Sequence record: OQ031072
Direction: 5' to 3' (one strand)
Source of the DNA: Shigella phage SFPB
DNA length: 64,000 bases
The notes below the pieces were generated by a model. The model saw nothing but the letters and a program-made list of their open reading frames with translations. It had not been told where the DNA came from and made no database searches. This document shows positions 1 through 64,000 of the stretch, one piece after another. The translations under genes were made by a program, and so were the position numbers. Positions within the stretch are counted from its first letter, which is position 1, and the number at the start of each line of letters is the position of its first letter.

Positions 1-166
1 ATCCAGTTTTCTGCCAAGGTTCCCCCTTGTACCATGCAGCCATTGGGTAACCCATTTCACATACAACCTTTCCGTCTTTTATTTCAAAGAACTCATCAGA
101 TGTGAAATTTTCATTTCGAACTTTCTTGCCCTGTTTCATAGCTTCGAGAGCTTCTTCGTATGTCAT
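1..166 (-). CDS. small phage protein, N-terminal 55 aa only (3' end beyond window); DUF2829-like motif
   Basis: Minus-strand ATG at 166..164 overlapping upstream stop (ATGA); translation MTYEEALEAMKQGKKVRNENFTSDEFFEIKDG...; EAL-x-AMK-x-GKKVR resembles DUF2829-type small phage proteins from memory. Confidence 0.4.
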   Translation of the reverse strand, partial: MTYEEALEAMKQGKKVRNENFTSDEFFEIKDGKVVCEMGYPMAAWYKGEPWQKTG

Positions 167-372
167 TTTTGGTGTCTCCAAAATTCAATGTCAATAAGTT
201 CCTGTGCAATACTCTTCAGATTCCCTTTCAAGAAAACCTTTTCAGAGTTAGGTAGGCTTGCATTATCGATGAGTCTATTCATTCTGTCAAAAAGAGTTTT
301 CTTCCGATTCTTGATAGTCTCTTTTGAAGCACCTTGCATCATGGCGAGATGAGTTCTTCCACGATGGCTCAT
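163..372 (-). CDS. hypothetical protein
   Basis: ORF track 69 aa; start overlaps upstream ORF stop (ATGA). Confidence 0.4.
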   Translation of the reverse strand: MSHRGRTHLAMMQGASKETIKNRKKTLFDRMNRLIDNASLPNSEKVFLKGNLKSIAQELIDIEFWRHQK

Positions 373-569
373 AGACGTTCACCTTTAAGGTAGCCTGTCT
401 TATCCTTGATAATCTTACCTCCAGCAATAAAAATATCAACCTTGCGAAGATTTTCATTAGAAAGCTTGAGGTGCTTATGGCTACTGCAAATGATGATGCA
501 CATAGCCTCAATCTCACTTTGAGAATATCCAGCACATTGCAGTTGAACTTCAATTTCTGAAATAGTCAT
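369..569 (-). CDS. hypothetical small protein (possible HTH)
   Basis: ORF track 66 aa; weak resemblance to LuxR/sigma region-4 HTH; directly downstream of polymerase gene. Confidence 0.3.
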   Translation of the reverse strand: MTISEIEVQLQCAGYSQSEIEAMCIIICSSHKHLKLSNENLRKVDIFIAGGKIIKDKTGYLKGERL

Positions 570-630
570 ACAAGTCTCCTATACAATATATAGTATAAGG
601 TACTCTTCCATGAGCACCTTGTCAACACTA

Positions 631-3330
631 TTAGTGGACTTCAAGCCACGATTTACCAACTTTCCCTGCACCTGTGACCAATGTCTCTTTTCTTAGCCCA
701 AGGTTCTTAGATGCTTGACCATAATACCAGTCAGTTACTGCTTTCACATCTGCTGTCATGCTCTCTGGACATTCCCAGCTTGTTTCATCGTGGTAAGCAC
801 AGAGTAAGCGAGCACCAATAGCTGGTTTACGACCATTCAACTTCATCAAACCCTCATCAATCATACGACGACATGCAAGGTTGATTGCTTCATTCTGAAC
901 TTGTGCTTCTGAACCCATCAGCAAATAGTTCAAGAGTTTGTGTGGAGACTTACACCACAGCCAAGCCCCAGCAACCTTCACAAAACCACCTTTAGCTATT
1001 GCAGCAGTTTTACCAAACACCTCTTCAAGTGCTTTCTTAGTTGCTTTGAAATCAGCTTCCAAGTTGTCTAACAGTTTCTTAATCTTCGGTAAACGCACAA
1101 AGTAAGTCTGCTTAGTCAATGCACCTTCCTGAGTAGTTGCTGCTTTAATTGTTTTAGCAAACTTCTCATCACCTGCACCGAACAACAGGGCATAGATACC
1201 ATTCTTAGCTTTCTTACGCCCCTTGCTAATCTCATGAAGAAGATTCTCATCCTGAGTAGCACGACAAGTCAAGATATCTTGCTCATCATTAAGGCTGAAG
1301 TAGATACTGTTCAGAGTGTGAGCATCAGTCCCTGAGTAAACTACGTACAAATCGTTTTCAGAGTCGTAACGCAGATACTTGTCAATCTCTGGATTCAGAT
1401 ACTGGTCAAAGTGTTTACAGTAGTATCTTCCATCCTCTTGACGGACAAACTCAATCTCTTCTTTACCCTCTGTTACCGCTTTGGTGAAGTCTTTATCACC
1501 CATGAAGTTACAGAGTAGTACAAGCTGTGCAGAGTTCATATCAACAGATACTACGTTGGTTCCCTCTTCACAAATCCACACTGCCCTCATTGGCTCACCG
1601 TACACGGCAGCACCAGAAGGTACGTTTACAATACCATACTGAGTCATACGTCCAGTAGAAGTACCAAACACCATTGCACCTGCACTCAAACGACCATCTG
1701 GACGAATCTGGTTCAGCCAACCTTTCTCATCATCCTTTGAGTTCTCAATAGTCCTGCGTCGGTGCATCAAAGTATAGTACTTCGCAATCTTCTGTCCAAG
1801 CTCACCTTCGATTGTATCATAAGAAGACTCTGTAAGCTTTGGTGAAGTCCTAATCAAGCAAGGCTCAAGCACATCTGTGTACTTCTTAACAGACCAGTTA
1901 TGCTCAATGTAATAGACACCTTCATGCTCAATGTAATTCAATCCACAACGTTCAACCATCTCATCCCACTTAGGATGTTTGCGAATCATCTTTTTGTTGT
2001 CTTTGAATCTGCAAACCTTGATAGGACGACCATCAGAATCTTTTTTATAGTTCCAATCATCAGGAATCCAACCAACGGATTTTAAGTAATCCTTCACCAC
2101 AGCTACCTGAGTCATTCGTGAAACTTCAAACTCAATTGGTGTAAATGGTGCATCAATCAAACCAGTGTAGCGACTAGACTCTAATTCAAAGTGATTAACA
2201 ACGTGAACGTTGTAGTACTTCACAGTTTTCACAGTCTTAACTGGCTTCCAATCTTTACACTTCTTGCCAATCTTCTCATTCAGTTCATTACAAACTGCAC
2301 GAGCATCTTTCATTGCTACAAAACCTTCAGGGTACTCTTCTTTTGTGACCGTGTTAGTTGGAGTGTAGCAGTTGCGCTTCTCAACATTAAAAATCTTTGT
2401 AGTTGGCTTACCATACGGCTTGATAGGGTACTGCTTCAACTCACCTTCACGCATCTGTTCACGATACTTTGTCTTAGGGTACTTGGTAATCCTTTTCAAA
2501 CCATCAACGTGACCAAATGTATCTACATACTCGTTCCAAGACTTGGCAAATTCTTCACCTGTGACTTTACCTTTTGTCTTAATAGTTGGTGGAAGGTGTG
2601 GTTCAACCTCAGCAGCCAACTCGTTAGTTAACTTGTCAAGTTCTTTAACGTGGAACTGCATAAGTTCTACATCAGCTTTCCAACCGTTGATAGCTTGCTG
2701 ACTCATCCAGAAGGATGTTTCTTTAGCTCGCATGTAGGTTTCATAAGTGTCAACACCACACTTCTTAAGTTTGAGGTACTCATTATCAAGAGCACGTTTA
2801 GTTTTGGCGTTAATCTTAATATCTTCTACAACACGAGTAAGAATCTCTGCATTCCAGACACCCCACTCTTCAATCTCTGGTTTACGGACACCTACACGAG
2901 CACCCCATGCAGCTAAACCATGAGCACCTTTGTAACCTTTTGGCGTAGGTCTATCCATCCACTGTACGCGAGATTGGATAAGTGAATCCTGAAAGAAGTC
3001 ACCCCAAGGCTTACACTTAGTATTCTCAAAGTTCCACAGGTCAGGTGCAATGTGATTAAACACCCACCAGTCATAACCAAGACCATTGTGGATACAAAGA
3101 CGTTTAGCTTTCAGTGCAAACTCAACACCTTCACGCAGACCACCTTTGATGTATTTTGTATACTTGTGACCAAGAATAGGCTCATCAGTGAAAACCCACA
3201 CAGCAGGTTCATCACTGTCATCTTTATAGTCTGCGAAAGCCATTACGTGTGCTTTTGTAAACTCAAGGAGCAACCCATCAGTTTCTGTATCACCAACCAA
3301 ATGTAATTTTTCGAAATCTACATTGTCCAT
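631..3330 (-). CDS. DNA polymerase, family A, with 3'-5' exonuclease domain
   Basis: About 900 aa; N-terminal exo motif LVGDTETDGL; C-terminal YHDE motif; likely start MDNVDF at 3330 preceded by GAGGAG RBS on minus strand (track start 3345). Confidence 0.9.
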   Translation of the reverse strand: MDNVDFEKLHLVGDTETDGLLLEFTKAHVMAFADYKDDSDEPAVWVFTDEPILGHKYTKYIKGGLREGVEFALKAKRLCIHNGLGYDWWVFNHIAPDLWNFENTKCKPWGDFFQDSLIQSRVQWMDRPTPKGYKGAHGLAAWGARVGVRKPEIEEWGVWNAEILTRVVEDIKINAKTKRALDNEYLKLKKCGVDTYETYMRAKETSFWMSQQAINGWKADVELMQFHVKELDKLTNELAAEVEPHLPPTIKTKGKVTGEEFAKSWNEYVDTFGHVDGLKRITKYPKTKYREQMREGELKQYPIKPYGKPTTKIFNVEKRNCYTPTNTVTKEEYPEGFVAMKDARAVCNELNEKIGKKCKDWKPVKTVKTVKYYNVHVVNHFELESSRYTGLIDAPFTPIEFEVSRMTQVAVVKDYLKSVGWIPDDWNYKKDSDGRPIKVCRFKDNKKMIRKHPKWDEMVERCGLNYIEHEGVYYIEHNWSVKKYTDVLEPCLIRTSPKLTESSYDTIEGELGQKIAKYYTLMHRRRTIENSKDDEKGWLNQIRPDGRLSAGAMVFGTSTGRMTQYGIVNVPSGAAVYGEPMRAVWICEEGTNVVSVDMNSAQLVLLCNFMGDKDFTKAVTEGKEEIEFVRQEDGRYYCKHFDQYLNPEIDKYLRYDSENDLYVVYSGTDAHTLNSIYFSLNDEQDILTCRATQDENLLHEISKGRKKAKNGIYALLFGAGDEKFAKTIKAATTQEGALTKQTYFVRLPKIKKLLDNLEADFKATKKALEEVFGKTAAIAKGGFVKVAGAWLWCKSPHKLLNYLLMGSEAQVQNEAINLACRRMIDEGLMKLNGRKPAIGARLLCAYHDETSWECPESMTADVKAVTDWYYGQASKNLGLRKETLVTGAGKVGKSWLEVH

Positions 3331-3588
3331 TTTTACTCCTCTCAAATCATTCTGGATAATACCCTACAGCAATTTTCTTCAAAAAGCAAGTTGACAAACT
3401 ACTTGACAAGGTGTTAGTCTTTTCGAAGTGGGTTTTATCTTAATAGACTCCCTTTATAGATTAACTATACAGTTTCTTTAAAAGTCTTAAAAGATTTTTA
3501 ATAGCTTTTAAAAAGCTTTAAAGTTATATGTATAACATACATAAAGATAAGAGATTAAAATCTTTATAGATACTTAACAGAGGCAATC

Positions 3589-4029
3589 ATGCAGAGGATG
3601 TACGTTCACCCAGATATCAATAACCTTGTCCAAGCTTTAGAAAAAGTTGAAGCACTTTACATTGAGGCTCAGAAGGAGTATGCTTATCAACATCGTCGAA
3701 TGGTTGATGTTCAGCATGAGATAGAACTATCAAGTGGATATGACGAAGGTTTAAAGTGCTCGGTATTTGAGCACATGAAAGAGATATCTTCAGAAAGACG
3801 TAAAGCGAAAGACACAATCTTTTTGATAGATACCTTAAAAAATAAGTTGCAAAATGGAACGGACTTAGATAGTCTATCCCAACTGCTTCAGGATGCAGAG
3901 AATACATGGGACAGAAATTACTTCCCACGGTCTGAAAAAGGGCTTGACTTCTCTTCACAAGAAAGCTTAAGATTATCACGACTTACTATTAACAAAATGA
4001 GAGAGATTAAAGATGAAAACTGTAAATGA
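3589..4029 (+). CDS. hypothetical protein
   Basis: ORF track 146 aa. Confidence 0.4.
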   Translation: MQRMYVHPDINNLVQALEKVEALYIEAQKEYAYQHRRMVDVQHEIELSSGYDEGLKCSVFEHMKEISSERRKAKDTIFLIDTLKNKLQNGTDLDSLSQLLQDAENTWDRNYFPRSEKGLDFSSQESLRLSRLTINKMREIKDENCK

Positions 4030-4807
4030 GATTCTGGAAGAAAAAGGTATTGACGAAGCATTCATGCTGAACACCGTTGAGACTCTTGCTATCATTATGC
4101 GTAGCAACTCACTGTCAGGAAAATTTATCCCTGAATCTCTGCGTGTTGTAAAAAACGCTGTAGAGAATGACGAAGATTTCCGTAAAGAGGTTGAATACCT
4201 GCTGTCTAATAAGACTGATGCTCTGAAGACCATCTTCATTGGTGTTGATGCCTTTGCAGCATACATCTTTGATGAAATGTATTCAGGTGGATACATCCAG
4301 ATTACTGAGCAGGGTATTAAAGAACTTGATAACATGAGTGATGAAGACCTTCTGAAAGGTATTTGTACACCAGTTGCTGCTGTAATGGCATCGCTAGAGA
4401 AGCGTATGAATGATAAGTCACCACGTTATGCAAAACTGGATTGGGGCTTTGATGAAGTCTCTGACAAGGCAATTCAGTACGCTGATGAGACAATGAATAA
4501 GCTGTCAGAGATTACTAATGGTCTCTCTTTAGACCCTATTCAGGTTAAGGTAACTTCACTGTTAAACGCTATCTTTAGTATCATGGGTATCCATGCTTTA
4601 CTTGAAGTGTCAAAAATGTTAGAGTCTGACCCAAGCTTTGTAGAGAGCATTTCACAAGGTGCTCATACAGCAGCACTCGGGGATGTATTTAGCCAAACTG
4701 GTGCAGCAGTTCTTAGCACCAAGATTGCAATCAACTTCGGTGAAGAGTTTGTTCAGCAGTTAGAAGCAATGTCTGAGCGTGAACTCACTGGTTCTCAACT
4801 ACAATAA
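4013..4807 (+). CDS. hypothetical protein
   Basis: ORF track 264 aa. Confidence 0.45.
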   Translation: MKTVNEILEEKGIDEAFMLNTVETLAIIMRSNSLSGKFIPESLRVVKNAVENDEDFRKEVEYLLSNKTDALKTIFIGVDAFAAYIFDEMYSGGYIQITEQGIKELDNMSDEDLLKGICTPVAAVMASLEKRMNDKSPRYAKLDWGFDEVSDKAIQYADETMNKLSEITNGLSLDPIQVKVTSLLNAIFSIMGIHALLEVSKMLESDPSFVESISQGAHTAALGDVFSQTGAAVLSTKIAINFGEEFVQQLEAMSERELTGSQLQ

Positions 4808-4864
4808 TTGTGGCATACCCTTAAGCCTCCTTAATTGGGGGCTTTTTATTATGGAGTGACTTAT

Positions 4865-5605
4865 ATGAAAAGTGTTATTGCATTTACTGGAAAAGCTCGT
4901 TCTGGAAAGGATACGTCTTGCAGCATTGTAAAAAATCTATTGAATGAGGCTGGATACACTGTTAAAGTATTTGCGTTTGCCGATAACTTAAAAGCAACTG
5001 CTGGATTTATCTTTGACTTAAACTGGCACGACCTATATGGTGATACGAAAGAAACACCTAAAAAGTTTAGCTTAGATTTTGACAATCTTAACTCCCGTGT
5101 GGCATGGGCTTTCAATATAAACATGAAAAGCAAAGGCATACAAGATGATGCAAAACTTTGTGGGGAAATCACAGACAGGCTTATCAAAGAGTTAAAGAAA
5201 GTTGGTAAACCTACATTGCTTACAAAGCTTGGTTTGAAAAATGAATATATGATTTCCTCAAGACAAATACAGCAAGTCTGGGGTAGTGAGGTTATCCGTA
5301 AAATTCTTGGAGAGCGTTTCTGGATTACAGATTTGGCAGAACGTATTGAAAAATTCTATGGTGATTGCGTTAAGAAAAGTCACATAGGTATTGCACTGGT
5401 ATGTGATTTAAGGTTTGATATTGAAGCTGAGTTCCTTCAAAGCTATGATAGTCAGATAATTGAGATTACAAGAAAAGATGCTATTCAGGTGGCTTCCCAT
5501 AGCTCTGAACGTGGTATCTCCACTAACTTCTCTCGTGATATTATCCAGAATAATGGAACGATGGAAGAATTAGAGAGCAAACTTAAAACCATTATCAATC
5601 TGTAA
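4865..5605 (+). CDS. deoxynucleoside monophosphate kinase-like P-loop kinase
   Basis: MKSVIAFTGKARSGKDT resembles T4 gp1 dNMP kinase N-terminus; GGAG RBS 9 nt upstream of ATG 4865 (track start 4835). Confidence 0.6.
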   Translation: MKSVIAFTGKARSGKDTSCSIVKNLLNEAGYTVKVFAFADNLKATAGFIFDLNWHDLYGDTKETPKKFSLDFDNLNSRVAWAFNINMKSKGIQDDAKLCGEITDRLIKELKKVGKPTLLTKLGLKNEYMISSRQIQQVWGSEVIRKILGERFWITDLAERIEKFYGDCVKKSHIGIALVCDLRFDIEAEFLQSYDSQIIEITRKDAIQVASHSSERGISTNFSRDIIQNNGTMEELESKLKTIINL

Positions 5606-5608
5606 AAG

Positions 5609-5809
5609 GTGTTGAAGATGAGAGAGAATAACTTTAAAGTAATTGACCACCGTACAGTGGAACTCTCATCTCTTTCCAAAGAAGTTATGATGGAGCGACT
5701 TGAAAGGGTCGCTTCAAGAAGGAAAGAGATTGCAGAAGAAATCCATGAGCTTGATAAGATTGAAAACGGTCTTAAGGCAGAACTACAACGAAGAGGTGTG
5801 AATGGCTAA
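5609..5809 (+). CDS. hypothetical protein
   Basis: ORF track 66 aa, coiled-coil-like. Confidence 0.35.
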   Translation: MLKMRENNFKVIDHRTVELSSLSKEVMMERLERVASRRKEIAEEIHELDKIENGLKAELQRRGVNG

Positions 5810-7487
5810 ACAGAGAAAACTGAAAGATGCTGGAACATTTGTAGGTCACTGTGCATGTCCACGCCCTCAATGTTTATCTTCAGATGCAGGTTCTATATAT
5901 CGTCATGATGACGGTTCATATTCAATGACATGTTTCAGTTGTGGAAAAGGTTTTCCAGAGTGGGATTTTGATAAAGGGCAGATTGTGAGTACTCATACTT
6001 CAGGTTCAGAGAATAAAAACCGTACATTTCGTGGTATGGATTTAGATGATGTGAAAGAAAACCTAGAAGCAATGGATTTAAAAGACAGGAAGATTCCTGC
6101 AAAAGTCCTTGAGCGCCTTGGTATTAAAGTTGATATTGACGACAATGGTGACATTGATGCGCACTTCTATCCAACATACAAAAAAGATGAAGATGGTAAG
6201 TTGCAACATGTAGGTTATCGTGTTCGTCACAAATATCCAGATGATTATCACAAAGAGCACTTACGTGGGAAGTTGAAAGACTTTTCTGGTGGTGTCGGAG
6301 ATATCAAAGGTGAACTGGCTATGTTCGGTTCATGGATTGCTCCAGAAGGTGGTAACCGTCTTTTCATCTGGGAAGGTGAGATGGAATGTGCTACAGCAAT
6401 CTACATGACTTCTTTAGCAATTAAAGATAAGTCTAGACGTAAGAATTACTGCCACGTTTCTGTACCATCCGGTGCTAATGTTAAGTCTATCAAAGAGAAC
6501 TATCAGTATATTACTTCCTTTGATGAGATTTACCTATGCTTTGATAATGATGAAGCAGGGGCTAAAGCAACTAAGGAAGCTGCTGGTATCTTACCTATTG
6601 AAAAAGTAAGACTGTTCCAGTATCCTGAAGGTATTAAAGACCTTAGTGAGTGGTGGACTAAGTTCTTCAAAGACAAAGATACAGTCTTGGAAGGATTTAA
6701 ACAACGAATCTACAATGCACCTCGTTACTGCCCTGCTGGTATCAAGAACTTTGCAGATGGTTTCGATGCTATGAAGAATCGTGGTCAGATTCCTTTAATT
6801 CCTTTCCCAGATTCTTTCGGGGATTTGAATAAGTTGACTTATGGCGGGTATGGTTTAGGTGAGATTACAACCCTTGCTGCACCTTCATCTGTAGGTAAGT
6901 CTGCATATACTCGTGAAATGATTTACAAAGCATGGAAAGATACTGAGTACAACATCGGTGTAATTCCTGTAGAAGACACTTACGAAGAACTTATGGAAAT
7001 GCTCTGTGCAATCCATCTTAGTAAGCAGATTTCAGAGATTCCTTACGATGAGCGTAATTGGGATGAGATTAAGGTTGCACATGCTGAGTTGTCAAAAGGT
7101 CGTCGTATTCACATCGTAGACCACCAAGGGGCAATTGACCAAGATAACCTGCTGGAGTTTGTTGACTATCTGGTTAACAGCCTTGATTGTAAGATTATCA
7201 TTCTTGACCCTATTACATTGGCGCTGTCACGCTCTGATACAGATGAAGAAGAAGTTCTGTCTGAGTTACTTCGTCGCTGTAAGCGTTATCAGTATGCTCA
7301 GGTAAACGTGTGTCACGTTCGTAAGAGTGCAGGTGGTCAAAAGGCCAACTCTGAAGGTGGTGATATTTCTGAAGAAGATATCAAGGGTTCTGGTGCATAC
7401 TTCCAGATTTCCATGAACAACATTTTGCTTATGCGTAACAAGGTTGACCCAGACCCTGTTAAAAAGAACTTGACAAAATCAAGTTAA
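5802..7487 (+). CDS. DNA primase-helicase (T7 gp4-like), frame-disrupted near 3' end
   Basis: Zn-finger CxxC...CxxC, TOPRIM (EGEMECA, FDNDEAG), Walker A AAPSSVGKS, Walker B IIILDP; frame ends KKNLTKSS* while helicase C-terminus continues in -1 frame. Confidence 0.85.
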   Translation: MAKQRKLKDAGTFVGHCACPRPQCLSSDAGSIYRHDDGSYSMTCFSCGKGFPEWDFDKGQIVSTHTSGSENKNRTFRGMDLDDVKENLEAMDLKDRKIPAKVLERLGIKVDIDDNGDIDAHFYPTYKKDEDGKLQHVGYRVRHKYPDDYHKEHLRGKLKDFSGGVGDIKGELAMFGSWIAPEGGNRLFIWEGEMECATAIYMTSLAIKDKSRRKNYCHVSVPSGANVKSIKENYQYITSFDEIYLCFDNDEAGAKATKEAAGILPIEKVRLFQYPEGIKDLSEWWTKFFKDKDTVLEGFKQRIYNAPRYCPAGIKNFADGFDAMKNRGQIPLIPFPDSFGDLNKLTYGGYGLGEITTLAAPSSVGKSAYTREMIYKAWKDTEYNIGVIPVEDTYEELMEMLCAIHLSKQISEIPYDERNWDEIKVAHAELSKGRRIHIVDHQGAIDQDNLLEFVDYLVNSLDCKIIILDPITLALSRSDTDEEEVLSELLRRCKRYQYAQVNVCHVRKSAGGQKANSEGGDISEEDIKGSGAYFQISMNNILLMRNKVDPDPVKKNLTKSS

Positions 7488-7792
7488 CGAAATGTCGTCG
7501 TCATGGTAAATCAACTGGTATTGCTGGTCACACTTGGTACAATCCAGATACAGGCCGTCTTGTAAAGGCTGCTGGATGTGGTGTTGATATTGATGGTGCA
7601 GCAGAGAATATTCGTCAGCAGTTTGGTATTGGTGAGGCTGAAGACCATTATGATGACTCTATGCCACACTATGAAGATGTTGATTTTGACCGTGAATCTG
7701 GAGAGATTTACACACAAGAGCAACGTGAAAGCTCCACCATTCCACCTGTGATTAACGAGGATAATGATGACTGTCCGTTCGAAACTGATTGA
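7463..7792 (+). CDS. primase-helicase C-terminal segment (continuation in -1 frame)
   Basis: Open frame translating ...KLTKCRRHGKSTGIAGHTWYNPDTGRL..., resembling T7 gp4 C-terminus; no start codon of its own. Confidence 0.6.
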   Translation, partial: KELDKIKLTKCRRHGKSTGIAGHTWYNPDTGRLVKAAGCGVDIDGAAENIRQQFGIGEAEDHYDDSMPHYEDVDFDRESGEIYTQEQRESSTIPPVINEDNDDCPFETD

Positions 7793-8045
7793 TAGTTATC
7801 TGAAGGAGGGTTTTGAACCCTTCTATTCAGAAGAAAGTAGAAAAAAATTTGTAAAAGAGTGCTTGACTAAGATAGAGCAGTTCGGTAAAGTACTCATCAA
7901 CAAGGGACATGAAGTAAAGTTTGAGCACTTATCAAAAGATAATGTTGAGCAGTTTGCATTAGCGATTGATGGTTTATCTACAGTTTACATCTTTACCTTG
8001 ACTAATAAACATTTTGAATATGAAATATATCGGAGAGATTCATGA
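7764..8045 (+). CDS. hypothetical protein
   Basis: ORF track 93 aa. Confidence 0.35.
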   Translation: MMTVRSKLIDSYLKEGFEPFYSEESRKKFVKECLTKIEQFGKVLINKGHEVKFEHLSKDNVEQFALAIDGLSTVYIFTLTNKHFEYEIYRRDS

Positions 8046-8179
8046 AACATTCTAAAGCATTCGAGAAAGTATTTGGTGATTCCATGAAAGCAACTGCTGG
8101 TAAACCTGCTGAATACTATGTACAGAAGCGAGTTCGCATGGGTAAGACGGCTCGTAAAGCAGCTAAGAAATCTGCTTAA
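8042..8179 (+). CDS. small basic protein (45 aa)
   Basis: ATG 8042 preceded by GGAGAG; MKHSKAFEKVFGDSMKATAGKPAEYYVQKRVRMGKTARKAAKKSA; below track size cutoff. Confidence 0.3.
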   Translation: MKHSKAFEKVFGDSMKATAGKPAEYYVQKRVRMGKTARKAAKKSA

Positions 8180-8184
8180 AGTGT

Positions 8185-8213
8185 TTGACAAGGGAGTACG
8201 AAGTCTGTAAGAT
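8185..8213 (+). promoter_or_regulatory. sigma70-like promoter TTGACA-N17-TAAGAT with hairpin spanning spacer and -10
   Basis: Sequence match to consensus; inverted repeat GGAGTAC/GTACTCC. Confidence 0.45.
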
Positions 8214-8264
8214 TGTACTCCTTGATAGTTGAGTTGAAAGTTAATTTGAGAAAGAGGTATTAAA

Positions 8265-8672
8265 ATGTCTAAAGTTGTTAAAATGAAAGCTCCGGTAGAG
8301 AAGTACAATGGTCAAGAACGTGAGACTCTGCGTTACCTACTGAAAGATGTTTGGTTCTATTACCTGAACACTATTCCACGTCCTCAAAAGGGTAAATCTG
8401 TGGATAAGCATTTTCCGGGCAAAGATTGTAACTACAGCGTTTCAATTCTGGCAAAAGATGGTAACAAGCTCTTTAAAGAGTTCACCAAATCCAAGCGCAA
8501 TGCTGAAGGTTGGGATAAAGTTACTACAGAGGCTGTTGATGCAGATGACTTCGAAGAGAAGTTTGGTTGTGAGCCTCCGTTTGAAGCTGACACCTATCAC
8601 ATCCTGAAGGTTAGCCGTTCAGCAGCATATAAAGACGGTGCTGTGTGGTCAGCAAAACAGAGTTTCCTGTAA
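8265..8672 (+). CDS. SSB-like protein, N-terminal part (T7 gp2.5-like)
   Basis: ORF track 135 aa; sits in replication module; downstream ORF in -1 frame carries LVPY and acidic tail. Confidence 0.45.
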   Translation: MSKVVKMKAPVEKYNGQERETLRYLLKDVWFYYLNTIPRPQKGKSVDKHFPGKDCNYSVSILAKDGNKLFKEFTKSKRNAEGWDKVTTEAVDADDFEEKFGCEPPFEADTYHILKVSRSAAYKDGAVWSAKQSFL

Positions 8673-9124
8673 TGCTGGTTGAAGAAATCAACGGTAAGCG
8701 TGTTGCAGTTAAGCAGCCTATGAAGAAAATCAAGGCAGCAAAATCTGATAAGCACGATGATGATAAGACTTACGATGTAATTCATCCAGATATTGCAGTT
8801 GGTAACGGCTCATTTGGTAGTGTGATTCTGGCGACTCACTTCTACACATTTGAAGGTAACGTTCTGACCAAGCCAATTCAGGAACAATTTATCATTGATA
8901 CTCTGGTTCCTTACACTGGTGGTACTGGTGGTGCTACTGAGACTGAACTGGATGAAGATGAACTGGCAATGCTTGGTCTTGCAGGTGTTGAAGACAACGG
9001 TGAAATCACTGAAGAAGATGCAAAAGATTCTGGTGATGAAGGTAAAGGTGGTGATGACGATGACGACGACCTACCAAACCCAGATGATGACGACGAAGAT
9101 GATTTCGAAACTGACGACGAGTAA
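8645..9124 (+). CDS. acidic C-terminal protein; probable SSB C-terminal part
   Basis: C-terminus GGDDDDDDLPNPDDDDEDDFETDDE; LVPYTGGTGG resembles T7 gp2.5; internal ATG at 8672 overlaps upstream stop (TAATG). Confidence 0.45.
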   Translation: MVSKTEFPVMLVEEINGKRVAVKQPMKKIKAAKSDKHDDDKTYDVIHPDIAVGNGSFGSVILATHFYTFEGNVLTKPIQEQFIIDTLVPYTGGTGGATETELDEDELAMLGLAGVEDNGEITEEDAKDSGDEGKGGDDDDDDLPNPDDDDEDDFETDDE

Positions 9125-9159
9125 TAGTCAGTAACTACTACAAAGCCCTGTACAGACGT

Positions 9160-10227
9160 ATGGGGCTTTTTCGTATGGAGAGTACAATGGAACAATACAC
9201 CTTAACAAAGCTCCCAGAGAGCGTTACACACGTCTTTATTGACTCTGATAGCATTGCTTACAAAGGTGCTTGTGTAGTTGAAAAAGCAAAGTACAAGTAT
9301 GTGAATAAAATCACTGCTGAAGAATCCGACGCTTTTGATAGTGCAAAACTGGCAGCACAATGGCTGTCTGACCAAAGAGTTTTAACTGAAGAGTTAGGAC
9401 TTGACTTTGATGAAGATGAATGGGAAAGACAGACTTGGAAGGAGGCTAAGAGTGAAGCTGAAGCAATTATGGCTACACAGCAAGTTCTTCAGGAGTGGTT
9501 GAAAGTCGTTGGTAAAGAACGCAAATGGATGGGTTACCTTACTGAGAAAGGTGTTCACAAACACAAGGATATCAAAGGTCTTGAACACCAATATCAAGGT
9601 AACAGAAAAGAAGCTGTAACACCTACACACCTAGTTGCTTGTCGTGAGTATCTTCTGTCACGACCAGAGTTTAAGCTCTTAAAAGGGGGCTTCGAAGCAG
9701 ACTCTATCGTTATTGCAAAAGCTGAGAAGATGGGGAAAAAAGCTGCTCTGATGAGTATTGATAAAGACCTTCGTCAAGCTGAAGGAACTTACTGTATTGA
9801 TATGACTTACGAGAAAGCTCCATTAATTTTCATTGCAGATAATAACGTTGGTGAGATTTGGGATTGCCCTATCAAATCTAAACCGAAAGCTAAGAAGACA
9901 GTCGGAGTAGGTTTTAAATTCCTCTGCTATCAAGCTGTAGCAGGTGATAATGCAGACAACTACTTCGGTTTAAAAGGTGCTGGTAAGGTTGCGGTGATGA
10001 ATGCACTGGAAGGTAAAACTACCTACAAAGAGTGCTTAGATGCCATCTATGAACTTTATGCTAAGAAAGAGTCATACACTTATGAATCGTGGGATGGTCA
10101 GATTGTGACAAGAACTCCACTAGAATTAATGGAGCAACACTTCTGGATTGCTTATCAAGAACGAAATCCTAAAGATGATTTTACGTTTAAAAAATACAAT
10201 TGGGAGCCAGTTATGAATGAAGATTAA
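9160..10227 (+). CDS. 5'-3' exonuclease / flap endonuclease-like
   Basis: HVFIDSDSIAYKG and SIDKDL motifs typical of FEN/T7 gp6-like nucleases; replication-module context. Confidence 0.55.
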   Translation: MGLFRMESTMEQYTLTKLPESVTHVFIDSDSIAYKGACVVEKAKYKYVNKITAEESDAFDSAKLAAQWLSDQRVLTEELGLDFDEDEWERQTWKEAKSEAEAIMATQQVLQEWLKVVGKERKWMGYLTEKGVHKHKDIKGLEHQYQGNRKEAVTPTHLVACREYLLSRPEFKLLKGGFEADSIVIAKAEKMGKKAALMSIDKDLRQAEGTYCIDMTYEKAPLIFIADNNVGEIWDCPIKSKPKAKKTVGVGFKFLCYQAVAGDNADNYFGLKGAGKVAVMNALEGKTTYKECLDAIYELYAKKESYTYESWDGQIVTRTPLELMEQHFWIAYQERNPKDDFTFKKYNWEPVMNED

Positions 10228-10717
10228 AGGATTTGGAAATTGCCCTGTTTATGGACATTGGGTTTCACTGTGCGGGGAAATTGACCCCGCTAACTATTTT
10301 GGTTTTGTCTATTTAGTATACTGTAAGAAAACTGGACAATATTATATTGGGAAGAAACAATTTAATAACGTCACTAAGAAAAAGGTTGCTGGAAAGACCA
10401 GACGTAAAGTCGTGACAAAAGAAAGTGATTGGATGACTTATCAAACATCTTCTGAGTACATTAAGAAGGATATTGAATCTTTTGGTGAAAAAGAGTTTGA
10501 CTTCTACATCATCCAGACTTACTATACGCGAGGTGGCTTAGTTTATGGCGAAGCTAACCTACAACATAAGTTTGACGTCATGACAAAAAGGATTGACTCT
10601 AAGCTTCGACTCTTCTACAATGCGAACATTGCAGCAATCAAGTTTCTTACAAAAGAGACTTATGATGAAGCTGAGAAGAGAATCACTAAAATCATGAAAC
10701 TTAATGAGAGAGTTTAA
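10217..10717 (+). CDS. GIY-YIG endonuclease-like protein
   Basis: GFVYLVYCKKTGQYYIGKK matches GIY-YIG motif. Confidence 0.55.
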   Translation: MKIKGFGNCPVYGHWVSLCGEIDPANYFGFVYLVYCKKTGQYYIGKKQFNNVTKKKVAGKTRRKVVTKESDWMTYQTSSEYIKKDIESFGEKEFDFYIIQTYYTRGGLVYGEANLQHKFDVMTKRIDSKLRLFYNANIAAIKFLTKETYDEAEKRITKIMKLNERV

Positions 10718-10934
10718 AATGTTTAATAAAATCAAAAATGACCATGTTTCTAAAATCCAGAGTGGCGTAGCAGCACTGAAGGAAACTATCAGTAAAGCTA
10801 AGTCAGCTACAGAAGCTGAGATGGATGCTCTGGAATCACAAATTCAACATCTGTTAAGCAAACGTGTTGAACTCAAAGAACGAATGGACTATATTGAGTC
10901 TCAACAAAAGTTGTTTGAAGATAAGGAGGCTTAA
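10704..10934 (+). CDS. hypothetical coiled-coil protein
   Basis: ORF track 76 aa. Confidence 0.4.
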   Translation: MREFKMFNKIKNDHVSKIQSGVAALKETISKAKSATEAEMDALESQIQHLLSKRVELKERMDYIESQQKLFEDKEA

Positions 10935-11689
10935 TGTTTAATTCCAGAGAATCCGTAAGAAATTGGAATCTACGTTGTGGCAATAATCCAAAAGAGCCAT
11001 ACAGTACAGAGTATTGGGAATCACTGAAAAGTCAATCTCTGTGTATGATTGAAGAAGCTAGAGAGTTAGTCGCAGCAGTAGAAGCCAAAGACCCTGTTGA
11101 GACCCTTGATGCTCAAGCTGATTTGCAGTATGTACTTGACGGTTTAATTTTCCTGACACAACATGACCATGATGGTGCTATTAAGGCTGTTTGTGAAAAC
11201 AACAACCTCAAATACACAGATGACTATCAAGAAGCTTTACAGCGAATGTTTGATATTGAGAAACGTACTGGTGATGAATGTTACCTGCGTCAATCAATTA
11301 TTGAAGGTAAAGAGTGGTTTGCGATTATTCGCAAGTCTGATGGTAAGATTATGAAACAGTCTAATCTTCCAAAAGTTCAACTTGAAAGTTTTATTGCAGA
11401 AGTTGACGCAAAAGAATTATTTGTGGTAACATCTGACACATGCGTTATCTGCCAAGGACTGATTGGAAGTCTTGGTAGTCTTGGCATTAAAAACTTTTCT
11501 AAAGTTGAACCAATCTCTTCAAAAGCAGATAAAGACTTCTGCCGTGAGAATGGATTATGGCTTGCGGATATTGTGTACTATGATGGTGAGAAGTTCCATG
11601 TAACCTCATATCCGAAATTGAATTATGATGCAATCAACCTCAAGCAGTGGTTGAAAGGAGTCGGTTATAATGGATTCACAGAACATTAA
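10934..11689 (+). CDS. MazG-like nucleotide pyrophosphohydrolase domain protein
   Basis: N-terminus EEARELVAAVEAKDPVETLDAQADLQYVLDG resembles MazG/NTP-PPase helices. Confidence 0.45.
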   Translation: MFNSRESVRNWNLRCGNNPKEPYSTEYWESLKSQSLCMIEEARELVAAVEAKDPVETLDAQADLQYVLDGLIFLTQHDHDGAIKAVCENNNLKYTDDYQEALQRMFDIEKRTGDECYLRQSIIEGKEWFAIIRKSDGKIMKQSNLPKVQLESFIAEVDAKELFVVTSDTCVICQGLIGSLGSLGIKNFSKVEPISSKADKDFCRENGLWLADIVYYDGEKFHVTSYPKLNYDAINLKQWLKGVGYNGFTEH

Positions 11690-11996
11690 TAAAGGTGAAG
11701 AAGTGGTGGCAAAAAGCCACTTCTCCAACTACAACCTCTCTATGACAGTGTTTATGAATGATTCACTGTTAGACAAGTACGGAGAGAAGCCAGAAACGAT
11801 TCTGGATAATGAACAAGTATTAGCAGCAGTGTTGTATAAGTATGGCTTAAATATTGATAAACCGTACTCTTACGAGATTTGCCAGCATAGAAATACTTTT
11901 GGTAAAGTTGTTGTAGCCCCCCTGTTCATGGGTGTAGAGCGCACAGATGACCAGTGGATTTACTTGAAACGAAACTTGGATAGATACCATGTCTAA
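11670..11996 (+). CDS. hypothetical protein
   Basis: ORF track 108 aa. Confidence 0.4.
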   Translation: MDSQNINKGEEVVAKSHFSNYNLSMTVFMNDSLLDKYGEKPETILDNEQVLAAVLYKYGLNIDKPYSYEICQHRNTFGKVVVAPLFMGVERTDDQWIYLKRNLDRYHV

Positions 11997-12324
11997 AACG
12001 AAAAAGTTAACTAAAGAAGAAATTAAATCTGGCGAAGAATTAGGCACTGATAAGTTTGGTGAGACATTACGTCATGGTGACTTTGTAATGTACACTGAAG
12101 ATTGCAAAGGTCGCAGCGATATCAAATTTGGAAGAGTTGTCTGCAAAGTCCGTGGTAACTTTTCAATTGCACGACTTGAAGATGATGTTAGTGAAAAACT
12201 TGATATGGCATTCGATGATGGTATGCGTTACTGGTACATGAATGCAATGTCTAAAGGTTCACTGACAAAAGTATCACAGAAGTTCGTTGAACTCTGGGTA
12301 AGTAAAAAGATTTTTAGCATTTAA
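11989..12324 (+). CDS. hypothetical protein
   Basis: ORF track 111 aa. Confidence 0.4.
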   Translation: MSKTKKLTKEEIKSGEELGTDKFGETLRHGDFVMYTEDCKGRSDIKFGRVVCKVRGNFSIARLEDDVSEKLDMAFDDGMRYWYMNAMSKGSLTKVSQKFVELWVSKKIFSI

Positions 12325-12331
12325 TCTCTAA

Positions 12332-12356
12332 GGGGTCTCTTCGGAGACCCTTTTTC
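12332..12356 (+). terminator. rho-independent terminator (GGGGTCTC-UUCG-GAGACCC + T-run)
   Basis: Perfect stem with UUCG tetraloop followed by TTTTT. Confidence 0.7.
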
Positions 12357-12375
12357 ACCTGTAGGATTTAATATA

Positions 12376-14610
12376 ATGATTACTACTATTCGCAAATCAG
12401 ACGGTACAATCGTACCATTCGAACCAGAGCGTTTAAATAAATGGGCTTCATGGGCTGACAAGAGAGGAATTATCTGGTCAGAGGTTGTCATGGAAGCTAT
12501 GAAGCGTGTCTATGAAGGTTGTACAACAAAAGAAATGCACCAAGCTATGATTGACGTTTGTATTGATAAGCAAACTCAAGAGTACTCTGATATGGCTGGG
12601 AGACTACTTCTTGGCATTATCTACAAAGAAGCTTTTGGTGGATTTACAAAGGTTCCTCAGTTACTTCCATTTGTGATGAAGATGGAGCAGATGGGGCTTT
12701 GGGAACATATGGATTACACACCTGAAGAGATTGACTACTTACAAGGTCACATCGTACATTCAAAAGATATCTCTTATGGGTATGCAGTGCTGAAGCAGTT
12801 CCGTGATAAGTATGGAATCCGTGACATTAAAAGTGGTAAACTGTTTGAGTCTCCACAGTTTATGTTCATGGGTATGGCTATGAAAGCCTTTGAAAGACAG
12901 CCTAAACAGCGTCGTTTAGATGATGTTATTAAGCTCTACACATATCTATCTGACCTGAAGATTAATGCTCCTACACCGTACCTGAACGGTCTGAGAGCTA
13001 CAAAATCTGGCTATGCTTCTTGCTGCCTAATTAAAGCAAATGATACTGCTGAATCTCTTGGCATTGCTACAAAAGTAGCTTATGACATGACCACTAAGCA
13101 AGCAGGTATTGGTATGCTGATGGAGACCAGAACAATTGGTGATGGAATCCGACAAAACACTATTGAGCATATGGGAAAACTCCCTTATTATAAGCTGGTA
13201 CGTGCTGCTGTAGAGGCTAATAAGCAGAAGAGTCGTGGTGGTTCAGCGAACAACTTCTACACTGCTCTTGACCCTCAGATTGAAGATTTACTTCGTCTGA
13301 AGCACCCTACAACGGTTACTTCAAAGCGTATTAATGAGATGGATTACTCATTTGGAACAAACGATTACTTCTGGCAATGTGTGCAGTACGATACAGATTG
13401 GCTACTATTCTCTTACAAGGACGCTCCAAAATTGTATGATATGTTCTACACAGCAAGTGCAGATGAGTTTGCAATGGCTGTTGGACATGCGGTTCACACT
13501 GGTGTTAAACATAAGCGAGTAAAAGCTCGTGAGATTGCTAAGTTGTTTATCCAGCAACGTTATGCAACTGGTCGTGTTTATCCGTTCTTTACGAACAACG
13601 CAAACACACATACGCCGTTCAAAGAACCTTTGAAAATGTCTAACCTGTGCATGGAAATTATATTGCCAGTTTATGGATTTGAGAAAGAGACAGACCTTTA
13701 CAGCTACAATGCTGCTAAAGAAGATGGTGAAGTAGCTCTTTGCTTCCTAGCTAGTTTGGTTGCAGGGAGAATTTCAGAAGATGAATACGCTGACGTTGCT
13801 TATTATGCTCTTGCAATGGTTGACTCCGTTATTGACCTCATGGACTACCCGTATCCGTCGATGCGTAACCATGTACAGAAACGTCGCTCTGTTGGGATTG
13901 GCCTTACAAATGTGGCTCATTACCTTGCAAAGAACTACGTGAACTACTCTTCAAGGGCTGGTAAAACGAAGCTACATGAACTTGCAGAGATGCACTCATT
14001 CTATCTGCATGAGGCTTCACTGAGACTGTCTAAAGAGCGTGGTGTGCCTGAGTACATGAAGTTTACTAAGTACCCTGATGGTTGGGTTCCAACTAAGACA
14101 GCTAACAAGAAGATTGATGAAAAACATGATGCAAAACTAAGATATGATTGGGATGACTTAGCACAACGTATCAAAGAAAATGGTGGAATCCGAAACTCTG
14201 TATTAGAAGCTTACATGCCTAACGAGAGTTCTTCACTGGCAACTAACACGACAAACGGGCTGTACCCTATTCGTGACTTCATCTTAACTAAGAAGTCTGC
14301 AACTGGTAACGTTCTGTTTATTGTACCTGATTATGAAGAGTTGAAGTATGTATACGAAATTGCTTGGGATATTGACACCTTTGATATGATTGATTGCTAT
14401 GCAATTGTTCAAAAATTCACTGGTCAAGCTATCTCTTCAGATTTCTATGTTGACTACTCGAAGTCTAAGAAGGTATCATTAGAGCAAGCTTTGAAGTACA
14501 TGATTTATGCAAACTCTGTAGGTATGAAAACCATGTACTACCTAAACAGTCGTATTGGTGTTGGTAAATCAGCACTTCAAGATGCTTACTGCGAAGGTTG
14601 TGGTGTTTAG
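12376..14610 (+). CDS. nrdA: ribonucleoside-diphosphate reductase alpha subunit (class Ia)
   Basis: 744 aa; N-terminal ATP-cone; active-site SNLCMEI motif. Confidence 0.9.
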   Translation: MITTIRKSDGTIVPFEPERLNKWASWADKRGIIWSEVVMEAMKRVYEGCTTKEMHQAMIDVCIDKQTQEYSDMAGRLLLGIIYKEAFGGFTKVPQLLPFVMKMEQMGLWEHMDYTPEEIDYLQGHIVHSKDISYGYAVLKQFRDKYGIRDIKSGKLFESPQFMFMGMAMKAFERQPKQRRLDDVIKLYTYLSDLKINAPTPYLNGLRATKSGYASCCLIKANDTAESLGIATKVAYDMTTKQAGIGMLMETRTIGDGIRQNTIEHMGKLPYYKLVRAAVEANKQKSRGGSANNFYTALDPQIEDLLRLKHPTTVTSKRINEMDYSFGTNDYFWQCVQYDTDWLLFSYKDAPKLYDMFYTASADEFAMAVGHAVHTGVKHKRVKAREIAKLFIQQRYATGRVYPFFTNNANTHTPFKEPLKMSNLCMEIILPVYGFEKETDLYSYNAAKEDGEVALCFLASLVAGRISEDEYADVAYYALAMVDSVIDLMDYPYPSMRNHVQKRRSVGIGLTNVAHYLAKNYVNYSSRAGKTKLHELAEMHSFYLHEASLRLSKERGVPEYMKFTKYPDGWVPTKTANKKIDEKHDAKLRYDWDDLAQRIKENGGIRNSVLEAYMPNESSSLATNTTNGLYPIRDFILTKKSATGNVLFIVPDYEELKYVYEIAWDIDTFDMIDCYAIVQKFTGQAISSDFYVDYSKSKKVSLEQALKYMIYANSVGMKTMYYLNSRIGVGKSALQDAYCEGCGV

Positions 14611-14665
14611 TTTCAATAACTATGAGGGTCGTAAAAGACCCTCTAAAATTAACTTTGGAGAGTCT

Positions 14666-14941
14666 ATGATAGACTTAATAGAATCCGCAAGAAATAAAGC
14701 AGAAGGTAAATCTGTTTATCTGATGTATAAGCCAAGAAATACACTTTACTATGTTGCCAGTACAGAGGTAATGGTAAAGCAGGATGATGATTCTTGGAAG
14801 AAATGTGTGAGATATATTGACTGCTTTAATGGCGGCAAAGAATATGTTAGAGCACCTGAGTTATTTAATATGGAAAACTGGCTAGTCCTTACAAGACAAG
14901 CTGCGAGAGATATGTTCAGAACAGGAAAATTACCAGAATGA
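14666..14941 (+). CDS. hypothetical protein
   Basis: ATG 14666 after GGAGAG RBS (track ORF 14555 starts upstream across intergenic region). Confidence 0.4.
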   Translation: MIDLIESARNKAEGKSVYLMYKPRNTLYYVASTEVMVKQDDDSWKKCVRYIDCFNGGKEYVRAPELFNMENWLVLTRQAARDMFRTGKLPE

Positions 14942-16011
14942 TTAATTCACATCCAATCTTCTTAGGTGAAGAACGTAAGACTTTTGATTCACTTAATAAA
15001 CACTATCCAAAAATCTTTGAACTGTATAAGCAACAGAAAGCTCAAGACTGGTCTGAAGAGGAATTTCCATTTGAGCAATCACGCTTAGACTTTGAGAGTG
15101 TCCCTCAGTCAATGTCTGGTGTAATGCTTGAGATTCTGAAATGGCAATGGGAAGCAGATACACAGGTTGCTAAGAGTTTAGCTTTTGCATTTGCACCATT
15201 CATCTCTGATGATATCTATGCAACTGCTATCATGAAGCAATCAGAAATTGAGAACCTTCATGCACTAACTTATTCAGAGATTGTTCGTCAGTGTATCAAG
15301 AACCCTGAAACAATCCTTGATGAGATTAACCAGAACGCTGCTGTTCAGGACAGATTGAAGACTGTGAACAGAGCACTGGCAGAACTTCTTGACGAAGGTA
15401 TTAACTATCGTTTAAGCTATGTTCGTCAAGAGCTAATGGAGAAAGACCCTTTACACTTCCACAAAGTAATCTTAAAAGGTCTCTTTGCAGTAACAGCACT
15501 TGAGGGTATTTCCTTCATGGCATCCTTTGCATGTACCTTTGCACTTGATGCACAAGATAAGTTCCAAGGGATTGCACAAGCAGTACAGAAAATTATGCTT
15601 GACGAAATCATTCACACAAAGATTGATATCGAAGCATTAAAAGAAACTTTGAAAGATGAAGAGTGGCAAGAAGCTTTCCGTCAAGTACTCCCAGAAATTA
15701 AAGTAATTCTGGATGAGGTAGTTGAAAGTGAAGAGAAATGGTCTTATTATATTTTCTCTGAAGGACGTGCTGTTGTAGGTTTAAATACAAAACTTCTTCA
15801 CGAATGGGTTTACTACAACGCTGCTCCATTGTATGATATGTTTGGTATTCCAAGAGACTTCGTAGCTCCTGAAGAACCACCTTTGAAATATATGATTAAG
15901 AAGATGGAAATTGATAAAGAGCAAAACGCTAACCAAGAACAACAAAATGGTGCGTACCTTTTGAATACCGTTGTTGATGATTTAAATTCAGGATTTTTAG
16001 AGGTTCCTTAA
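14938..16011 (+). CDS. nrdB: ribonucleoside-diphosphate reductase beta subunit
   Basis: 357 aa immediately downstream of nrdA; size and position consistent with R2 subunit. Confidence 0.8.
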   Translation: MINSHPIFLGEERKTFDSLNKHYPKIFELYKQQKAQDWSEEEFPFEQSRLDFESVPQSMSGVMLEILKWQWEADTQVAKSLAFAFAPFISDDIYATAIMKQSEIENLHALTYSEIVRQCIKNPETILDEINQNAAVQDRLKTVNRALAELLDEGINYRLSYVRQELMEKDPLHFHKVILKGLFAVTALEGISFMASFACTFALDAQDKFQGIAQAVQKIMLDEIIHTKIDIEALKETLKDEEWQEAFRQVLPEIKVILDEVVESEEKWSYYIFSEGRAVVGLNTKLLHEWVYYNAAPLYDMFGIPRDFVAPEEPPLKYMIKKMEIDKEQNANQEQQNGAYLLNTVVDDLNSGFLEVP

Positions 16012-16253
16012 TGACTTATGTAATTTACTCAAAAGATGGATGCCCACAGTGTGTGACTGCTAAGAACTTTGCTCAGGCTCGTGGCTTAGACCATGTTGTT
16101 AGAATGCTTGGGAAAGATTATGAGCTAAGTGACCTGATGGATATTGCAAAGATACCTGTTCGTCAGATGCCTTTCATTATGAAGGTTGAAGACAATGAAA
16201 TGAAACCTGTTGGAACACTACAGAACTTTATGGCAGAGGTGAATAATGCTTAA
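16011..16253 (+). CDS. nrdH: glutaredoxin-like protein (NrdH-like)
   Basis: 80 aa with KDGCPQCV redox CxxC motif, between nrdB and nrdD. Confidence 0.6.
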   Translation: MTYVIYSKDGCPQCVTAKNFAQARGLDHVVRMLGKDYELSDLMDIAKIPVRQMPFIMKVEDNEMKPVGTLQNFMAEVNNA

Positions 16254-16446
16254 ACGTTTATGGGATGGTTTTGTTGAAGATGCTCCGATGATTGCTCTGG
16301 CATTCATGGTTACTAGCCTGTTTACTGATTTAAAACAAGGTGCTCTATTTGGAGCTATGCTAGTATGGGTTATCTTTGAGATATTAGATATCAAACATGA
16401 TTTGAGTGGAAAGCTTAAAAAGCTTATTGAAAAGTTTTCTAAGTAG
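16246..16446 (+). CDS. small membrane protein
   Basis: 66 aa with hydrophobic segments. Confidence 0.35.
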   Translation: MLKRLWDGFVEDAPMIALAFMVTSLFTDLKQGALFGAMLVWVIFEILDIKHDLSGKLKKLIEKFSK

Positions 16447-16457
16447 AATTAATATAA

Positions 16458-16480
16458 GGGTCTCTTCGGAGACCTTTTTT
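16458..16480 (+). terminator. rho-independent terminator (same GGGTCTC-UUCG-GAGACC hairpin as at 12332)
   Basis: Stem-loop + TTTTTT. Confidence 0.7.
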
Positions 16481-16495
16481 GCATTAGGAGTCAGA

Positions 16496-18637
16496 ATGGT
16501 TAAAGTACAAATTATTAAGAAAGACGGTTCACTGGAAAAGCCAAACGTAAATAAAATCGTCGAAGCAGTTACCAAGTCAGCTAATAGAGTTGGCTACAAA
16601 GAGTTACCACTAGAAGTTACCCATGCTCTTGAATCAGCCTTTATGAGACTGCTTGTCAGAGCAACTAATCAGAATGCTATGCTCATCTCTGTAGATGATG
16701 TTCACAGTATTGTAGAAGGGACTCTGGCAGAGGTAAACCATGAAATCTATGAGTCATATTCAACCTACAGAAACTATCGTAAAGAGGTTGCACAGAATTG
16801 GGATGAACTTTACCAGAAAACTAAAGACACACTCTTCTTAGGTGACCGTGAGAATGCTAACTTTGACAGTAGCTTAATCTCTACAAAAGGTTCAATCATC
16901 CGTGGATATTTGACAAAAGAAATCTTTAAGCAGTATCACTTGACACCAGAAGAAGCAAGTGCTATTGAAGATGGATTCATTTATATCCATGACTTAAGAG
17001 ACTTAATCTTCGGTGGTATTAACTGTTGCTTGTTTGACATGGGAAGCGTCTTGAAAGGTGGTTTTGAAATGTCAGGCATCGAATACTGTGAACCAAAGTC
17101 TGTACTTTCAGCTTTACAGGTTATTGGTGACGTTGTACTCTCAGCAACTGCACAGCAATTTGGTGGGTTTACTATCCCAGAGATTGACAAGGTTCTTGTG
17201 CCATATGCTAAGAAGTCTTTTGAGTATCATCTGGAGAAAGCAAAGCAGTATAATATCCCAAGTAAAGAAGTATACCACTACGCTAAAGAGCAACTTCAGA
17301 TTGAGCTAACCCAAGGCTTCCAATCTCTGGAAATGAAACTGAATACAGTTCCTTGCAGCCGTGGTGATTTTGCATTCACAACTTTAACGTTTGGTTTACT
17401 CGAACCAGATATGGCTAGTGAAGATAACCGCTTGCAATTTATGATTGCAAAGACTATTCTTGATGTGAGAATGAATGGTCAAGGCAAGTCTAAGAAGCCT
17501 GTTGTATTCCCTAAACTGGTTTACATTTATGATGAGACAAGGCACATGTTAGACCCTTGGCAGGGAACTCTTTATGACAAAGCTATTGAGTGCTGTTCTA
17601 AAGCTATGTATCCAGACTTCTTAAGTGTTTCTGGTCATGGTTCTGTTGCAGAAGCTTTTGAGCGTTCAGGTGCAGTCATCTCTCCAATGGGTTGTAGGGC
17701 TTTCTTATCACCATATTATGATGAAGATGGTAAAGAGTTCTACACAGGGCGAGCAAATATCGGTGCAGTATCTCTTAATCTGCCAATGATTTACAAGTAT
17801 TCTGAAGAGAATGGTTTAGACTTCTGGACAGAACTTGACAAATACCTTGAAATGATTCGAAGCTTCCATAAGAAGCGTTATGAGATGATTGCTAATATGC
17901 CAGCAAGCTCTAACCCTTTAGCTTTCACACAAGGTGGATTGTATAAAGGACATAAGAAGCCAACTGATAAGATTGGTTGGGATACTGTTAAGTCTTTTAC
18001 AGCATCTTTTGGCGTGACCGCATTAGATGAATTAACAGTGCTTGCTCAAGGTAGAAGATTGCATGAGTCTGATGGTGATATTGCAAGCAAGGTTTTAAGC
18101 TATCTGAATAGCAAGCTGGAGCAGTTTAAGCAGGAAGACGGCTTCCTGTATGCACTTTATGGTACACCTGCTGAGAGTCTTTGTGGTACGCAATTGAAGC
18201 AGTTTAGAAATATGTTCGGAGTTGTTAAAGGTGTTTCTGATAAAGAGTACTTTACAAACAGTTTCCACATGAATGTTGGTGCAGACATTACACCGTTTGA
18301 AAAGCAAGACTTAGAAGAACCTTTCTTCCACTCTTGTAATGGAGGCCATATCATCTACTCAAGGTTAGCCAATCCTGAGAACTTGCAAGCTATCAGGGCT
18401 TGTGTAACAAGGGGTATGGGTAAAGGATTCTATCAAGGTATCAACTTTGACTTAGCAATCTGTGAAAATTGTGGTCACAGACCTAACAAAGATGTTGAAC
18501 TATGCCCTAAGTGCAACTCCCATGATATCTCTGTGATTAATCGTGTGTGTGGTTATCTAGGTTGGACTAAGATTAAAGGTACTTCCAGAATGAACGATGC
18601 AAAAATTGCAGAAATCAAGGACAGAGTATGTATGTAA
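16496..18637 (+). CDS. nrdD: anaerobic ribonucleoside-triphosphate reductase (class III)
   Basis: ATG 16496 after AGGAG RBS; N-terminal ATP-cone; C-terminal Zn-ribbon CxxC...CxxC and glycyl-radical RVCGY motif. Confidence 0.9.
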   Translation: MVKVQIIKKDGSLEKPNVNKIVEAVTKSANRVGYKELPLEVTHALESAFMRLLVRATNQNAMLISVDDVHSIVEGTLAEVNHEIYESYSTYRNYRKEVAQNWDELYQKTKDTLFLGDRENANFDSSLISTKGSIIRGYLTKEIFKQYHLTPEEASAIEDGFIYIHDLRDLIFGGINCCLFDMGSVLKGGFEMSGIEYCEPKSVLSALQVIGDVVLSATAQQFGGFTIPEIDKVLVPYAKKSFEYHLEKAKQYNIPSKEVYHYAKEQLQIELTQGFQSLEMKLNTVPCSRGDFAFTTLTFGLLEPDMASEDNRLQFMIAKTILDVRMNGQGKSKKPVVFPKLVYIYDETRHMLDPWQGTLYDKAIECCSKAMYPDFLSVSGHGSVAEAFERSGAVISPMGCRAFLSPYYDEDGKEFYTGRANIGAVSLNLPMIYKYSEENGLDFWTELDKYLEMIRSFHKKRYEMIANMPASSNPLAFTQGGLYKGHKKPTDKIGWDTVKSFTASFGVTALDELTVLAQGRRLHESDGDIASKVLSYLNSKLEQFKQEDGFLYALYGTPAESLCGTQLKQFRNMFGVVKGVSDKEYFTNSFHMNVGADITPFEKQDLEEPFFHSCNGGHIIYSRLANPENLQAIRACVTRGMGKGFYQGINFDLAICENCGHRPNKDVELCPKCNSHDISVINRVCGYLGWTKIKGTSRMNDAKIAEIKDRVCM

Positions 18638-19083
18638 AGGAGCTTCTTTGCTACAATCCAGAAAATGGTGAAATAAGATGGAAGAGTGACGGCAGCCTTG
18701 CTGGAAGTAAAATTTCAGGAGGCTACATTCTCATAACACTTCCAGATGGTTCCAAAGAATATGCTCACAGACTGGCATTCTTACTTATGGGTGAAGAGAT
18801 ACCTGAGTTAGTAGACCACATCAATGGTATTAGAGATGATAACCGTTGGAGCAACTTAAGAAGCTCTAACAAGGTTGATAATGCTTGTAATGCTAAATTA
18901 AGAGATGACAATAAAACAGGGTATAAAGGTATTTCTTGGGACTCTTCGAGAAAGAGGTGGAGAGTTTCAATAACCTATAACAAAAGGACAGTTTCCAAGA
19001 GATTCAAAAACTTTGAAGATGCTGTAGAGTACATGCAAGACTTAAGATTGGAACTTCATTCACAGTACTGTAGGTTCAAATAA
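18628..19083 (+). CDS. HNH homing endonuclease with AP2-like DNA-binding domain
   Basis: VDHINGIRDDNRWSNLR HNH motif; GYKGISWDSSRKRWRVSI AP2-like; inserted between nrdD and nrdG. Confidence 0.65.
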   Translation: MYVKELLCYNPENGEIRWKSDGSLAGSKISGGYILITLPDGSKEYAHRLAFLLMGEEIPELVDHINGIRDDNRWSNLRSSNKVDNACNAKLRDDNKTGYKGISWDSSRKRWRVSITYNKRTVSKRFKNFEDAVEYMQDLRLELHSQYCRFK

Positions 19084-19093
19084 AGTAGTTGAC

Positions 19094-19133
19094 AAGGTGG
19101 TGTAGGTCTTGATAGGCTTACATCACCTTTTTA
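19094..19133 (+). terminator. long hairpin + T-run
   Basis: AAGGTGGTGTAGG...CTTACATCACCTT inverted repeat followed by TTTTT. Confidence 0.45.
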
Positions 19134-19241
19134 TTAGGAATCACAACATGATTAAGACATTCTTGTTAGTCACCTTAGTAGGCTCTGTCTTACTAGGTTT
19201 CTTGTTAGGGCTTTTATACAACACATTGAAAGGAAAGAGAA

Positions 19242-19634
19242 ATGACTAAATTAAATAAAAATCAAATGAACTGGCTTAAAGACTATGCTTTAGAGTGTGG
19301 CTCTTGTGAGAAAACTCACAGAAAATACTCAGAGTTTTACATAGCATGTACTCTTTTAATAACTGACTCTGTTATTGATGACGCAAAGGATGATGACATT
19401 GAACTCCCTACGGAGTTGAGTGATAAAGTCTTAGTAGTAACTGGAACATGGTCAGATTCATATGGTACAGAAATTGGTGACATGTCTTTCTACAGTATTC
19501 AGCAAACAATGAATCCAAAGTATGTTGCTTTGATGACTCGTGCTCAGGAAGATGAACTGCTTCAGGAATTTATTAAAGAGCATTGTGAAGAGTACGTCAC
19601 AAAACATGTAAGTTTTGAAGTTGAGGTGTGCTAA
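19242..19634 (+). CDS. hypothetical protein
   Basis: ORF track 130 aa. Confidence 0.4.
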   Translation: MTKLNKNQMNWLKDYALECGSCEKTHRKYSEFYIACTLLITDSVIDDAKDDDIELPTELSDKVLVVTGTWSDSYGTEIGDMSFYSIQQTMNPKYVALMTRAQEDELLQEFIKEHCEEYVTKHVSFEVEVC

Positions 19635-20119
19635 TGAACTACATGGAAATACGAAAATTCGATACAGCGAACGGTGAAGGTGCTCGTGTCAGTCTTTTTG
19701 TAGCTGGCTGCAAACATCACTGTGAAGGTTGTTTTAACAAGGAATCTTGGAAGTTTAATGCTGGTAAAGAGTTTACTTATGCAAACCTTTATGGCATTAT
19801 GCAGATAATGAATGATGATGGAATCAGTGGTCTATCTATCCTTGGTGGAGAGCCACTTGATGATAGGAATGTTCAGACAGTAACAAATATCTGTAAGCGG
19901 ATTAAAACCGTATACCCAGACAAATCTATATGGTTATGGACAGGTTACCAGCTACATGAAAAAATTAACTTAGAAGTGATGAAATATGTTGACGTGGTAA
20001 TAGATGGTAAGTATGATGCTTCTAAACCAACACACAAACCATATCGTGGGTCTGACAATCAAATACTTTGGAGAAAAGAATATGGCTGGCAAGGCGACTG
20101 TCAATGGAGAGCAGAATAG
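19628..20119 (+). CDS. nrdG: anaerobic ribonucleotide reductase activating protein (radical SAM)
   Basis: 163 aa; Cys cluster CKHHCEGC near N-terminus; adjacent to nrdD. Confidence 0.8.
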   Translation: MLMNYMEIRKFDTANGEGARVSLFVAGCKHHCEGCFNKESWKFNAGKEFTYANLYGIMQIMNDDGISGLSILGGEPLDDRNVQTVTNICKRIKTVYPDKSIWLWTGYQLHEKINLEVMKYVDVVIDGKYDASKPTHKPYRGSDNQILWRKEYGWQGDCQWRAE

Positions 20120-20144
20120 AGCGGGTTTTCGAAGAGGTGAGATT

Positions 20145-20402
20145 ATGACCATTTCTTGCAATAGCTCACTGTTTGGAGAGTATAAGGTTAACCCTAACAC
20201 TCTTGAAGATTGGCAGAAGTACACAAAGAGTCTTTTTGATACAACTGGATTAGACGCTTTAAAAAAGCTTGCAGAAGTTGAAGTTTTCAGAGTAAAATAT
20301 AAGTCACACATGTCAAACTTCTACGCAACAAATATTGTTGAAGATGACAAAGTGGTTTCCGTAACAGAAGAAGAACTGAAGCAGTTCTGTATTAAACTTT
20401 AA
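20145..20402 (+). CDS. hypothetical protein
   Basis: Internal ATG 20145 after nrdG stop (track start 20004 overlaps nrdG). Confidence 0.35.
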   Translation: MTISCNSSLFGEYKVNPNTLEDWQKYTKSLFDTTGLDALKKLAEVEVFRVKYKSHMSNFYATNIVEDDKVVSVTEEELKQFCIKL

Positions 20403-20417
20403 TAGAGAGATATTAAA

Positions 20418-20675
20418 ATGGGAATTTTTTCAAACATGAAAGCAGGTTTCTTAGCAGCTCTGGCAAAATCAGCAGCTATCGTTTCAATGACTGGTAAGCA
20501 GGTTGGAGTAGACGCTTCAGCAGTTGCACAGGTTCTTGCAAGCCAGATTGAACAGCAACCTTACATCCATGTTGGACGTGGTAAAGGTGGTAAGAAGCAA
20601 GCTCATCGCCAAACTGGTGCAGCAGCAATTAAACGTGCAGCTAAAAAAGCTCGCAACCGTAAACGTAGCAAGTAA
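20418..20675 (+). CDS. hypothetical basic protein
   Basis: 85 aa, Lys/Arg-rich C-terminus. Confidence 0.4.
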   Translation: MGIFSNMKAGFLAALAKSAAIVSMTGKQVGVDASAVAQVLASQIEQQPYIHVGRGKGGKKQAHRQTGAAAIKRAAKKARNRKRSK

Positions 20676-20686
20676 GGATTATTAAA

Positions 20687-20998
20687 ATGGAAAAGGTTTA
20701 TAACACTCGTAAAATTCAGATTTCTATCCTGTGCCAGTTTATGGCTGATAAACACAACTCCCACTATTGTGGTACAGGTTTCCTTACTCTAGGTGGTGGC
20801 TACATTAGCTTCAAAGAAGCTGTGAAGATGTATAATGAGCACCCTGAAGATGACAAAGAGTTGAAACAACTGAAGCTTACTTATGACAAGAAGCGTAAGA
20901 AAATTATCTGCTTGAACAATTTTATCAAGCCAACTGAGAACGTCTATGATGCAATTGGTGAAGAAGGCTTCTTCAAAGTCTTGAAATTAACTCAGTAA
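20687..20998 (+). CDS. hypothetical protein
   Basis: ORF track 103 aa. Confidence 0.4.
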   Translation: MEKVYNTRKIQISILCQFMADKHNSHYCGTGFLTLGGGYISFKEAVKMYNEHPEDDKELKQLKLTYDKKRKKIICLNNFIKPTENVYDAIGEEGFFKVLKLTQ

Positions 20999-21011
20999 AT
21001 GTATATGATTA

Positions 21012-21036
21012 GGGAACTGTAAAAGGTTCCTTTTTA
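21012..21036 (+). terminator. rho-independent terminator
   Basis: GGGAAC...GTTCC hairpin + TTTTTATTTT. Confidence 0.6.
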
Positions 21037-21049
21037 TTTTGGAGAAATC

Positions 21050-21565
21050 ATGTACCATTCAAATCTGAAACGTGCTGCTGCAATGTCTGTTCTTCGTCTT
21101 GATTTTGATGAGCGTCAAGAGTTTATCGATTCACATCAGTATGACCCTTCAAATTCTAACCACATGGTACTTTGGAACCGTGGTAAGTTTCGTGATAGTG
21201 CCTTGTTCCAGTACTACCCTCACTATACTATTGACAACCTCTATGAATACTGTGTTGTCAAGAACACTATTGCAACCCTTAATAAGCTTTGTAGATATTC
21301 TGGAAAGAAAGCTTTCACATTAGGCCACCATAAGCCCGTGACAAAAGGTGGAGAGCACCATTGCTCAAACTGGTTTATCCAGACTCAAGAAGATAACCAG
21401 AAGCAGGGAGAGAAGCTTCCAGAGGCTCCTAAGATGACTTGGGAGGAACAGAAAGCATATCTTAAAAATAATATGCCACCAATGCTTGACAGGGAATATG
21501 CAGTTCTGGCAATATCACTCTTGTTGAAGCTTGAGACAGTTTATGAGGCAACTTATCATGGCTAG
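21050..21565 (+). CDS. HNH endonuclease-like protein
   Basis: LGHHKPVTKGGEHHCSNW resembles HNH core. Confidence 0.4.
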   Translation: MYHSNLKRAAAMSVLRLDFDERQEFIDSHQYDPSNSNHMVLWNRGKFRDSALFQYYPHYTIDNLYEYCVVKNTIATLNKLCRYSGKKAFTLGHHKPVTKGGEHHCSNWFIQTQEDNQKQGEKLPEAPKMTWEEQKAYLKNNMPPMLDREYAVLAISLLLKLETVYEATYHG

Positions 21566-21836
21566 AGAACAATGGGATATCAAAGAGCTAATTAGCGAAG
21601 CTGGAAATGGTAGTGAGATGTATATGATACGTGGTCACGTCCCAGATGCACTTGCTATTGAGATGATAGACCACTACTCCAACGGATTCTATAAAGAGTT
21701 TGGAGAGCCAAATATTGAACGTACTTGGACAAAACCAGTACCAGACGGAACAGGAAACTGTTCAGTTATCTACCATATTGTAGACCCAAAGAAATGTAAA
21801 TCAGCTATGGCTGTAACATTTGTAACTTTTGATTGA
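21531..21836 (+). CDS. hypothetical protein
   Basis: ORF track 101 aa. Confidence 0.35.
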   Translation: MRQFMRQLIMAREQWDIKELISEAGNGSEMYMIRGHVPDALAIEMIDHYSNGFYKEFGEPNIERTWTKPVPDGTGNCSVIYHIVDPKKCKSAMAVTFVTFD

Positions 21837-21846
21837 GAGAAATATT

Positions 21847-22728
21847 ATGAAAACTACTATTCGAGTTCTACTTAATTCAAATTCCAAAGGTTCTCATCAA
21901 GAGACCTTCAACATTATCCAGTTCCCTTCTGGGGAGATTGGTGGTAACTTCTCAGAAGACTTAGTAGACTTTGCTGAACATGCTGCTGGTAAGATTGAAA
22001 ACGTAATATTCACTGTACAAGGTTATGACAAAGACACACTCTTTGCATTGGCTATGGCTAAAGAAGCAATTGACCGTTTGATTCCTCAGAAAGCAACCCT
22101 GAAAACTGTTGTCTTTGGATTCTTACCAAATGCTCGCTATGACCGTCACATGTTTAAAGGTGATGCAGCAGCACTTAAAGTCTTTGCAAATCTTGTAAAT
22201 GCTATGGAGTTCGATGCAGTATGTGCTCTGGATACTCACAGTAATGTTGCAGAGAATTTGTTTAAGAGCTTCTACAACCTCCCTCAAAAAGAGGCAGCAG
22301 TCCACTTTGCAAGTGACCCACGCATTGATTACTTAGTGGCTCCAGATGCAGGTGCAGCTAAGAAGACTGAAGAGGCTGCTAAAGAGGTTGAGAAACCTTA
22401 CATTACAATGGCTAAGGTACGAAACCTGAAAACTGGTGAAATCACTGGTATGCGAATCCTTGATGATGTAGACTTGACAGGTAAGACCGTCATGATTCTG
22501 GATGATATCTGTGACGGTGGTCGAACATTTATCGAGGCTGCAAAGTATCTTCGTGAAGCTGGAGCAGAACGTGTAGAACTGTATGTCACTCATGGGATTT
22601 TCTCTAAAGGTGTTGAAAATCTCCTTGACAATGGTATCGACCATATCTACACTACAAACTCACTAGGGGATGAAAAAGACCGTGGTCTTTCCCACTTCTC
22701 ACAAGTGACCGTAGCAAATATTGAATAA
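21847..22728 (+). CDS. ribose-phosphate pyrophosphokinase (PRPP synthetase)-like; possible ADPR-PP synthetase
   Basis: PRPP-binding loop VMILDDICDGGRTF; ATG 21847 after GAGAG RBS (track start 21829); adjacent to NAMPT-like gene. Confidence 0.7.
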   Translation: MKTTIRVLLNSNSKGSHQETFNIIQFPSGEIGGNFSEDLVDFAEHAAGKIENVIFTVQGYDKDTLFALAMAKEAIDRLIPQKATLKTVVFGFLPNARYDRHMFKGDAAALKVFANLVNAMEFDAVCALDTHSNVAENLFKSFYNLPQKEAAVHFASDPRIDYLVAPDAGAAKKTEEAAKEVEKPYITMAKVRNLKTGEITGMRILDDVDLTGKTVMILDDICDGGRTFIEAAKYLREAGAERVELYVTHGIFSKGVENLLDNGIDHIYTTNSLGDEKDRGLSHFSQVTVANIE

Positions 22729-22772
22729 AAACTTTAGGGGCTGAAAAGCCCCACTTTGAGAGAGATAAAAAG

Positions 22773-24599
22773 ATGACTAAATCAATCTATGCAGTACCAG
22801 CAGGTCTTAATGCAGATGCTTATAAAGCGGGTCATATCTATCAGTATCCAGATGCTACACAGTATCTTATGTTGAACTTAACACCTCGTGGAGATAAATG
22901 GTTTAACTCTCCGTTAGAGATTGATGGTGTTGTAGCTTTTGGTATTCAGCGTTTTGTAAAAGACTATCTGGTAGACCACTGGAATGCAACGTTCTTTGAA
23001 CGTGATAAGAAAGAAGCCATTGACGAAATCTTGGAAATCATGAATGGTGTCCTTGGTGCAGATACTATTGGTCGTCAACATTGGGAAGAACTTCATGACT
23101 TGGGTTACCTACCTGTTGAAGTCTACTCTGTAGAGGAAGGTACAATTGTCCCTATGCGTGTCCCGATGATTGTCTTCAAAAATACTGTAGAGGGATTCCA
23201 TTGGGTAGCTGGTTACCTTGAAGATGCTTTCTCTGCTGAAATCTGGAAAGCTTGTACGATTGCAACTATTGCACTGCATTACAAACGTATTTGTAAGCAA
23301 TGGGCTGATTTAACCTGTGACAACGACTCCCATTTACCTTGGCAGTGTCATGACTTTGCAATGCGTGGCATGTCTGGCTTCACAGATGATGCGTTTAACG
23401 CAGTAGGACACCTGACAAGCTTTAAAGGCACTGACAGCTTCCCTGCTGTCTACACTGCTAAACGTTCTTATGGTCAGTTTATGGAAGTAAGTGATATCGG
23501 CAACTCTGTACCAGCTACTGAACACTCTGTGATGTGCGCAAACATTTCATGGAATATGAAAGACTTGTCAGAGGAAGATATTCATTCACAGTACATCATG
23601 CGGTCTGATAGCTTGCTGGATGCAAAACGTTGGCGTGGTGAGGTTAAAACCTTTGAGCATTTACTGGTAGACGTATATCCAACTGGTATTGCAAGTGTTG
23701 TTTCAGATACTTACAACTTCTGGCGTACTGTTACAGAGATTCTGCCAGAGCTACGTAATGTAATTCTGAATCGTGATGGTAAGTTGGTAATTCGTCCAGA
23801 CTCTGGAGACCCTGTTCACATTGTTACAGGTTACAAAGCCGTTGAATGGGAAACTGCTAAGTCAATGTTCTACAAGCACATGAAAGGTCTTGCACCAGAT
23901 AATACCCATCTGCATGACACAATCTTGAATTGTGAAATGTCTGATATTGGTTTTGGGTTCTCTGCTTGGTTAATCTCTGAAGGTTATGAGATGGTTGTTG
24001 AAAATGAAGATTTTGATTATATTGATACAATCAACCTGATTACCGCTCAGAAAACTGGACAGTTTACTGTGAAGCGTATGTTAACAGCAGAAATTGATGG
24101 AGCTATCCACACGCTGTATAACATATTTGGTGGCACTGTTAACTCCAAAGGGTACAAAGTACTGGATGAGCACATTGGGCTAATCTACGGTGATTCTATC
24201 ACTCTGGAAAGGGCTAATGAGATTCTGTCACGTCTTGCTGATAAAGGTTTTGCAAGTTCTAACGTGGTGTTTGGTGTAGGCTCATATACCTATCAGTACC
24301 TGACCCGTGACACCTTTGCATTTGCTGTTAAAGCAACTCTTGCACAGATGGATGGTCAAGAAATTATGCTGGCTAAAGACCCTAAAACTGACAGTGGTCT
24401 TAAGAAGTCTGCTTTTGGTGGGGTTGTCCCTATGTGGGATGGTGACAAGCTGGTAGCTGTAGATGGTTTTGGATTTGCAGAGTTTGAAGGTGCAATTGAC
24501 AATTGCCATAGTGCTTTGAAACTGGTATTTAGCAATTCACAGGCTTGTAACCGTGTTAACCTGCGTGATGTTCGAAATACTATTGACAAGCAACTTTAA
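22773..24599 (+). CDS. nicotinamide phosphoribosyltransferase (NAMPT/NadV) family protein
   Basis: 608 aa; NAMPT motifs NADAYKAGH and RPDSGDP. Confidence 0.8.
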   Translation: MTKSIYAVPAGLNADAYKAGHIYQYPDATQYLMLNLTPRGDKWFNSPLEIDGVVAFGIQRFVKDYLVDHWNATFFERDKKEAIDEILEIMNGVLGADTIGRQHWEELHDLGYLPVEVYSVEEGTIVPMRVPMIVFKNTVEGFHWVAGYLEDAFSAEIWKACTIATIALHYKRICKQWADLTCDNDSHLPWQCHDFAMRGMSGFTDDAFNAVGHLTSFKGTDSFPAVYTAKRSYGQFMEVSDIGNSVPATEHSVMCANISWNMKDLSEEDIHSQYIMRSDSLLDAKRWRGEVKTFEHLLVDVYPTGIASVVSDTYNFWRTVTEILPELRNVILNRDGKLVIRPDSGDPVHIVTGYKAVEWETAKSMFYKHMKGLAPDNTHLHDTILNCEMSDIGFGFSAWLISEGYEMVVENEDFDYIDTINLITAQKTGQFTVKRMLTAEIDGAIHTLYNIFGGTVNSKGYKVLDEHIGLIYGDSITLERANEILSRLADKGFASSNVVFGVGSYTYQYLTRDTFAFAVKATLAQMDGQEIMLAKDPKTDSGLKKSAFGGVVPMWDGDKLVAVDGFGFAEFEGAIDNCHSALKLVFSNSQACNRVNLRDVRNTIDKQL

Positions 24600-24612
24600 A
24601 ACAGTATGATAA

Positions 24613-24636
24613 GAGGCTCCTACGGGAGCCTTTTTA
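24613..24636 (+). terminator. rho-independent terminator
   Basis: GGCTCC-TACG-GGAGCC + TTTTT. Confidence 0.7.
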
Positions 24637-24640
24637 ATTT

Positions 24641-24868
24641 GTGGAGAAGAATATGAGATTTAACACGGATTTATTTTATACAGATAGCACTGGATTCTTT
24701 GGTGGATATTGTGTAGCATCTTGGCAGTTATGGTTCTCAGAAGAGTACAGGGGTGATATGCAGGTTTTTGTAGAAGATTATAAGTTCCCTACAAAACCTA
24801 CTAAACGCCAGATTAGAAAGCTTCGCAGAGAGTTTCGTAAAACTTGCAAAGGGATTAACAGACTATGA
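24641..24868 (+). CDS. hypothetical protein
   Basis: ORF track 75 aa. Confidence 0.4.
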   Translation: MEKNMRFNTDLFYTDSTGFFGGYCVASWQLWFSEEYRGDMQVFVEDYKFPTKPTKRQIRKLRREFRKTCKGINRL

Positions 24869-25200
24869 AAATTAAACAGATGAATGTTAATTTAATCATT
24901 GAAGAACGTTGGGAAAACATCAAGCGCCATGAAGATGGTCATAAGTTTATCAATGAACTGTTTCAAGCAGCACAATCAGAGTTAGCTTCTGAGATTTATA
25001 CAACGGTTACTTTGAAGGTTTATATCAAAGGTCTTCCACAGAACCATCAAGAAGCTCTTGATTTGTTTCAAGAAGAATTTTACAATCCAAACAAAAAGAT
25101 ACTTGAGAATAGTTTTGCAGTATCTTCGAGTATTGTCCATGACAGGAGTTTTGTCCTATTCAGAACTATAGGAGACAAGGTATGCAAGGTTATTGGTTAG
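24865..25200 (+). CDS. hypothetical protein
   Basis: ORF track 111 aa. Confidence 0.4.
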   Translation: MKIKQMNVNLIIEERWENIKRHEDGHKFINELFQAAQSELASEIYTTVTLKVYIKGLPQNHQEALDLFQEEFYNPNKKILENSFAVSSSIVHDRSFVLFRTIGDKVCKVIG

Positions 25201-25361
25201 AAATTGTTCTTTCACTCGGTTGTATAGTTGCTATTGCAGTATTACTATGCAAGTACTTCTCAGAGACTGAACCTTGTGATGAATGTGAAGGTTCTGGGGT
25301 AGTTGGTATAGGGCATTGTTGCCCTTACTGTAATGGAACTGGAAAGAAATTTAAAAAGTAA
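25182..25361 (+). CDS. small membrane protein with C-terminal CxxC...CxxC (59 aa)
   Basis: MQGYWLEIVLSLGCIVAIAVLLC...CDECEG...CCPYCNG; below track cutoff. Confidence 0.3.
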   Translation: MQGYWLEIVLSLGCIVAIAVLLCKYFSETEPCDECEGSGVVGIGHCCPYCNGTGKKFKK

Positions 25362-25389
25362 CTTGACAGTGGCATCTATAAAATTATAT
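25362..25389 (+). promoter_or_regulatory. sigma70-like promoter TTGACA-N16-TATATA upstream of rIIA-like gene
   Basis: Consensus match. Confidence 0.5.
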
Positions 25390-25423
25390 AGTTTGCCACA
25401 TCGACAACTAAGGAGATACTCTT

Positions 25424-27796
25424 ATGCGCATGGTAAATGACCACGCAACGGTAATTAAAAGCTCAAGTACACTGGAAACCTCTCAGGCTCAGATTAAGAT
25501 GACACCTGAAATGTTCAGTCTTCTAAGCTCAGGTGTTTACACATATAAAGAACGTGCTGTAATTCGTGAATTGTCATGTAACGCAGTAGATGCTCACATT
25601 GATTCTGGTAACGTTGATAAACCTTTCTTGGTTCACTTACCAACTCGTTTCGAGCCATTCTTTGAAGTTCGTGACTTTGGTACTGGATTGACTCATGATA
25701 AAGTAATGGACCTCTACATGAACTACGGAGAGTCAACAAAGAATGATTCAAATGACTACATCGGAGCTATGGGTATCGGTTCAAAGTCACCGTTTGCGAT
25801 TGCTCAATCATTTACTGTATCAAGCTACGTTGATGGTGTTGTTAACAAGTACTCTGTATATCTTGAGAATGGTATCCCTCAAGTTACTAAGTTGACTACT
25901 AACCCAACTACAGAGCCAAATGGTTTAGCTGTTCGAGTAGCGGTATCTGATAACCGTATTAACAAGTTTCATGAAGAAGCGAGCAATGTATACTCGTACT
26001 TTAAAGTTAAGCCAGAGTGTAATGTTGAGTACTATGACATTCTTGAAGCAATGACTTCCATTTCTCGTGAAGATGGTGTCTATGATGCAATGAAGTACAA
26101 AGAGAACTGGCGCTCAAATAGTAACAGTGTCCATTTCAACGTAATCATGGGAGATATTGCTTATCCTGTTGAAATGGGCGAGTTGCTTGGTTCAGAGTTT
26201 ACAAGTATTCTGCCTCAGTTCTTCCGTAGTGCTGTAGACCTTGTTAATATCTACATGCCAATTGGTTCAGTGGCTATTGCTGCATCTCGTGAAGCATTAC
26301 AGATGAATGAGACCACTAAGACAAAGATTGTTGAAGCCGTGAAGAAAATCACTAAGACAATCGTTGAAGATGTGGTTAAAGAGATTGCTAATAAGCCAAC
26401 GCTGATTGATGCTGCTCAGGCTTATGATACCATGAGGAAAGAGGCTCGTGAAATCTTTAATCACGTCCAAGATTCTCTGGAGTGGCAAGGTCAGAACTTG
26501 AAAAAGCTTGAACAAAAGCTATTGGGTATTCGTCGTGGTCAGTTAACTGAAGCAGATGGTTCTCCATCATTCTTGAAAGATGATGCAGGTAACTTAAGGC
26601 TTGACAAAGACGGTAATCCAGTCCCTAATATTGGTAATCTGTATGAGCCTGTAGCATATTACAAGTACAGCAGTCTGGAGAATCGTATTCGAGCAACTTC
26701 AGCAACATATTCACAAGATGCTGCCATGTTTAGTATCTTTGGTGCAATGAGTAAAGATAAGTTGAGCAACTATTTGTTCCTTATCAATGACCGTCGAAAC
26801 AAGAACGGGTCTGAAAAGACGACTGGTAAAAATCAGATTATCCGTGGAGCTTGCCGTGACCGTGAACAGGAAGATTCTAACTTCCGTCGCTACAATGGTA
26901 TTGCTTTCTTGTTCAGCAGTCAGCAGCAATTTGATGAATTTGTAGCTCTGCATATGCTTGACAAGACTCTGTTAAGTGTGCATACAATGTCATCTAAAGA
27001 GCACCACTATGAGAAACGTACCATTGTACGTGGAGTGGTGAAGCTGTACAAAGCATTTATATGTCCAAATACTTACATGATTCGTTATACAGAGGTTAAA
27101 GAGAACTTTGATGAGATTGAAGAACCACAACTGTATATCAAAGCACAGAGTGATGAAGTGATTGGTGGAATCTTCTCATGTTCACCAGAACGTGCTGCAA
27201 CGTTGATGACAGAGTTAACTGGACAGTCTGTTTATGTCTTCCGTAAAGCCAACTGGAAAAAGATTCCTGAAGACTGGACAGAAGTCAATGAACAAGTAAT
27301 GAAAGATTTTATTGATAACACTCATTGGATTGAGTATCACCGTTACTTGACTCACCAATATATGACTAATAATCATGATATCACTGATTGTAATGTGATT
27401 TCTCGAAACTTTATGTTTGCTGATAAGCGTAAGTCCAGAGGCCACATTTACAGTAAAGACTTTAAGAAGACTATTTTCTTAGAGGGGAATGAAGAGGCTA
27501 TAGAAGCAATGTTTGGACGCTTGGCATATACTGCTGCACCAGTTGCTTACAAAGATATTACCAGCACTCTTGATACCATTCGCAGGAATATGAGAGGCTC
27601 TTGTAAGCCAAGAAAGGTTCTGGATAACGCTAAGAAGCGTCTTGAAAGTAAGTTCAAAGATTACTTTGAGAAACGCCGTAAAGAAAACTTCTTGCTTTCT
27701 AATCTGGATTGGAATAAAGTATCACCAGTCGAAGTTGGTAAGTTTTTAGGTTTTGACACTAAGAGCATTCCAGAAGATACTGTATGCTGGGATTAA
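25424..27796 (+). CDS. rIIA: rIIA-like protein (GHKL ATPase N-terminal domain)
   Basis: 790 aa; HATPase_c-like boxes ELSCNAVDA, RDFGTGL, GAMGIGSKS; followed by rIIB-like gene. Confidence 0.65.
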   Translation: MRMVNDHATVIKSSSTLETSQAQIKMTPEMFSLLSSGVYTYKERAVIRELSCNAVDAHIDSGNVDKPFLVHLPTRFEPFFEVRDFGTGLTHDKVMDLYMNYGESTKNDSNDYIGAMGIGSKSPFAIAQSFTVSSYVDGVVNKYSVYLENGIPQVTKLTTNPTTEPNGLAVRVAVSDNRINKFHEEASNVYSYFKVKPECNVEYYDILEAMTSISREDGVYDAMKYKENWRSNSNSVHFNVIMGDIAYPVEMGELLGSEFTSILPQFFRSAVDLVNIYMPIGSVAIAASREALQMNETTKTKIVEAVKKITKTIVEDVVKEIANKPTLIDAAQAYDTMRKEAREIFNHVQDSLEWQGQNLKKLEQKLLGIRRGQLTEADGSPSFLKDDAGNLRLDKDGNPVPNIGNLYEPVAYYKYSSLENRIRATSATYSQDAAMFSIFGAMSKDKLSNYLFLINDRRNKNGSEKTTGKNQIIRGACRDREQEDSNFRRYNGIAFLFSSQQQFDEFVALHMLDKTLLSVHTMSSKEHHYEKRTIVRGVVKLYKAFICPNTYMIRYTEVKENFDEIEEPQLYIKAQSDEVIGGIFSCSPERAATLMTELTGQSVYVFRKANWKKIPEDWTEVNEQVMKDFIDNTHWIEYHRYLTHQYMTNNHDITDCNVISRNFMFADKRKSRGHIYSKDFKKTIFLEGNEEAIEAMFGRLAYTAAPVAYKDITSTLDTIRRNMRGSCKPRKVLDNAKKRLESKFKDYFEKRRKENFLLSNLDWNKVSPVEVGKFLGFDTKSIPEDTVCWD

Positions 27797-27803
27797 AAAT
27801 AGT

Positions 27804-27832
27804 TTGACAGGGGCTGAAAAGCCCCTTAGAAT
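27804..27832 (+). promoter_or_regulatory. sigma70-like promoter TTGACA-N17-TAGAAT with GGGGCT/AGCCCC hairpin in spacer
   Basis: Consensus match. Confidence 0.5.
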
Positions 27833-27875
27833 ACGAACCACTAAGTAATTTTAAACAACAAAGAGAGATATTGAA

Positions 27876-28988
27876 ATGACTACTAAGACTAAAGCACAAA
27901 TCGACGCAGAAATCTATGCACTGGTTAAAGAAGGTAAACTGACCAAAACTGCAATCGCTCTGAAGTATAACACTTCAACCCGTTCGGTAGGTCGTGCTGT
28001 AGAGCGTCATGAAGCAACGCTGCTGTCAGGGAAAACCAAAGCAAAACCTGCAAAGACTCTGAAAGATATTGCTAAGAAAGCTAAAGCAACCAAGAAAGTA
28101 TCTAAGCAGAAAACTGTTGCAAAAGCTGTTAAAGAAGCAGTCAAAACAGAACCTGTGAATGCTCTGCATGAAGCAATGCAGAATAACAGCCAGATTGAAT
28201 ACATGATTACTGGTGATTCTGTTATCATGACTTTCGGTGCAGAGTCTGAGATTGTTGAGTCAACTCATCCTAACTACACTGATATTGTAATGGCTGTTGT
28301 TTCAGGTGAGTACAAGAAAGCTTTTGAACTGATGAACATTCACAAGTCTATTGAGAACTTCACTCAAGGTGCTGTAACCATCAAAGGTGACAACCTGTAT
28401 TACGGTGCTGTTCAGATGCGCTCAACTCTGGTAGACCGTATTCTGGATATGATGAAGAAAGGTGATAATGGTTTTGTTCGACTGATTGCATTCTTCGAAA
28501 AACTTATGGAAAACCCATCAAAAGATTCTGTAGAACAACTTTGGGGCTTCGTATCACACCTTGATGTTGAAATTGATGAAGAAGGTTATATCATCGGCTG
28601 GAAGAAAGTCACAACCCGTGGTGGTAAACTGTTTGACTCTCGTACCTGCAAAGTTCCAAATGATTTGGGTAACATTGTAGAGATGCCACGTTGGATGGTT
28701 GATAATAACCGTCATGTAACCTGCTCTCAGGGTCTGCACGTTGGTGCTTGGGATTATGTAACTAGCTTCTCTGGTGACACTATCCTGAAAGTTCGTGTTC
28801 ATCCTCGTGATGTTGTTTCAGTACCAACTGACTACAACGACATGAAAATGCGAGCTTCCCGTTATGAAGTTGCAGCGATTGTAAATAGTCGCCGTGAAGT
28901 CATCAAAGAGTGGGATGGTTCAGAAGCACTCCACGTAGTTGTAGGTACTGCTGGTGAACTGATTTCTCAGCGTAAACGTGAAGTCTAA
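27876..28988 (+). CDS. rIIB: rIIB-like protein
   Basis: 370 aa directly downstream of rIIA-like gene; N-terminal region resembles T4 rIIB. Confidence 0.55.
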   Translation: MTTKTKAQIDAEIYALVKEGKLTKTAIALKYNTSTRSVGRAVERHEATLLSGKTKAKPAKTLKDIAKKAKATKKVSKQKTVAKAVKEAVKTEPVNALHEAMQNNSQIEYMITGDSVIMTFGAESEIVESTHPNYTDIVMAVVSGEYKKAFELMNIHKSIENFTQGAVTIKGDNLYYGAVQMRSTLVDRILDMMKKGDNGFVRLIAFFEKLMENPSKDSVEQLWGFVSHLDVEIDEEGYIIGWKKVTTRGGKLFDSRTCKVPNDLGNIVEMPRWMVDNNRHVTCSQGLHVGAWDYVTSFSGDTILKVRVHPRDVVSVPTDYNDMKMRASRYEVAAIVNSRREVIKEWDGSEALHVVVGTAGELISQRKREV

Positions 28989-29003
28989 TAAGTAAATTCC
29001 TAA

Positions 29004-29029
29004 AGGGGCTGCTTCGGCAGCCTTTTTTA
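29004..29029 (+). terminator. rho-independent terminator
   Basis: GGCTGC-TTCG-GCAGCC + TTTTTT. Confidence 0.7.
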
Positions 29030-29089
29030 TTTGAAAAATGTGCAGGTTAGTGTATAATTGTCTGCATGTTTAACAAAATAGGAGTGCAA

Positions 29090-29638
29090 ATGAAGAAATT
29101 TGTTTTAGGTTTGTGCTTATTCTTTACAGCACATTTAGCTACAGCGTCTGACTGTCCAGAGCTTACAATCAGTCAGAAAGTTAATATGTTAAAAGCATAT
29201 AACTATGGCGAAGGACAGATGGGAAAAGGTTGGGGAATCCCTTTAGCAGCTATAGCCTTACAAGAGTCACAATTAGGTGTCATGTTAGAAAATAAAAAGA
29301 CTCATGATTATGGTGTTTTCCAAAATCACTTGAAGACTGTTGTAAAGCGTAACAAGGTATCTCCAAAGGTTGCTAAGAAGAAGCTAGTAAGTGACTTCCA
29401 TTACTCAGCGAAAGAGGCTCATAAGGAGCTATTATTCTGGACTAAGGTTCATGGTAACCCAGATGGAAAGTACTCTATGAAGCGTGTCCTAGCTTCTTAT
29501 AATGCTGGTTACAAATACAAGATTCCAAAGGCTAGACAATACTCTCAAGATGTGTACAATAACATGAAACTGCTGGCTCAATGTGAGTTTGCAACAAACA
29601 TTAAAAAGGTAAAATATGAGCGAATCAAAACAATTTGA
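29090..29638 (+). CDS. secreted lytic transglycosylase-like protein
   Basis: Signal peptide MKKFVLGLCLFFTAHLATA; SLT-like motifs ALQESQLG and SYNAGYKY; ATG 29090 after AGGAG. Confidence 0.45.
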   Translation: MKKFVLGLCLFFTAHLATASDCPELTISQKVNMLKAYNYGEGQMGKGWGIPLAAIALQESQLGVMLENKKTHDYGVFQNHLKTVVKRNKVSPKVAKKKLVSDFHYSAKEAHKELLFWTKVHGNPDGKYSMKRVLASYNAGYKYKIPKARQYSQDVYNNMKLLAQCEFATNIKKVKYERIKTI

Positions 29639-30311
29639 CATGGTTCTGTGTCATGCTTATGATATCAAGCCACTTGATTTAGATATCAGTTCTGCAAGTT
29701 GGTCAGATATTGCTAAAGCTGACTTTGCAGATACAGCAAGAAATGTTGTGTGTAGCTTTGAAGACTTCCACTCAACAAAGACACAGATTCCTTGTCAGGA
29801 TTTGCTAACAGGTAAAACTGTATATGTTGGTCGTAACAGCCTTATCTTGGTTGCAAAGAACTTGGAAGAAAAACGTAAAATGGTCTTAGCAGACATTGAT
29901 GGTGTTCTTACAAGTTTTGACAAGAAACTTAATGCAACTCTGTTAGATGATGGTACTTACTCACAGTATACTAACTTGGTAGACTCTCGCAGAGCTAAAC
30001 CAACATATGTTTTTAACATCCTGTGTGGTATATCAAGAAATGCTGATATAGGATTCTTAACTGCTCGTGGAGAATCACAAAGAGTTGTCACACATCTTTT
30101 CCTGAATGAGAATGTAGACAGTGATTTCCTACTGTTTATGCGTGGATTTGGTGACAATGAGATTAGTGCAGAAAGTTTGAAAGTTCGTATGCTTCAGTCT
30201 TGCATTCTACCTTACTATGATGTAGTATGCTTTATAGAAGATACGGTGAAGAACGTGGCAAAGGTTGAAAGAATCTTACCACACATCAAAACAATGCTTG
30301 TTAAAAACTGA
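29616..30311 (+). CDS. HAD-family phosphatase (possible 5'-deoxynucleotidase)
   Basis: HAD motif I LADIDGVL. Confidence 0.45.
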   Translation: MSESKQFDMVLCHAYDIKPLDLDISSASWSDIAKADFADTARNVVCSFEDFHSTKTQIPCQDLLTGKTVYVGRNSLILVAKNLEEKRKMVLADIDGVLTSFDKKLNATLLDDGTYSQYTNLVDSRRAKPTYVFNILCGISRNADIGFLTARGESQRVVTHLFLNENVDSDFLLFMRGFGDNEISAESLKVRMLQSCILPYYDVVCFIEDTVKNVAKVERILPHIKTMLVKN

Positions 30312-30322
30312 GAGAGTAAACC

Positions 30323-30787
30323 ATGCAAAACATTATTACAGTAGCTATCGATGCTTCCGGTAACAAATCACAGGTAGTTCGTGAGATTATCAAAAGTAAT
30401 TTCGATGGTAAAATCTTTCGTGCAGTAAACGTGAAAGCTGATGGTAACATTCGTGAGTATCGTGCAATGTTGAATGTTACAAAACACGTTAAGGGTGTTG
30501 GTTCAACTACTGCTCATAAAGAAAATCTGATGACTATCTATGATATGGGTATGGCTTCAGAGTTAGGTGCAAAAGGGATTGTACAATCTGGTGCTCCTTA
30601 CCGTTCTTTCAATCTGGAAACTGCTCTTATGCTTTCCTTTACAAGTGGTTCTCAAACTACCACTTACCTCTTCACAGATACTGCAACGGTTTCTGCGATT
30701 AAGGACAATACCATTAAGGCTGGTGTAGCTGCTGCTTCAAAAGCCTCAACAATGGCAGCAAATGTCCTTGCGAAAGTTCTTGGTTAA
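30323..30787 (+). CDS. hypothetical protein
   Basis: ORF track 154 aa. Confidence 0.4.
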   Translation: MQNIITVAIDASGNKSQVVREIIKSNFDGKIFRAVNVKADGNIREYRAMLNVTKHVKGVGSTTAHKENLMTIYDMGMASELGAKGIVQSGAPYRSFNLETALMLSFTSGSQTTTYLFTDTATVSAIKDNTIKAGVAAASKASTMAANVLAKVLG

Positions 30788-30797
30788 AGTTATTATA

Positions 30798-30821
30798 GAG
30801 GCTCCTTCGGGAGCCTTTTTC
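30798..30821 (+). terminator. rho-independent terminator
   Basis: GGCTCC-TTCG-GGAGCC + TTTTT. Confidence 0.7.
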
Positions 30822-30839
30822 ATTTCTAGGAGAAGTTAA

Positions 30840-31187
30840 ATGACGTTTAAAGAATTTTGTCAAGCAGCTTTTGTAATCATTTTCTTAACAGGTGTTGGTG
30901 CTTGGGGAGGTTACACTTACAAGACCAGCCAAGTTAATGAAAAGGAGCTAACTAACCAGAGACTTGTAAGCGTTGCTAAAGATGCTTATCAAGAAGGTTT
31001 ATCAAATCTTAGCTCCAATTACAAAAATGATTTGAAAGATGTGCTTGCTAAAAACAAACACACCAAAGAGGTATTGAACTATGAAAAAACTAAGACAGTC
31101 TTTATTAATGATTGTGCTACTGAGCCTTATGTCAGGGTGTTCAACGAACAAAGTGAGCAGTACCTTCAAAAACTCCCAAGTAAGTGA
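30840..31187 (+). CDS. putative i-spanin (N-terminal TM + coiled coil)
   Basis: TM segment FVIIFLTGVGAWGGYTY; overlapped out-of-frame by lipoprotein ORF. Confidence 0.35.
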   Translation: MTFKEFCQAAFVIIFLTGVGAWGGYTYKTSQVNEKELTNQRLVSVAKDAYQEGLSNLSSNYKNDLKDVLAKNKHTKEVLNYEKTKTVFINDCATEPYVRVFNEQSEQYLQKLPSK

Positions 31188-31347
31188 GAGTGACAAGTAT
31201 ACTCAAGAAGAAGCACGTTATGAGGTTAAAGGCACTAAAGGTGAAGACCTTGCAAGTGCTCTTGAGTTTTATCGTGATGGTTACTATGAATGTACTATTA
31301 AGGCAAACAATTTAATTGATATGATTTTGTTAGGGAATAAGCAGTAA
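31081..31347 (+). CDS. putative o-spanin lipoprotein
   Basis: Signal peptide + lipobox LMSGC; starts inside preceding gene in another frame. Confidence 0.35.
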   Translation: MKKLRQSLLMIVLLSLMSGCSTNKVSSTFKNSQVSESDKYTQEEARYEVKGTKGEDLASALEFYRDGYYECTIKANNLIDMILLGNKQ

Positions 31348-31616
31348 TGACAGAGAAGAATGAAACATTTTTTGTGGAAGGTTATCTTCTGTTACCAAGA
31401 CCAAGTAACACTTACATGAGATTTGACATTATGCCAACGGTTATGGATTATGTAACTTGTCACATCTTTATGCAGGGTGTTTCTGCACAACTTAAACATG
31501 TTGGAAGAGATTGCAAAATACGTGTTGACAACCATCCTGAAATCAACGAGAATCACTACACATGGTTCGGGGAAGATTCTAAAGAAATCTATGCAGTCCT
31601 TAAAACAAGGAAGTGA
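31347..31616 (+). CDS. hypothetical protein
   Basis: ORF track 89 aa. Confidence 0.4.
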   Translation: MTEKNETFFVEGYLLLPRPSNTYMRFDIMPTVMDYVTCHIFMQGVSAQLKHVGRDCKIRVDNHPEINENHYTWFGEDSKEIYAVLKTRK

Positions 31617-31622
31617 GGGTTA

Positions 31623-31952
31623 GTGATGCAACTAGATGGTAAGAATTATGTAGCCGTCTTCTCAGACGGTGAAAAGGAAATTGGTACAGCACAAGTCTGT
31701 CACAGTGGTAAAGAGTTTCTCTATGGGGTTGTTGCATTCATTGGTACTCGTGGTGATATGAAATCTTTTAAAGATTGTGTTGACAAGCTTGAAGAATCCA
31801 TAGAGAATCATTGGTGTCTGATATGGCTTAATGCAGAGAATGTTAAAGAACGCTATGCAAAAGTTGGTATCCATATTGAAAGCATCGAACATGTTGACCT
31901 GTTTGAACTAACTGAAAAGGTGATGTATGAAAGCAATTCTGGTAAGAAGTAA
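31623..31952 (+). CDS. hypothetical protein
   Basis: ORF track 109 aa. Confidence 0.4.
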   Translation: MMQLDGKNYVAVFSDGEKEIGTAQVCHSGKEFLYGVVAFIGTRGDMKSFKDCVDKLEESIENHWCLIWLNAENVKERYAKVGIHIESIEHVDLFELTEKVMYESNSGKK

Positions 31953-32187
31953 AGTTACACGTCAAGTGTTAGCAGGGGCTATATTTGTTGGACGGGATGA
32001 GGTGATGCCATTTGGTTCACGAATCTATAAAGGTTCTGTACTATCACATAGCCACTTTAAGGCTGGTGATTTTTGTCACTATATTAACAGGGGCTATCTA
32101 AGAGAGGAACTCGGATATTGGAAGACCCGCATTAAGGAAAGATACGGTGACAGAGTATTCTTACAAGAGGTAATCTCAAATGGCTGA
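31927..32187 (+). CDS. hypothetical protein
   Basis: ORF track 86 aa. Confidence 0.35.
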   Translation: MKAILVRSKVTRQVLAGAIFVGRDEVMPFGSRIYKGSVLSHSHFKAGDFCHYINRGYLREELGYWKTRIKERYGDRVFLQEVISNG

Positions 32188-32380
32188 TTTCTGCACTAAG
32201 TGTTCTGTTGAGATGTTTGGAAAAGACACAGGGGACTTAAAAGGCCTCTTTACAAAAGCAGAGTTTGAAGCTGGTTCAGCAATGCCAGTAATCTGTGAAG
32301 GTTGTGGTGCTTTATGGGTAGACCATGAAGGTAACCGAGTTAAACCATCTGAAGATAACGAACGTTGGGAGCATTACTAA
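32180..32380 (+). CDS. small zinc-ribbon protein
   Basis: 66 aa with CTKC...CEGC. Confidence 0.35.
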   Translation: MADFCTKCSVEMFGKDTGDLKGLFTKAEFEAGSAMPVICEGCGALWVDHEGNRVKPSEDNERWEHY

Positions 32381-32381
32381 T

Positions 32382-33176
32382 ATGGGTATCGTAAAAATTA
32401 TTAAAGGTGATATCTTTAAAGACTTTGATGGTAAGAAATTTGATATCATTGGTCACGGTTGCAACTGCATGAACTTGATGGGTGCAGGTATCGCAGCAAC
32501 AATTGCCAAACGTTACCCAAAAGCTTATGAAACTGATGCTGAAGTTTATGCTACAGTAGGTGGTGAAAATCATAACCCTAAGCATCTAATGCTTGGTAAC
32601 ATCTCTGTAGCACGTTTTAAGCAGGGTCGAATTGCTAACCTTTACACTCAGGTTATCACTGGCAAAGATGCACGATACAACGCCTTAGAAGCAGCTTTAC
32701 AGCGTCTTAACAACTACTGTAAAGTTAATCAACTTAAGAAAGTTGGACTTCCTATGATTGGTGCAGGGATTGGTGGTCTTGACAGCATGGCTGTGCTGTC
32801 TATCATCAATCAGACCATGAAAGATGTTGACGTTTATATGTATGTCTATGAAGATAAGATGTACAGTCAGTTGACTAGTCCGGTTACTGGTTGGGAAAAC
32901 TTTAGTGAACCTCAATACTTTGATGGTGTTGCCGTGGTAGGCAAGGATAAAGTTACTCTCAAGGTGAAGCGTAATGGTAAGGTACACACCAGTTACCCTC
33001 CGGTTGATAAGTACAATCGAAGTAACGCTCAAGTTACCCACCCGTTACAAGGCCATTGTCACAGAGCCGTAACATTTGGTGATGATGCAAGTGTGTATAT
33101 CGGTGCTGCTACAGAAGAGTTTGCAGAGGATTATATCACACATGAGAATGTTAACTATGTTGAAGCACGTAACTAA
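32382..33176 (+). CDS. macro-domain (ADP-ribose binding/processing) protein
   Basis: GDIFKDFDGKKFDIIGHGCNCMNLMGAGIAATI matches macro-domain GDIT...NAAN...GGGV core; ATG 32382 (track start 32325 overlaps upstream ORF). Confidence 0.5.
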   Translation: MGIVKIIKGDIFKDFDGKKFDIIGHGCNCMNLMGAGIAATIAKRYPKAYETDAEVYATVGGENHNPKHLMLGNISVARFKQGRIANLYTQVITGKDARYNALEAALQRLNNYCKVNQLKKVGLPMIGAGIGGLDSMAVLSIINQTMKDVDVYMYVYEDKMYSQLTSPVTGWENFSEPQYFDGVAVVGKDKVTLKVKRNGKVHTSYPPVDKYNRSNAQVTHPLQGHCHRAVTFGDDASVYIGAATEEFAEDYITHENVNYVEARN

Positions 33177-33201
33177 TAAGTTACCTAAATAGACATAGAC
33201 A

Positions 33202-33250
33202 AGCCCTCCAAAGTTTGAGTTTAAAATCTCAGGTAAGGAGGGCTTTTTCA
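33202..33250 (+). terminator. hairpin + T-run
   Basis: AGCCCTCC...GGAGGGCT + TTTTT. Confidence 0.5.
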
Positions 33251-33430
33251 TTTCAAATTTGTGCAGGTGCAATTGCATAGAACTCTGGACAGATTTCTTT
33301 AGCTGAACTCCAAAGGGAAAATTCATTTTCAATTTGTGCAGGTCTAGACTCCAAAGAGCTTTTTCATTTTCAATCTGTGCAGATGCAGTTGGACTCCAAA
33401 GGGAAAATTCATTTTCAATTTGTGCAGGTA
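33250..33430. repeat. tandem direct repeats (about 40 bp unit, 3-4 copies; core TTCATTTTCAATTTGTGCAGG)
   Basis: Copies near 33250, 33326, 33362, 33406 with ACTCCAAAG(G/A)G spacers. Confidence 0.6.
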
Positions 33431-33602
33431 GGTAGCTATAGGAAGCCAGCCCCACCATCCCCTCTTACTCCCCTTCCTCCCAAAAGTCAAGAGAAAAATT
33501 TGTAGAGAACTAAAAAATAATTCTTGACTAGTTTTCTGTTTTCTGTTAGTTGCGTACACGCGTTTCATTCACAACATGCCAAAAATATTTTTAAAAATTT
33601 TG

Positions 33603-33631
33603 TTGACTCTATGAATCCAGTTTTGTAGTAT
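33603..33631 (+). promoter_or_regulatory. sigma70-like promoter TTGACT-N17-TAGTAT (first cassette)
   Basis: Consensus match. Confidence 0.55.
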
Positions 33632-33685
33632 TTGCATCAACGGGGCAAGATAAAGCCCCAACAATCCTAAACTGGAGAATCTAGA

Positions 33686-33892
33686 ATGTTATATCAACGG
33701 GAATTAATGATTGTAGACAATAACAAAACTAAAAAACGTCGCTTCTTTATGTTAATCTGTGACGTGTGGCAAAGAATATCTGAAAAGGATTATGACAAGT
33801 ATGTTGATACATCAATCAGGTCGGATTGTTATTTGACAAATCACACAAGACAGTTTACAAGACATACAGCAGTTTACTACTATGACGTTTAA
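33686..33892 (+). CDS. hypothetical small protein (cassette-driven)
   Basis: ORF track 68 aa; cassette + ATG. Confidence 0.45.
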   Translation: MLYQRELMIVDNNKTKKRRFFMLICDVWQRISEKDYDKYVDTSIRSDCYLTNHTRQFTRHTAVYYYDV

Positions 33893-33903
33893 AGGGCTTG
33901 ACA

Positions 33904-34065
33904 ATGATTAAAGAAGGCAATGTAATAAGCTACAAAGATTTAGACGGATACCCAAAAATTGGGAAAGTTTTCTACCTTTACAAGTCAGTGATGGATAATG
34001 ACTGCATAGCCCTAACAAATGGCGACAAGATAACCATGAAAGATTTTATAAAAATTATTTCATAA
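33904..34065 (+). CDS. hypothetical small protein (53 aa)
   Basis: ATG 33904; below track cutoff. Confidence 0.3.
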   Translation: MIKEGNVISYKDLDGYPKIGKVFYLYKSVMDNDCIALTNGDKITMKDFIKIIS

Positions 34066-34154
34066 AGTGCTTTACATGGGGTTTAAAAAGGTAGTATCTT
34101 AAGCCCCAGATAAAGAGCTTTACCACTAAACAATCCTAAACTGGAGATTCTAAA

Positions 34155-34538
34155 ATGAAAAAATATTATATGCCAAAATTCATCAAGAAAGAAAACTTTC
34201 GTGATGCTCTGGAAAAATACATGAATGAGCAGTTCAAAGGTAAATTAATTGTTGTCCACGCATACAATTTTAAGTATGATGTAAATGGAAACAAGACAAA
34301 TCACTATACCGCTACGATGCTGGATGGTACACTCTCAGGTGAAAAAGCCATTATCAATGCACTGGCTGGACGTGGTAAAACGTTGATACGTTGTGATAAA
34401 CGCCGATATCAGGGCAGTTCTTATGGTTATGAGGATGCAGTCTATCACCTTGATAACATGGGTTACAATGTCGAAAAAGCTGGCGTGTCTCAAATGATTG
34501 GTAGTGATGGATATGTGACAATTTTTAAAATTAACTAA
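34155..34538 (+). CDS. hypothetical protein (cassette-driven)
   Basis: ORF track 127 aa; cassette upstream. Confidence 0.5.
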   Translation: MKKYYMPKFIKKENFRDALEKYMNEQFKGKLIVVHAYNFKYDVNGNKTNHYTATMLDGTLSGEKAIINALAGRGKTLIRCDKRRYQGSSYGYEDAVYHLDNMGYNVEKAGVSQMIGSDGYVTIFKIN

Positions 34539-34625
34539 TAAAGTGCTTTACATGGGGTTTATAGTTCAATAAGATAAGCCCCAGATAAAGAACTTTATTA
34601 CTAACCTAAACTGGAGATTCAAAAA

Positions 34626-34883
34626 ATGGCTACCATTAAAAACATCGTAATTACTGCAAAATCCCGTGATGATGCTCGTGCAACTGCTAAAAAATTAAAT
34701 GGTAAAGTGGTTGACAACGGAAAAGATTCTACTGTAAGATGGGGCGTAAAGACAGACAAAAAATTAACTCTTAAACATAGCTCTTACAATATGTTTAAAG
34801 GTGTAAAAACTATCGGTAACACTAACGTGTTTACAAAACAGGGTTACAAAATGCACTTAGCATTAATTGGCAATTTAATCTAA
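34626..34883 (+). CDS. hypothetical protein (cassette-driven)
   Basis: ORF track 85 aa; cassette upstream. Confidence 0.5.
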   Translation: MATIKNIVITAKSRDDARATAKKLNGKVVDNGKDSTVRWGVKTDKKLTLKHSSYNMFKGVKTIGNTNVFTKQGYKMHLALIGNLI

Positions 34884-34889
34884 AAGTAC

Positions 34890-34918
34890 TTTACATGGGG
34901 TTTATAAGTCGATAGTAT
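34890..34918 (+). promoter_or_regulatory. cassette promoter TTTACA-N17-TAGTAT inside GGGG/CCCC stem-loop
   Basis: Representative cassette copy. Confidence 0.5.
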
Positions 34919-34969
34919 AAGCCCCAGATAAAGAGCTTTACCAACAATCCTAAACTGGAGATTCAAAAA

Positions 34970-35482
34970 ATGAAATCAGTCGAAAGCACCTTTGAAGTTC
35001 AAAAAGAAAAATTTACTATCATCTTTGAAGCAATGAATGTTTATGAGCCTTCCCATTGTGTGGATAACTGGCAATTCACTGATGAGCATAAAGGAGGAGT
35101 TACAATCAAAGTTAAAAACTCAGAACGTAACGGCTACAAATATGCAATTCCTATGCACTATGCGCTTTCACAGCTTGCCAGTGATTACGCAAAACAGGGA
35201 AGGGATAACCCATCATTAGCCGCTTACAAGAGCTTACAAGATGAACTAGAAAGGGATTTAGGGGCTAATAGCTACATTCTATACGCCTCAGTAGTTGACG
35301 CTGAAGGCAACACGGTTTTAAATAGTTTTTCCCTTGCGTATGGTTTTGATTGGTGCTATCTTGACGGGGAAGATTTAGATTCACGCTTAAAAGAGGAAGT
35401 AAGCAATTCAGGTGCTGAAGAGGAAGTTTTAGAGCGCTTGGAAGATTTAAAAGATAGTGTGATGAATATCTTTAATATCTAA
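34970..35482 (+). CDS. hypothetical protein (cassette-driven)
   Basis: ORF track 170 aa. Confidence 0.5.
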   Translation: MKSVESTFEVQKEKFTIIFEAMNVYEPSHCVDNWQFTDEHKGGVTIKVKNSERNGYKYAIPMHYALSQLASDYAKQGRDNPSLAAYKSLQDELERDLGANSYILYASVVDAEGNTVLNSFSLAYGFDWCYLDGEDLDSRLKEEVSNSGAEEEVLERLEDLKDSVMNIFNI

Positions 35483-35567
35483 AAGTACTTTACATGGGGG
35501 TTATCAAGTTGCTAAGATAGCCCCAGATAAAGAGCTTTACCAACAATCCTAAACTGGAGAATCTAAA

Positions 35568-35858
35568 ATGAAAATTCCTGCTAATGTACGCTCAAAGTTA
35601 AGCCAATTACTACAAAACATTTCTTTTGTAGAATCTCATAGACGTTCACAGGATGTTATAGAGTGGTATCATGGGAAGATTAACAAGAAAGAAGTTTTAA
35701 TCTGTATTTGGAACTTTCAAAAAGAACATGGCAAGCCATTGCTTCAGGTTGACATTTATGATAATACTAGCAAATCAGCAGTAAAATCAAAAGCTGATAT
35801 GATTGATTCATATGAAATTAGTCACACTGGTAGATTATCACACGTTGGGAAGGTTTAA
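35568..35858 (+). CDS. hypothetical protein (cassette-driven)
   Basis: ORF track 96 aa. Confidence 0.5.
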   Translation: MKIPANVRSKLSQLLQNISFVESHRRSQDVIEWYHGKINKKEVLICIWNFQKEHGKPLLQVDIYDNTSKSAVKSKADMIDSYEISHTGRLSHVGKV

Positions 35859-35859
35859 A

Positions 35860-36186
35860 ATGTTACTTTCTGGTATCGCAATTCTGATTTCAATTGTGGC
35901 GCTATGTAAAGCTTATCAAGCCTCAGCATATGCAGATAAGGCCATCACAAGGAAAGTTAAAATAAACCTTGTAAGTAGCTTCTTAGAGCGTTTAAGCGTG
36001 GAACAATTACAACGTTTAGAGATGGGCTTCAGGTTTAAGGCAGACACTTATCAAATCAGTGATGTTTTATCCGGTAACTTTGAGCTTGTTAATGATTACA
36101 ATACGTTACTAAATGCTATTCAAGCTACTGATTTAAAAGAATATTATCCGGCTATTGCACAAGAAATTAATAAACGCAAAAAATAG
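35860..36186 (+). CDS. membrane protein (N-terminal TM)
   Basis: ATG 35860 after GGAAGG; MLLSGIAILISIVALC (track start 35803 overlaps upstream gene). Confidence 0.4.
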   Translation: MLLSGIAILISIVALCKAYQASAYADKAITRKVKINLVSSFLERLSVEQLQRLEMGFRFKADTYQISDVLSGNFELVNDYNTLLNAIQATDLKEYYPAIAQEINKRKK

Positions 36187-36269
36187 CTTGCAAAGGCAAA
36201 TCAAAACAAGTAAAGTACTCATCAACGGGGCAAGCAAGCCCCCAACAATCCTAAACTGGAGAATCTAAG

Positions 36270-36542
36270 ATGTATACAACTAATAATGGCAGAACTTTAA
36301 ATGTAACTTTAAAGCACTATGTAGATGGTGTATTAAACTTTGAAGACTTGCAAGCAGAACAGCACTTGTTAGCTTGGCAAGTAGCAGGATTACAAAAAAC
36401 CGCCACCGGATATGGGAAGAAAATCCCTACATCTTGGAAAGTTCGATACCTTGGAAAGTTACGCAGAATTTATCAAGATGTTTACAGTAATAGTGGTGTA
36501 AGTTACATTATTGTTAGTGGTAAAAAGTTACATCTTGCTTAA
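36270..36542 (+). CDS. hypothetical protein (cassette-driven)
   Basis: ORF track 90 aa. Confidence 0.5.
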   Translation: MYTTNNGRTLNVTLKHYVDGVLNFEDLQAEQHLLAWQVAGLQKTATGYGKKIPTSWKVRYLGKLRRIYQDVYSNSGVSYIIVSGKKLHLA

Positions 36543-36629
36543 TAAAGTGCTTTACATGGGGTTTATAAGTCGATAGTATAAGCCCCAGATAAAGAACTTT
36601 ATCACTAACCTAAACTGGAGATTCAAAAA

Positions 36630-37031
36630 ATGGCTACGAACAAAGATATAGCAGTACTGAAAGCACGTTTGACCGTTAACCGTATTAATGCTATCACATC
36701 AACCGCACCAGATGAGGTTTTACATAACATTATCGGTAAAATTCAGGGTGTAATTTTAGACGTTGAAAACATCAGAAATTCACTTGCAAATGTTGCACAG
36801 GGTGTTACACTTGACGGCGCACAATATGAAATGGCTGATATGCTTTCAAAGTCAAAAGTTCTTAATAAAGAATTAGACTTGAAAATGTTTCGATTTGCTG
36901 TTAAAGTGTGGTTATCTGTTGAGTTTGATGCTAACTTTGCAATTGCTGATTTCTTTGCAACGTGGTTACAACGTAATTTAGAAAAGCAAGATTTTCAAGA
37001 TATCTGCGATACAATTTACGCAGAACTTTAA
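36630..37031 (+). CDS. hypothetical protein (cassette-driven)
   Basis: ORF track 133 aa. Confidence 0.5.
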   Translation: MATNKDIAVLKARLTVNRINAITSTAPDEVLHNIIGKIQGVILDVENIRNSLANVAQGVTLDGAQYEMADMLSKSKVLNKELDLKMFRFAVKVWLSVEFDANFAIADFFATWLQRNLEKQDFQDICDTIYAEL

Positions 37032-37127
37032 AAAACGTTTGACACTAATTTTTAGATAGATTAAAGTACTCATCAACGGGGCAAGACAGAAGCCCCAACA
37101 ATCCTAAACTGGAGATTCAAAAATGAA

Positions 37128-37679
37128 ATGCTTTCACGGAACTACTCAAGAAAATTTTGTAAACCTGCTGAGTGGTGGAGAAAACCTTCAGGGGCTTGGA
37201 ATTGCTCAGACAGTGACGGGTGTTTTTATGTTTACCCTGTTAGTAAGTTCTATGATGTAGAGGATATGGACGCAGAACAAATCACTGAAGAGGGTATTAG
37301 AAACGCTCTGGATAGCGCAAGTATCACAGCGGCTTTCCAGATGAAATCACAAAAAATCGTTATCTTGGAACTTGATATTCCAGAAGATGAATTACAAGAT
37401 GACTGGAGCTGTGAGAACATGAGCGATGTTGCAAGCTTTACAGAATACTTTGATAGGGCTTGGATTAAAAAGATTTACACAACTGAATTTAATGCTATGT
37501 ATGCACCGTTTTTTGTACCTAACTTGAACAATAGAAATCTGGGCTATGTACCTGATGAATTACATAACATTGCTGTAATGATTCAACGTAGCGATGAGAT
37601 GAATAACGTGTTTTGTGATTTGTGCGACAACTTGCAATCTAACATAACAGAAAGCACTGTAAGCGACGTTTTAGCGTAA
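37128..37679 (+). CDS. hypothetical protein (cassette-driven)
   Basis: ORF track 183 aa; cassette-spaced ATG at 37123 is in another frame, start uncertain. Confidence 0.45.
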   Translation: MLSRNYSRKFCKPAEWWRKPSGAWNCSDSDGCFYVYPVSKFYDVEDMDAEQITEEGIRNALDSASITAAFQMKSQKIVILELDIPEDELQDDWSCENMSDVASFTEYFDRAWIKKIYTTEFNAMYAPFFVPNLNNRNLGYVPDELHNIAVMIQRSDEMNNVFCDLCDNLQSNITESTVSDVLA

Positions 37680-37742
37680 ACCATACAATCACACTAACAA
37701 CATTCAAAAGCCCTGTATAGGGGCTTACAAGGGGTTTAAATC

Positions 37743-37979
37743 ATGTTAACGACTATCTATCTCATGCTTGCCGTTTGCTCTGGTGCAAATAATTGTCATT
37801 ATGGCATTATGGAATCTTTCGAAGGCACTAAACAAAATGCAGTAGAGGCTTGCAATATTGCTAGACAGGACTACCCGAAATCGTCTATAATGGGCTGTTA
37901 TGTCTTACAAGGTGAAGACGAAAGCACAGAATACTACGAAAACGTTAATGAAGATGAGTTTTTAGAGATTTACAAATAA
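37743..37979 (+). CDS. small protein with N-terminal hydrophobic segment
   Basis: ORF track 78 aa; MLTTIYLMLAVCSG. Confidence 0.4.
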   Translation: MLTTIYLMLAVCSGANNCHYGIMESFEGTKQNAVEACNIARQDYPKSSIMGCYVLQGEDESTEYYENVNEDEFLEIYK

Positions 37980-38053
37980 AGTACTTTACATGGGGCTTTA
38001 AACCTTGCTACTATAAGCCCCAGATAAAGAGCTTTCCTAAACTGGAGATTCAA

Positions 38054-38203
38054 ATGATGACGCATACTATTGAGACAGTTTTTAACAACCCTGTATTCTC
38101 AGAGATGATTTTCTCATTTATCATGATGTTACTAGTAAAAATCATGAAAAAAGCAGAAAAACTACATTTAAAGAAAAAATCTATTGTAAACCGTATTAAG
38201 TAA
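38054..38203 (+). CDS. small membrane protein (49 aa, cassette-driven)
   Basis: Cassette + ATG; hydrophobic core IFSFIMMLLV; below cutoff. Confidence 0.3.
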   Translation: MMTHTIETVFNNPVFSEMIFSFIMMLLVKIMKKAEKLHLKKKSIVNRIK

Positions 38204-38250
38204 AGTTACAGTATCTATCAAGCCCACTTCCTAAACTGGAGAATCTGAAA

Positions 38251-38592
38251 ATGGCACATGTAACCATAATTACTGATAAAGAAAATTCATCTTGGTCTAC
38301 AAAAGTAAGTGATAAAGTGTCGCCTTTACAGTGCCTAAAATACTTTGAGCAATGGAATCGCGGCGAGGATGTTAGCCCGTTTCATGTGATGCGTATAGTT
38401 CACACTGACAAAGAAGGGAATAAAACAACCTTAAACAGTGAATACTATGCAACACGATTTGAAACAAAAGTTAACACAATGAAAATATTACGTGAATCCG
38501 GCTATGGTCACATTGCCGCTTTAATCTGGAGTGATTTACTCAAAGACCAAAAAATGACCTATGTCAAGACAGAAAAAATCTTTATAAGCTAA
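38251..38592 (+). CDS. hypothetical protein (cassette-driven)
   Basis: ORF track 113 aa. Confidence 0.5.
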   Translation: MAHVTIITDKENSSWSTKVSDKVSPLQCLKYFEQWNRGEDVSPFHVMRIVHTDKEGNKTTLNSEYYATRFETKVNTMKILRESGYGHIAALIWSDLLKDQKMTYVKTEKIFIS

Positions 38593-38787
38593 TCAATGAC
38601 TTACAAAATTCTTTGAAAAAACTGTTGACAATACCCCTTGACATTGATAGATTTGTTCGAGGGGTTTATCTAAAAGGGATTCACTTAAAAGATTCTTTAT
38701 AGATAAGCGTAAAAAGTACTTGCAAAGGTCTAATCATATCTATATAGTATCTTCAAAAGGCAACTTCCTAAACTGGAGAATCACTAA

Positions 38788-38928
38788 ATGTTAGATATCA
38801 TTAAAAACCCTATCCTTTGCGGTATGATTGTCTCTGTTGTGTTGCCATTAGCAATACTCATCATTGGTGAAATCTCAGATAAACTTTTTGATAAAAAACT
38901 ACTTGCAATACAGAATCAAAACAAGTAA
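38788..38928 (+). CDS. small membrane protein (46 aa, cassette-driven)
   Basis: Cassette + ATG; below cutoff. Confidence 0.3.
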   Translation: MLDIIKNPILCGMIVSVVLPLAILIIGEISDKLFDKKLLAIQNQNK

Positions 38929-38992
38929 AGTATTTATCAACGGGGAGGAGACTTCCCCACTAAAACAAAATTCCTAAACTGGAGAATCTAGA

Positions 38993-39520
38993 ATGAATAA
39001 GTTCCAAGCAATTAATCATATCCGTTCCAATGCAGTAATGAGCAAGCCAGTAAAAGACACCTTCGAATTTCGCTGTAATGACAAGTTGTTTGCAGTCATT
39101 ACGAAAGGGGAAGATAAAAAGTATTATGTACATCGCCAAAACGTTAAGGCGGTAACAGCAGATAACTTTATGCAAGCTGTTGCAAAAATTCTACCGGATT
39201 TTATGGAACTGGTAGCAGAACTTTGTGAACACTGCATCAAGTCATCAAAGGCAGAATTAAACCGCTTTAAAATGGCTTATGAGCGTTCTATCAAGTCTCA
39301 TAACATGTATATCATGCCATTGGCTTTTGGTACTCAGGCAATGGGAACAGGTTGTCATCCTTGCCACCTTTACGATGTAGAAAGCATTTACCTTAGTGAG
39401 ACAAAAGATATTGATTTTAGTTTACAGTTAGGACAAGCATTAAACGATATGATTAAATTACACGAAAAATCCGTAAAAGATATGCAAAAAGAGCTTGACG
39501 AAATCATCGTAAATCTATAA
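38993..39520 (+). CDS. hypothetical protein (cassette-driven)
   Basis: ORF track 175 aa. Confidence 0.5.
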   Translation: MNKFQAINHIRSNAVMSKPVKDTFEFRCNDKLFAVITKGEDKKYYVHRQNVKAVTADNFMQAVAKILPDFMELVAELCEHCIKSSKAELNRFKMAYERSIKSHNMYIMPLAFGTQAMGTGCHPCHLYDVESIYLSETKDIDFSLQLGQALNDMIKLHEKSVKDMQKELDEIIVNL

Positions 39521-39580
39521 AGTACTTATCAACGGGGAGGGAATGACCTTCCCCAACAATCCTAAACTGGAGACTAGAAA

Positions 39581-39844
39581 ATGAATAATCAAGAAATCAC
39601 TATCCTGTTACAAATTGGCACTGACAAAGAAGATATCCAACTTTGCAAACGTATTGAGAGTGATTGGTTCAACGGTGAAATCATCGCAGAATCTTATGAA
39701 GTAGTTGGATTCATGAATGGTGAAGTTGTAAGCCATTTTGGTTTAACTAAATCTGAAGCCGTTGCAAAGTATGACGTTTTATCTTGTGAGATTCTTACAA
39801 AATACAATGAAAAAAGACTTGCAACTTATGCAGCAATGAATTAA
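39581..39844 (+). CDS. hypothetical protein (cassette-driven)
   Basis: ORF track 87 aa. Confidence 0.5.
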   Translation: MNNQEITILLQIGTDKEDIQLCKRIESDWFNGEIIAESYEVVGFMNGEVVSHFGLTKSEAVAKYDVLSCEILTKYNEKRLATYAAMN

Positions 39845-39907
39845 TATTACTTTCAACGGGGAGGAGACTCCCCACTAAAACAAAATTCTAAACTGGAGAC
39901 TAGAAAG

Positions 39908-40084
39908 ATGAATTTTGAACAGCGTATGATTAGTAAATTTGGTGCTAAACGTTGGGAAGAGATGAAAAAAGAGCACGAAGAAAGAAAAAATGAAGAAACG
40001 GTAGTTATCACTGGTGTAGACTTACTAAATCACTCAGTTACTAACTATATCTTATCTGGTAACTCTTATAAGAAAGTTATCTAA
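39908..40084 (+). CDS. hypothetical small protein (58 aa, cassette-driven)
   Basis: Cassette + ATG; below cutoff. Confidence 0.3.
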   Translation: MNFEQRMISKFGAKRWEEMKKEHEERKNEETVVITGVDLLNHSVTNYILSGNSYKKVI

Positions 40085-40156
40085 TAAGTGTTGACAAGGG
40101 GTGTAAAAGCCCCTACTATTTAGAACCTAAACAATCCTAAACTGGAGAATCTGAAA

Positions 40157-40408
40157 ATGGCTACTATCCGCGCAACTGTTAATAATTTTGGCTTCCACGT
40201 ATTAGATGTTAAATTCGATATGGTTGGAACTGCCGATGCTTTCGGCATGGTTGATATGTGTCTAAAAGCAACTATTCAGGACTACAATCAATCTGAGTGG
40301 TTCTGGAAAGAAGTAAAACAAGAAGTCTTAAAGGATGGCGTATCCTCTTACTATTGGGGTGATTCTCTTATCACGCTTTACTATGAAGTTGACGGCTTCA
40401 ATAACTAA
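40157..40408 (+). CDS. hypothetical protein (cassette-driven, last of array)
   Basis: ORF track 83 aa. Confidence 0.5.
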   Translation: MATIRATVNNFGFHVLDVKFDMVGTADAFGMVDMCLKATIQDYNQSEWFWKEVKQEVLKDGVSSYYWGDSLITLYYEVDGFNN

Positions 40409-40449
40409 CAAGACGCCGCAACGGGGCAAATAGCCCCAGACCCTATACA

Positions 40450-40472
40450 AGCCCCTTCAATGGGGCTTTTTG
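40450..40472 (+). terminator. rho-independent terminator
   Basis: AGCCCC-TTCAAT-GGGGCT + TTTTT. Confidence 0.7.
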
Positions 40473-42017
40473 ACGTCTATACAATCTCTTTCTAGACTCT
40501 TACCAGACATTTAGAATAATAACTCTATAGATTACTCTATAACCTCTTATCAAATCAACTAACTTTTCCCTTAAATATAAGCCCATAACCCGAAAGGGAA
40601 GGGCAATCCCTAAAACGCTCTATAACGCTCTATACGGGCTTATCATCTCATCTTAAGCAATCATATTAAACCATTCTTAAAAGCCCTTCATAGAGCTTTC
40701 TAGAGCCTTAAAAGAATCTTATAAGGATATAAGCTTTATTATCTCGTTAGTATCTTGTGAATGGTTAAACAGGGGCTTGATAATAGCTTTAAAGTATGTT
40801 ATGGAGACTAAAAAGAGCTTAAAAGTAACGTAAAAGATGCTTAAAAGTAACGTAAAAGTTAGCCCCCTTTACATTCTCTTAACAAAATCTTAACAAATGC
40901 AACATAGTTATGCTTATTAGAGACTTGTTAAGCCTCAGTTAAATCCTTGTTAGAGGTATGTTAAAAGCTTGTTAGACACTTTGAAGTCCCTGTATAAGCC
41001 CCTAGAAAGCCCTATAAAGAGCTATACAGGTATTTGGGGTGTAGTTACTAGGGAGAATCTTAGAAGAGGCTATACAGAGCTACAGAGAACTTTTAAGAGG
41101 GCTTTATAGAGAATCACTAAGAAGGGAAGGGAACTATAGACCAAGAGATAGTGACCATGTTAATAGCTTGTTAAAAAGGTTTAGAACTTGTTAGCATCTT
41201 GTTAATTATCTTAACAAAATAACTATTAAGATTTAACTATTTAGCAACTTATAAGCAACTTGTTAGATTCTTGTTAGTAATGTTACAGAATGGTTAAGTT
41301 CTTGTTAGTTCTGTTAAGGGATTGTTAAGAACTCTGAAGAGATGTTAAGAGCTTGAGAGAGTTGTTAAGAGATTGTTAATGATATTTTAAGATTTTGCAA
41401 AGGGGATGTTACAGGGCTGTTAAGGGCTACCAAGCAGATATACACCCATGAGGTAGATTCTACCGAATCCACTAGTAGATATTTTTAGATTCTCCAAAGA
41501 CCCTAAAAAGTAACCTACCTAGTCTATTTTATAAAAATTTTATAGAACTGAATAACTATCTATACACTATCTTATATAAAACAGGAATTAACAGGCTTAT
41601 AAGATACCTTGTTAGTACCGTGTTAGACCTTGTAGGATAAGCCTTTACAGGGAATACCTGTTTAGTGTTATATAACAGTCTATATAGAGGCTTAGTTGAC
41701 CCTAGTGAACCATCTATAGAGAGTACTCTCTGTGACATAGAGATTAAGATGGATATAGGGGCTTCTAAGGGGCTATGAAGAGACTAGGAAGGTGATTATA
41801 TAGGTTTGGAAGAGGGCTTGTTAGAGAGCTTTGTAGAGGGCTATTTAGAAGGGGCTATATAGTTTCACTAGATAGAGACTAAGAGGCTATATAGATACTA
41901 TATAATACTATATAGAGAGTATGCTTAGATAGGTTGTTTAGAAGGTCTAGATATTTTATCACATATCATGGTGACCCAAGATGAACGGAGTGAATCCAAA
42001 TTTTATAAAATAATAAA
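40473..42017. repeat. ORF-free repeat-dense region; candidate origin or terminus-associated region
   Basis: No credible ORF; many short repeats (CTTGTTAG/TTGTTAAGA family, GCTATA(T/C)AGAG family); bounded by convergent terminators. Confidence 0.5.
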
Positions 42018-42036
42018 AGCCCCAAAAGAGGGGCTG
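42018..42036 (-). terminator. hairpin terminator at end of minus-strand operon
   Basis: AGCCCC-AAAAGA-GGGGCT with A-run on plus side. Confidence 0.5.
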
Positions 42037-42044
42037 TAAAGTTC

Positions 42045-42710
42045 TTAGCAAAGGTTATCTATGACAGCCTGAATAGCTGGAATAGTTGTGTGATAAAAAT
42101 GAGTGTTTCCGTTATGGGCTTCTCTCACTTGTAACATGATAGAGTGACCCTTTACAGGGAAGCATTGAATGTGATAACGATTCCCGTTAAATACTACTCC
42201 ACCACCTGAACAGAACCCTTCCAAGACTGACTTAGCAAGGAACTCTTCTTTCCCTGTGACCTTTATGAAGACACCCCTGTTAACTTGTGAATGGTAAATG
42301 TCTTCCATAAACAGCATCTGTTGTCCACCAAGTGAAACCATAGAGATACCTTTACGATTCTGCTCTTTAACATATATCTCAAGTTTCTTCAAAGTCTCTT
42401 CATAGAACGGATAAGACTTCTTCACAAAGATACCTTCAAGTGGCTCATCACCAGCATCTTCACGTTCATCTTTAAGTCTCTCTACAAGACAATTAAGACT
42501 TCTTCTCTCGCTATCGTCAAGATACTTATTGATATCTTCCAAGCTAAGTACCAAGTACTTTCTCTCTAAGTTAAATTCTTTGGTCATCTCTATCAAATCC
42601 TTAAAAGCTTTTTCAGTAACCTTCTTCCATTCTTCTGAGTTCTTCTTCTGAGGGAGTACCATATCTCTCAAGAACTTGAAACTCTTCTTCAGACGGGCTT
42701 CCATAATCAT
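42045..42710 (-). CDS. hypothetical protein
   Basis: ORF track 221 aa. Confidence 0.45.
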   Translation of the reverse strand: MIMEARLKKSFKFLRDMVLPQKKNSEEWKKVTEKAFKDLIEMTKEFNLERKYLVLSLEDINKYLDDSERRSLNCLVERLKDEREDAGDEPLEGIFVKKSYPFYEETLKKLEIYVKEQNRKGISMVSLGGQQMLFMEDIYHSQVNRGVFIKVTGKEEFLAKSVLEGFCSGGGVVFNGNRYHIQCFPVKGHSIMLQVREAHNGNTHFYHTTIPAIQAVIDNLC

Positions 42711-42715
42711 ACTCT

Positions 42716-43174
42716 TCAGAAATCGATTCTGTAGTCTGAACGGCTATAGTTTGCTGTAATGAATCCATCGTAACCTACCAACCATCTTCCATAGGTGTTA
42801 AAAATTGAAGTGTTATCAGCACTCATAATATCACCTTCATAGCCTAAATCGTCAATCTCTCTAACAAGCTTAATAGAGCCGACTGTTTCACCTGTTGGTG
42901 CATGTTTGATGATGTATACACGATTTAATTTACAATCTTCTTCTTCTTCACGTAAATCATATGGCTTCAGTAAATCTCTATCTGCTTGTAAGTTGGACTC
43001 TGAAAAAGCTGCATGAACCATGTAAGCTTCTGAACACTCCCAGATAAAGCTATGAAGAAGAACCTTTGCAGCATTTCTTGAACAATCAAATTCTGCAACG
43101 ATATCTTTGTACATGTCATCTTTAGTTCCGTTGTTAAGCAAAGCTTTACGGACTACCTCTTTAACATTCTTCAT
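42716..43174 (-). CDS. hypothetical protein
   Basis: Track ORF 169 aa; likely start MKNVKE at 43174. Confidence 0.4.
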   Translation of the reverse strand: MKNVKEVVRKALLNNGTKDDMYKDIVAEFDCSRNAAKVLLHSFIWECSEAYMVHAAFSESNLQADRDLLKPYDLREEEEDCKLNRVYIIKHAPTGETVGSIKLVREIDDLGYEGDIMSADNTSIFNTYGRWLVGYDGFITANYSRSDYRIDF

Positions 43175-43457
43175 CTTTCCAATCCTCATCCCTCTCAATC
43201 TGAAACTCATCAGGCAACTCTGCAATAGCTTTCAAGTAATATGCTTCTTGAATACTACAGAGGTCTTCATAACCACCATTCATAAGCCAGTTGTAACCAG
43301 CAGGTACACCATCTTCATCACAGAACCCTGTGTAGAACATCGCTTTATGAATCATGTTAAGTGGCTTGTAAGCAACTTCAACGATGTAGAAAGTGTTATC
43401 TTTCCAACCACCCTTTGGAGGATGGATACCTTTAACGCCTCTGGATTGTGGAGTCAT
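43161..43457 (-). CDS. hypothetical protein
   Basis: ORF track 98 aa. Confidence 0.4.
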   Translation of the reverse strand: MTPQSRGVKGIHPPKGGWKDNTFYIVEVAYKPLNMIHKAMFYTGFCDEDGVPAGYNWLMNGGYEDLCSIQEAYYLKAIAELPDEFQIERDEDWKDEEC

Positions 43458-43498
43458 AGATTTTCCTCTAAACAGGGGCTTTTACACCCCTTGACAGA

Positions 43499-43708
43499 TT
43501 ACTCTTCAGCAGATTCTTTATCTTTCTTTGAAGAAGTCTTTTTATCTTTCTTCTTAGTCTCAGTTGCTGCAATAGCAATGTCAACAAGCTGTGCTAAGTC
43601 AGATTTAATCACTGTTACTGGTTGTTCGTTGTAGAAACCTTTCTCAAGGTACTCTTTGAACTCTTCCAGAGTGTTAAAGCCAAAAGGCTTGACAGGTGTT
43701 CTAATCAT
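43499..43708 (-). CDS. hypothetical protein (Lys-rich C-terminus)
   Basis: ORF track 69 aa. Confidence 0.4.
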   Translation of the reverse strand: MIRTPVKPFGFNTLEEFKEYLEKGFYNEQPVTVIKSDLAQLVDIAIAATETKKKDKKTSSKKDKESAEE

Positions 43709-43778
43709 TTACCCTCCGAGATATCTTTTAAGATTTTCTGGTTAATCATTTCCGCAATAGCATAGCGGATACAAACTA

Positions 43779-44285
43779 CTAAAATTTTAGGTTGCATTCT
43801 TTACTTACCTCTTCAAACTTACTCTCAAACTCTACAATCTTCTTCTTGTAAGTTGTCATTCTCAAACATGAGAGGATGATACCAACTATTGGAATCACAT
43901 ACAAGAACCAAATCTCAGAAATTTTCTTCTCAGCTTGGTTAAACGTTAAATCCTGCATGTACATGCCACCGAATGAGATTACACAAATCATAGCAAGGAA
44001 TACAGATAACATGATTGCTATTCCTGCCCACCCTCTGGTATTATGTTCAGCATTTCTACGCTTATTTTCCAGATTGATAAGTTCGTTGTAGTCTGCTGAG
44101 AAGTCTCTGTAGAAAGCTTTCAAGTACTCTCTGCTGTAACCTTCAAAACATCCTGTACCAAACCAATTTTCACCTCCAAAGTGTGAAATAGTTCCTTCTT
44201 CACCGTTTGCTTTCACAATCTTGAAAGATACATGGTGTCTTGACTTCTCATAAGAAATCTGGTCTCTTGAATCTTCATAAATCAT
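43779..44285 (-). CDS. membrane protein (two predicted TM helices)
   Basis: ORF track 168 aa; hydrophobic AGIAIMLSVFLAMICVI and IWFLYVIPIVGIILSCL. Confidence 0.4.
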   Translation of the reverse strand: MIYEDSRDQISYEKSRHHVSFKIVKANGEEGTISHFGGENWFGTGCFEGYSREYLKAFYRDFSADYNELINLENKRRNAEHNTRGWAGIAIMLSVFLAMICVISFGGMYMQDLTFNQAEKKISEIWFLYVIPIVGIILSCLRMTTYKKKIVEFESKFEEVSKECNLKF

Positions 44286-44500
44286 TGTTCAATCCTCTTT
44301 AATCGTGCATTCCACTCTCTGTCAATCATTCTCTGGAATGTCTTACCTCTTGGAGTAACATTCTTAAGTGACTCTTCAGTACATACCAGAATATCACCTC
44401 TGGCAAACTTGCCATAGCACTGTTTAGTCTTCTTAGCTCGTCTGTACTGCTCAGAAACAGAGAGCTTCCAGTATTCACCTAGAGTTGTAAACTTTTTCAT
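44282..44500 (-). CDS. hypothetical protein
   Basis: ORF track 72 aa. Confidence 0.4.
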   Translation of the reverse strand: MKKFTTLGEYWKLSVSEQYRRAKKTKQCYGKFARGDILVCTEESLKNVTPRGKTFQRMIDREWNARLKRIEQ

Positions 44501-45237
44501 TCTTTCACCATTGCATTGTAGAATTGCCTTTGAATCTCTTCAGCAATCTGATAAGGTGTTAAACCAGCTTTTAACATCATCCTTACTGTGTACTCAATGT
44601 CATTCTTATTAACCACATGGTCTGTGACACTGATTGCTTCTTTTAACTCTTCAGCTTTCTTTTTAGCATCTTCACAAGCATTGGTCAACATGGAGTCAAA
44701 TTTCTTTTGTGGTGTAGTCCAAGCATGGCTATGTGGATTCGCATCACAGAAATACTTGAAGTAATCTCTGACATTATCTACGACCAGAGTTTGATGACCG
44801 TTTTCTTTAGCTTGATATCTAGACTCTTGCTCAGGTACATCTGCGAGTCTGTGTGTAGGAGCCTCAATAGTAACATCAATCGTTCTAACCTTTGGAGTTA
44901 CCTCTTTCTTCAGAGTCGGAGTTGCCTCAAAAGTTGCCTTTTCAGACTCTTCATCTTTAACAATTCCAGTATCTACCAAAGCAATACCAAGGAGGTCTCT
45001 AAAGCTTCCTGTGAATACCAGATTTTCTATATCAGCAGTTGAATAAACTTTACCAGCCCACAAATGTCCTTCTGCAAGGTTTTGAGAATCTGGGTACAGC
45101 TTGAAGTGTATATTTTTCAAAGGTCTGAAGTACACCACACCACTATCAGAGACATGTGTGACCGTGGCTGCAACTCTACGCAATGGGTTTTCCTTGACAT
45201 ATATAAATATTGTATCTGATTCATTAACTTTGTTCAT
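44497..45237 (-). CDS. hypothetical protein
   Basis: ORF track 246 aa. Confidence 0.45.
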   Translation of the reverse strand: MNKVNESDTIFIYVKENPLRRVAATVTHVSDSGVVYFRPLKNIHFKLYPDSQNLAEGHLWAGKVYSTADIENLVFTGSFRDLLGIALVDTGIVKDEESEKATFEATPTLKKEVTPKVRTIDVTIEAPTHRLADVPEQESRYQAKENGHQTLVVDNVRDYFKYFCDANPHSHAWTTPQKKFDSMLTNACEDAKKKAEELKEAISVTDHVVNKNDIEYTVRMMLKAGLTPYQIAEEIQRQFYNAMVKE

Positions 45238-45307
45238 TTTATCTCTCCAACAAAAAAGGGAACCACCTTTCGATAGCTCCCATCATACAAAATTCTAGAT
45301 ATTACTG

Positions 45308-45901
45308 TCAAGTATATTTTCTAGGCAGTAACTTACTTTTTCTGCTTCGAACATCTTCAAGGATAGCTATGAAGTCATCAGAAGCACCCTTCCAAGGGCT
45401 GAAGTTTGGGATATGCTGACGAATAGCTTCAATAATCGTCTTCATACCTGTGTTCTTCGTCCACCAATCTGAGCTTGAAGCAGTCATAACAAAGAACTGC
45501 TCATCATCGGTTAAGATGACCTCTTTAGTGAATGGGGAGGTGTACGTGGTGATAACTGAACCGCCATTCATGTAATATGTACGCTTGTGGACTTTATCAA
45601 GCATATCATGTAGGTCACCAAACAGTTTCACAACCTCTTGGTGGTTAATGTCTTTCTCAAGGTCTAAACGGTACTTCAGAAGTGCTTCATCAACTTCTTT
45701 AGATGAGAACTTAAAGTACTGCACATCTTCAATGATACATGCAGAGATGTTGTTCACATCCATAGTCAATTTGACAACTTTTGCTGGTGAGTTAATGTTT
45801 GGCTGGAACGCAGCAAGCACACCCTGAACATTACCGTAGTGTTGAACTAATGCAACTTGTGGAGAATCAACTCCACCATTTTCTTTAATGTTTACACTCA
45901 T
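45308..45901 (-). CDS. hypothetical protein
   Basis: ORF track 197 aa. Confidence 0.45.
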   Translation of the reverse strand: MSVNIKENGGVDSPQVALVQHYGNVQGVLAAFQPNINSPAKVVKLTMDVNNISACIIEDVQYFKFSSKEVDEALLKYRLDLEKDINHQEVVKLFGDLHDMLDKVHKRTYYMNGGSVITTYTSPFTKEVILTDDEQFFVMTASSSDWWTKNTGMKTIIEAIRQHIPNFSPWKGASDDFIAILEDVRSRKSKLLPRKYT

Positions 45902-45902
45902 A

Positions 45903-46247
45903 CTATAACTTCCTCACTAAATACTTTTTAAGTGGTGTCTTCGGTTTTTCAAAGACCTCAATAGAATCTATTTTGATGCCCTCACCACGCATACCTGTGG
46001 ATTGGTAGATGTAGAACTCAAGCATCCCTATATTTTTAGCTGGCATATCATGCTTAACAAAGATGGTCACTGAATCTTCACTTTTAAAGATTACTGTACC
46101 ATCTTTATACACAAGCTTATCAGGTTGTTTATAGTCAAGCATATCAAACATCAGAAATAGTCTTTGCTGACATTTGTCCAGCCTTGATGACAGGGCTTCT
46201 TGTATATCTGCAAAATTCTTATAAACAACGATGTGGAGCTTAAGCAT
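45903..46247 (-). CDS. hypothetical protein
   Basis: Track ORF 145 aa; likely start MLKLHIV at 46247 overlapping upstream stop. Confidence 0.4.
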   Translation of the reverse strand: MLKLHIVVYKNFADIQEALSSRLDKCQQRLFLMFDMLDYKQPDKLVYKDGTVIFKSEDSVTIFVKHDMPAKNIGMLEFYIYQSTGMRGEGIKIDSIEVFEKPKTPLKKYLVRKL

Positions 46248-46533
46248 CTGCGTATTCTCTGACGAAGAAGTAGTTGATTTTGTTATCAGATACCAGAAGG
46301 TCATAGCAAGTAATTTCGAACTTACTCTTTTCAGCATCATAGCTGGTGTATGGCTCAGAAACTTGCTTTGTTGACACTTTTGGGTTATTAGGGTTTAAAA
46401 GGCCACCATAAAGTTTCTTAATGGCCTTTGATACCACACTCCAGATAACATCATCAGTGAGTTCTTCGTACAGGTCAAACTCAGCTTCGTAGCTGAAGTC
46501 ATTAATCGGAAAGATAACCTGTACTTTACTCAT
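46240..46533 (-). CDS. hypothetical protein
   Basis: ORF track 97 aa. Confidence 0.4.
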   Translation of the reverse strand: MSKVQVIFPINDFSYEAEFDLYEELTDDVIWSVVSKAIKKLYGGLLNPNNPKVSTKQVSEPYTSYDAEKSKFEITCYDLLVSDNKINYFFVREYADA

Positions 46534-46534
46534 A

Positions 46535-46915
46535 TCAAACTACCTGTGTAACTTGCAACGCTTCTGTTACGGAGATATCACCGACTTTTTCTTCTTTGAT
46601 GAAGGTGAAAGTTAGAAGAGTTGGTTCTTTAACCTCATCTTCCCGAGGTACACCATTCAGTTCATCAAAGATAGCTTGTGTAGTCCAATCTTCCTGACCG
46701 TCTGGGTAGTGGTAAGCATATTTGTTAAAGTTCAGGTCAAACCATCCAAAAATTGGACAACCATCTGCATCATCCCCTCGGTGGTCTAATGTGCTACCTG
46801 ATTCAAACTGTAACTTCAGTTTCCCATTGTCTTGGAAAATAATTGCTTTTGCAAAATCGCGGCAATCGTTATCATCGTGACCTGAAGTGTCAACCAATAC
46901 ATCAATCTTATTCAT
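46535..46915 (-). CDS. hypothetical protein
   Basis: Track ORF 159 aa; likely start MNKIDV at 46915 overlapping upstream stop. Confidence 0.4.
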   Translation of the reverse strand: MNKIDVLVDTSGHDDNDCRDFAKAIIFQDNGKLKLQFESGSTLDHRGDDADGCPIFGWFDLNFNKYAYHYPDGQEDWTTQAIFDELNGVPREDEVKEPTLLTFTFIKEEKVGDISVTEALQVTQVV

Positions 46916-47318
46916 AATAACCTCTCTCAGCTTTCTCAATTTTATCCAGAAGTTTAATACACTCATTGTTATGGTATGTAGCCTCACTCTGGTGTAACTT
47001 CTTCTTCTGCTCAAGTAGAACTTTATAGTAACCTGATAACTGCTCTCTTGTCAAGGGGTGCTCTGAAATAATATCAAGAGAACTTTCACCTAAAGGTGAG
47101 AACATGCCATTGTCATCCACGTTGTACAGTTCACCAGCAAAGAAACCTTTGTTAGCCATTGTGATAGGTGAACGTTCAATGACCTCAACAACAAACTTTG
47201 TGAACACCTTATCTCCCATCGTAATCAACTTGGTTCCTGCAATACGAACCTTCATACCACTTCTTGTGTACTTGAAAGTACCATTATCATCTGCCCAAAG
47301 CTTCATAGTTTTCTCCAT
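46908..47318 (-). CDS. hypothetical protein
   Basis: ORF track 136 aa. Confidence 0.4.
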   Translation of the reverse strand: MEKTMKLWADDNGTFKYTRSGMKVRIAGTKLITMGDKVFTKFVVEVIERSPITMANKGFFAGELYNVDDNGMFSPLGESSLDIISEHPLTREQLSGYYKVLLEQKKKLHQSEATYHNNECIKLLDKIEKAERGYYE

Positions 47319-47321
47319 AGA

Positions 47322-47346
47322 AATAAAAAAGGCTCCCGAAGGAGCC
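47322..47346 (-). terminator. rho-independent terminator (minus strand)
   Basis: GGCTCC-CGAA-GGAGCC with A-run on plus strand. Confidence 0.6.
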
Positions 47347-47356
47347 TCTTAATCTA

Positions 47357-47827
47357 CTATTTTGGATAAACAGCGTCAAGGTAAATCTTGGCTTCCAAAC
47401 TACGTCTATTTTGTAGACCCTTGGAAGTTACTTTTTGACCATTCACTGTAATCTTGTTCCACCACTGCATAGCTTCTGCACAACCAACTTTATTACCAGC
47501 ATTGTGACGCTTGATAAAAGTTGAATCCTGCATAGCACCGATACCAATGTTGTAAGTCTCTACAACAAGTGCGTCAAATTCGTTCTGCGTAGTCGGAACC
47601 TTAATTGCTCTGTTTACTGCACCTACATAACTTTCAACATCTGCAAGGAGATATTGAACAGCTTGTTCAGCAGTAATCTTCATCCCCATTGTTACAGGTC
47701 TTCCGTTGATACGGATTGTTCCATAACCAATTGTAGGGATTCCAGCAGAGTCTTTATAGGCTTCTAAGCGAAGCCCTTCAAAGAACTTAATGGCTTCTAA
47801 GCCTTTACTTGAGAGTTGCATTATCAA
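47357..47827 (-). CDS. endolysin, GH24 lysozyme
   Basis: LEAYKDSAGIPTIGYGT matches GH24 catalytic motif. Confidence 0.85.
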   Translation of the reverse strand: MIMQLSSKGLEAIKFFEGLRLEAYKDSAGIPTIGYGTIRINGRPVTMGMKITAEQAVQYLLADVESYVGAVNRAIKVPTTQNEFDALVVETYNIGIGAMQDSTFIKRHNAGNKVGCAEAMQWWNKITVNGQKVTSKGLQNRRSLEAKIYLDAVYPK

Positions 47828-48456
47828 CCTCCTACTGCGTTAATAACCACCTTGGCAGATTGGGATGTGATTGAGCCACCTACACCAGTTACAACACAAG
47901 AGTAAGTACCTTCATCATCAGCTTTAGAAGTCGGTGTCTTTTCATATGTTGCAGATGTTGCTGAAGGGATATCTACATCATCTTTCTTCCACTGATAACC
48001 AGTTGCACCAGTGGCAACAACTGAAAGTGTAAGTGTTCCACCCTCGTTAACAGTTTGGTCAGTTGGCTGCTGTGTAATAACTGGAGGTGTGATTGCATCC
48101 TTCAACTTTGCATTAAGCATGGAGAAAGGTTTAACCCTTGCAAGCCATTCACAGTAAATAGTGTCAACATCTTTACCGTTGATGATTGCATACTGCAAAT
48201 CCATGAAGAAGTCAGCAGTTCTCATTTGAGCACCTACAGAGTATAGGAGTTCTTCAGAGAATGGAACTGTGTAGCTTGGGGTGTAGTTGAAATCGGTAAC
48301 CTCAGCAATGTCTGACTCAGGCCACGGAGAGCTATATGTCAGTGGTAGCACAGCTTCTTGATACGTTCTGAAGTCGTATCTCTTACCAGCTTTAACATTC
48401 GCAATAAAAACTTTTACGAACTCTTTAAAATCTGGATATGTTTTTGCTTTAATCAT
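47824..48456 (-). CDS. protein with C-terminal Ig-like domain
   Basis: C-terminus ...TLTLSVVATGATGYQWKKDDVDI...GTYSCVVT Ig-like; N-terminal domain paralogous to next ORF. Confidence 0.45.
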   Translation of the reverse strand: MIKAKTYPDFKEFVKVFIANVKAGKRYDFRTYQEAVLPLTYSSPWPESDIAEVTDFNYTPSYTVPFSEELLYSVGAQMRTADFFMDLQYAIINGKDVDTIYCEWLARVKPFSMLNAKLKDAITPPVITQQPTDQTVNEGGTLTLSVVATGATGYQWKKDDVDIPSATSATYEKTPTSKADDEGTYSCVVTGVGGSITSQSAKVVINAVGG

Positions 48457-56664: not shown

Positions 56665-56670
56665 AATATT

Positions 56671-56746
56671 AGCAGTGTAGCATAACTGGAAATGCACCAG
56701 CCTCTGAAGCTGAAAGATTAAGGTTCAAATCCTTATACTGCTGCCA
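56671..56746 (+). tRNA. tRNA-Gln (anticodon CTG)
   Basis: Acceptor AGCAGTG/TACTGCT; loop CTCTGAA; G73; CCA. Confidence 0.55.
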
Positions 56747-56777
56747 CTTCTAAGGGTTCTTACGAGAGTCCTTAAAT

Positions 56778-56854
56778 GTGGCCTTATCATAAATGGATAA
56801 TGACCCATGCTGTGAACATGGTCTATACGGGTTCGATTCCCGTAGGTCACCCCA
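56778..56854 (+). tRNA. tRNA-His (anticodon GTG)
   Basis: Anticodon stem CCATG/CATGG, loop CTGTGAA; C73; CCA. Confidence 0.6.
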
Positions 56855-56861
56855 ATTTAAT

Positions 56862-56937
56862 AGCTCAATTAGCTTATATGGTTAAAGCGCGTGTCTGAAA
56901 AACATGAGAACAGGGTTCAAATCCCGATGGGCTACCA
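56862..56937 (+). tRNA. tRNA-Phe (anticodon GAA)
   Basis: Loop CTGAAAA; A73; CCA; T-stem weak. Confidence 0.5.
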
Positions 56938-56953
56938 ACTTTATAGGTGCATA

Positions 56954-57688
56954 ATGAAAGAGATGACAGAACAAAGTAAAGAGATTTTTAATCTCCTTAA
57001 AACCGGTAATGGTTTCTCAAACCCTCTTATTACTGGTGCAGCAGTTCTTGGTGGTACAGTTGCCGCTTCTCAGTCATTAGTAACTTCTATTGGTTCTGTA
57101 TCAGACCCAGCCACACAGCAAATTCTTATTGCTGCTGGACTGACAACAGCCTTATTAGGAAGCTTCACAACAAGCCTTGGAAGTACAACTTCAACGACAA
57201 GTACACTCACTGAGTATGGACAAAAGTCTGTAGATGAGTTTTCACAGCGTATGCAGGTAGCTAAAGGCTACTCTAACGTCATGGGAGCAGTAGGTGAGCA
57301 AGTTGGATGTACACCATTTAGTGGCATTATGGGTGTAGCTACTGAGTACGGCAATAAAGCGATGGATTTGATTAATACCTCCATAGACGCTGTAAACAGC
57401 GTTCTAAGCGATTTGCAAGATGCAATCGATAAAGGACTAGGGACAATCTCTGAACTCGCTACACAGGCTGTTACAGCGATTAATGAGGGCATTGCAAAGA
57501 TTACTGCATATGCTAACGAAGTAGCTCAGATGATTGCAGATGAAGCAGCATTGATTGCAGAATACCTGAAAACAAATATTAATGGTTTCCTTGCAAATGT
57601 TCTACCAAGCTGGTTTGATGATTCATGTAAAACTGGTGTGATTGATACTATTGCAACTCCAGAGATGAAAGAAGCTCTGAACAAATAA
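56954..57688 (+). CDS. hypothetical Ala/Ser/Thr-rich protein with N-terminal hydrophobic segment
   Basis: ATG 56954 just after tRNA-Phe (track start 56891 overlaps tRNA). Confidence 0.45.
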   Translation: MKEMTEQSKEIFNLLKTGNGFSNPLITGAAVLGGTVAASQSLVTSIGSVSDPATQQILIAAGLTTALLGSFTTSLGSTTSTTSTLTEYGQKSVDEFSQRMQVAKGYSNVMGAVGEQVGCTPFSGIMGVATEYGNKAMDLINTSIDAVNSVLSDLQDAIDKGLGTISELATQAVTAINEGIAKITAYANEVAQMIADEAALIAEYLKTNINGFLANVLPSWFDDSCKTGVIDTIATPEMKEALNK

Positions 57689-57689
57689 T

Positions 57690-57781
57690 GGAAGATTAAC
57701 CCTAAAGGTAAGGGAGCAGTTTGCTAAACTGCCAGTAACCGAGAAATCGGCGTACCAGTTCAAGTCTGGTATCTTCCTCCA
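57690..57781 (+). tRNA. tRNA-Ser (anticodon GCT), long variable arm
   Basis: Acceptor GGAAGAT/ATCTTCC; anticodon stem GCAGT/ACTGC, loop TTGCTAA; CCA. Confidence 0.6.
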
Positions 57782-57787
57782 AATTAT

Positions 57788-57863
57788 GTGTCGGTGTCAG
57801 AAATGGTTATGTGCCTGTCTGCAAAACAGGTTTATGAGGGTTCGAGTCCCTTCCGATACTCCA
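57788..57863 (+). tRNA. tRNA-Cys (anticodon GCA)
   Basis: Anticodon stem CCTGT/ACAGG, loop CTGCAAA; U73; CCA. Confidence 0.6.
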
Positions 57864-57895
57864 ATTTATATTAATATCTCTCTCAAAGTTATTAT

Positions 57896-57956
57896 GCCCT
57901 GCTATGAGTATTCTCCCTTTCGCTACCGGAGAGTATTTTTAGACAGGGCTTTTTTA
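57896..57956 (+). terminator. rho-independent terminator ending tRNA array
   Basis: GCCCTG...CAGGGC + TTTTTT. Confidence 0.55.
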
Positions 57957-58020
57957 TAGAGTTATACTTTATGGGCAGACCTATACAGTATGTCTCTGGC
58001 ATACATTGTGGTTTCTCCTT

Positions 58021-58044
58021 GACGGTCTCTGCACCGTCTTTTTT
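58021..58044 (+). terminator. rho-independent terminator
   Basis: GACGGT-CTCTGC-ACCGTC + TTTTTT. Confidence 0.6.
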
Positions 58045-58082
58045 CAGGAGAATCACTATAACTTTAATTTTGGAGAAATACA

Positions 58083-58289
58083 ATGAACGAGACTAATGTT
58101 TACAAAGAACTATATGAAACTCAGAAACAGGCTCAGATGCTTCAAGCAACTGTAATGGCTGTGGCTGAACGTTTAATTGTTGCAACTGGTATTAATCCAC
58201 AAGAAGCAACGATGGATAAACTTCTTAATTTAGTAGATGAAAAGTTTGGTGTAGAACCTAAACAGGAATCTGAAGAAGTTTCTGAATAA
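58083..58289 (+). CDS. hypothetical protein upstream of terminase
   Basis: ORF track 68 aa. Confidence 0.4.
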   Translation: MNETNVYKELYETQKQAQMLQATVMAVAERLIVATGINPQEATMDKLLNLVDEKFGVEPKQESEEVSE

Positions 58290-58295
58290 TTCTAT

Positions 58296-59753
58296 TTGCA
58301 GAGGTGCTTAATGGACTTAAATGTTATTAAGCAGAAGCGAGTGGAAGATGTAAGGAAAGTCCTAGCAGGTGAGTTGGGGCTTTCTGAAGAAGTAAAAGAT
58401 ATTATCAAATCCTTTGGTAAAGACCCCTCTAAATTCCTTCCAACTCAAATTCTGACTTTATTAAGGTACACCCCAGACCAAGTAAGACTCATCTTTAAAT
58501 TGATGACTGACAAGAACTATGTAGCTCCACAGCCTGGCTCTCAAGAGGTATTCTTGAACACTAATGCTGACTTGGTACTATATGGTGGTGCTGCTGGTGC
58601 TGGTAAGACTGCTGCCCTATTAATGGACTCACTAAGGTTTATTGAAGACCCAAACTATAACGCTGTTTATTTCCGTCGAAATACAACACAGTTACAAGGT
58701 GGTTTGTGGCCTGCGGCTAAGAAGTTATTTGGTAAGTTTGGTGGAGTTCCACATGAACAGAAAATGACTATCACTTTCCCTTCTGGAGCAACTATCAAGT
58801 TTACTTATTTGGAACTTGAGAAACACTCAGAAGGTCACCAAGGTATCGAATACTCAGCTATTTATTTCGACGAAGGTACACACTTCTCGGCTTCACAGAT
58901 TTCATATCTTCAGACACGTTTACGTTCTGGTGCTGAAGGTGACTCATATATGAAAATCTCAATGAACCCAGATAGAGACCACTTTATTTATGATTGGGTA
59001 GAACCTTTCCTAGATGATGCTGGATATCCAGACCCAGAGAAGTGCGGTAGGATTCGTTGGTATGTTATGAATGATGGTGTCATGGTTTCTGATTGGGATA
59101 GAGATAAAATTCTTGAAATGTTCCCTCTTGAGATTCCTCAAACATATACCTTTATTTCCGGTACAATTGATGACAACCCTATTCTAGATTTCCTTGAACC
59201 TAAGTATCGTGGTAAATTAGAAAACAACACACCAGTTAACGTTGCACGTTTACGTTTTGGTAACTGGAAAGCTCGTGCTGAAGGTTCAAACTATTGGCAA
59301 AGACAATGGTGTGAAATTGTTGATAGTGTTCCAGCAGATGTATTTGACGTAAGAGCATGGGACTTAGCAGCAACATTACCTTCTGAGGTTAACCCTAACC
59401 CTGACTGGACAGCAGGTGTTAAAATGGGTAAATCTAAAAAAGATGGTTGCTATTATGTGATTAACGTAGTAAGATTTAGAGATAGACCTTCTGGAGTTGA
59501 AACACAAATTAACCAAACTGCTGAAGGTGATGGTAAGCGCACAGGTATTTTTATCCCTCAAGACCCCGGCGCTGCTGGTAAATCCTACGCAACCTCCTTA
59601 TTAGAAAACTTGCTGAGAAAGGTTTCCGAGCAAGAGCTAAACCAACAAATAAAGATAAAGTCACCCGTTTTGCGGGTTTCTCTGCTGCTTCTGAGGCAGG
59701 ACTTGTCAAAATTGTTAGAGGCTCTTGGAATGAAGCATATTTCCAAGAACTAG
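58296..59753 (+). CDS. terminase large subunit (ATPase domain), frame-disrupted before nuclease domain
   Basis: Walker A LYGGAAGAGKTA; DPGAAGKSYA motif; frame ends in atypical sequence while terminase C-terminus continues in -1 frame. Confidence 0.8.
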   Translation: MQRCLMDLNVIKQKRVEDVRKVLAGELGLSEEVKDIIKSFGKDPSKFLPTQILTLLRYTPDQVRLIFKLMTDKNYVAPQPGSQEVFLNTNADLVLYGGAAGAGKTAALLMDSLRFIEDPNYNAVYFRRNTTQLQGGLWPAAKKLFGKFGGVPHEQKMTITFPSGATIKFTYLELEKHSEGHQGIEYSAIYFDEGTHFSASQISYLQTRLRSGAEGDSYMKISMNPDRDHFIYDWVEPFLDDAGYPDPEKCGRIRWYVMNDGVMVSDWDRDKILEMFPLEIPQTYTFISGTIDDNPILDFLEPKYRGKLENNTPVNVARLRFGNWKARAEGSNYWQRQWCEIVDSVPADVFDVRAWDLAATLPSEVNPNPDWTAGVKMGKSKKDGCYYVINVVRFRDRPSGVETQINQTAEGDGKRTGIFIPQDPGAAGKSYATSLLENLLRKVSEQELNQQIKIKSPVLRVSLLLLRQDLSKLLEALGMKHISKN

Positions 59754-59911
59754 AAGGTTTTTGTGGCGATGGTCGTACTAAGGATGACCAAGTGGATGCT
59801 ACCAGTGATGCTTTCAACAGTCTAAACGAAGTTAAACTATTCAAGCCACCTTCAATGGGTGCTCATACAGATATTATGAAGAGTAATCCATATCAGGGGC
59901 TAAGACGCTAA
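59582..59911 (+). CDS. terminase large subunit C-terminal segment (continuation in -1 frame)
   Basis: Translation ...RKLAEKGFRARAKPTNKDKVTRFAGFSAASEAGLVKIVRGSWNEAYFQELEGFCGDGRTKDDQVDATSDAFNSL... with terminase KxDDxVDA..AF motif. Confidence 0.65.
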   Translation: MLRNLLIRKLAEKGFRARAKPTNKDKVTRFAGFSAASEAGLVKIVRGSWNEAYFQELEGFCGDGRTKDDQVDATSDAFNSLNEVKLFKPPSMGAHTDIMKSNPYQGLRR

Positions 59912-59923
59912 TAGGTAGAAAGA

Positions 59924-61387
59924 ATGGCAGATATCACAGAAACACAAGAAAGCCTTCCTCCATTCAGAATGGGTGAGGTTGGGAGTCTTGGCCTTAAAGT
60001 TCGCTCAGGAAGAATCTATGAAGAACCTAGACAGGCTTTAAGATTCCCAGAAAGTATTAAGACTTTCCAACTTATGATGAGAGACCCTTCAGTAGCAGCC
60101 TCTGTAAATATTATTAAGATGTTTGTCAGAAAGGTTAACTGGAGATTCGTACCACCGAAGGGAAAAGAGAAAGATGCCAAGATGATTGAAAGGGCTAATT
60201 TCTTTAACTCACTAATGAATGACATGGAGCACGATTGGGCTGACTTTATTAACTCTGTAATGTCATTCTGTACTTACGGTTTCTGTGTAAACGAGAAAGT
60301 TTATAAGAAACGTCAAGGTAAGAAAGGTAAGTACCCTTCAAAATATAATGATGGTTTAATTGGTTGGGCTAAATTACCAATCCGTAATCAGACTACATTA
60401 GATAAATGGTACTTTGACTCTGACTATAGAAAAGTTATTGGTGTTAGACAGAACCTGCGTAATGTTTCCCATATTGCAGGAGCAATTAATCTTGGTGAAC
60501 AACCATTGACAAGAAAGCTTCCTAGTAAATTCTTATTGTTCAAGTATGACGATGAATACGGTAACCCAGAGGGACGTTCACCATTACTTAATGCTTATGT
60601 TCCTTGGAAATACAAAGTTCAAATTGAAGAGTTTGAAGCAGTTGGTGTTTCCAGAGACTTAGTAGGTATGCCAAAGATTGGTCTTCCACCTGATTACTTA
60701 GGTGAAGATGCAGAGCCTGAAAAGAAAGCTTTTGTTAAATACTGCCAAGAAGTAGTAAATGATTTAATTGCTAATGACAGAGCAGGTTTAATTTGGCCTA
60801 GATTTATCGACCCAGAAACTAAAGAAGATATCTTTGAGTTCTCATTAGTTTCTCGACAGGGTGCTAAAGCTTATGATACAGGTTCTATCATTGATAGATA
60901 CTCTAAGCAAATTATGATGGCGTTTATGTCTGATGTTCTTGCTATGGGACAGTCAAAATATGGTTCATTCTCTCTGGCAGATTCTAAGACAAGCTTACTG
61001 GCAATGTCAGTTGATATTCTTCTGAAGCAAGTGAAGAATGTAATTAACCGTGATTTGGTTGCTCAGACTTATGCACTAAATATGTGGGATGATGAAGAAC
61101 ACGTAGAAATTGTGTATGATGATATTGAGACACCAGACCTTGAAGCTATTGCATCATTCATTCAGAAGACAGTTGCAGTTGGTGCTCTGGAAGTTGATAA
61201 GCCATTGTCTGACAAGCTTAGAGAATATCTTGACCTTGAACCTGCTGATGAGTCTAAACCAGTATCTGAGAAACTATCTCCAAACACTCAAAGTCGTTCT
61301 GGTGATGGTTATCAAACTGCTGGAGAAGGGACTGCTAAAACTCCTTCAGCTAAAGACCCAAGCACAGCTAATAAGGCAAACAAATAA
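59924..61387 (+). CDS. portal protein
   Basis: 487 aa between terminase and prohead protease. Confidence 0.65.
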   Translation: MADITETQESLPPFRMGEVGSLGLKVRSGRIYEEPRQALRFPESIKTFQLMMRDPSVAASVNIIKMFVRKVNWRFVPPKGKEKDAKMIERANFFNSLMNDMEHDWADFINSVMSFCTYGFCVNEKVYKKRQGKKGKYPSKYNDGLIGWAKLPIRNQTTLDKWYFDSDYRKVIGVRQNLRNVSHIAGAINLGEQPLTRKLPSKFLLFKYDDEYGNPEGRSPLLNAYVPWKYKVQIEEFEAVGVSRDLVGMPKIGLPPDYLGEDAEPEKKAFVKYCQEVVNDLIANDRAGLIWPRFIDPETKEDIFEFSLVSRQGAKAYDTGSIIDRYSKQIMMAFMSDVLAMGQSKYGSFSLADSKTSLLAMSVDILLKQVKNVINRDLVAQTYALNMWDDEEHVEIVYDDIETPDLEAIASFIQKTVAVGALEVDKPLSDKLREYLDLEPADESKPVSEKLSPNTQSRSGDGYQTAGEGTAKTPSAKDPSTANKANK

Positions 61388-61887
61388 TGGCAGAAGTTAT
61401 CTCTATTTCCAATGCTACGCGAGTGCATTCTTATAGAGGTGTCTTAATTATCACTGATGAATTAACTGTAGAGGCTGGCTCAAGGGTCAGCCTTTCAGGG
61501 TATGTTAGTGATGGTGGAACCTCTGACGTTTTCACTATTTGCAGGTTACTTGATGCTCCAATGAGCGGAAAACAGTTTATTTCAAACAATTGTAACGAAA
61601 TTGTTAAAATTCCATTTGACAGTTCATGCCTTTTGGGTGTAAAGTTATATAACTGTGAGAATAAACGTGTTAACGTTAATAGTGTTGAAGCTGCGTTCAT
61701 TACCATTGATACAGCATTTCAATCTCCAATGACAGTAAATAAAGAGTCTAACAGACTTGAGTACATTTTTTCACAAAATGATTACAAAGTACTTGTCAAA
61801 GGTAAAGTTTATGATATGATTGTAAATGTGGTAGATGAATCTGGTAACCATTCAACAATCCTTAAACAAAAAGTAAGGTTTAATTAA
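61387..61887 (+). CDS. hypothetical protein (head module)
   Basis: ORF track 166 aa. Confidence 0.4.
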   Translation: MAEVISISNATRVHSYRGVLIITDELTVEAGSRVSLSGYVSDGGTSDVFTICRLLDAPMSGKQFISNNCNEIVKIPFDSSCLLGVKLYNCENKRVNVNSVEAAFITIDTAFQSPMTVNKESNRLEYIFSQNDYKVLVKGKVYDMIVNVVDESGNHSTILKQKVRFN

Positions 61888-62219
61888 TGGGAACATTAAC
61901 GATTGATGGTAAGAATAAAATCCTAGCCACACTAACCCCGACAACTATTGTATTACACAATGTAGACCCAACGGCAGACCCTACAGCAAACAAGGTTACT
62001 CAGCCAGTGGCTATCTTCTTCTCAGAACCTAATAATGGATTAATTGCCTCAGAAGACACAGTTAATATTACTGTTCCGGCTTCTGCTACAGTTTCTCATT
62101 TTAGCTTATGGGATGACAACTCTAAGTGCGTGGCAACAGGTGCTCTAAGTAGCCCTCAGTTCTTTGCTGAAGAAGGAATTTATGTTATCTCTTCAGTATC
62201 CATTGACTTAAATAAATAG
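61887..62219 (+). CDS. hypothetical protein (head module)
   Basis: ORF track 110 aa. Confidence 0.4.
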   Translation: MGTLTIDGKNKILATLTPTTIVLHNVDPTADPTANKVTQPVAIFFSEPNNGLIASEDTVNITVPASATVSHFSLWDDNSKCVATGALSSPQFFAEEGIYVISSVSIDLNK

Positions 62220-62230
62220 GGTGAGTAAAA

Positions 62231-62443
62231 ATGAGTTCGAATATCTTCAGACTTGCTGACAGATTATTCAACCAACCTTTACTAGCTACAGAATCATTAG
62301 CCCACTCAGCAGCGACTTATGTTAATAACCGCTTGTTAGGTGAGGTACAAGCAGCAGTAAACTTCGATAAGCCAAAAGGTGAAGCAAGGAGTCTTTTAAA
62401 GTTAAAGAAGACATTGCTATCATCCCTATTATGGGTGGCCTAA
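62231..62443 (+). CDS. prohead protease N-terminal segment (upstream frame)
   Basis: MSSNIFRLADRLFNQPLLATE... resembles N-terminus of S49-type phage head proteases; main protease frame is -1 relative. Confidence 0.5.
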   Translation: MSSNIFRLADRLFNQPLLATESLAHSAATYVNNRLLGEVQAAVNFDKPKGEARSLLKLKKTLLSSLLWVA

Positions 62444-63579
62444 CACATCGTATGACCTTCATGGATGCAATGTGTACTGGTGGACTAAGTTCTTATGAAG
62501 GTTTACGCAGAGGCTTTGACGAAGCCCTAGCAGATGAGTCTATTAAGACTATCGTGCTGCACGTTGATTCAGGTGGTGGTGAAGCGTCAGGTTGTTTTGA
62601 GTTGGCACGTCACATCATGGCTTCAAGAGGCCAAAAGAAAATTATTGCTTATGTAGATGAGTTTGCTTGCTCTGCTGCATATGCTCTTGCATCTTCCGCT
62701 GAAGAAATTATTGCATCACCAGATGCAGATGTTGGTTCAATTGGTGTGATTATGGTTCACCAAGAATTAACTAAAGCATTTGAAAAGAATGGCGTAACTA
62801 TTAACGTTATTAAAGCTGGTGAATTTAAAGGTATGGGTTCCCCATTCCAAGCATTATCAGAAGAAAGCAAGAATAGACTTCAAAAGAGAATTGATGACAC
62901 TTACAAGACTTTTACTAGTTTTGTTGCAGACTCACGTAATATCTCCGAAGAAGCTGTAAAGAATACTGAGGCGAATGTTTATTCTGCTCAGGAAGCTCTT
63001 GAACTTGGTTTAATTAACTCTATCATGTCTCAAGATGATTTCTTAAATTACTTACAAGGTTCTGAAGAAGCTCCTGTAAGTTTAAACACAAACAATTCAG
63101 GTGAAGAAATGACTGAACAAGAAAAGCAAGAACTAGAAGCTCTGCGTCTTCAGGTTGCTCAAATGAAAGCTAAGGAACAGGAAGCAGTTCTTACAGATTT
63201 AACTGGTAAGGTTTCTGCATCTGCTGAAGCTTTTGGGTTTGATGCAAAAGAAGCTGCAACAGCTATTTTAGGTGCTGGTCTTGACAACCCTCTGAGTGTT
63301 CTGTTTATGAATGCTATGGAAGGTGCTAACCAGAAACTTAATGAAACTATCGCGTCCCATGCTTCTGCCATGTCTGAGAAGGATTCTGAAATCACTAAGC
63401 TGAAAGAAGCTGCTGGTGCTGTTCTGGAACACTCAAACGCTATGGAAGAACTTGGCAATGACGGCGAAGCAGAAGTGGATGATGGTAAAGATACCACTCC
63501 AGAAGCAAATGTTAATGCTAACGCTGACCAACGCAAACTGGCTCTCCAGAATGCTTTGAATACTCTTATCAAGAAATAA
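62431..63579 (+). CDS. prohead protease (S49/ClpP-like) with C-terminal coiled-coil scaffold-like region
   Basis: VLHVDSGGGEASG and CSAAYALASSA motifs; coiled-coil C-terminus; frame open upstream to 62383. Confidence 0.75.
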   Translation: MGGLTHRMTFMDAMCTGGLSSYEGLRRGFDEALADESIKTIVLHVDSGGGEASGCFELARHIMASRGQKKIIAYVDEFACSAAYALASSAEEIIASPDADVGSIGVIMVHQELTKAFEKNGVTINVIKAGEFKGMGSPFQALSEESKNRLQKRIDDTYKTFTSFVADSRNISEEAVKNTEANVYSAQEALELGLINSIMSQDDFLNYLQGSEEAPVSLNTNNSGEEMTEQEKQELEALRLQVAQMKAKEQEAVLTDLTGKVSASAEAFGFDAKEAATAILGAGLDNPLSVLFMNAMEGANQKLNETIASHASAMSEKDSEITKLKEAAGAVLEHSNAMEELGNDGEAEVDDGKDTTPEANVNANADQRKLALQNALNTLIKK

Positions 63580-63591
63580 GGAACACAAATA

Positions 63592-63969
63592 ATGGCATAT
63601 CAAGGTTTTACTAAATTAGGTGAAAGAGAACCTCTTAACGATATCATCCTTTGGGAAGAAATTACCCCAACTGGTCACTCTCGTAAAGAGTATGCTCCAG
63701 TGGCAAGCACAGAATACCGTGTTGGTGAAGTTCTGAAGGCTGACGGCTCTAAAGTAGCTGCTGGTCAAGAAGCTCAGGCAGATTCTGTATGTATCGTTAA
63801 CTTCTATGCAGACCTGCAACTGTCTTATCATGGTCAGTTAAAAGTCGTTGGTATCTACCGTGACGCTGAACTGAAAGACTTGCTGAAGCTAGAGAGTGGT
63901 GTTGATGCTGCTGCTGTCAAGTCTGCTCTTAAGGCGAAAGGTATTGATTTCGTCCCAACTGGCCTGTAA
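63592..63969 (+). CDS. head decoration-like protein
   Basis: 125 aa immediately after protease/scaffold gene; call is positional. Confidence 0.35.
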   Translation: MAYQGFTKLGEREPLNDIILWEEITPTGHSRKEYAPVASTEYRVGEVLKADGSKVAAGQEAQADSVCIVNFYADLQLSYHGQLKVVGIYRDAELKDLLKLESGVDAAAVKSALKAKGIDFVPTGL

Positions 63970-64000
63970 TTAATAATAAGACATTCTGGAGAATTTTACA

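Follow-up and report, generated by a model that had tools for sequence, protein, structure and literature searches.

Phage T7 produces two forms of its primase-helicase, gp4, by internal initiation and not by frameshifting. T7 gp4 combines a Toprim primase and a DnaB-family RecA-like helicase in one chain (PDB entries 5ikn, 6n7i, 1q57, and 1e0j), and its residue R522 is an arginine finger which coordinates cooperativity between subunits, a critical role that has been confirmed by mutagenesis (PMC1616965). More closely related are the primase/helicases of the Mooglevirus and Felixounavirus phages, represented by gp30 of Shigella phage KPS64, in which the gene is a single continuous frame. In E. 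coli dnaX, a replication gene, a programmed -1 frameshift at A AAA AAG, flanked by an SD-like element upstream and a stem-loop downstream, shortens the product.

The sequence of Shigella phage SFPB (record OQ031072), of which a stretch of 64,000 nt was analyzed here (the window), can be set beside each of these systems. Its primase/helicase has the single-chain organization of T7 gp4 and, in the repaired frame, shares with it the KCR(R/F) arginine-finger segment and the acidic C-terminal tail, although sequence identity between the two is low and the protein of the window has a longer C-terminal extension. With KPS64 it has in common the gene neighborhood, namely a dNMP kinase and a small ORF upstream and gp29, gp28, gp27, and an exonuclease downstream, and after the repair of one A the protein is identical to that of KPS64; unlike KPS64, the window is one A short at 7475-7478 and the ORF is split. 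The likeness to dnaX consists of an AAA AAG near the break in a replication gene, whereas a full heptamer, conserved stimulators, and a conserved break are all lacking, and frameshifting would be required to complete the product instead of shortening it. It is very probable that the missing A is a sequencing or assembly error and that the real phage would have an intact 663-codon gene which needs no recoding.

The split gene and its intact relatives

All features of the gene lie on the forward (+) strand. The part 5' of the lesion (5802..7478, codons 1-559), delimited by the ORF list, tblastn, Pfam, and alignment with T7 gp4, contains a zinc-finger, a Toprim primase domain, and most of a DnaB/gp4-type RecA-like helicase domain. 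Three-frame translation yields an ORF of 561 aa (5802..7487) with the C-terminal end VKKNLTKSS, closed in the original frame by a premature TAA at 7485-7487 which is seen in the sequence, the ORF list, and the translation, and which arises there because one A is missing. In the -1 frame there is a TAA at 7460-7462, after which the frame is open from 7463 to the TGA at 7790-7792 and reads KELDKIKLTKCRRHGKSTGIAGHTWYNPDTGRL. The first-pass annotation had described a main-frame stop at 7485..7487 and a -1 frame open only from 7463 through 7792, and the translations bear out both. The ORF is split into 561 + 104 codons, and the C-terminal 104 codons (7479..7792, -1 frame), recognized by translation and by comparison with KPS64 gp30 and T7, carry the KCRR motif and the acidic tail.

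Pfam searches placed Toprim_2 at residues 224-283 (33.2 bits, cut-off 22.1) and DnaB_C at residues 338-496 (31.6 bits, cut-off 27). In a PDB search, residues 151-594 aligned with residues 120-549 of T7 gp4 at an E value of about 1e-38 (5ikn, 6n7i, 1q57), while the primase part aligned to the T7 gp4 primase fragment 1nui and the helicase part matched the T7 gp4 helicase domain (1e0j, 1cr0) at an E value of about 1e-24. With an N-terminal Toprim domain and a C-terminal DnaB-like RecA fold, the predicted protein is a gp4-type (DnaB-family, SF4) primase-helicase. The resemblance of the downstream segment to the T7 gp4 C-terminus, proposed from the letters alone, holds, as the segment aligns to T7 gp4 up to residue 549. 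KCRR of the window pairs with KCRF of T7 gp4, in which the arginine is R522, and the break falls at residue 559/560, 7 residues upstream of the R522-aligned residue. In the window as read, KCRR lies past the stop in the -1 frame; after repair, and in every relative examined, it belongs to the same polypeptide. We infer that the 561-aa product, without the arginine finger and the final RecA-like core strands, would be inactive.

In the nucleotide alignment the window reads GACAAAATC where KPS64, Michonne, ESh21, and KMM4 read GACAAAAATC. The A-run at 7475-7478 is A4 where all close relatives have A5, which shifts the downstream frame by -1, and the same lesion was called by an indel census against KPS64 and Sf13. 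Of the two A-runs named in the first-pass annotation, the second, ACAAAATC (7475-7478), proved to be the one affected, and not GTTAAAAAGAAC. Megablast with 5802-7792 retrieved 275 phage records, all of them Ounavirinae (Felix-O1-like myoviruses), the best match being KPS64 (genus Mooglevirus) with 99.1% DNA identity over the gene. The primase/helicase is annotated as a single CDS of 1992 nt in KPS64, Michonne, and Sf13 and of 1989 nt in ESh21, and the equivalent stretch of the window measures 1991 nt. Likewise, 7350-7600 covers 251 nt in the window vs. 252 nt in 59 of the 60 best-matching phage records, the sole exception being KMM4, which has A5 here but has lost an A in the upstream run. A 25-mer with the A4 allele was absent from viral, metagenome, and genome contig collections, in which the A5 allele was present. 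A search with the exact 561-aa product had no match on record. The window differs by one base of a homopolymer, a difference that, by the alignment, the 60 best records, and the 25-mer searches, is unique to this record.

When one A is put back, the predicted protein has 663 aa and matches KPS64 gp30 (QBP32793.1) at every residue. By tblastn the upstream part is identical to gp30 at 559/559 residues. Nor is the downstream segment an ORF that arose by chance: after frame repair it is 100% identical to the gp30 C-terminus. Downstream of the lesion, substitutions in the repaired frame number 3 synonymous and 0 non-synonymous relative to Sf13 and 10 synonymous and 2 non-synonymous relative to Michonne, whereas nearly all of these would be non-synonymous in two control frames, so the final 104 codons have evolved as helicase sequence. 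Across the junction, a peptide of 87 aa was contiguous in 330 phage records and formed a single piece in all 60 rows sampled across the ranking. These records include Felix O1, phages of Erwinia, Yersinia, and Hafnia, Pseudomonas Pakpunavirus-like phages, and T7-like podoviruses, and neither termination at the equivalent position nor a frame shift was found at the junction of the orthologs (330 records, 60 rows sampled).

Other single-base losses in the window

The whole window was compared with the complete KPS64 and Sf13 genomes and isolated indels of a length not a multiple of three were counted, an isolated indel being one with no second gap within 40 nt and with flanks at least 90% identical. 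This census gave 13-15 deletions and 5-6 insertions of one base, almost always in a homopolymer 3-5 bases long. Eight of the deletions were placed identically against both references (7478, 8667, 21030, 38948, 53338, 57706, 59597, and 62400), and a further two were found against both with a slightly different alignment placement. When KPS64 proteins were searched against the window by tblastn, -1 frame switches appeared in four of the 13 long genes tested and the other nine were intact. The four comprise the primase/helicase (segments 5802-7478 and 7448-7789), the gp27 homologue (8265-8666 and 8651-9121), the large terminase (58311-59621 and 59549-59908), and the prohead protease (62231-62389 and 62395-63573).

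The gp27 homologue (KPS64 gp27/Sf13 gp95, 286 aa) at 8265..9124 is split into ORFs at 8265..8672 and 8645..9124 by a lesion near 8667, where the window reads TTTCC-TG vs. TTTCCCTG, a single C being lost relative to KPS64 and Sf13. The terminase large subunit (58311..59908) changes frame about 105 codons before its end, with the lesion near 59597 (CTCC-TT vs. CTCCCTT), and its ORF ends early at 59753, whereas relatives have an intact gene of 533 aa. In the head maturation (prohead) protease (62231..63573), which is intact in relatives at 448 aa, the frame changes after codon 53, with the lesion near 62400 (TAAA-G vs. TAAAAG). Two tRNA genes within a cluster of 25 tRNA genes (52101-57863), tRNA-Lys(UUU) at 53276-53350 and tRNA-Ser(GCU) at 57690-57781, each lack 1 nt relative to KPS64 and Sf13; the loss in tRNA-Lys(UUU) lies in the T-arm (GGTTCGAATCC-TCC vs. 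CCCTCC). An apparently missing tRNA-Tyr between tRNA-Asn and tRNA-Asp is not a lesion: ARAGORN reports no tRNA at 52587..52749 and Sf13 carries a tRNA-Tyr annotation there (tRNAscan-SE), yet the DNA is identical to that of Sf13 and the discrepancy is one of tools. More isolated single-base losses were seen at about 3339, 21030, 38948, 41945, 53747, and 56512, mostly just 5' of genes or intergenic, often as CCC to CC before T or as GGG to GG. This context bias suggests a systematic base-calling error. Among the other indels, some that fall in intergenic or tRNA-spacer DNA may reflect genuine variation between strains.

A comparable pattern is found in Citrobacter phage BSwM KMM4 (OP902293.1), the exception among the best-matching records. 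Here the same gene has a frameshift 15 nt upstream, an A having been lost from the neighboring A-run, and in its first 45 kb there are further frame switches in the DNA polymerase (two), the exonuclease (two), and NrdD (one), all of these genes being broken up into hypothetical proteins in the annotation. This genome was assembled with Flye from MinION R9.4.1 reads, and Illumina data are not mentioned in the paper (PMC10383413). In both sequences single-base losses in short homopolymers split conserved genes, although the window has fewer broken genes than KMM4 (four of the 13 long genes tested).

The loss in the primase/helicase has the features expected of a homopolymer error, in that it is a single base, is unique to the record, and recurs as similar losses elsewhere in conserved or essential genes. 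The simplest reading is that homopolymers were systematically under-called in this assembly, and we infer that the losses arose in sequencing or assembly rather than in the phage DNA. The suggestion that one A is missing through an assembly error is strongly supported by the A5 of relatives, the KPS64-identical protein obtained on repair, and the similar losses elsewhere. The window derives from a Mooglevirus (Ounavirinae, Felix-O1-like myovirus) in which the gp4-type primase/helicase is normally a single 663-codon gene. According to this account, one A of the A5 run (7475-7478) would not have been called in the assembly, which would create the apparent stop at 7485-7487 and push the last 104 codons, including the arginine-finger segment, into the -1 frame.

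Rival readings of the frame break

If the frame break were real and bypassed by recoding, some full-length helicase would be made beside the truncated form, a reading to which we assign very little weight. Recoding could proceed by a -1 ribosomal slip at T AAA AAG (7460-7466) or A AAA (7475-7478), or by RNA polymerase adding an A. The opening of the -1 frame exactly at 7463 formally allows a shift on the AAA AAG dicodon (7461..7466, located by sequence alignment), a hairpin of 7 bp lies directly 3' of it, and A AAG is prone to slippage in E. coli, as in dnaX, which counts for recoding. Against this, the break is not conserved, with one continuous frame in relatives (KPS64, Sf13, Michonne, and ESh21; 59 of the 60 best records; 330 records), and neither is the motif, as AAA AAG is synonymously replaced by AAG AAA in ESh21. 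Moreover, ribosomes that slipped by -1 at AAA AAG in a relative with an intact gene would, as read from the A5 sequence, hit a stop after about 15 codons, so a shift there would be without conserved function. No full X XXY YYZ heptamer was found in the zero frame, the only candidates being T AAA AAG (6/7) and C AAA A, and no significant downstream RNA structure was detected, the MFE of the 100 nt being -17.9 kcal/mol, compared with -17.65 on average for shuffled sequences (z = -0.09). A single hairpin (AACUUGA/UCAAGUU) was seen, which loops out the A-run and abuts AAG with zero spacer, compared with 5-9 nt for a stimulatory structure; the perfect 7-bp inverted repeat that forms this hairpin in the RNA fold (AACTTGA/TCAAGTT, 7467..7485) occurs in relatives too and is probably incidental. 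The window also holds the phage's own gene for tRNA-Lys(CUU), a tRNA that, reportedly from work on dnaX, should suppress slippage on AAG, so that slippage on this codon should be lowered here, and efficient transcriptional slippage would need longer runs than A4 or A5.

A frameshift in a second record, 15 nt upstream in KMM4, could be counted for recoding, and a biological hot spot was considered on this basis; it was rejected, as KMM4 was sequenced by Nanopore alone and its record shows another five switches spread over three more genes. A programmed -1 frameshift at AAA AAG was rejected for want of a heptamer, of conservation, and of a significant structure. The slippage on AAA AAG offered in the first-pass annotation is not supported, the frame being continuous in all relatives examined but this one error-laden Nanopore record, the dicodon varying synonymously, and neither a heptamer nor a significant downstream structure being present. 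Equally hard to credit is a novel and non-conserved rescue, in which A4 would be real in a viable phage that makes full-length helicase via low-level -1 slippage at T AAA AAG or at the A-run, whether ribosomal or transcriptional.

Somewhat less improbable, though still very unlikely, is that the deletion is a real recent mutation, present in a defective genome or as a minority variant in the assembly, which would leave a truncated and inactive helicase. Homopolymer runs are natural hot spots of replication slippage, and the rest of the gene being 100% protein-identical to KPS64 fits a very recent event. However, translation would stop 7 residues short of the arginine aligned with the R522 finger, and the A4 allele was seen nowhere else in the viral, metagenome, and genome contig collections. 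The large terminase and the prohead protease would be frameshifted in this genome as well, and these defects together are incompatible with a propagating phage; with terminase, protease, and replicative helicase all broken at once the phage could not propagate, and the assembly is thus likely to be at fault. The frame break is almost certainly an artifact; failing that, it would be a mutation that is lethal or arose very recently, and a small residue of probability stays with a genuine deletion, whether or not slippage rescues the gene. The reading we consider least credible of all is that of two genes, a helicase that ends at 7487 and a downstream segment which is translated independently. 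It draws on the annotation of KMM4 as two hypothetical proteins, yet all other relatives fuse both parts, and the corresponding segment of T7 gp4 belongs to one chain, whose RecA-like fold it completes. Near 7463 no ATG, GTG, or TTG preceded by a ribosome-binding site occurs in the -1 frame, the first listed start being ATG at 7661, and separate initiation was rejected for want of a start codon there. It had been proposed that orthologs which end at the equivalent position, with the downstream segment initiated separately, would tell against a broken gene; the ortholog comparison shows no such termination and already refutes the two-gene reading.

Consequences for annotation and observations elsewhere

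An under-called A as the source of the break would imply no new biology, and the main value of the analysis is as a quality flag, with about ten single-base homopolymer losses in the sequence. These yield false pseudogenes (primase/helicase, large terminase, prohead protease, and the gp27 homologue) and distort two tRNA genes. In annotation, 5802..7792 should be joined as one 663-codon primase/helicase with one A restored, and an apparent frameshift in the window or in the related Nanopore-only KMM4 should carry no weight until reads confirm it.

Several further differences from KPS64 were noted. In the rIIB gene, at about 28073, there is an in-frame 9-nt deletion relative to KPS64 (AAGAGTGCT missing), the protein being otherwise 97.9% identical. 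Two stretches, 42017..43019 (about 1 kb) and 18637..19083, have no KPS64 match by megablast and would therefore be strain-specific insertions or replacements. Between 34500 and 37100 a sequence of roughly 90 nt is repeated, with copies near 34528, 34883, 35482, and 36540. It matches KPS64 intergenic sites between small genes at 79.1, 80.3, 82.2, 83.2, and 83.7 kb, and probably serves the small-gene cluster as a repeated regulatory element.

Follow-up and report, generated by a model that had tools for sequence, protein, structure and literature searches.

The 64,000-nucleotide stretch of Shigella phage SFPB DNA analyzed here (sequence record OQ031072; below, the window) contains single-base changes in short homopolymers that break the reading frames of conserved genes, and these breaks are very probably errors of the deposited or assembled sequence and no feature of the phage. 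The window belongs to a Mooglevirus (Ounavirinae, Felix-O1-like), with 96 to 97% identity to Shigella phages Sf17, Sf13, and ESh19. All six coding sites, together with the sites in tRNAs and noncoding DNA, are gains or losses of one base inside runs of two to five identical bases. We infer the technical origin, and the step responsible, from the assembled sequence rather than from reads.

Frame breaks in protein-coding genes

The initial annotation had reported five frame breaks, four needing an added base and one a removed base. All five were present, each was removed by a single-base homopolymer change in comparison with intact relatives, and the directions were correct, the HNH gene being the one from which a base must be removed. 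The placement of every site at A/T runs held for the primase/helicase, HNH, and protease genes, all of which are broken in A runs, but not for the terminase gene or a gene for a 286-amino-acid (aa) protein, in which the breaks lie in C runs.

In the DNA primase/helicase gene (5802 to 7792, plus strand), the A run at 7475 to 7478 has four bases in the window and five in all relatives. The open reading frame (ORF) as deposited reaches a stop at 7487 and encodes 561 aa, while the repaired gene encodes 663 aa, of which 557 of 558 upstream of the site and 105 of 105 downstream are identical to those of Sf17 (junction peptide, ...KKNLTKIKLTK...). The terminase large subunit gene (58311 to 59911, plus strand) has two C residues at 59596 to 59597, versus three in the relatives, and the break cuts the C-terminal nuclease domain. 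After repair the 533-aa product equals that of Sf17 throughout (428/428 upstream and 105/105 downstream), with the junction peptide ...SYATSLIRKLAEK.... Similarly, the gene for the head-maturation (prohead) protease of the S49 family (62231 to 63579, plus strand) has three A residues at 62398 to 62400, where the relatives have four, and its repaired 449-aa product matches that of Sf17 at 56 of 56 residues upstream and 386 of 392 downstream. Pfam domains were found in all three of these proteins, which carry out essential phage functions.

The 286-aa protein is encoded at 8265 to 9124 (plus strand), with two C residues at 8666 to 8667 instead of the three found in the relatives. Once repaired, it has an acidic C-terminal tail, spans the PHROG 3877 profile from position 1 to 285 of 285, and is identical to the Sf17 protein at all 152 residues downstream of the site. 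The label "SSB-like" given to it earlier found no support in Pfam, NCBIfam, or PDB sequence searches; the only match was PHROG 3877, whose function is not known.

The HNH homing endonuclease gene (55269 to 55683, plus strand), located between tRNA-Gly and tRNA-Thr, is the sole broken gene with a surplus base in the window, its A run at 55359 to 55362 having four bases versus three in BPS15Q2 and FelixO1. It is a mobile insertion with 98.8% nucleotide identity to a Felixounavirus-like source and is missing from Sf17, Sf13, and ESh19, so it was compared separately with BPS15Q2 and FelixO1. The repaired 137-aa product is identical to the BPS15Q2 HNH protein at 136 positions, including 105 of the 106 downstream of the break.

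A sixth, masked frameshift, missed by the initial annotation, was found in an early gene (37123 to 37679, plus strand) homologous to Sf17 gp031 (185 aa). Its conserved N terminus, MKCFHGTTQENFVNL, lies in frame 1 and the remainder in frame 3, and one added base gives a protein of 185 aa with 81% identity to that of Sf17. The shift lies at the A run at 37181 to 37184; the identity of the original base is inferred, since the relatives have GATAAACC at that place. An alternative ATG at 37128 leaves an ORF of 183 aa, which conceals the break in ORF lists.

After the one-base repair, the five reported proteins showed 98 to 100% identity to those of relatives downstream of the breaks, with no sign of decay. 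The actual phage would thus most likely encode intact proteins of 663, 286, 185, 137, 533, and 449 aa. A two-frame test of the window against each of Sf17, Sf13, and ESh19 recovered four of the five reported splits against every one of them, whereas the same test on these three genomes gave no genuine gene split, the sole matches being three unannotated ORFs on the noncoding strand. The five breaks therefore exceed what would be expected by chance.

The distribution of the alleles among other records was studied with 40-mers carrying either the window run or the one-base-corrected run. These were searched against 50,697 phage records, a collection without any entry at least 99% identical to the window. 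The window alleles at the five reported sites had no match in this collection, whereas the corrected alleles occurred at 98 positions across 31 records. Every relative checked carried the intact alleles (Sf17, Sf13, ESh19, Moogle, Michonne, and one metagenome contig), the allele table being unanimous across up to six relatives. An IMG/VR pattern scan that permitted both alleles returned only Sf13, Moogle, and Michonne, all intact; a metagenome scan returned one contig with the intact allele; and a scan of GTDB genomes found nothing. For their part, the truncated primase and truncated terminase products were absent from an index of 153 billion genes; an exact look-up of the portal protein of the window likewise had no hit.

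Indels outside protein genes and their sequence context

Comparable one-base losses were observed outside protein-coding sequence. tRNA-Lys(UUU) (53276 to 53350, plus strand) has lost one of three C residues at 53337 to 53338 in its T-stem (GGGTTCGAATCC-), where all relatives have CCC, and its Rfam tRNA score is 48.0 bits, versus 54.2 bits in Sf17. In tRNA-Gln(UUG) (56508 to 56583, plus strand), contraction of four G residues to three at 56510 to 56512, on the 5' side of the acceptor stem, lowers the score from 56.2 to 46.2 bits and leaves the model ends unmatched. tRNA-Ser(GCU) (57690 to 57781, plus strand) has three A residues instead of four in the D loop (57704 to 57706), with an unchanged score. 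The Shine-Dalgarno sequence of the DNA polymerase gene (3338 to 3339, minus strand) is changed from GAGGGAG to GAGGAG by a CCC-to-CC contraction on the plus strand; five relatives have CCC at this site, and the flanking sequence equals that of ESh19. The same contraction affects the 3' arm of a terminator stem at 21029 to 21030 (plus strand), where an intergenic hairpin precedes a T run (GGGAAC...GTTCCC TTTTT). Taken together, the sites lie in essential genes, a conserved gene of unknown function, an early gene, the HNH gene, the stems of two tRNAs, the terminator, and a ribosome-binding site, which points to an error process blind to function.

The contracted C runs at 21029 and 53337 both lie in hairpins, a possible link to compression-type errors.

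Several other candidates were discarded. A seemingly missing tRNA-Tyr was merely uncalled by ARAGORN, the region being equal to the annotated tRNA-Tyr of Sf13, and the low Rfam score of tRNA-Leu(UAG) reflects a natural variant that is the same in Sf13. Indels at 23591 and 45089 set the window apart from Sf17 and Sf13 but are identical in ESh19 and are thus natural mosaic differences. Tandem Repeats Finder gave no repeat that would account for the shortness of a short tail protein.

Private one-base indels in conserved context were counted in a four-genome alignment of the window, Sf17, Sf13, and ESh19. The window had 15 of them, versus 1, 1, and 2 in Sf17, Sf13, and ESh19, respectively, and the ratio of private indels to single-nucleotide polymorphisms was 15:429 in the window versus 4:670 in the other three genomes (Fisher P = 0.0006). 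Only about 5 to 6 of the approximately 15 clean private indels fall in coding sequence, although about 81% of the window is coding, so that some of the intergenic indels are probably natural and the number of errors is uncertain. The private nonsynonymous/synonymous ratio was 0.31 in the window, compared with 0.22 to 0.30 in the relatives; the substitutions in the window are under normal purifying selection, and the excess is limited to indels.

The contractions were also biased by context. Five of 129 CCC runs were contracted, compared with none of 145 GGG runs (P = 0.022), and among the CCC runs the contraction affected 4 of the 23 in a TCCCT context versus 1 of the 106 others (P = 0.0035). 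That deletions cluster at TCCCT, and on a single strand, suggests a technical cause. A base-calling or consensus step probably mismeasured the length of short homopolymers, mostly dropping one base, so that TCCCT was read as TCCT and runs of four to five A residues as one base shorter, and now and then adding one. The earlier proposal that the assembly carries homopolymer-length errors thus gains support from the private alleles, the intact relatives, the repaired proteins, the deletions in tRNAs, ribosome-binding site, and terminator, and the normal pattern of substitutions.

Homopolymer frameshifts in phage assemblies have been documented before, and the paper describing the HYPPA workflow reports frameshifted DNA polymerase genes (PMC10438801). 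As a positive control we used Citrobacter phage BSwM KMM4 (OP902293), a plaque-forming Mooglevirus whose public genome is a nanopore-only (R9.4.1) Flye assembly. There, the primase/helicase gene is split by an A5-to-A4 contraction 15 nucleotides upstream of the site in the window, and several further genes are split as well. As in the window, conserved genes are broken into neighboring ORFs by one-base contractions that occur in a single record and vanish against relatives. However, the errors in KMM4 lie mostly in runs of five to six A residues and six T residues, whereas those in the window affect very short runs, especially TCCCT contracted to TCCT on one strand. The signature of the window (runs of two to five bases) is therefore unlike that of the nanopore-only control (mainly five to six A or T residues), and it fits no platform tested.

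Biological explanations of the frame breaks

It is improbable that the frameshifts are all real, as they would be in a defective or degenerating genome or in a mutant-dominated stock complemented by a coinfecting wild type. Homing endonuclease genes often decay, the HNH and early-gene breaks lie in dispensable genes, and the protease break, at residue 56, could still allow a 382-aa product with the S49 domain to be made from an ATG at 62431. Against this, a virulent phage would have suffered hits in three or four essential genes at the same time, amino acid decay is absent downstream of all the breaks, those of the HNH and early genes included, none of the 31 related records has the window alleles, selection on substitutions is normal, and the bias toward TCCCT on a single strand has no known mutational basis. 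A mixed origin, in which the breaks in the four conserved or essential genes and the tRNA damage are errors while the HNH insertion, the early-gene deletion, or both are genuine inactivations, is appreciably more plausible, though still unlikely. The HNH change is the only insertion and affects a mobile, dispensable, recently acquired gene, and the early gene retains an ORF through its alternative ATG; hence, the breaks in these two genes could be real mutations as a reasonable minority possibility. Nevertheless, both are again changes of one base in A runs like the rest, and the near identity of the HNH protein to its intact homologue persists beyond the break. As for likeness to the decaying homing endonuclease genes of phage tRNA clusters, the HNH gene is a mobile insertion with a frameshift, but it lacks further decay, and its break has the same form as those in essential genes.

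Programmed recoding, by which ribosomal frameshifting or polymerase slippage would yield the full-length proteins, is scarcely credible, even though at four of the sites the base run would have to be read with what amounts to a -1 shift. Phage tail-chaperone genes provide known cases of programmed frameshifting, and in the lambda G/GT-type tail assembly chaperones, too, an overlapping ORF pair is linked where the frame changes by one base in a run of bases. Chaperone sites, however, are conserved, have slippery heptamers, and give two functional products, whereas the sequences at the window sites (ACA AAA TCA, TTT CCT GTA, CCT CCT TAT, and TTA AAG) do not fit the X XXY YYZ heptamer. All the relatives have a single uninterrupted ORF, one base longer; since they encode the same proteins in one frame, the sites are not conserved recoding signals. 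Transcriptional slippage needs roughly eight or more A/T bases, whereas the runs in the window have only two to four, and the same deletions also occur in tRNAs and noncoding DNA. It is likewise extremely doubtful that the run lengths are real and that this lineage makes complete primase/helicase, terminase, and protease through some unrecognized, context-specific recoding at TCCT and at short A runs. Errors in the sequence as deposited or assembled thus remain by far the preferred explanation of the breaks.

Consequences for the gene models

The warning that gene models in the window should be treated as provisional applies to about six genes and does not extend beyond these. Three other overlapping ORF pairs, 21050/21531, 35568/35803, and 42716/43161, had been proposed as further artifactual splits, but they are true conserved neighboring genes. 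The pair 21050/21531 aligns without gaps to three relatives, in which it is annotated as two genes with an 8-nucleotide overlap; likewise, the junction of 42716/43161 is free of gaps, with two genes overlapping by 14 nucleotides. The overlap in 35568/35803 arises because a TTG was called mechanically as a start; most likely, the second gene begins with the ATG at 35860, directly past the stop of the first. These three pairs should be left unrepaired.

The weight of the finding is practical, not biological, in that the gene models need repair. The uncorrected sequence would give about 12 fragment ORFs instead of six genes, two weakened tRNA calls, and shortened terminase, protease, and primase/helicase products, all of which would spread into databases and comparative analyses. 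A holder of the reads could use the one-strand clustering at TCCCT as a diagnostic. If, on the other hand, the alleles were true, recoding in essential phage genes would be implied, and the finding would then be of biological interest.

Interrupted genes in the SFPB window

The window showed 96 to 97% nucleotide identity across 64 kb to Shigella phages Sf17, Sf13, ESh19, and KPS64 and to Citrobacter phage KMM4, which are Felix-O1-like myoviruses of the genus Mooglevirus (Caudoviricetes, Ounavirinae). No record in the phage collection searched reached at least 99% identity to it.

In a tblastn comparison of the window with translated Sf17 and Sf13 ORFs of at least 60 amino acids, four genuine genes matched in two adjacent frames, and nucleotide alignments showed one base absent at each break. 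These were the primase/helicase gene (break at 7475-7478, A4 instead of A5; repaired span 5802..7792, with Pfam Toprim and DnaB_C), the gene for a hypothetical protein of 286 to 287 amino acids (8666-8667, C2 instead of C3; 8265..9124), the large terminase gene (59596-59597, C2 instead of C3; 58311..59911, Pfam Terminase_6N/6C), and the head-maturation protease gene (62398-62400, A3 instead of A4; 62231..63579, Pfam Peptidase_S49). An HNH endonuclease gene (55359-55362, A4 instead of A3; 55269..55683, Pfam HNH) carried one surplus A. The initial annotation had described five broken genes, four needing an added base and one a removal, and the alignments to relatives agreed with it; its placement of the breaks at A/T runs held for three sites, the other two being the C runs at 8666-8667 and 59596-59597. 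The label "SSB-like" that it gave to the hypothetical protein found no sequence match in Pfam, NCBIfam, or the PDB, only PHROG 3877, a family of unknown function; that identity is a guess based on an acidic tail and the neighborhood.

Single-base repair rendered proteins of 663, 286, 137, 533, and 449 amino acids for primase/helicase, the PHROG 3877 protein, HNH, terminase, and protease, respectively, the same lengths as in relatives. Past the break, identity to Sf17 was 105/105 for primase/helicase, 152/152 for the PHROG 3877 protein, 105/105 for terminase, and 386/392 for protease, and 105 of 106 HNH residues were those of Salmonella phage BPS15Q2. Behind a frameshift of any evolutionary age the downstream part would have drifted, and no drift was seen. 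At lower stringency the two-frame search uncovered a sixth break, in an early gene that is the homolog of Sf17 gp031 (repaired span 37123..37679). Its ATG at 37123 opens the conserved MKCFHGTTQENFVNL, and the frame switches at the A run 37181-37184; owing to a second ATG in the downstream frame, it appears as 37128..37679 in ORF lists. One added base restored its 185 amino acids.

By contrast, three overlapping ORF pairs that had been suspected of being artefactual splits turned out to be pairs of genes. The 21050/21531 pair aligned to Sf17, Sf13, and ESh19 over 787 nt with zero gaps, its counterpart being two annotated genes with an 8-nt overlap (ATGGCTAG). Similarly, the 42716/43161 junction was gap-free against Sf13 and ESh19, where two genes overlap by 14 nt. 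The apparent 35568/35803 overlap arises from calling the start at the first TTG past a stop; relatives annotate two genes there, and the second most likely starts at ATG 35860, which follows a GGGAAGG ribosome-binding site and lies just past the TAA of the first.

Run lengths across the window

To compare alleles, 38- to 40-nt segments centered on the five sites first reported were concatenated and searched with a 28-nt exact seed forced to span each run. The window alleles gave no match in 50,697 phage records, whereas the same query with the five runs corrected matched 98 places in 31 records. In pattern scans open to either allele, IMG/VR (Sf13, Moogle, and Michonne) and a single metagenome contig yielded only the intact one, and GTDB genomes gave no match. 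At every site, Sf17, Sf13, ESh19, Moogle, Michonne, and the contig were unanimous in differing from the window. A 153-billion-gene index had no entry for the truncated primase or the truncated terminase.

Private one-base indels were counted where the context was at least 90% conserved in a MAFFT alignment of four genomes. The window had 15 (11 deletions and 4 insertions), versus 1 in Sf17, 1 in Sf13, and 2 in ESh19; private substitutions numbered 429 versus 141, 227, and 302, respectively, so that the indel/substitution ratio was about 6 times that of the comparators (Fisher P = 0.0006). The non-synonymous/synonymous ratio of private substitutions was 0.31, versus 0.22 to 0.30 in the comparators. 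The abnormality is limited to run lengths, and the substitutions are ordinary. Among all pairs of Sf17, Sf13, and ESh19, the two-frame test returned no genuine gene split, the hits being limited to three non-coding-strand ORFs that are unannotated.

The same lesions were observed outside coding sequence, as one-base deletions that were clean and had perfectly conserved surroundings: C3 to C2 in the DNA polymerase gene's Shine-Dalgarno sequence (3338-3339), a terminator-like hairpin (21029-21030), and the T-stem of tRNA-Lys (53337-53338); G4 to G3 in the acceptor stem of tRNA-Gln (56510-56512); and A4 to A3 in the D loop of tRNA-Ser (57704-57706). With the Rfam tRNA model, tRNA-Lys scored 48.0 bits in the window versus 54.2 in Sf17, and tRNA-Gln 46.2 versus 56.2. 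Coding sequence held about one-third of the clean private indels, versus about 81% of the window. Several intergenic indels are probably natural, above all in the mosaic tRNA region, and the true error count, put at roughly 10 (one per 5 to 6 kb), is uncertain.

Within runs for which the three references agreed within 8 nt on either side, contraction affected 5 of 129 CCC runs and 0 of 145 GGG runs (P = 0.022). It occurred in 4 of 23 TCCCT contexts versus 1 of 106 other CCC contexts (P = 0.0035), and in none of 22 AGGGA, the reverse complement; a further TCCCT-to-TCCT event, at 3338, lay beyond this strict set. A runs were shortened at A4 and A5, and no T run was altered. A bias of this kind, bound to five bases of context on a single reported strand, argues for a technical process rather than mutation.

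Genome layout and insertions

Gene order is shared with the annotated relatives. The minus strand carries the DNA polymerase gene; a long block on the plus strand comprises dNMP kinase, primase/helicase, exonuclease, NrdAB, NrdDG, NAMPT, rIIA/B, and the small early genes; a block on the minus strand combines lysis genes (endolysin) with a tail protein gene and genes without known function; and a tRNA cluster and the terminase, portal, protease, and capsid genes complete the order. ARAGORN found 25 tRNAs and called no tRNA-Tyr at 52656-52743, a sequence that matches the annotated tRNA-Tyr(GTA) of Sf13 exactly, which brings the total to 26. The physical ends of Sf17 carry a 427-bp direct terminal repeat, whose equivalent occurs in a single pass mid-window (∼39474-39900); thus, the sequence is permuted relative to the virion ends, with the repeat collapsed.

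Upstream of small early genes (33659-40181), ten copies of the conserved module CAACAATCCTAAACTGGAGATTCAAAAATG (ribosome-binding site plus start codon) were found, and AAAGTACTTTACATGGGG and a GGGG...CCCC hairpin often lie ahead of it. These repeated intergenic cassettes of 50 to 110 nt, also present in Sf17, resemble reiterated units of early promoter, terminator, and translation start. A stretch of about 1.6 kb (40409-42044), at the meeting point of the plus-strand early genes and the minus-strand block, where GC skew switches sign, holds no ORF of at least 60 amino acids on the local coding strands, and the equivalent is unannotated in relatives too. An Ig-like-domain tail protein (47824-48456, minus strand) has 210 amino acids, versus 294 in Sf17, Sf13, and ESh19. 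Part of its gene matches two places in the relatives, which suggests two tandem diverged domains there and one here; the in-frame 252-nt difference may reflect natural variation in copy number or the collapse of a repeat.

The tRNA cluster holds two paralogous HNH genes (54168-54572 and 55269-55683), neither present in Sf17, Sf13, or ESh19. The latter, between tRNA-Gly and tRNA-Thr, is 98.8% identical in nucleotides to the HNH gene of BPS15Q2 (Felixounavirus), which suggests recent homing between genera. A 151-aa ORF (18628-19083), in an insertion of about 500 nt after nrdD that is missing from aligned relatives, has HNH-like (DHINGIRDDNRWSNLR) and AP2-like (GYKGISWDSSRKRWRV) motifs and is probably a further homing endonuclease.

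Origin of the breaks

Sequence error is very probably the cause of the breaks. It explains all that was observed: the single type of change, the private alleles, the perfect one-base repair, the lesions in essential genes and tRNA stems, the normal substitutions, and the context and strand bias. That all the breaks are real mutations is very unlikely, as terminase, primase/helicase, and protease would all have to be lost at once from a virulent phage, with downstream parts that show no decay. For the HNH and early genes alone genuine mutation is reasonable, both being dispensable, and a mixture in which one or both are mutated and the other breaks are errors has a modest chance of being correct. 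Programmed recoding at the break sites has practically no probability: every relative has the genes in a single frame, the sites lack slippery heptamers, the runs are very short, and the identical deletion type occurs in non-coding DNA.

That phage assemblies contain homopolymer frameshifts, which polishing corrects, is documented (PMC10438801). KMM4 is described as a plaque-forming Mooglevirus assembled from MinION R9.4.1 reads with Flye, in a methods text that, in the part available, mentions neither short-read data nor polishing (bioRxiv 10.1101/2023.06.01.543199). Its record (OP902293.1) has a primase/helicase gene broken by A5 to A4, only 15 nt upstream of the break in the window. A comparison of gene lengths and positions with the annotations of Sf17 and Sf13 suggests that its genes for DNA polymerase (three pieces), NrdD, exonuclease, dNMP kinase, and PRPP synthetase are split as well. 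Splits of this type therefore occur in what has been deposited for one viable relative. Clean private events in KMM4 fall mainly in A5-6 and T6 runs, unlike the C3 and A4 events of the window. Together with the UNVERIFIED flags that GenBank places on ESh19 and ESh21, the KMM4 splits indicate that several Mooglevirus records need care.

The homopolymer-error reading of the initial annotation was thus right in its core, its observation essentially so, and its three further examples wrong. If the breaks are artefactual, their biological interest is low, and the practical yield is the six repaired gene spans, 5802..7792, 8265..9124, 37123..37679, 55269..55683, 58311..59911, and 62231..63579.

Follow-up and report, generated by a model that had tools for sequence, protein, structure and literature searches.

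The window, the whole 64,000-nucleotide stretch of DNA analysed here, carries on its plus strand two overlapping open reading frames, situated between the genes for primase/helicase (5802-7789) and exodeoxyribonuclease (9160-10227) and close to the DNA polymerase gene. ORF1 (8265..8672) starts with ATG and encodes 135 aa. ORF2 (8645..9124) encodes 159 aa from a mechanically assigned GTG start and lies in the -1 frame with respect to ORF1. The preliminary description, made from the letters of the window, had these coordinates, strand and frames right, and we confirm from the sequence the 28-nt overlap as well as the TAATG at 8670-8674 within it. ORF1 and ORF2 both align, at ~98% identity, to one single protein in related phages, and therefore the pair is not a chance arrangement. 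The features of the locus are as follows.

8185..8213, plus strand: candidate sigma-70-like promoter 5' of the SSB gene, TTGACA-17-TAAGAT (10/12, a consensus match only)
8252..8257, plus strand: Shine-Dalgarno-like AAGAGG, 7 nt 5' of the ATG at 8265
8265..9124, plus strand: gene for a gp2.5-type ssDNA-binding protein (SSB), one gene, 286 aa with the missing C put back; orthologues Sf17 gp079, Michonne gp28 and ESh20 URY12474; PHROG 3877
8265..8672, plus strand: ORF1, SSB residues 1-133, then two out-of-frame codons (F L) and a TAA stop made by the frameshift
8645..9124, plus strand: ORF2, in the true frame from 8666 on (P V M L V E E ...), with the conserved GNGS and LVPY motifs and a predicted disordered acidic tail that ends in DDFETDDE
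8645-8665, plus strand: first seven codons of ORF2, a read-in out of frame
8663..8669, plus strand: lesion site, TTTCCTG in the window and TTTCCCTG in relatives, the C3 run being short by one C at 8666-8667
9143..9172, plus strand: probable intrinsic terminator 3' of the SSB stop codon, hairpin AAGCCC...GGGCTT followed by a T run

A ribosome-binding site and a terminator are annotated in Michonne at the places equivalent to AAGAGG and to the hairpin at 9143..9172. The hairpin was read directly from the sequence; a simple terminator scan passed over it because its loop exceeds 8 nt. Sigma-70-like consensus sites are no more numerous than expected from shuffles. Just 3' of the exonuclease gene, ORF 10217-10717 has as its positional counterpart in Sf17 a CDS called 'NAD synthetase', with a note that records a GIY-YIG homing endonuclease. 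On a contig of a Shigella flexneri assembly, the gene in a similar place matches SegE_GIY-YIG, and the product name in Sf17 looks like a mis-annotation.

Megablast of positions 7700-9700 matched 257 phage records, the best of them from Mooglevirus (Ounavirinae, Felix O1-like) phages of Shigella, Citrobacter and E. coli. Over this region identity is 99.3% to ESh20, 98.6-98.8% to Sf13/Sf15/Sf17 and 95.9% to Michonne. Across 25 kb the best identity is ~96.5-97%, and the window therefore represents a distinct member of Mooglevirus. ESh20, Michonne, ESh22 and Sf17 each have one CDS here (846-864 nt; 281-287 codons), annotated as 'hypothetical protein' and placed between two small ORFs 3' of the primase/helicase gene and the exodeoxyribonuclease gene, with no separate downstream gene in any of the four. 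This bears out the earlier proposal of one SSB-like gene cut by a one-base frameshift.

The same holds much more widely. A tblastn search with the repaired 286-aa protein matched 301 phage records, 265 of them with at least 80% coverage, and in 59 of 60 records sampled across the ranking the alignment crosses the junction in one piece; the arrangement that would speak against a single gene, relatives with two separate ORFs, was looked for and did not turn up. The sole exception in the sample is Salmonella phage GE_vB_7A (MG969404.1, 52670-54015), frameshifted near residues 184-215. This record is marked UNVERIFIED and is unannotated, and its break is probably another sequence-quality problem. 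We rejected a recurrent slippage hot spot, as this only other broken copy breaks at ~184-215 and not at 133. P0008, a 'partial' homologue of 207 aa in a Shigella flexneri assembly, was likewise rejected as a second broken copy, since there the end of the contig cuts the gene.

Which base is missing can be read from the alignment. The preliminary description had placed the lesion in the A run at 8654-8657, where one extra A would fuse the frames. Adding an A to GCAAAACAG indeed works arithmetically, yet AAAA is identical in the window, ESh20, Michonne and ESh22 (alignment) and in Sf17 (pairwise blastn), and the A run was rejected as the lesion. The sole length difference in the alignment is that between TTTCCTG in the window and its longer counterpart in relatives, which in ESh22 takes the form TTTTCCTG. 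Since AAAA is the same in all and only the C run differs, the missing base is a C of the C3 run at 8666-8667, 8-12 nt away from the A run; pairwise blastn against Sf17 and ESh20 also places it there. The junction in orthologues accordingly reads ..AVWSAKQSFPVMLVEE.. and not ..AKTEFPVM.., the peptide predicted earlier. Every relative compared reads TAATG within cct gta atg (P V M), with the TAA out of frame; the two coupled genes that had been offered as an alternative are not supported. Among the public sequence searched, only this window has the deletion allele: an exact 40-mer carrying it was not found in INPHARED, nor an exact 38-mer in IMG/VR, GTDB genomes and JGI metagenomes, nor the 135-aa ORF1 product among 153 billion gene calls. 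A control search with the intact allele found 3 IMG/VR contigs.

The locus thus holds a single gene, and its product has the gp2.5 fold. The resemblance to T7 gp2.5 had been noted from a few motifs and is now backed by profile and structure evidence, although direct sequence-profile membership, in PF10991 or phrog_112, is absent and the link is transitive only. Pfam gave no match (E<=1) for ORF1, ORF2, the fused protein of the preliminary description or the repaired protein. Against PHROG the repaired protein matches phrog_3877 ('unknown function') from end to end (E=2.3e-165), with no direct match to phrog_112 and, besides phrog_3877, only an insignificant one to phrog_24666 (E=0.23). With phmmer against PDB sequences it gave only a match of the acidic tail to SAGA factor 73 (E=1.7), which we rejected as spurious. 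A word-indexed search found 13 close relatives; an HMM built from 11 of them retrieved, from 1.84 billion representatives, 59 proteins at E<=1e-3, mostly of 200-245 aa. Of the bridging proteins tested, 6 of 10 match both phrog_3877 and phrog_112 (3e-5 to 8e-14), and one has a sub-threshold match to PF10991 (Enc34_ssDNA-bd). The label of phrog_112 is 'Gp2.5-like ssDNA binding protein and ssDNA annealing protein'. A profile of 54 sequences matches 1JE5, the chain of T7 gp2.5 (E=1e-7), and 4KLK, a DUF2815 protein (0.006), and hhalign of the close-family profile with the T7 gp2.5 sequence alone gives a weak probability of 24% with the same GNGS/GGGS block aligned.

AlphaFold with the 54-sequence alignment reached a pLDDT of 83 overall and >90 for residues 1-218, superseding a run with the shallow 11-sequence alignment (pLDDT 46.6). 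The model shows a gp2.5-type OB-fold core, an OB barrel with an extra helix, followed by predicted disorder from ~221 to 286 in a D/E-rich tail. Structure as well as profile comparison links the protein to gp2.5 and Enc34 SSB; since it exceeds gp2.5 in size, the TM-scores from Foldseek are modest (0.34-0.52). G180 N181 G182 S183, Y217 and F282 are invariant in the 11-sequence family alignment, so that the flexible acidic tail has a conserved aromatic residue, an invariant Phe that is not terminal. The gene also lies in the replication cluster, as would be looked for in a gp2.5-like SSB. The break falls at residue 133/134, within a single folded domain, with core elements on each side of it (DVWFYYL and PPFEA in ORF1, GNGS and LVPY in ORF2), and hence ORF1 and ORF2 are not separable domains.

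In comparison with T7 gp2.5 (the helix-destabilizing/ssDNA-binding and annealing protein, PDB 1JE5) identity is only 12-14%, the length is 286 aa against 232 aa, there are extra N-terminal strands, and the conserved Phe sits 3-7 residues from the C-terminus (F-[EDK]-T-E/D...), whereas in gp2.5 it is the last residue. Identity to the SSB of Enterobacter phage Enc34 (PDB 5ODJ/5ODK/5ODL; PF10991, formerly DUF2815) and to Enterococcus faecalis 4KLK is 10-16%, and unlike the Enc34 SSB family the protein falls below the PF10991 threshold. The protein is best regarded as a divergent branch within the gp2.5-like superfamily, and, judging from the modelled fold, the tail and the genomic context, its biochemical role is predicted to be that of T7 gp2.5 or Enc34 SSB. 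Remote gp2.5 homologues have been described in many phages, with Felix O1 absent from the main text of that study (Lopes et al., 2010; PMC2896510), and in our literature search no paper took up an SSB of Mooglevirus or Felix O1-like phages.

The missing C is not an isolated event. We compared the whole window with the complete genomes of Sf17 (RefSeq) and ESh20, both nucleotide against nucleotide and with every long reference ORF as a tblastn query. Common to both comparisons are 11 isolated deletions and 2 isolated insertions (52320 and 55851). The deletions are these.

3337: CCC to CC, 5' of the DNA polymerase gene
7474-7478: A5 to A4 (GACAAAAATC to GACAAAATC), primase/helicase gene, 5802-7789
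8665-8667: CCC to CC, SSB gene
21028: CCC to CC, intergenic
53336-53338: CCC to CC, tRNA-Lys(ttt), T-arm
53743: C5 to C4, intergenic
56012: shared -1 event, other than a simple shortening of a run (relatives CCAATTTTAGG, window CCAAATTAGG), just 3' of tRNA-Leu(caa)
56509-56512: G4 to G3, tRNA-Gln(ttg), 5' edge
57703-57706: A4 to A3, tRNA-Ser(gct)
59595-59597: CCC to CC (CCTCCCTTA to CCTCCTTA), large terminase gene, 58290-59908
62397-62400: A4 to A3, prohead (head maturation) protease gene, 62225-63579

Three further genes are thereby broken. In Sf17 and ESh20 the primase/helicase has 663 aa; in the window it falls into a part from 5802 to ~7478-7487 and a part at 7448-7789 in another frame, the last ~110 residues lying past the break. 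The large terminase (533 aa in Sf17) is broken at about residue 430, with its C-terminal ~100 residues in the other frame, and the prohead protease (448 aa in Sf17) appears as ORFs 62231..62443 (70 aa) and 62431..63579 (382 aa). All of these genes, and the SSB gene, are intact in relatives that are 96-99% identical. A census against Sf17, covering 2,476 runs of at least 3 bases in 47.7 kb aligned, found 13 runs one base short, distributed asymmetrically between the strands: on the plus strand 12 of 1,380 A or C runs are contracted versus 1 of 1,096 G or T runs. TCCCT is the context in all five CCC to CC events, and together with the A/C asymmetry this looks like a bias of the chemistry or the base-caller. 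A systematic conversion of TCCCT to TCCT was rejected, given that 45 TCCCT still stand in the window. Four of the ~11 shared contractions lie in intergenic DNA; some of these may be real divergence, as real indels are tolerated there.

The comparison turned up other differences and features. At ~28069, inside the gene that corresponds by coordinate offset to Sf17 rIIB, a 9-nt repeat (TGCAAAGAG) differs in copy number and in frame, the window being short of 18 nt against Sf17 and of 9 nt against ESh20. ARAGORN finds 25 tRNA genes in the tRNA cluster (52100-57870) and did not detect, in the gap at 52587-52749, the tRNA-Tyr that in Sf17 lies between tRNA-Asn and tRNA-Asp. Between 34060 and 36630, segments of ~90-100 nt match many intergenic places in ESh20 (for example 1100-1198, 2338-2431, 4226-4319 and 5641-5733) at 86-92% identity; they make up an intergenic repeat that is dispersed among small early genes and may represent promoter or terminator cassettes.

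We consider it highly probable that 8265..9124 is one gp2.5-type SSB gene and that its split reflects a C3 run short by one C, most likely a homopolymer error of sequencing or assembly. An artefact is the best reading because the same type of one-base contraction breaks three other essential genes in the window: with its primase/helicase, SSB, terminase and protease genes all out of action, a genome would be unable to replicate or package, and this makes under-called homopolymers the economical explanation. The pattern is also that of homopolymer-length sequencing errors, with isolated -1 contractions in A3-5, C3-5 and G4 runs, 11 contractions against 2 expansions, and frameshifts in essential genes that are intact in all relatives. 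The sequence as given does carry TTTCCTG, replication slippage is naturally frequent at homopolymer runs, and GE_vB_7A offers an independent break of the same gene, so one could think of a real deletion: a true frameshift mutant whose SSB is made only as a truncated 135-aa fragment. Such a mutant could be a defective genome from a mixed population or a metagenome, for instance, or could carry a recent mutation complemented by co-infecting wild type. We regard a real deletion as unlikely. No propagating genome would be expected to carry four simultaneous knock-outs of essential genes within the same 64 kb, nearly all events are -1 and 12 of the 13 in the census fall in A or C runs, as in technical bias, the allele occurs in no other public sequence searched, and the GE_vB_7A record is itself of doubtful quality.

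It is more improbable still that the split is functional, either as a programmed -1 frameshift (tRNA-Phe moving from UUC at 8664-8666 to UUU at 8663-8665, or a slip on A_AAA) giving full-length and short SSB, or as a two-subunit SSB coupled through TAATG. ORF2 does lie in the -1 frame, U_UUC and A_AAA permit P-site re-pairing in that frame, and stop and ATG overlap; a downstream ORF in the -1 frame with an overlap of a few codons is also what is seen in known programmed frameshifting (tail-assembly chaperones G/GT, dnaX). Unlike in those systems, however, the split is not conserved: in all relatives the frame is open throughout and the flanking bases are the same, and since they keep it open there is no selection for a frameshift signal. 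The overlap at 8645-8672 (in frame 0: gtg tgg tca gca aaa cag agt ttc ctg taa) contains no X XXY YYZ heptamer, and there is no Shine-Dalgarno-like sequence 5' of the ATG at 8672 or the GTG at 8645. The RNA downstream, at 8655-8760, folds slightly better than shuffles (z = -2.08; 5 of 200 shuffles as good), a weak signal for a stimulatory structure. The break would moreover fall inside one confidently folded OB-type domain of the model, not between domains, and in relatives the TAA of TAATG lies out of frame. We give just as little credence to a genuine deletion in a propagating phage that would obtain enough full-length SSB from an unprogrammed or weakly programmed -1 slip of tRNA-Phe on U_UUC (8663-8666) before the new stop, or from the two halves of the OB fold reassembling non-covalently as a split SSB.

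We therefore return to the under-called C3 run. The artefactual origin of the missing C is what the sequence comparisons point to, and the split itself is most likely not a real biological feature. One C would have been dropped at 8666-8667 in sequencing or assembly, and its loss would have brought a TAA into frame and produced two apparent ORFs. The actual phage would express the gene as a single protein of 286 aa, which would coat ssDNA at the replication fork and, like gp2.5, contact polymerase and helicase through its acidic tail.

The main value of these observations is in quality control: the window is an otherwise ordinary Mooglevirus genome with several false frameshifts, and the split ORFs of primase/helicase, terminase, protease and SSB in it are not to be taken as biology. 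There is also a gain in annotation, if a minor one. The SSB gene, which has orthologues in ~300 records, goes under the name 'hypothetical protein' (or 'gp103'/'gp066') in all annotated Ounavirinae records that we examined. On the profile and structure evidence the 286-aa protein and phrog_3877 can be annotated as a gp2.5-type ssDNA-binding protein, and this annotation supplies the replication module of Felix O1-like phages with its missing SSB.

Follow-up and report, generated by a model that had tools for sequence, protein, structure and literature searches.

The two adjacent genes at positions 21847–24599 of Shigella phage SFPB (sequence record OQ031072) very probably constitute a NARP1 counter-defence operon, consisting of a Prs-family enzyme, Adps, and a NAMPT-family enzyme, Namat. 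The DNA that was analyzed (64,000 nucleotides, the window) covers about 64 of the approximately 88–90 kb of the genome of this phage, which is a Felix-O1-like member of the Ounavirinae, genus Mooglevirus. The remaining 25 kb or so probably comprises the structural module, as judged from synteny with Escherichia phage JohannRWettstein (Bas63). NARP1 is already known in this gene lineage. The operon formed by gp79 and gp80 of Bas63 is the one in which NARP1 was discovered, and the SFPB genes belong to the lineage that is the founding example of the system. Orthology, synteny, diagnostic motifs, and fold are established here for the SFPB pair, and we infer by analogy that the two enzymes behave like their orthologues in both chemistry and phenotype.

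Organization of the adps-namat locus

An ORF scan identified one + strand ORF at 21829–22728 and a second at 22773–24599. The likely start codon of adps is the ATG at 21847, which gives a protein of 293 residues (21847–22728). A GAGAGA ribosome-binding site lies 8 nt 5' of this ATG, and the stop codon of the preceding ORF falls just before it. The initial annotation had described a Prs-family ORF directly upstream of a 608-residue NAMPT-family ORF, and this arrangement was found as described. The two genes are adjacent on the + strand with a spacer of 44 nt, and all of the quoted strings are present. The PRPP-binding loop string, VMILDDICDGGRTF, occupies residues 215–228 of the Prs-family protein, while NADAYKAGH and RPDSGDP occupy residues 13–21 and 341–347, respectively, of the NAMPT-family protein. 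The features of the locus are as follows.

21050–21836, + strand: two upstream ORFs of 171 and 92 residues, conserved in Bas63
21847–22728, + strand: adps, predicted ADP-ribose pyrophosphate synthetase of the Prs family, 293 residues (orthology to Bas63 gp79, model scores)
22737–22752, + strand: hairpin GGGGCT-GAAA-AGCCCC in the adps-namat spacer, with a GAGAGAG ribosome-binding site after it
22773–24599, + strand: namat, predicted nicotinamide ADP-ribose transferase of the NAMPT family, 608 residues (orthology to Bas63 gp80, fold, motifs)
22890–22922, + strand: selectivity-clamp loop (SCL), GDKWFNSPLEI, of the Bas63 type with K followed by W
23538–23645, + strand: Namat insertion 1, residues 256–291 (alignment with other Namats)
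23835–24101, + strand: Namat insertion 2, residues 355–443, a predicted folded α/β subdomain
24279–24311, + strand: selectivity-clamp helix (SCH) signature GSYTYQYLTRD, matching the Namat-specific consensus
24611–24634, + strand: terminator-like hairpin with a T-run, 12 nt 3' of the namat stop codon (consensus scan)
32382–33176, + strand: Macro-domain protein of the Adpp/Tk.4 "phosphatase" family (Pfam, phrog_335), unlinked and a candidate accessory only

The stem of the intergenic hairpin is kept in Bas63 and ESh19 with a different loop and different flanks, and the hairpin may contribute to RNA stability or serve as a partial terminator. The site equivalent to the terminator-like hairpin after namat is an annotated terminator in Citrobacter phage Mordin. 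Upstream of adps, the ORFs of 171 residues (phrog_3500, with a weak HNH-like match) and 92 residues (phrog_4726) have conserved counterparts in Bas63, gp77 and gp78. They sit between a terminator-like site at 21011–21032 and adps, and the consensus scan detected no terminator in between; these two ORFs are possibly co-transcribed with adps-namat.

The gene order nrdG, small ORFs, adps, namat, small ORFs, rIIA, and rIIB is common to SFPB and Bas63. The two operons also have in common their spacing, the intergenic hairpin, both insertions in Namat, and the SCL and SCH motifs. Bas63 is a Felixounavirus, whereas SFPB is a Mooglevirus; in SFPB, insertion 1 is 15 residues longer and a DUF7279 ORF follows namat.

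Assignment of the two proteins to Adps and Namat

The family assignments made in the initial annotation are supported by matches to Pfam, TIGR01251, NF006629, and PHROGs. The Prs-family protein matches Pfam Pribosyltran/Pribosyl_synth, TIGR01251, and phrog_619. It is 81% identical, without gaps, to Bas63 gp79 and 99.7% identical to the KPS64 protein, an Adps listed in Table S1 of Osterman et al. and flagged there as having a Namat within 10 genes (bioRxiv 10.1101/2024.02.11.579819). On NCBIfam models, the protein scored with the published Adps proteins and far below E. coli Prs. With TIGR01251, the score was 131.7 bits, compared with 98–139 bits for the Adps proteins from ICP1, SPbetaL1, and Bas63 and 422.7 bits for E. 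coli Prs. The broad TIGR01251 cutoff of 113 bits is thus exceeded, but the scores required by the curated Prs models are not reached (107.8 versus 296 bits for NF002095 and 99.9 versus 297 bits for NF002320); E. coli Prs scores 532.6 bits on NF002320. The identities and model scores indicate that the SFPB protein probably belongs to the Adps group and not to canonical Prs.

Lys-190 of SFPB Adps aligns with the catalytic lysines of the ICP1 (K185) and SPbetaL1 (K162) enzymes. Residues R97, H131, D167, D219, D220, and D223 match the acceptor residues R87, H121, D161, D212, D213, and D216 of ICP1 Adps. Since most of these residues are also found in Prs, they demonstrate catalytic competence and not substrate specificity. 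The C-terminal helices of Prs (the α11–α12 regulatory/filament module of PRPS) are missing from SFPB Adps, and the alignment stops about 19 residues short of the C-terminus of E. coli Prs, as it does for the Adps proteins from ICP1, SPbetaL1, and FADO. The adenine-contact residues F18 and F92 of ICP1 Adps align with H17 and M102 of SFPB in a poorly aligned region, where the SPbetaL1 and FADO enzymes also differ. In addition to the catalytic lysine, the acceptor Arg/His/Asp residues, and the loss of the helices, the Adps from Vibrio phage ICP1 (PMC13586617) has the DDICDG start of the PP loop in common with SFPB. The two proteins are 31% identical, and the PP loop of ICP1 reads CDGGRT against CDGAAS in SFPB.

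The NAMPT-family protein matches Pfam NAPRTase and NAMPT_N, NF006629 (470 bits), and phrog_448, and it is 74% identical to Bas63 gp80. The catalytic core is conserved (D15, Y17, F195, R198, D221, A248, H251, R341, D343, G473, and D474), and the set of contacts to nicotinamide, ribose, and AMP is conserved in full. The AF2 model of SFPB Namat has a pLDDT of 92.1, and its best match in the PDB is the crystal structure of SPbetaL1 Namat (9w5x/9w5w), with a TM score of 0.94. The Namat-specific SCH consensus has been described as GS-X-φ-X-φ-X-φ-TRD, in which the adenine-stacking positions are aromatic, and this motif is reported to be absent from Nampt (PMC12774641). In SFPB, the SCH is found at residues 503–513, and Y505 and Y509 align with F392 and Y396 of SPbetaL1 Namat. 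In the SCL, the published stacking residue is either an arginine at position 3 or the residue that follows a Lys/Tyr; for Bas63 Namat, the residue after the lysine is reported to stack on the adenine. The SFPB loop begins GDKWF where that of Bas63 begins SDKWF, with the same arrangement of K followed by W, and by this likeness it would be expected to supply the stacking residue as well.

The two-gene architecture, the catalytic core, the SCH, and the fold are common to SFPB and Bacillus phage SPbetaL1 (PMC12774641), whereas SPbetaL1 Namat has 491 residues, does not contain either insertion, and carries Arg40 in the SCL in place of Lys42-Trp43, and the Adps proteins are only 31% identical. The initial annotation had proposed that the pair fits the NARP1 architecture. 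That proposal is upheld by orthology and synteny with Bas63 gp79-gp80 and by the signatures of Namat.

A true PRPP synthetase followed by a true NadV would instead convert ribose-5-phosphate and nicotinamide to NMN, and host NadR or PncC/NadD would complete the formation of NAD+. The annotations in Pfam, PHROGs, and GenBank read in this way, the broad TIGR01251 cutoff is passed, and Namat enzymes retain some PRPP-dependent synthesis of NMN in vitro (PMC12774641), so that a minor Nampt-like contribution may remain. E. coli Prs and NadV/NAMPT also have the same folds and most of the catalytic residues in common with the SFPB pair. We nevertheless regard this explanation as very improbable. SFPB Adps is only 25% identical to E. 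coli Prs, is truncated at the C-terminus, and falls far short of the Prs model scores; the adenine-binding SCH motif is present in the transferase; and the characterized orthologues use the other substrate. In particular, the SPbetaL1 Adps converts ADPR and ATP to ADPR-PP, whereas the control assay for PRPP-synthetase activity showed no product, and SPbetaL1 Namat is reported to prefer ADPR-PP over PRPP. The Bas63 operon overcame SIR2-HerA even in a host without pncC and nadR, with accumulation of ADPR-PP (bioRxiv 10.1101/2024.02.11.579819).

Proposed function in the reconstitution of NAD+

As a NARP1 operon, the SFPB pair would act once NAD+ has been cleaved to ADP-ribose and nicotinamide by an NADase defence of the host, such as SIR2-HerA/Nezha, DSR, type I Thoeris, Kongming, or SPARSA. 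Adps would transfer the β,γ-pyrophosphate of ATP to the terminal ribose of ADP-ribose to form ADPR-PP. Namat would then exchange the pyrophosphate of ADPR-PP for nicotinamide, giving NAD+ directly without the participation of NMN or the salvage enzymes of the host. The activities of NARP1 enzymes have been published for homologues from SPbetaL1, ICP1, DyoEdafos, and P. foliorum; for Bas63, they were shown in vivo. For Adps, the biochemistry was obtained with the enzymes of SPbetaL1 and ICP1, each only about 30% identical to the SFPB protein. ADPR-PP was first detected with the Bas63 operon and was seen only when the operon was present, and deletion of the operon gave approximately 20-fold fewer plaques on SIR2-HerA (bioRxiv 10.1101/2024.02.11.579819). 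In the same work, the Namats of Sf17, Mordin, Michonne, and Moogle are tabulated as "Adps-associated," and relatives more than 90% identical to the SFPB genes are already entered as Adps or Namat in its supplementary tables.

The operon lies among genes for nucleotide metabolism (ribonucleotide reductases, a dNMP kinase, and a MazG-like protein), and a DNA ligase is encoded by this phage family. The two enzymes might belong to general auxiliary metabolism and, whenever the phage infects, top up the NAD+ used by DNA ligase and in nucleotide metabolism, with no role in counter-defence. This reading is very improbable, since Bas63 infection without a defence system gave neither excess NAD+ nor ADPR-PP, because the substrate ADPR arises only after NAD+ is cleaved, and the phenotype of the Bas63 deletion was specific to the host that carried the defence.

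The initial annotation recognized no NMNAT-like gene nearby, and this remains true over a wider search: neither the ten flanking ORFs nor 29 further ORFs of at least 140 residues in the 64-kb window contained an NMNAT, NadR, PnuC, or Nudix domain. Phage homologues of Nampt that function without Adps are known, but a salvage route of the NARP2 or NARP3 type (a NAMPT-like enzyme working with an NMNAT of phage origin, the arrangement of KVP40, or a pair resembling PnuC and NadR) is scarcely credible for SFPB, given that scan of 64 of the 88–90 kb, the adps gene directly upstream of the transferase gene, and the label "Adps-associated" given to close relatives in the published table of the Namat tree. 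NARP2 of Vibrio phage KVP40 (Nampt and Nmnat/Nudix) likewise restores NAD+ from nicotinamide with an enzyme of the NAMPT fold; it starts from PRPP and requires an NMNAT, whereas the SFPB transferase carries an adenine clamp. NARP3 consists of a PnuC-type transporter and a NadR-like RNK-NMNAT, and the scanned SFPB ORFs gave no such Pfam matches.

Namat insertions and an unlinked Macro-domain protein

The NARP1 system of the Ounavirinae may extend beyond its two-gene core through a Macro-domain protein acting in trans and through the insertions that flank the active site of Namat, a possibility that we put forward tentatively and consider rather unlikely. The NAMPT-like protein had been noted to be about 100 residues longer than usual, suggesting insertions. 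Two were located, at approximately residues 256–291 and at residues 355–443, which together account for about 110 extra residues relative to the 491-residue SPbetaL1 Namat and the 496-residue bacterial homologues; both are also present in Bas63 Namat, and both adjoin segments of the active site. Insertion 1 directly follows the catalytic-histidine segment, ATEHSVMCAN. It is missing from the Namats of SPbetaL1, ICP1, and FADO, and relative to Sf17, Mordin, and SUSP1 it is hypervariable (61% amino acid identity with dS of 0.6–1.1, against a core that is 95–96% identical). Insertion 2, which separates the RPDSGDP strand from the helix after it, is predicted to form a confidently folded α/β subdomain. 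It is restricted to the Namats of the Ounavirinae in a sequence search, is only 44–47% identical between SFPB and Bas63, and gave no match in Pfam or the PDB. These lineage-specific insertions could alter the access of the substrate, whether as a lid, as a docking surface, or as a regulatory module.

The protein encoded at 32382–33176 matches the Pfam Macro family (8e-8) and belongs to phrog_335, which also contains the validated Adpp from Vibrio phage Gary; the two proteins are 30% identical (E = 3e-17). The SFPB protein has invariant columns in common with the operon-linked Adpp proteins, and its orthologue in Bas63 is gp95. In the NARP1-AP system of phage Gary (bioRxiv 10.64898/2026.01.28.702374), the operon is Adps-Adpp-Namat; SFPB has Adps and Namat and also encodes this candidate member of the Adpp family. 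In SFPB, however, the Macro gene lies outside the operon, some 7.7 kb downstream with many genes in between, and its product is extended at the C-terminus by about 100 residues. No Macro-domain gene was found in the ORFs neighboring adps-namat, where the NARP1-AP criterion is a distance within 2 genes, and phages that lack NARP1 commonly encode members of the family. From its sequence relationship to Adpp, the unlinked protein could dephosphorylate ADPR-1''-phosphate in trans, as a "split" NARP1-AP. Such an arrangement would have gone uncounted in the published surveys because these considered only genes within 2 genes of the operon; if it is real, it would let these phages defeat aRES-type defence.

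Adps-Namat pairs linked to NrtR were also observed on enterobacterial chromosomes. These pairs, the Macro protein, and the insertion domain of Namat could extend a very active field in modest but testable ways.

The finding is mainly a correction of annotation. All of the GenBank relatives examined that annotate the pair name it "ribose-phosphate pyrophosphokinase" and "nicotin(ate/amide) phosphoribosyltransferase." The corrected assignment matters when Felix-O1-like therapeutic phages are chosen or engineered against Shigella, E. coli, Citrobacter, and Salmonella hosts in which SIR2, DSR, or Thoeris systems are present.

Assignment of the gene pair to NARP1

Two successive ORFs on the + strand were located by ORF scan at 21829..22728 and 22773..24599, the second of which encodes 608 aa. 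The start of the first is likely the ATG at 21847, which is preceded by a GAGAGA ribosome-binding site and by the point at which the ORF before it terminates; this assignment gives a protein of 293 aa. The 293-aa protein was matched to Pribosyltran/Pribosyl_synth in Pfam, phrog_619 in PHROGs, and TIGR01251 in NCBIfam, and the 608-aa protein to NAPRTase and NAMPT_N, phrog_448, and NF006629, respectively. These results bear out the initial annotation of a Prs-family ORF directly upstream of a 608-aa NAMPT-family ORF, and the motif strings cited there were all found in the window proteins.

The pair is NARP1, a system that is already known and of which the present lineage is the founding example. 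NARP1 was discovered in the gp79-80 operon of Escherichia phage JohannRWettstein, or Bas63 (bioRxiv 10.1101/2024.02.11.579819). The window Adps is 81% identical to Bas63 gp79 (293 aa each, gapless), and the window Namat is 74% identical to gp80 (608 versus 593 aa). Bas63 lacking gp79-80 forms ~20-fold fewer plaques on SIR2-HerA cells, and the deletion lowers NAD+; ADPR-PP (m/z 720.010) was seen only when the operon and the defence system were present together, and the operon was still effective in a host without pncC and nadR (bioRxiv 10.1101/2024.02.11.579819). The biochemistry was done with the SPbetaL1 homologues because the Bas63 protein purified poorly. SPbetaL1 Adps converts ADPR and ATP to ADPR-PP and yielded nothing in the PRPP-synthetase control assay, and SPbetaL1 Namat converts ADPR-PP and nicotinamide to NAD+, with ADPR-PP favoured over PRPP.

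By megablast, the pair and the surrounding 25 kb are 94-98% identical in nucleotide sequence to phages of the Ounavirinae that infect Shigella (ESh19, Sf14, and Sf16-Sf19) or Citrobacter (Mordin and Michonne); three of them, ESh19, Sf17, and Mordin, are assigned to Mooglevirus. Mooglevirus and Suspvirus genes are already in the supplementary tables of the discovery paper, where the transferases of Sf17, Mordin, Michonne, KPS64, and Moogle are labelled "Adps-associated" and the KPS64 Adps, 99.7% identical to that of the window, is flagged as having a Namat within 10 genes (bioRxiv 10.1101/2024.02.11.579819). Since the genes of close relatives are listed as Adps and Namat, the window pair is a catalogued NARP1. 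The proposal that these two genes could rebuild NAD+ by the NARP1 route was thus right, given the Bas63 orthology, the catalogued relatives, and the Namat and Adps signatures described below.

Signatures of Adps and Namat

The catalytic lysine aligns with K190 of the window Adps (K185 in ICP1, K162 in SPbetaL1), and the acceptor residues R97, H131, D167, D219, D220, and D223 are retained. The protein is without the C-terminal helices of Prs. The aromatics that contact adenine in ICP1 Adps, F18 and F92, are opposite H17 and M102 here, in a stretch where the alignment is weak. Against the NCBIfam model TIGR01251, the window Adps (131.7 bits) scored with the published Adps proteins (Bas63, 138.5; SPbetaL1, 106.0; ICP1, 98.2) and far below E. 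coli Prs (422.7); all of the Prs-specific NCBIfam cutoffs are far above its score.

According to a 2026 structural study, Namat is distinguished from Nampt by a selectivity-clamp helix, which follows the consensus GS-X-phi-X-phi-X-phi-TRD and has aromatics that stack on the adenine of NAD+, and by a variable clamp loop that adds a further stacking residue (PMC12774641). The helix motif of the window Namat is GSYTYQYLTRD (aa 503-513), and its clamp loop, GDKWF, is of the Bas63 type. Residues that contact NAM, ribose, and AMP in SPbetaL1 Namat are all identical or conservatively replaced in the window protein, where they include the catalytic His251 and R341/D343. An AlphaFold2 model from a 40-sequence alignment (mean pLDDT 92.1) matched best the SPbetaL1 Namat crystals 9w5x/9w5w (TM 0.94 on target), with HdNadV and human NAMPT ranking below.

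A literal PRPP synthetase paired with NadV is contradicted by the model scores of the window Adps and the adenine clamp of the window Namat, as it is by the Bas63 genetics and metabolomics and the SPbetaL1 enzymology. Membership in NARP2 (Nampt and Nmnat) or NARP3 (PnuC and a NadR-like protein) is excluded within the window, where the corresponding domains were found in none of the ten neighbours or the other 29 scanned ORFs, each 140 aa or longer, in agreement with the earlier remark that no NMNAT-like gene is nearby; the ~25 kb of genome beyond the window corresponds in Bas63 to the structural module.

Insertions in the Ounavirinae Namat

The extra length of the window Namat had been attributed to insertions, and two were located relative to the SPbetaL1, ICP1, and FADO Namat proteins and the 496-aa bacterial homologues:
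aa 256-291 (window 23538-23645, + strand): insertion 1, after the catalytic-His segment
aa 355-443: insertion 2, between the RPDSGDP strand and the following helix

Insertion 1, which is 15 aa shorter in Bas63, is a hypervariable patch. ESh19 has the identical sequence, but identity falls to 61% with Sf17, Mordin, and SUSP1, whereas the core around it is 95-96% identical to the same three, with dS values of 0.6-1.1 and 0.17-0.33, respectively. This low identity and high dS against a conserved core suggest a small mosaic replacement. Insertion 2 was found by tblastn only within Ounavirinae Namat genes (254 records). The model of its fold is of high confidence (pLDDT of about 90-96 within the full protein and 88.7 alone) and starts with one strand, which is followed by three helices, a pair of strands, a fourth helix, and a last strand. 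Its sequence has diverged more quickly than that of the core (44-47% versus 84% identity to Bas63), although dN/dS values of 0.14-0.26 among close relatives show purifying selection.

Other Gram-negative myophage Namats have insertions of different length at the same two sites. Because both sites follow strands with substrate-contacting residues in the sequence order, the two insertions would be on the catalytic face. They are compatible with NARP1 function, since the Bas63 protein has both and works in vivo. The structural study aligned Bas63 Namat and did not discuss the insertions (PMC12774641).

Locus organization and related genes

The window gene order is nrdD, nrdG, small ORFs, the adps-namat pair, small ORFs, rIIA, and rIIB. 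The layout of Bas63 (MZ501086) is the same from nrdG to rIIB, with several small ORFs before and three after gp79 and gp80, which are annotated as "ribose-phosphate pyrophosphokinase" and "nicotinamide phosphoribosyltransferase". The features of the region are:
10217-10717, + strand: SegE-like GIY-YIG endonuclease
10934-11689, + strand: MazG-like pyrophosphohydrolase (phrog_2144)
18628-19083, + strand: candidate HNH-like ORF immediately 3' of nrdD, recognized by eye only
21011-21032: terminator-like hairpin 5' of the upstream ORFs
21050-21565, + strand: conserved 171-aa ORF (phrog_3500, weak HNH-like match)
21558-21836, + strand: conserved 92-aa ORF (phrog_4726)
22737-22752: hairpin GGGGCT-GAAA-AGCCCC, rich in GC, within the adps-namat spacer of 44 nt
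24611-24634: terminator-like hairpin 3' of namat
24641-24868, + strand: 75-aa DUF7279 ORF 3' of namat, absent from ESh19
32382-33176, + strand (open frame from 32325): Macro-domain member of the Adpp/T4 Tk.4 "phosphatase" family (phrog_335)

The ORFs at 21050-21836, conserved as the gp77/gp78 pair in Bas63, lie 3' of the first terminator-like hairpin and 5' of adps, and may share a transcript with NARP1. The stem of the spacer hairpin is kept in Bas63, with a different loop and flanks, and a terminator is annotated in Mordin at the position equivalent to 24611-24634. The locus is an insertion hot spot at which gene insertions are tolerated: Mordin has two extra 150-aa ORFs 5' of adps (locus L009, 348-1276), and in SUSP1 an HNH endonuclease separates adps and namat (locus L010, 1237-1728). 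Beyond the pair, an array of 25 tRNA genes (52101-57863, + strand) covers 19 amino acids, with no tRNA-Tyr or tRNA-Trp.

Among bacteria, the window Namat has its nearest homologues in Klebsiella, Phytobacter, and Kosakonia; these proteins are 496 aa long, have the Namat motif, and are encoded 3' of an Adps-like gene beside a divergent NrtR-type regulator. In a Klebsiella huaxiensis-type chromosome (L011, 4217-7491), an NrtR-like gene (NUDIX and WHD_NrtR) diverges from genes for a 284-aa Adps-like protein, 46% identical to the window Adps and 30% to E. coli Prs, and a 496-aa Namat-like protein with the motif GSFTYQYNTRD; NrtR-linked pairs are also found in two further chromosomal loci (L012 and L013). 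ADP-ribose is a signal to which NrtR responds, and this would be consistent with an induction of NAD+ reconstitution by ADPR. Bacterial NARP1 was reported previously, and the arrangement suggests ADPR-responsive NARP1 loci in Enterobacteriaceae chromosomes.

Neither NARP1-AP (NARP1 with the Macro-domain phosphatase Adpp) nor RyDEP-type extensions were found among the operon neighbours. The Macro gene is unlinked, 7.7 kb downstream of the operon, and has an orthologue in Bas63 gp95. Its product shares a PHROG with the Adpp of Vibrio phage Gary, a validated ADPR-1''-phosphate phosphatase (30% identity, E 3e-17), and agrees with the operon-linked Adpp proteins at the alignment positions that do not vary among them; its extra C-terminal ~100 aa have no Pfam match. 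It would have escaped the Adpp survey, which extended only to within two genes of NARP1 (bioRxiv 10.64898/2026.01.28.702374). The Macro protein could give a split NARP1-AP, a functional link offered only as a hypothesis because the Tk.4-like family is very widespread and is also common in phages without NARP1. With the NARP1 system itself already known, the two mildly novel angles are the uncharacterized insertion subdomain of the Ounavirinae Namat and this possible Adpp acting in trans.

What the first reader, a model, noticed from the sequence alone, without database searches (positions are those of the whole stretch)
32382..33176. Macro-domain protein in the early region: possible ADP-ribose signal or modification eraser
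Seen: N-terminal 150 aa carry GDIF...DIIGHGCNCMNLMGAGIAATI, matching the macro-domain ADP-ribose pocket, followed by about 100 aa of unknown C-terminal extension. Inference: with the NAD+ salvage pair and the DUF2829-like ORF, the phage may carry several functions aimed at NAD+/ADP-ribose-based immunity (removing ADP-ribosylation, or degrading ADPR-derived signals).
Basis: partly seen in the sequence, partly recalled or inferred. Interest (0 to 1): 0.55.

Follow-up and report, generated by a model that had tools for sequence, protein, structure and literature searches.

The report
Phage macrodomain enzyme with orphan tail
This gene of a Felix O1-like Shigella phage encodes a genuine ADP-ribose-handling macrodomain enzyme, related to two recently described phage counter-defence enzymes and fused to a lineage-specific domain of unknown fold; the gene is already annotated in public records and its exact substrate is untested.

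Summary
Window 32382-33176 (+) encodes a 264-aa protein. Residues 1-160 form a macro domain by Pfam and by a confident AlphaFold2 model that matches TARG1, Poa1p and DarG. Residues 161-264 form a conserved extension with no detectable relatives outside Ounavirinae-like phages. The exact protein is already deposited as 'macro domain-containing protein' of Shigella phage SFPB, and RefSeq calls its orthologues 'phosphatase'. It belongs to the large phage Tk.4/Poa1p-like macro family, found in about 2,800 phage records. Two members have recently been characterised. T4 Tk.4 (AdfM) is genetically required against DarTG2. Vibrio phage Gary Adpp is an ADPR-1''-phosphate phosphatase that feeds NARP1 and so counters aRES. 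The window protein keeps the histidine whose mutation abolishes Adpp's anti-defence effect. Like Tk.4 and Adpp, it has Gln where TARG1 and DarG have their catalytic Lys. Motifs and loop length group it with Tk.4 rather than with the NARP1-adjacent Adpp type, but the phylogeny is unresolved. The phage does carry NARP1 7.8 kb upstream. My best reading, at moderate confidence, is a Tk.4-type eraser of DarT2-type DNA ADP-ribosylation. A distal Adpp is a close rival. I found no support for degradation of Thoeris signals, and Pfam did not detect the DUF2829 ORF.

The parts
32382..33176 (+). CDS, 264 aa: N-terminal macro domain plus C-terminal orphan domain. Identical to WBF69649.1 of Shigella phage SFPB.
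   Evidence: (PHROG 335, E 3.5e-105)
32382..32861 (+). Macro domain, residues 1-160. Motifs: KGD (8-10), HGCNC (25-29), MGAGIA (33-38), NLYTQ (86-90), LPMIGAGIGG (123-132).
   Evidence: Pfam residues 25-141; Foldseek TARG1/Poa1p/DarG; invariant columns H25 N28 G36 T89 Q90 P124 G127 G129; alignment with Tk.4, Adpp, Poa1p, TARG1 and DarG
32862..33173 (+). C-terminal domain, residues 161-264. Mostly beta strands with one helix. Conserved N-x-S-x-P-x-x-F-D-G segment (residues 173-182) and a basic dipeptide in a hairpin (about residues 195-196, K-R in the window protein). No homologue or fold match outside the family.
32366..32371 (+). Shine-Dalgarno-like TGGGAG, 10 nt before the ATG. The upstream ORF stops at 32380, so translational coupling is likely.
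   Evidence: read from the sequence
33201..33255 (+). Terminator-like hairpin (AAGCCCUCC...GGAGGGCUU) followed by a U-run. It closes the transcription unit that ends with the macro gene.
   Evidence: dG -21.8 kcal/mol, z -3.1; inverted repeat I1

Best explanation
The gene encodes a soluble two-domain enzyme. The N-terminal domain is a Tk.4-type (Poa1p/TARG1/DarG-clade) macrodomain. It binds ADP-ribose and hydrolyses a substituent attached at C1'' of the distal ribose. It does this with a His-Asn (HGCNC) / Thr-Gln (NLYTQ) active site rather than the Lys used by TARG1 and DarG. The most likely job is counter-defence in the manner of T4 Tk.4 (AdfM): removing the ADP-ribose that DarT2-type toxins place on thymidines in single-stranded phage DNA, so that replication can proceed. 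The C-terminal domain is specific to Ounavirinae-like phages. In the model it packs against the macro domain, and I infer that it acts as a substrate- or target-recognition module. Shown here: the fold, the pocket motifs, family membership, the domain architecture and its restriction to one lineage. Inferred: catalysis, the substrate and the role of the C-terminal domain. My confidence that it is an active ADP-ribose C1'' hydrolase used in counter-defence is about 0.75. My confidence that DarT2-type DNA adducts are the main substrate is about 0.4.
For: The macro fold and pocket are confirmed. The closest characterised phage relative by sequence is T2/T4 Tk.4: 40% identity over residues 3-131, E 2e-19. 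It shares HGCNC, MGxGxA, NLYTQ, IGAGIG and the same short TQ-x3-G loop length. T4 tk.4 is conditionally essential on DarTG2-expressing hosts, and a clean knockout is sensitised (HIDEN-SEQ preprint). T4 has, to my knowledge, no NARP1, so this macro type has a role that does not depend on NARP1 (own knowledge, not tested here). The structural neighbours TARG1, DarG and SCO6735 all hydrolyse thymidine-linked ADP-ribose on ssDNA (JACS 2026). The DarG profiles of PADLOC and NCBIfam are the only defence or NCBI models that hit the macro part (E 4e-15 and 1e-14). A PhiKZ macrodomain was shown biochemically to remove DarT2 adducts, which shows that phages use this strategy. About 128 NARP1-adjacent macros (Adpp type) carry an aromatic insertion after the Gln; motif counts of 103 YGQY, 13 YTQY, 4 HAQ and 2 NLYTQY account for 122 of them, and every sequence I read has it. 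The window family lacks this insertion. The gene is never next to NARP1, even in relatives at about 40% identity where gene order is otherwise conserved.
Against: There is no biochemical or genetic test for any Ounavirinae homologue. The T4 evidence is genetic only, and de-ADP-ribosylation of DNA by Tk.4 itself has not been shown. The residue aligned with the catalytic Lys of DarG (K80) and TARG1 (K84) is an invariant Gln. The biochemically validated PhiKZ AdfM is a true DarG-like macro (137.8 bits to the DarG model, against 55.5 for the window protein) and only 23% identical. The NJ tree does not resolve whether the window family is closer to Tk.4 or to Adpp: the deep nodes have 3-17% bootstrap, and identities to both are about 30-35%. 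The C-terminal domain does not resemble the DarT-binding domain of DarG and has no consistent positive charge that would suggest DNA binding.
Confidence: 0.4

Rival explanations
1. It is a distal Adpp. The macro domain is an ADP-ribose-1''-phosphate phosphatase that converts the ADPR-1''P made by RES-domain NAD+ phosphorylases (aRES defence) into ADPR. The phage's own NARP1 enzymes (Adps at 21829-22728, Namat at 22773-24599) then rebuild ADPR into NAD+. This would be a split NARP1-AP pathway.
For: The phage encodes NARP1 on the same strand 7.8 kb upstream, orthologous to the founding Bas63 operon. NARP1 alone fails against aRES, and a Poa1p-like macro (Gary Adpp) restores it; purified Adpp converts ADPR-1''P to ADPR. 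The window protein is 30% identical to Gary Adpp (E 3e-17) and 35% identical to the Pseudomonas phage JG004 NARP1-adjacent macro. Gary His24, whose H24A mutation abolishes the anti-aRES effect of the operon, aligns with invariant H25 here and with Poa1p H23. The single-sequence PDB search ranks Poa1p first. RefSeq and PHROGs call the family 'phosphatase'. The survey in that paper looked only within two genes of NARP1, so Ounavirinae would have been missed. Macro and NARP1 co-occur with conserved synteny across deep divergence.
Against: The gene is about 17 genes away from NARP1 and never adjacent to it in any relative examined. It lacks the aromatic insertion after the Gln that is found in the NARP1-adjacent macros and, in shorter form, in Poa1p. 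It has HG rather than the predominant HQ before the CNC. Tk.4-type macros are common in phages which, to my knowledge, lack NARP1. The extra C-terminal domain has no counterpart in Adpp.
Confidence: 0.3
2. It erases some other ADP-ribose adduct or ADPR-derived molecule. Candidates are protein or RNA ADP-ribosylation by a host defence ART (CmdT-like or other) or by a phage ART, O-acetyl-ADPR, or an ADPR-containing immune signal such as His-ADPR.
For: TARG1-clade macros are promiscuous at C1'' (protein Glu, nucleic-acid ends, thymidine; established knowledge, and for thymidine). The lineage-specific C-terminal domain could redirect specificity. The PhageMaP preprint notes a Bas63 protein (gp107) with slight structural similarity to the NAD-binding domain of RNA 2'-phosphotransferase, in the same general region.
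Against: No ART domain appeared in the families printed by the Pfam scans of 96 window ORFs; each scan printed only its 25 best-matched families. No family member has been shown to have these activities. cADPR cleavage in phages is assigned to an unrelated fold. T-even phages carrying Tk.4 are still restricted by CmdTAC.
Confidence: 0.15
3. It is a non-catalytic ADP-ribose binder: a reader or a sponge that sequesters ADPR-based signals.
For: It lacks the Lys/Asp dyad of TARG1. Many macro domains only bind.
Against: H25, N28, T89 and Q90 are invariant across the family. They coincide with residues used by the active enzymes Poa1p and Adpp. The close relatives Tk.4 and Adpp have enzyme-dependent phenotypes.
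Confidence: 0.05

Closest known systems
T4/T2 Tk.4 = AdfM (T4 type), anti-DarTG2 macrodomain (bioRxiv 10.1101/2025.11.20.689424)
   Same: Same Poa1p-like phage macro subfamily. 40% identity, E 2e-19. Shared HGCNC, MGxGxA, NLYTQ and IGAGIG motifs and a short TQ-x3-G loop. Gln in place of the DarG/TARG1 Lys.
   Different: Tk.4 is a single domain of 155 aa. The window protein has an extra conserved C-terminal domain of about 100 aa, an insertion after the second helix (residues ~55-70), and lacks the conserved Trp of the GG-x-W segment. The host phage also has NARP1.
Adpp, the NARP1-associated ADPR-1''P phosphatase of Vibrio phage Gary (bioRxiv 10.64898/2026.01.28.702374)
   Same: Same family, 30% identity, E 3e-17. 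The functionally required His is conserved (Gary H24 = window H25). The phage carries NARP1.
   Different: Adpp genes lie within two genes of Adps/Namat, whereas this gene lies 7.8 kb away. Adpp has HQ(C/A)NC and an aromatic insertion after the Gln. Adpp has no C-terminal domain.
Yeast Poa1p (PDB 6LFQ-6LFU), ADP-ribose-1''-phosphate phosphatase
   Same: Best single-sequence PDB hit (E 3e-5). H-x-C-N-C motif with H23 = H25. Foldseek E 2e-9.
   Different: About 28% identity. Poa1p has FTS in place of YTQ and long insertions. It works in tRNA-splicing by-product metabolism, not in phage defence.
Human TARG1/OARD1 (PDB 4J5R) and Streptomyces SCO6735 (5E3B)
   Same: Best structural match (target-normalised TM 0.86) and best profile match (9e-17). 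Both enzymes reverse thymidine-linked DNA ADP-ribosylation.
   Different: The TARG1 catalytic residues K84 and D125 align with Q90 and G131.
DarG antitoxin (PDB 5M31, 5M3I) and PhiKZ gp104 AdfM (Cell Rep 2026, PMC13309987)
   Same: The macro fold is related (E about 1e-14 to DarG models). Like DarG, the layout is a macro domain followed by a second domain.
   Different: Only 23% identical to PhiKZ AdfM. It lacks the FPTK lysine. It scores 54.5 bits against the 250-bit cutoff of the NCBIfam DarG equivalog model, and the C-terminal domain does not match the DarT-binding half of the model.

Membership tests
Macro domain (Pfam PF01661) | Score above the Pfam gathering threshold | tested here: met
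   32.9 bits against a cutoff of 22, E 7e-8, residues 25-141
Macro domain (Pfam PF01661) | Three-layer alpha/beta/alpha macro fold | tested here: met
   AF2 pLDDT 88.4. Foldseek probability 1.00 to TARG1, Poa1p, DarG and viral macros; target-normalised TM up to 0.86.
Macro domain (Pfam PF01661) | ADP-ribose pocket loops: the Gly-rich phosphate loop 1, loop 2 (P-x-I-G-x-G) and the N-terminal Asp | tested here: met
   MGAGIA 33-38, LPMIGAGIGG 123-132 and KGD 8-10. These positions are invariant or nearly invariant in 22 homologues.
Macro domain (Pfam PF01661) | Actual ADP-ribose binding or hydrolysis | not testable with these tools
   Needs purified protein.
Phage Tk.4 / T4-type AdfM | Sequence signature HGCNC ... 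NLYTQ-x3-G ... IGAGIG without an insertion after the Gln | tested here: met
   Alignment; BLASTP 40% identity, E 2e-19; same PHROG 335.
Phage Tk.4 / T4-type AdfM | Single-domain protein of about 155 aa | tested here: not met
   264 aa with a conserved extra C-terminal domain.
Phage Tk.4 / T4-type AdfM | Protects the phage against DarTG2 | not testable with these tools
   Needs phage genetics. Shown only for T4.
Phage Tk.4 / T4-type AdfM | Phylogenetic grouping with Tk.4 to the exclusion of Adpp | tested here: inconclusive
   The NJ topology places it beside the Tk.4-type macros, but with 3-17% bootstrap at the deep nodes.
Adpp / NARP1-AP | Gene within the NARP1 operon (within two genes of Adps/Namat) | tested here: not met
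   7.8 kb and about 17 genes downstream of Namat, also in distant relatives. Criterion taken.
Adpp / NARP1-AP | Functionally required His of the H-x-(C/A)-N-C motif (Gary H24) | tested here: met
   H25 is invariant.
Adpp / NARP1-AP | Aromatic insertion after the conserved Gln (Q-Y-x-Y/W...) | tested here: not met
   Motif counts of 103 YGQY, 13 YTQY, 4 HAQ and 2 NLYTQY among about 128 NARP1-adjacent macros, and every sequence read has the insertion. The window family has TQVITG. This signature is my own observation, not a published criterion.
Adpp / NARP1-AP | NARP1 present in the same genome | tested here: met
   Pribosyltran/Pribosyl_synth protein at 21829-22728 and NAPRTase/NAMPT_N protein at 22773-24599.
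DarG antitoxin (NCBIfam NF048014, PADLOC PDLC02990) | Full-length match above the curated cutoff, including the C-terminal DarT-binding domain | tested here: not met
   54.5 bits against a cutoff of 250. Only profile positions 2-153 of 338 are matched. The C-terminal domain alone gives no hit at E<=1.
DarG antitoxin (NCBIfam NF048014, PADLOC PDLC02990) | Catalytic Lys in the FPTK motif | tested here: not met
   It aligns with Q90.
TARG1/OARD1 | Catalytic Lys84/Asp125 dyad | tested here: not met
   Q90 and G131 occupy the aligned positions.

The most novel reading that the evidence does not exclude
The orphan C-terminal domain may be an independently evolved effector- or substrate-targeting module. 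It could, for example, bind DarT2, a RES-domain NADase or another ART. That would make the protein a two-pronged inhibitor (enzymatic erasure plus sequestration or recruitment), analogous to DarG but built from an unrelated domain. It would also define a new small fold found only in Ounavirinae-like phages.
Probability: 0.12. Interest if true: 0.65.

Novelty: new variant of a known kind. Interest (0 to 1): 0.35.

Why it matters
Phage macrodomains have only just been tied to specific counter-defence roles: DarTG2 reversal and rescue of NAD+ reconstitution from aRES. Ounavirinae (Felix O1, Bas63 and Mooglevirus phages, which include therapy and typing phages) all carry this longer two-domain version alongside NARP1. 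Knowing which substrate it acts on would show whether these phages are intrinsically resistant to DarTG2, to aRES or to both. It would also show whether the Lys-less His/Gln active site of the Tk.4 family can cleave a base-ribose bond as well as a phosphate ester. The C-terminal domain is a cheap target for finding a new specificity or binding module. As an observation, however, it is an already annotated gene in a known family.

Tried and rejected
- **Word-index homologue search.** A search with the C-terminal domain alone returned nothing.
- **Exhaustive profile search.** The profile search of 1.84 billion representatives found only the same fusion family, two fragments of it, and two giant repeat proteins that Pfam shows to be unrelated (a retrotransposon and a Calx-beta protein). 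I treat those two as spurious.
- **Profile against PDB sequences.** The C-terminal profile gave nothing below E 0.6.
- **Similarity to the DarG C-terminal domain.** Rejected at the level of profile HMMs. An attempt to collect full-length DarG sequences for a profile-profile test returned only short stand-alone macros.
- **Phylogeny.** The NJ tree meant to decide between Tk.4 and Adpp was uninformative at the deep nodes. A first attempt timed out.
- **DarG-model bit scores.** They do not separate the Tk.4 type from the Adpp type.
- **DUF2829/Tad2 ORF and phage ART.** Two Pfam scans of 96 window ORFs listed neither. Each printed only its 25 best-matched families: the all-ORF scan left 20 of 45 unprinted, and the small-ORF scan left three, all weaker than E 0.0064.
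- **Rfam.** The downstream intergenic region gave only a chance-level hit.
- **Charge analysis.** The C-terminal domain shows no consistent basic or acidic character.

Full report
**Observation.** Window 32382-33176 (+) is an intact ORF of 264 codons. The reverse strand has no comparable ORF over the whole span. The ATG at 32382 is the likely start, for three reasons. The upstream ORF ends at 32380. A GGGAG lies 10 nt upstream. All homologues start M-[GAS]-I-V-K. Only one deposited record uses the longer 283-aa form from the ATG at 32325.

**Source.** The window belongs to an Ounavirinae phage of the Mooglevirus/Suspvirus group, with 90-95% nucleotide identity to Shigella phages Sf14/Sf16/Sf19, Citrobacter phages HP1/Mordin and Escherichia phage SUSP1. 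The exact protein sequence is WBF69649.1, 'macro domain-containing protein [Shigella phage SFPB]'. Its 90% identity cluster has 93 members, variously named 'phosphatase', 'macro domain-containing protein' or 'hypothetical protein'. As an annotation, the macro domain is therefore already public.

**Is it a macro domain?** Yes.
- Pfam PF01661 is above its gathering score (32.9 against 22 bits, E 7e-8).
- PHROG 335 ('phosphatase') matches end to end (E 3.5e-105).
- An AlphaFold2 model built on 22 homologues has mean pLDDT 88.4 and pTM 0.87.
- Foldseek against PDB gives human TARG1 first (E 2e-10, target-normalised TM 0.86), followed by yeast Poa1p and the DarG macrodomains of Thermus aquaticus and M. 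tuberculosis.
- A profile of the family against PDB sequences gives TARG1 9e-17, Mtb DarG 2e-16, BT1257, SCO6735 and Poa1p 5e-14.
- The pocket elements are conserved: KGD (8-10), the phosphate loop MGAGIA (33-38) and the second loop LPMIGAGIGG (123-132). H25, N28, G36, T89, Q90, P124, G127 and G129 are invariant in the 22-sequence alignment.

**Which kind of macro domain?** tblastn finds homologues of residues 25-157 in 2,789 phage records. These include the Tk.4 proteins of T-even phages, Vi1-like phages, rV5-like phages, Pakpunavirus and others. The full-length two-domain form occurs in only 242 records, all Ounavirinae-like.

Two members of this family have recently been given functions.
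- **T4 tk.4, named adfM.** It is the single T4 gene whose transposon insertions are lost on a DarTG2 host, and a clean knockout is sensitised (bioRxiv 10.1101/2025.11.20.689424).
- **Vibrio phage Gary Adpp.** In this and other phages a Poa1p-like macro gene sits inside the NARP1 operon. The purified protein converts ADPR-1''-phosphate to ADPR, and the three-gene operon overcomes the aRES defence, which NARP1 alone cannot do (bioRxiv 10.64898/2026.01.28.702374).

A third protein, also called AdfM, is PhiKZ gp104. It removes DarT2 adducts from DNA in vitro (PMC13309987). It is a true DarG-like macro: E 9e-25 to Mtb DarG and 137.8 bits to the NCBIfam DarG model. It is only 23% identical to the window protein.

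**Comparison with these references.**
- The window macro domain is 40% identical to T2 Tk.4 over residues 3-131 (E 2e-19) and 30% identical to Gary Adpp (E 3e-17).
- In a joint alignment the window family, Tk.4 and Adpp share H-x-(C/A)-N-C, M-G-x-G-x-A, N-x-Y-(T/G)-Q and I-G-x-G.
- The His (window H25) aligns with Poa1p H23. It also aligns with Gary H24, whose H24A mutation abolishes the anti-aRES effect of the operon.
- The catalytic Lys of TARG1 (K84) and DarG (FPTK) aligns with the invariant Gln90, and TARG1 D125 aligns with G131. The chemistry is therefore that of the Poa1p/Tk.4 type, not the TARG1/DarG type.

**Trying to separate the Tk.4 type from the Adpp type.**
- A neighbour-joining tree with 300 bootstraps recovers the two-domain family as a clade (85%) and places it beside Tk.4-type macros. 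The deep nodes have only 3-17% support, and identities to both groups are 30-35%.
- Bit scores to the DarG model do not separate the groups either.
- One qualitative character does. Every NARP1-adjacent macro sequence I read in the authors' Table S1 has an aromatic insertion directly after the Gln. Motif counts across the roughly 128 entries account for 122 of them: 103 YGQY, 13 YTQY, 4 HAQ-[KE]-YYGY and 2 NLYTQYTFW.
- Tk.4-type proteins (TQ-x-x-P-G) and the window family (TQ-x-x-x-G) have the same short loop. This loop follows the residue that is catalytic in TARG1, so it probably lines the C1'' side of the pocket. That last point is my inference.

**Genomic context.** The window contains the NARP1 pair. 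A PRPP-synthetase-like protein lies at 21829-22728 and a Nampt-like protein at 22773-24599. These are annotated 'ribose-phosphate pyrophosphokinase' and 'nicotinamide phosphoribosyltransferase' in relatives. NARP1 was discovered in Bas63, a Felixounavirus of the same subfamily.

The macro gene lies 7.8 kb and about 17 genes downstream on the same strand. Between them are rIIA, rIIB, a lysin-like gene, a HAD/PNK-like gene, the spanins and several small ORFs. The order Namat - rIIA - rIIB - ... - HAD_PNKP - ... - macro is retained in metagenomic relatives whose macro proteins are only about 40-50% identical. The gene is thus stably linked to the lineage but is never part of the NARP1 operon. It is the last gene before a strong hairpin plus U-run (33201-33255, dG -21.8, z -3.1).

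**The C-terminal domain (residues 161-264).**
- In the full-length model it is confidently placed (block pLDDT 80-92, pTM 0.87). It consists of six short strands and one helix.
- It is conserved in all ~250-aa homologues but diverges quickly. Only P177, G182 and Y239 are (near-)invariant, together with an N-x-S-x-P-x-x-F-D-G segment and a basic dipeptide.
- It has no Pfam, PADLOC or NCBIfam match and no PDB sequence match.
- The exhaustive profile search of 1.84 billion representative proteins returns only the same fusion proteins, fragments of them and two spurious repeat proteins.
- It does not match the DarT-binding half of the DarG models.
- Where the C-terminal domain is present, the Trp that nearly all other clade members have after loop 2 (GG-x-W) is lost. 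This may mark the docking surface. That is my inference.

**Interpretation.**
- Well supported (about 0.75): an active ADP-ribose C1'' hydrolase of the Tk.4/Poa1p-like phage family, used in conflicts with NAD+/ADP-ribose-based host immunity.
- Best reading of the substrate (0.4): a Tk.4-type eraser of DarT2-type thymidine ADP-ribosylation on phage ssDNA. The grounds are the closer sequence and loop signature, the NARP1-independent distribution of that type, the position outside the NARP1 operon, and the thymidine-ADPr activity of the structural neighbours TARG1, DarG and SCO6735.
- Main rival (0.3): a distal Adpp feeding NARP1. The conserved His, the 'phosphatase' homology to Poa1p and the presence of NARP1 keep this very much alive. 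The two are not mutually exclusive, because both reactions break a bond at C1''.
- Other adducts or signals (0.15) and a purely binding role (0.05) are less likely.
- Nothing supports degradation of Thoeris cADPR signals, which phages achieve with a different fold.

**Novelty and interest.** The gene is already annotated, the family is large and its functions are being worked out. A specialist would not be surprised by a macrodomain in a Felix O1-like phage. Two things have not been described: the conserved fusion to an orphan domain throughout Ounavirinae-like phages, and the unresolved question of whether this NARP1-carrying lineage uses its macrodomain against DarTG2, against aRES or against both. 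I rate it a new variant of a known kind, with interest 0.35.

Noticed in passing
window 33226-33429: Four direct copies of a 43-nt unit (core TTCATTTTCAATTTGTGCAGGT, 0-2 mismatches) lie in the ~510-bp gap after the macro gene. The unit is unique to this spot in the window and none are expected by chance. The first copy overlaps the terminator hairpin. There is no Rfam match. A gap of similar length exists in the related phages HP1 and SUSP1.
   Followed up: partly
window 33603-33631 and 33686-40408: A promoter-like TTGACT-17-TAGTAT is followed by a run of about 15 small + strand ORFs with no Pfam hits. Many are preceded by TTTACA-17/18-TAnnAT. This looks like a separate, possibly early host-takeover, block that starts right after the macro gene's terminator. 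The PhageMaP preprint reports that Bas63 gp107, probably in the equivalent block, has slight structural similarity to the NAD-binding domain of RNA 2'-phosphotransferase.
   Followed up: no
window 21829-22728 and 22773-24599: A PRPP-synthetase-like gene and a Nampt-like gene form the NARP1 NAD+ reconstitution pathway (Adps/Namat) first described in the related phage Bas63. They are not a classical NAD+ salvage pair.
   Followed up: partly
window 50520-51935 and 52101-57863: A 471-aa DUF2828+DUF7788 (Ro60/TROVE-like) protein lies immediately upstream of an array of 25 tRNA genes. The Bas63 orthologue (gp130) is reported to counter the 'ppl' defence system. No DUF2829 match was listed in the Pfam scans of 96 ORFs, each of which printed only its 25 best-matched families.
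   Followed up: partly
window 29616-30311: A 231-aa protein annotated 'polynucleotide kinase' in relatives has no Pfam hit here at E<=0.001. Distant orthologues give weak or faint HAD_PNKP hits. It looks like a HAD-type phosphatase-only PNK relative, conserved in synteny between rIIB and the macro gene.
   Followed up: no
residues ~131-136 of the protein (window ~32772-32789): The two-domain family has lost the Trp that follows loop 2 (GG-x-W) in Tk.4, Adpp, Poa1p, TARG1, DarG and BT1257. The loss coincides with the gain of the C-terminal domain.
   Followed up: no
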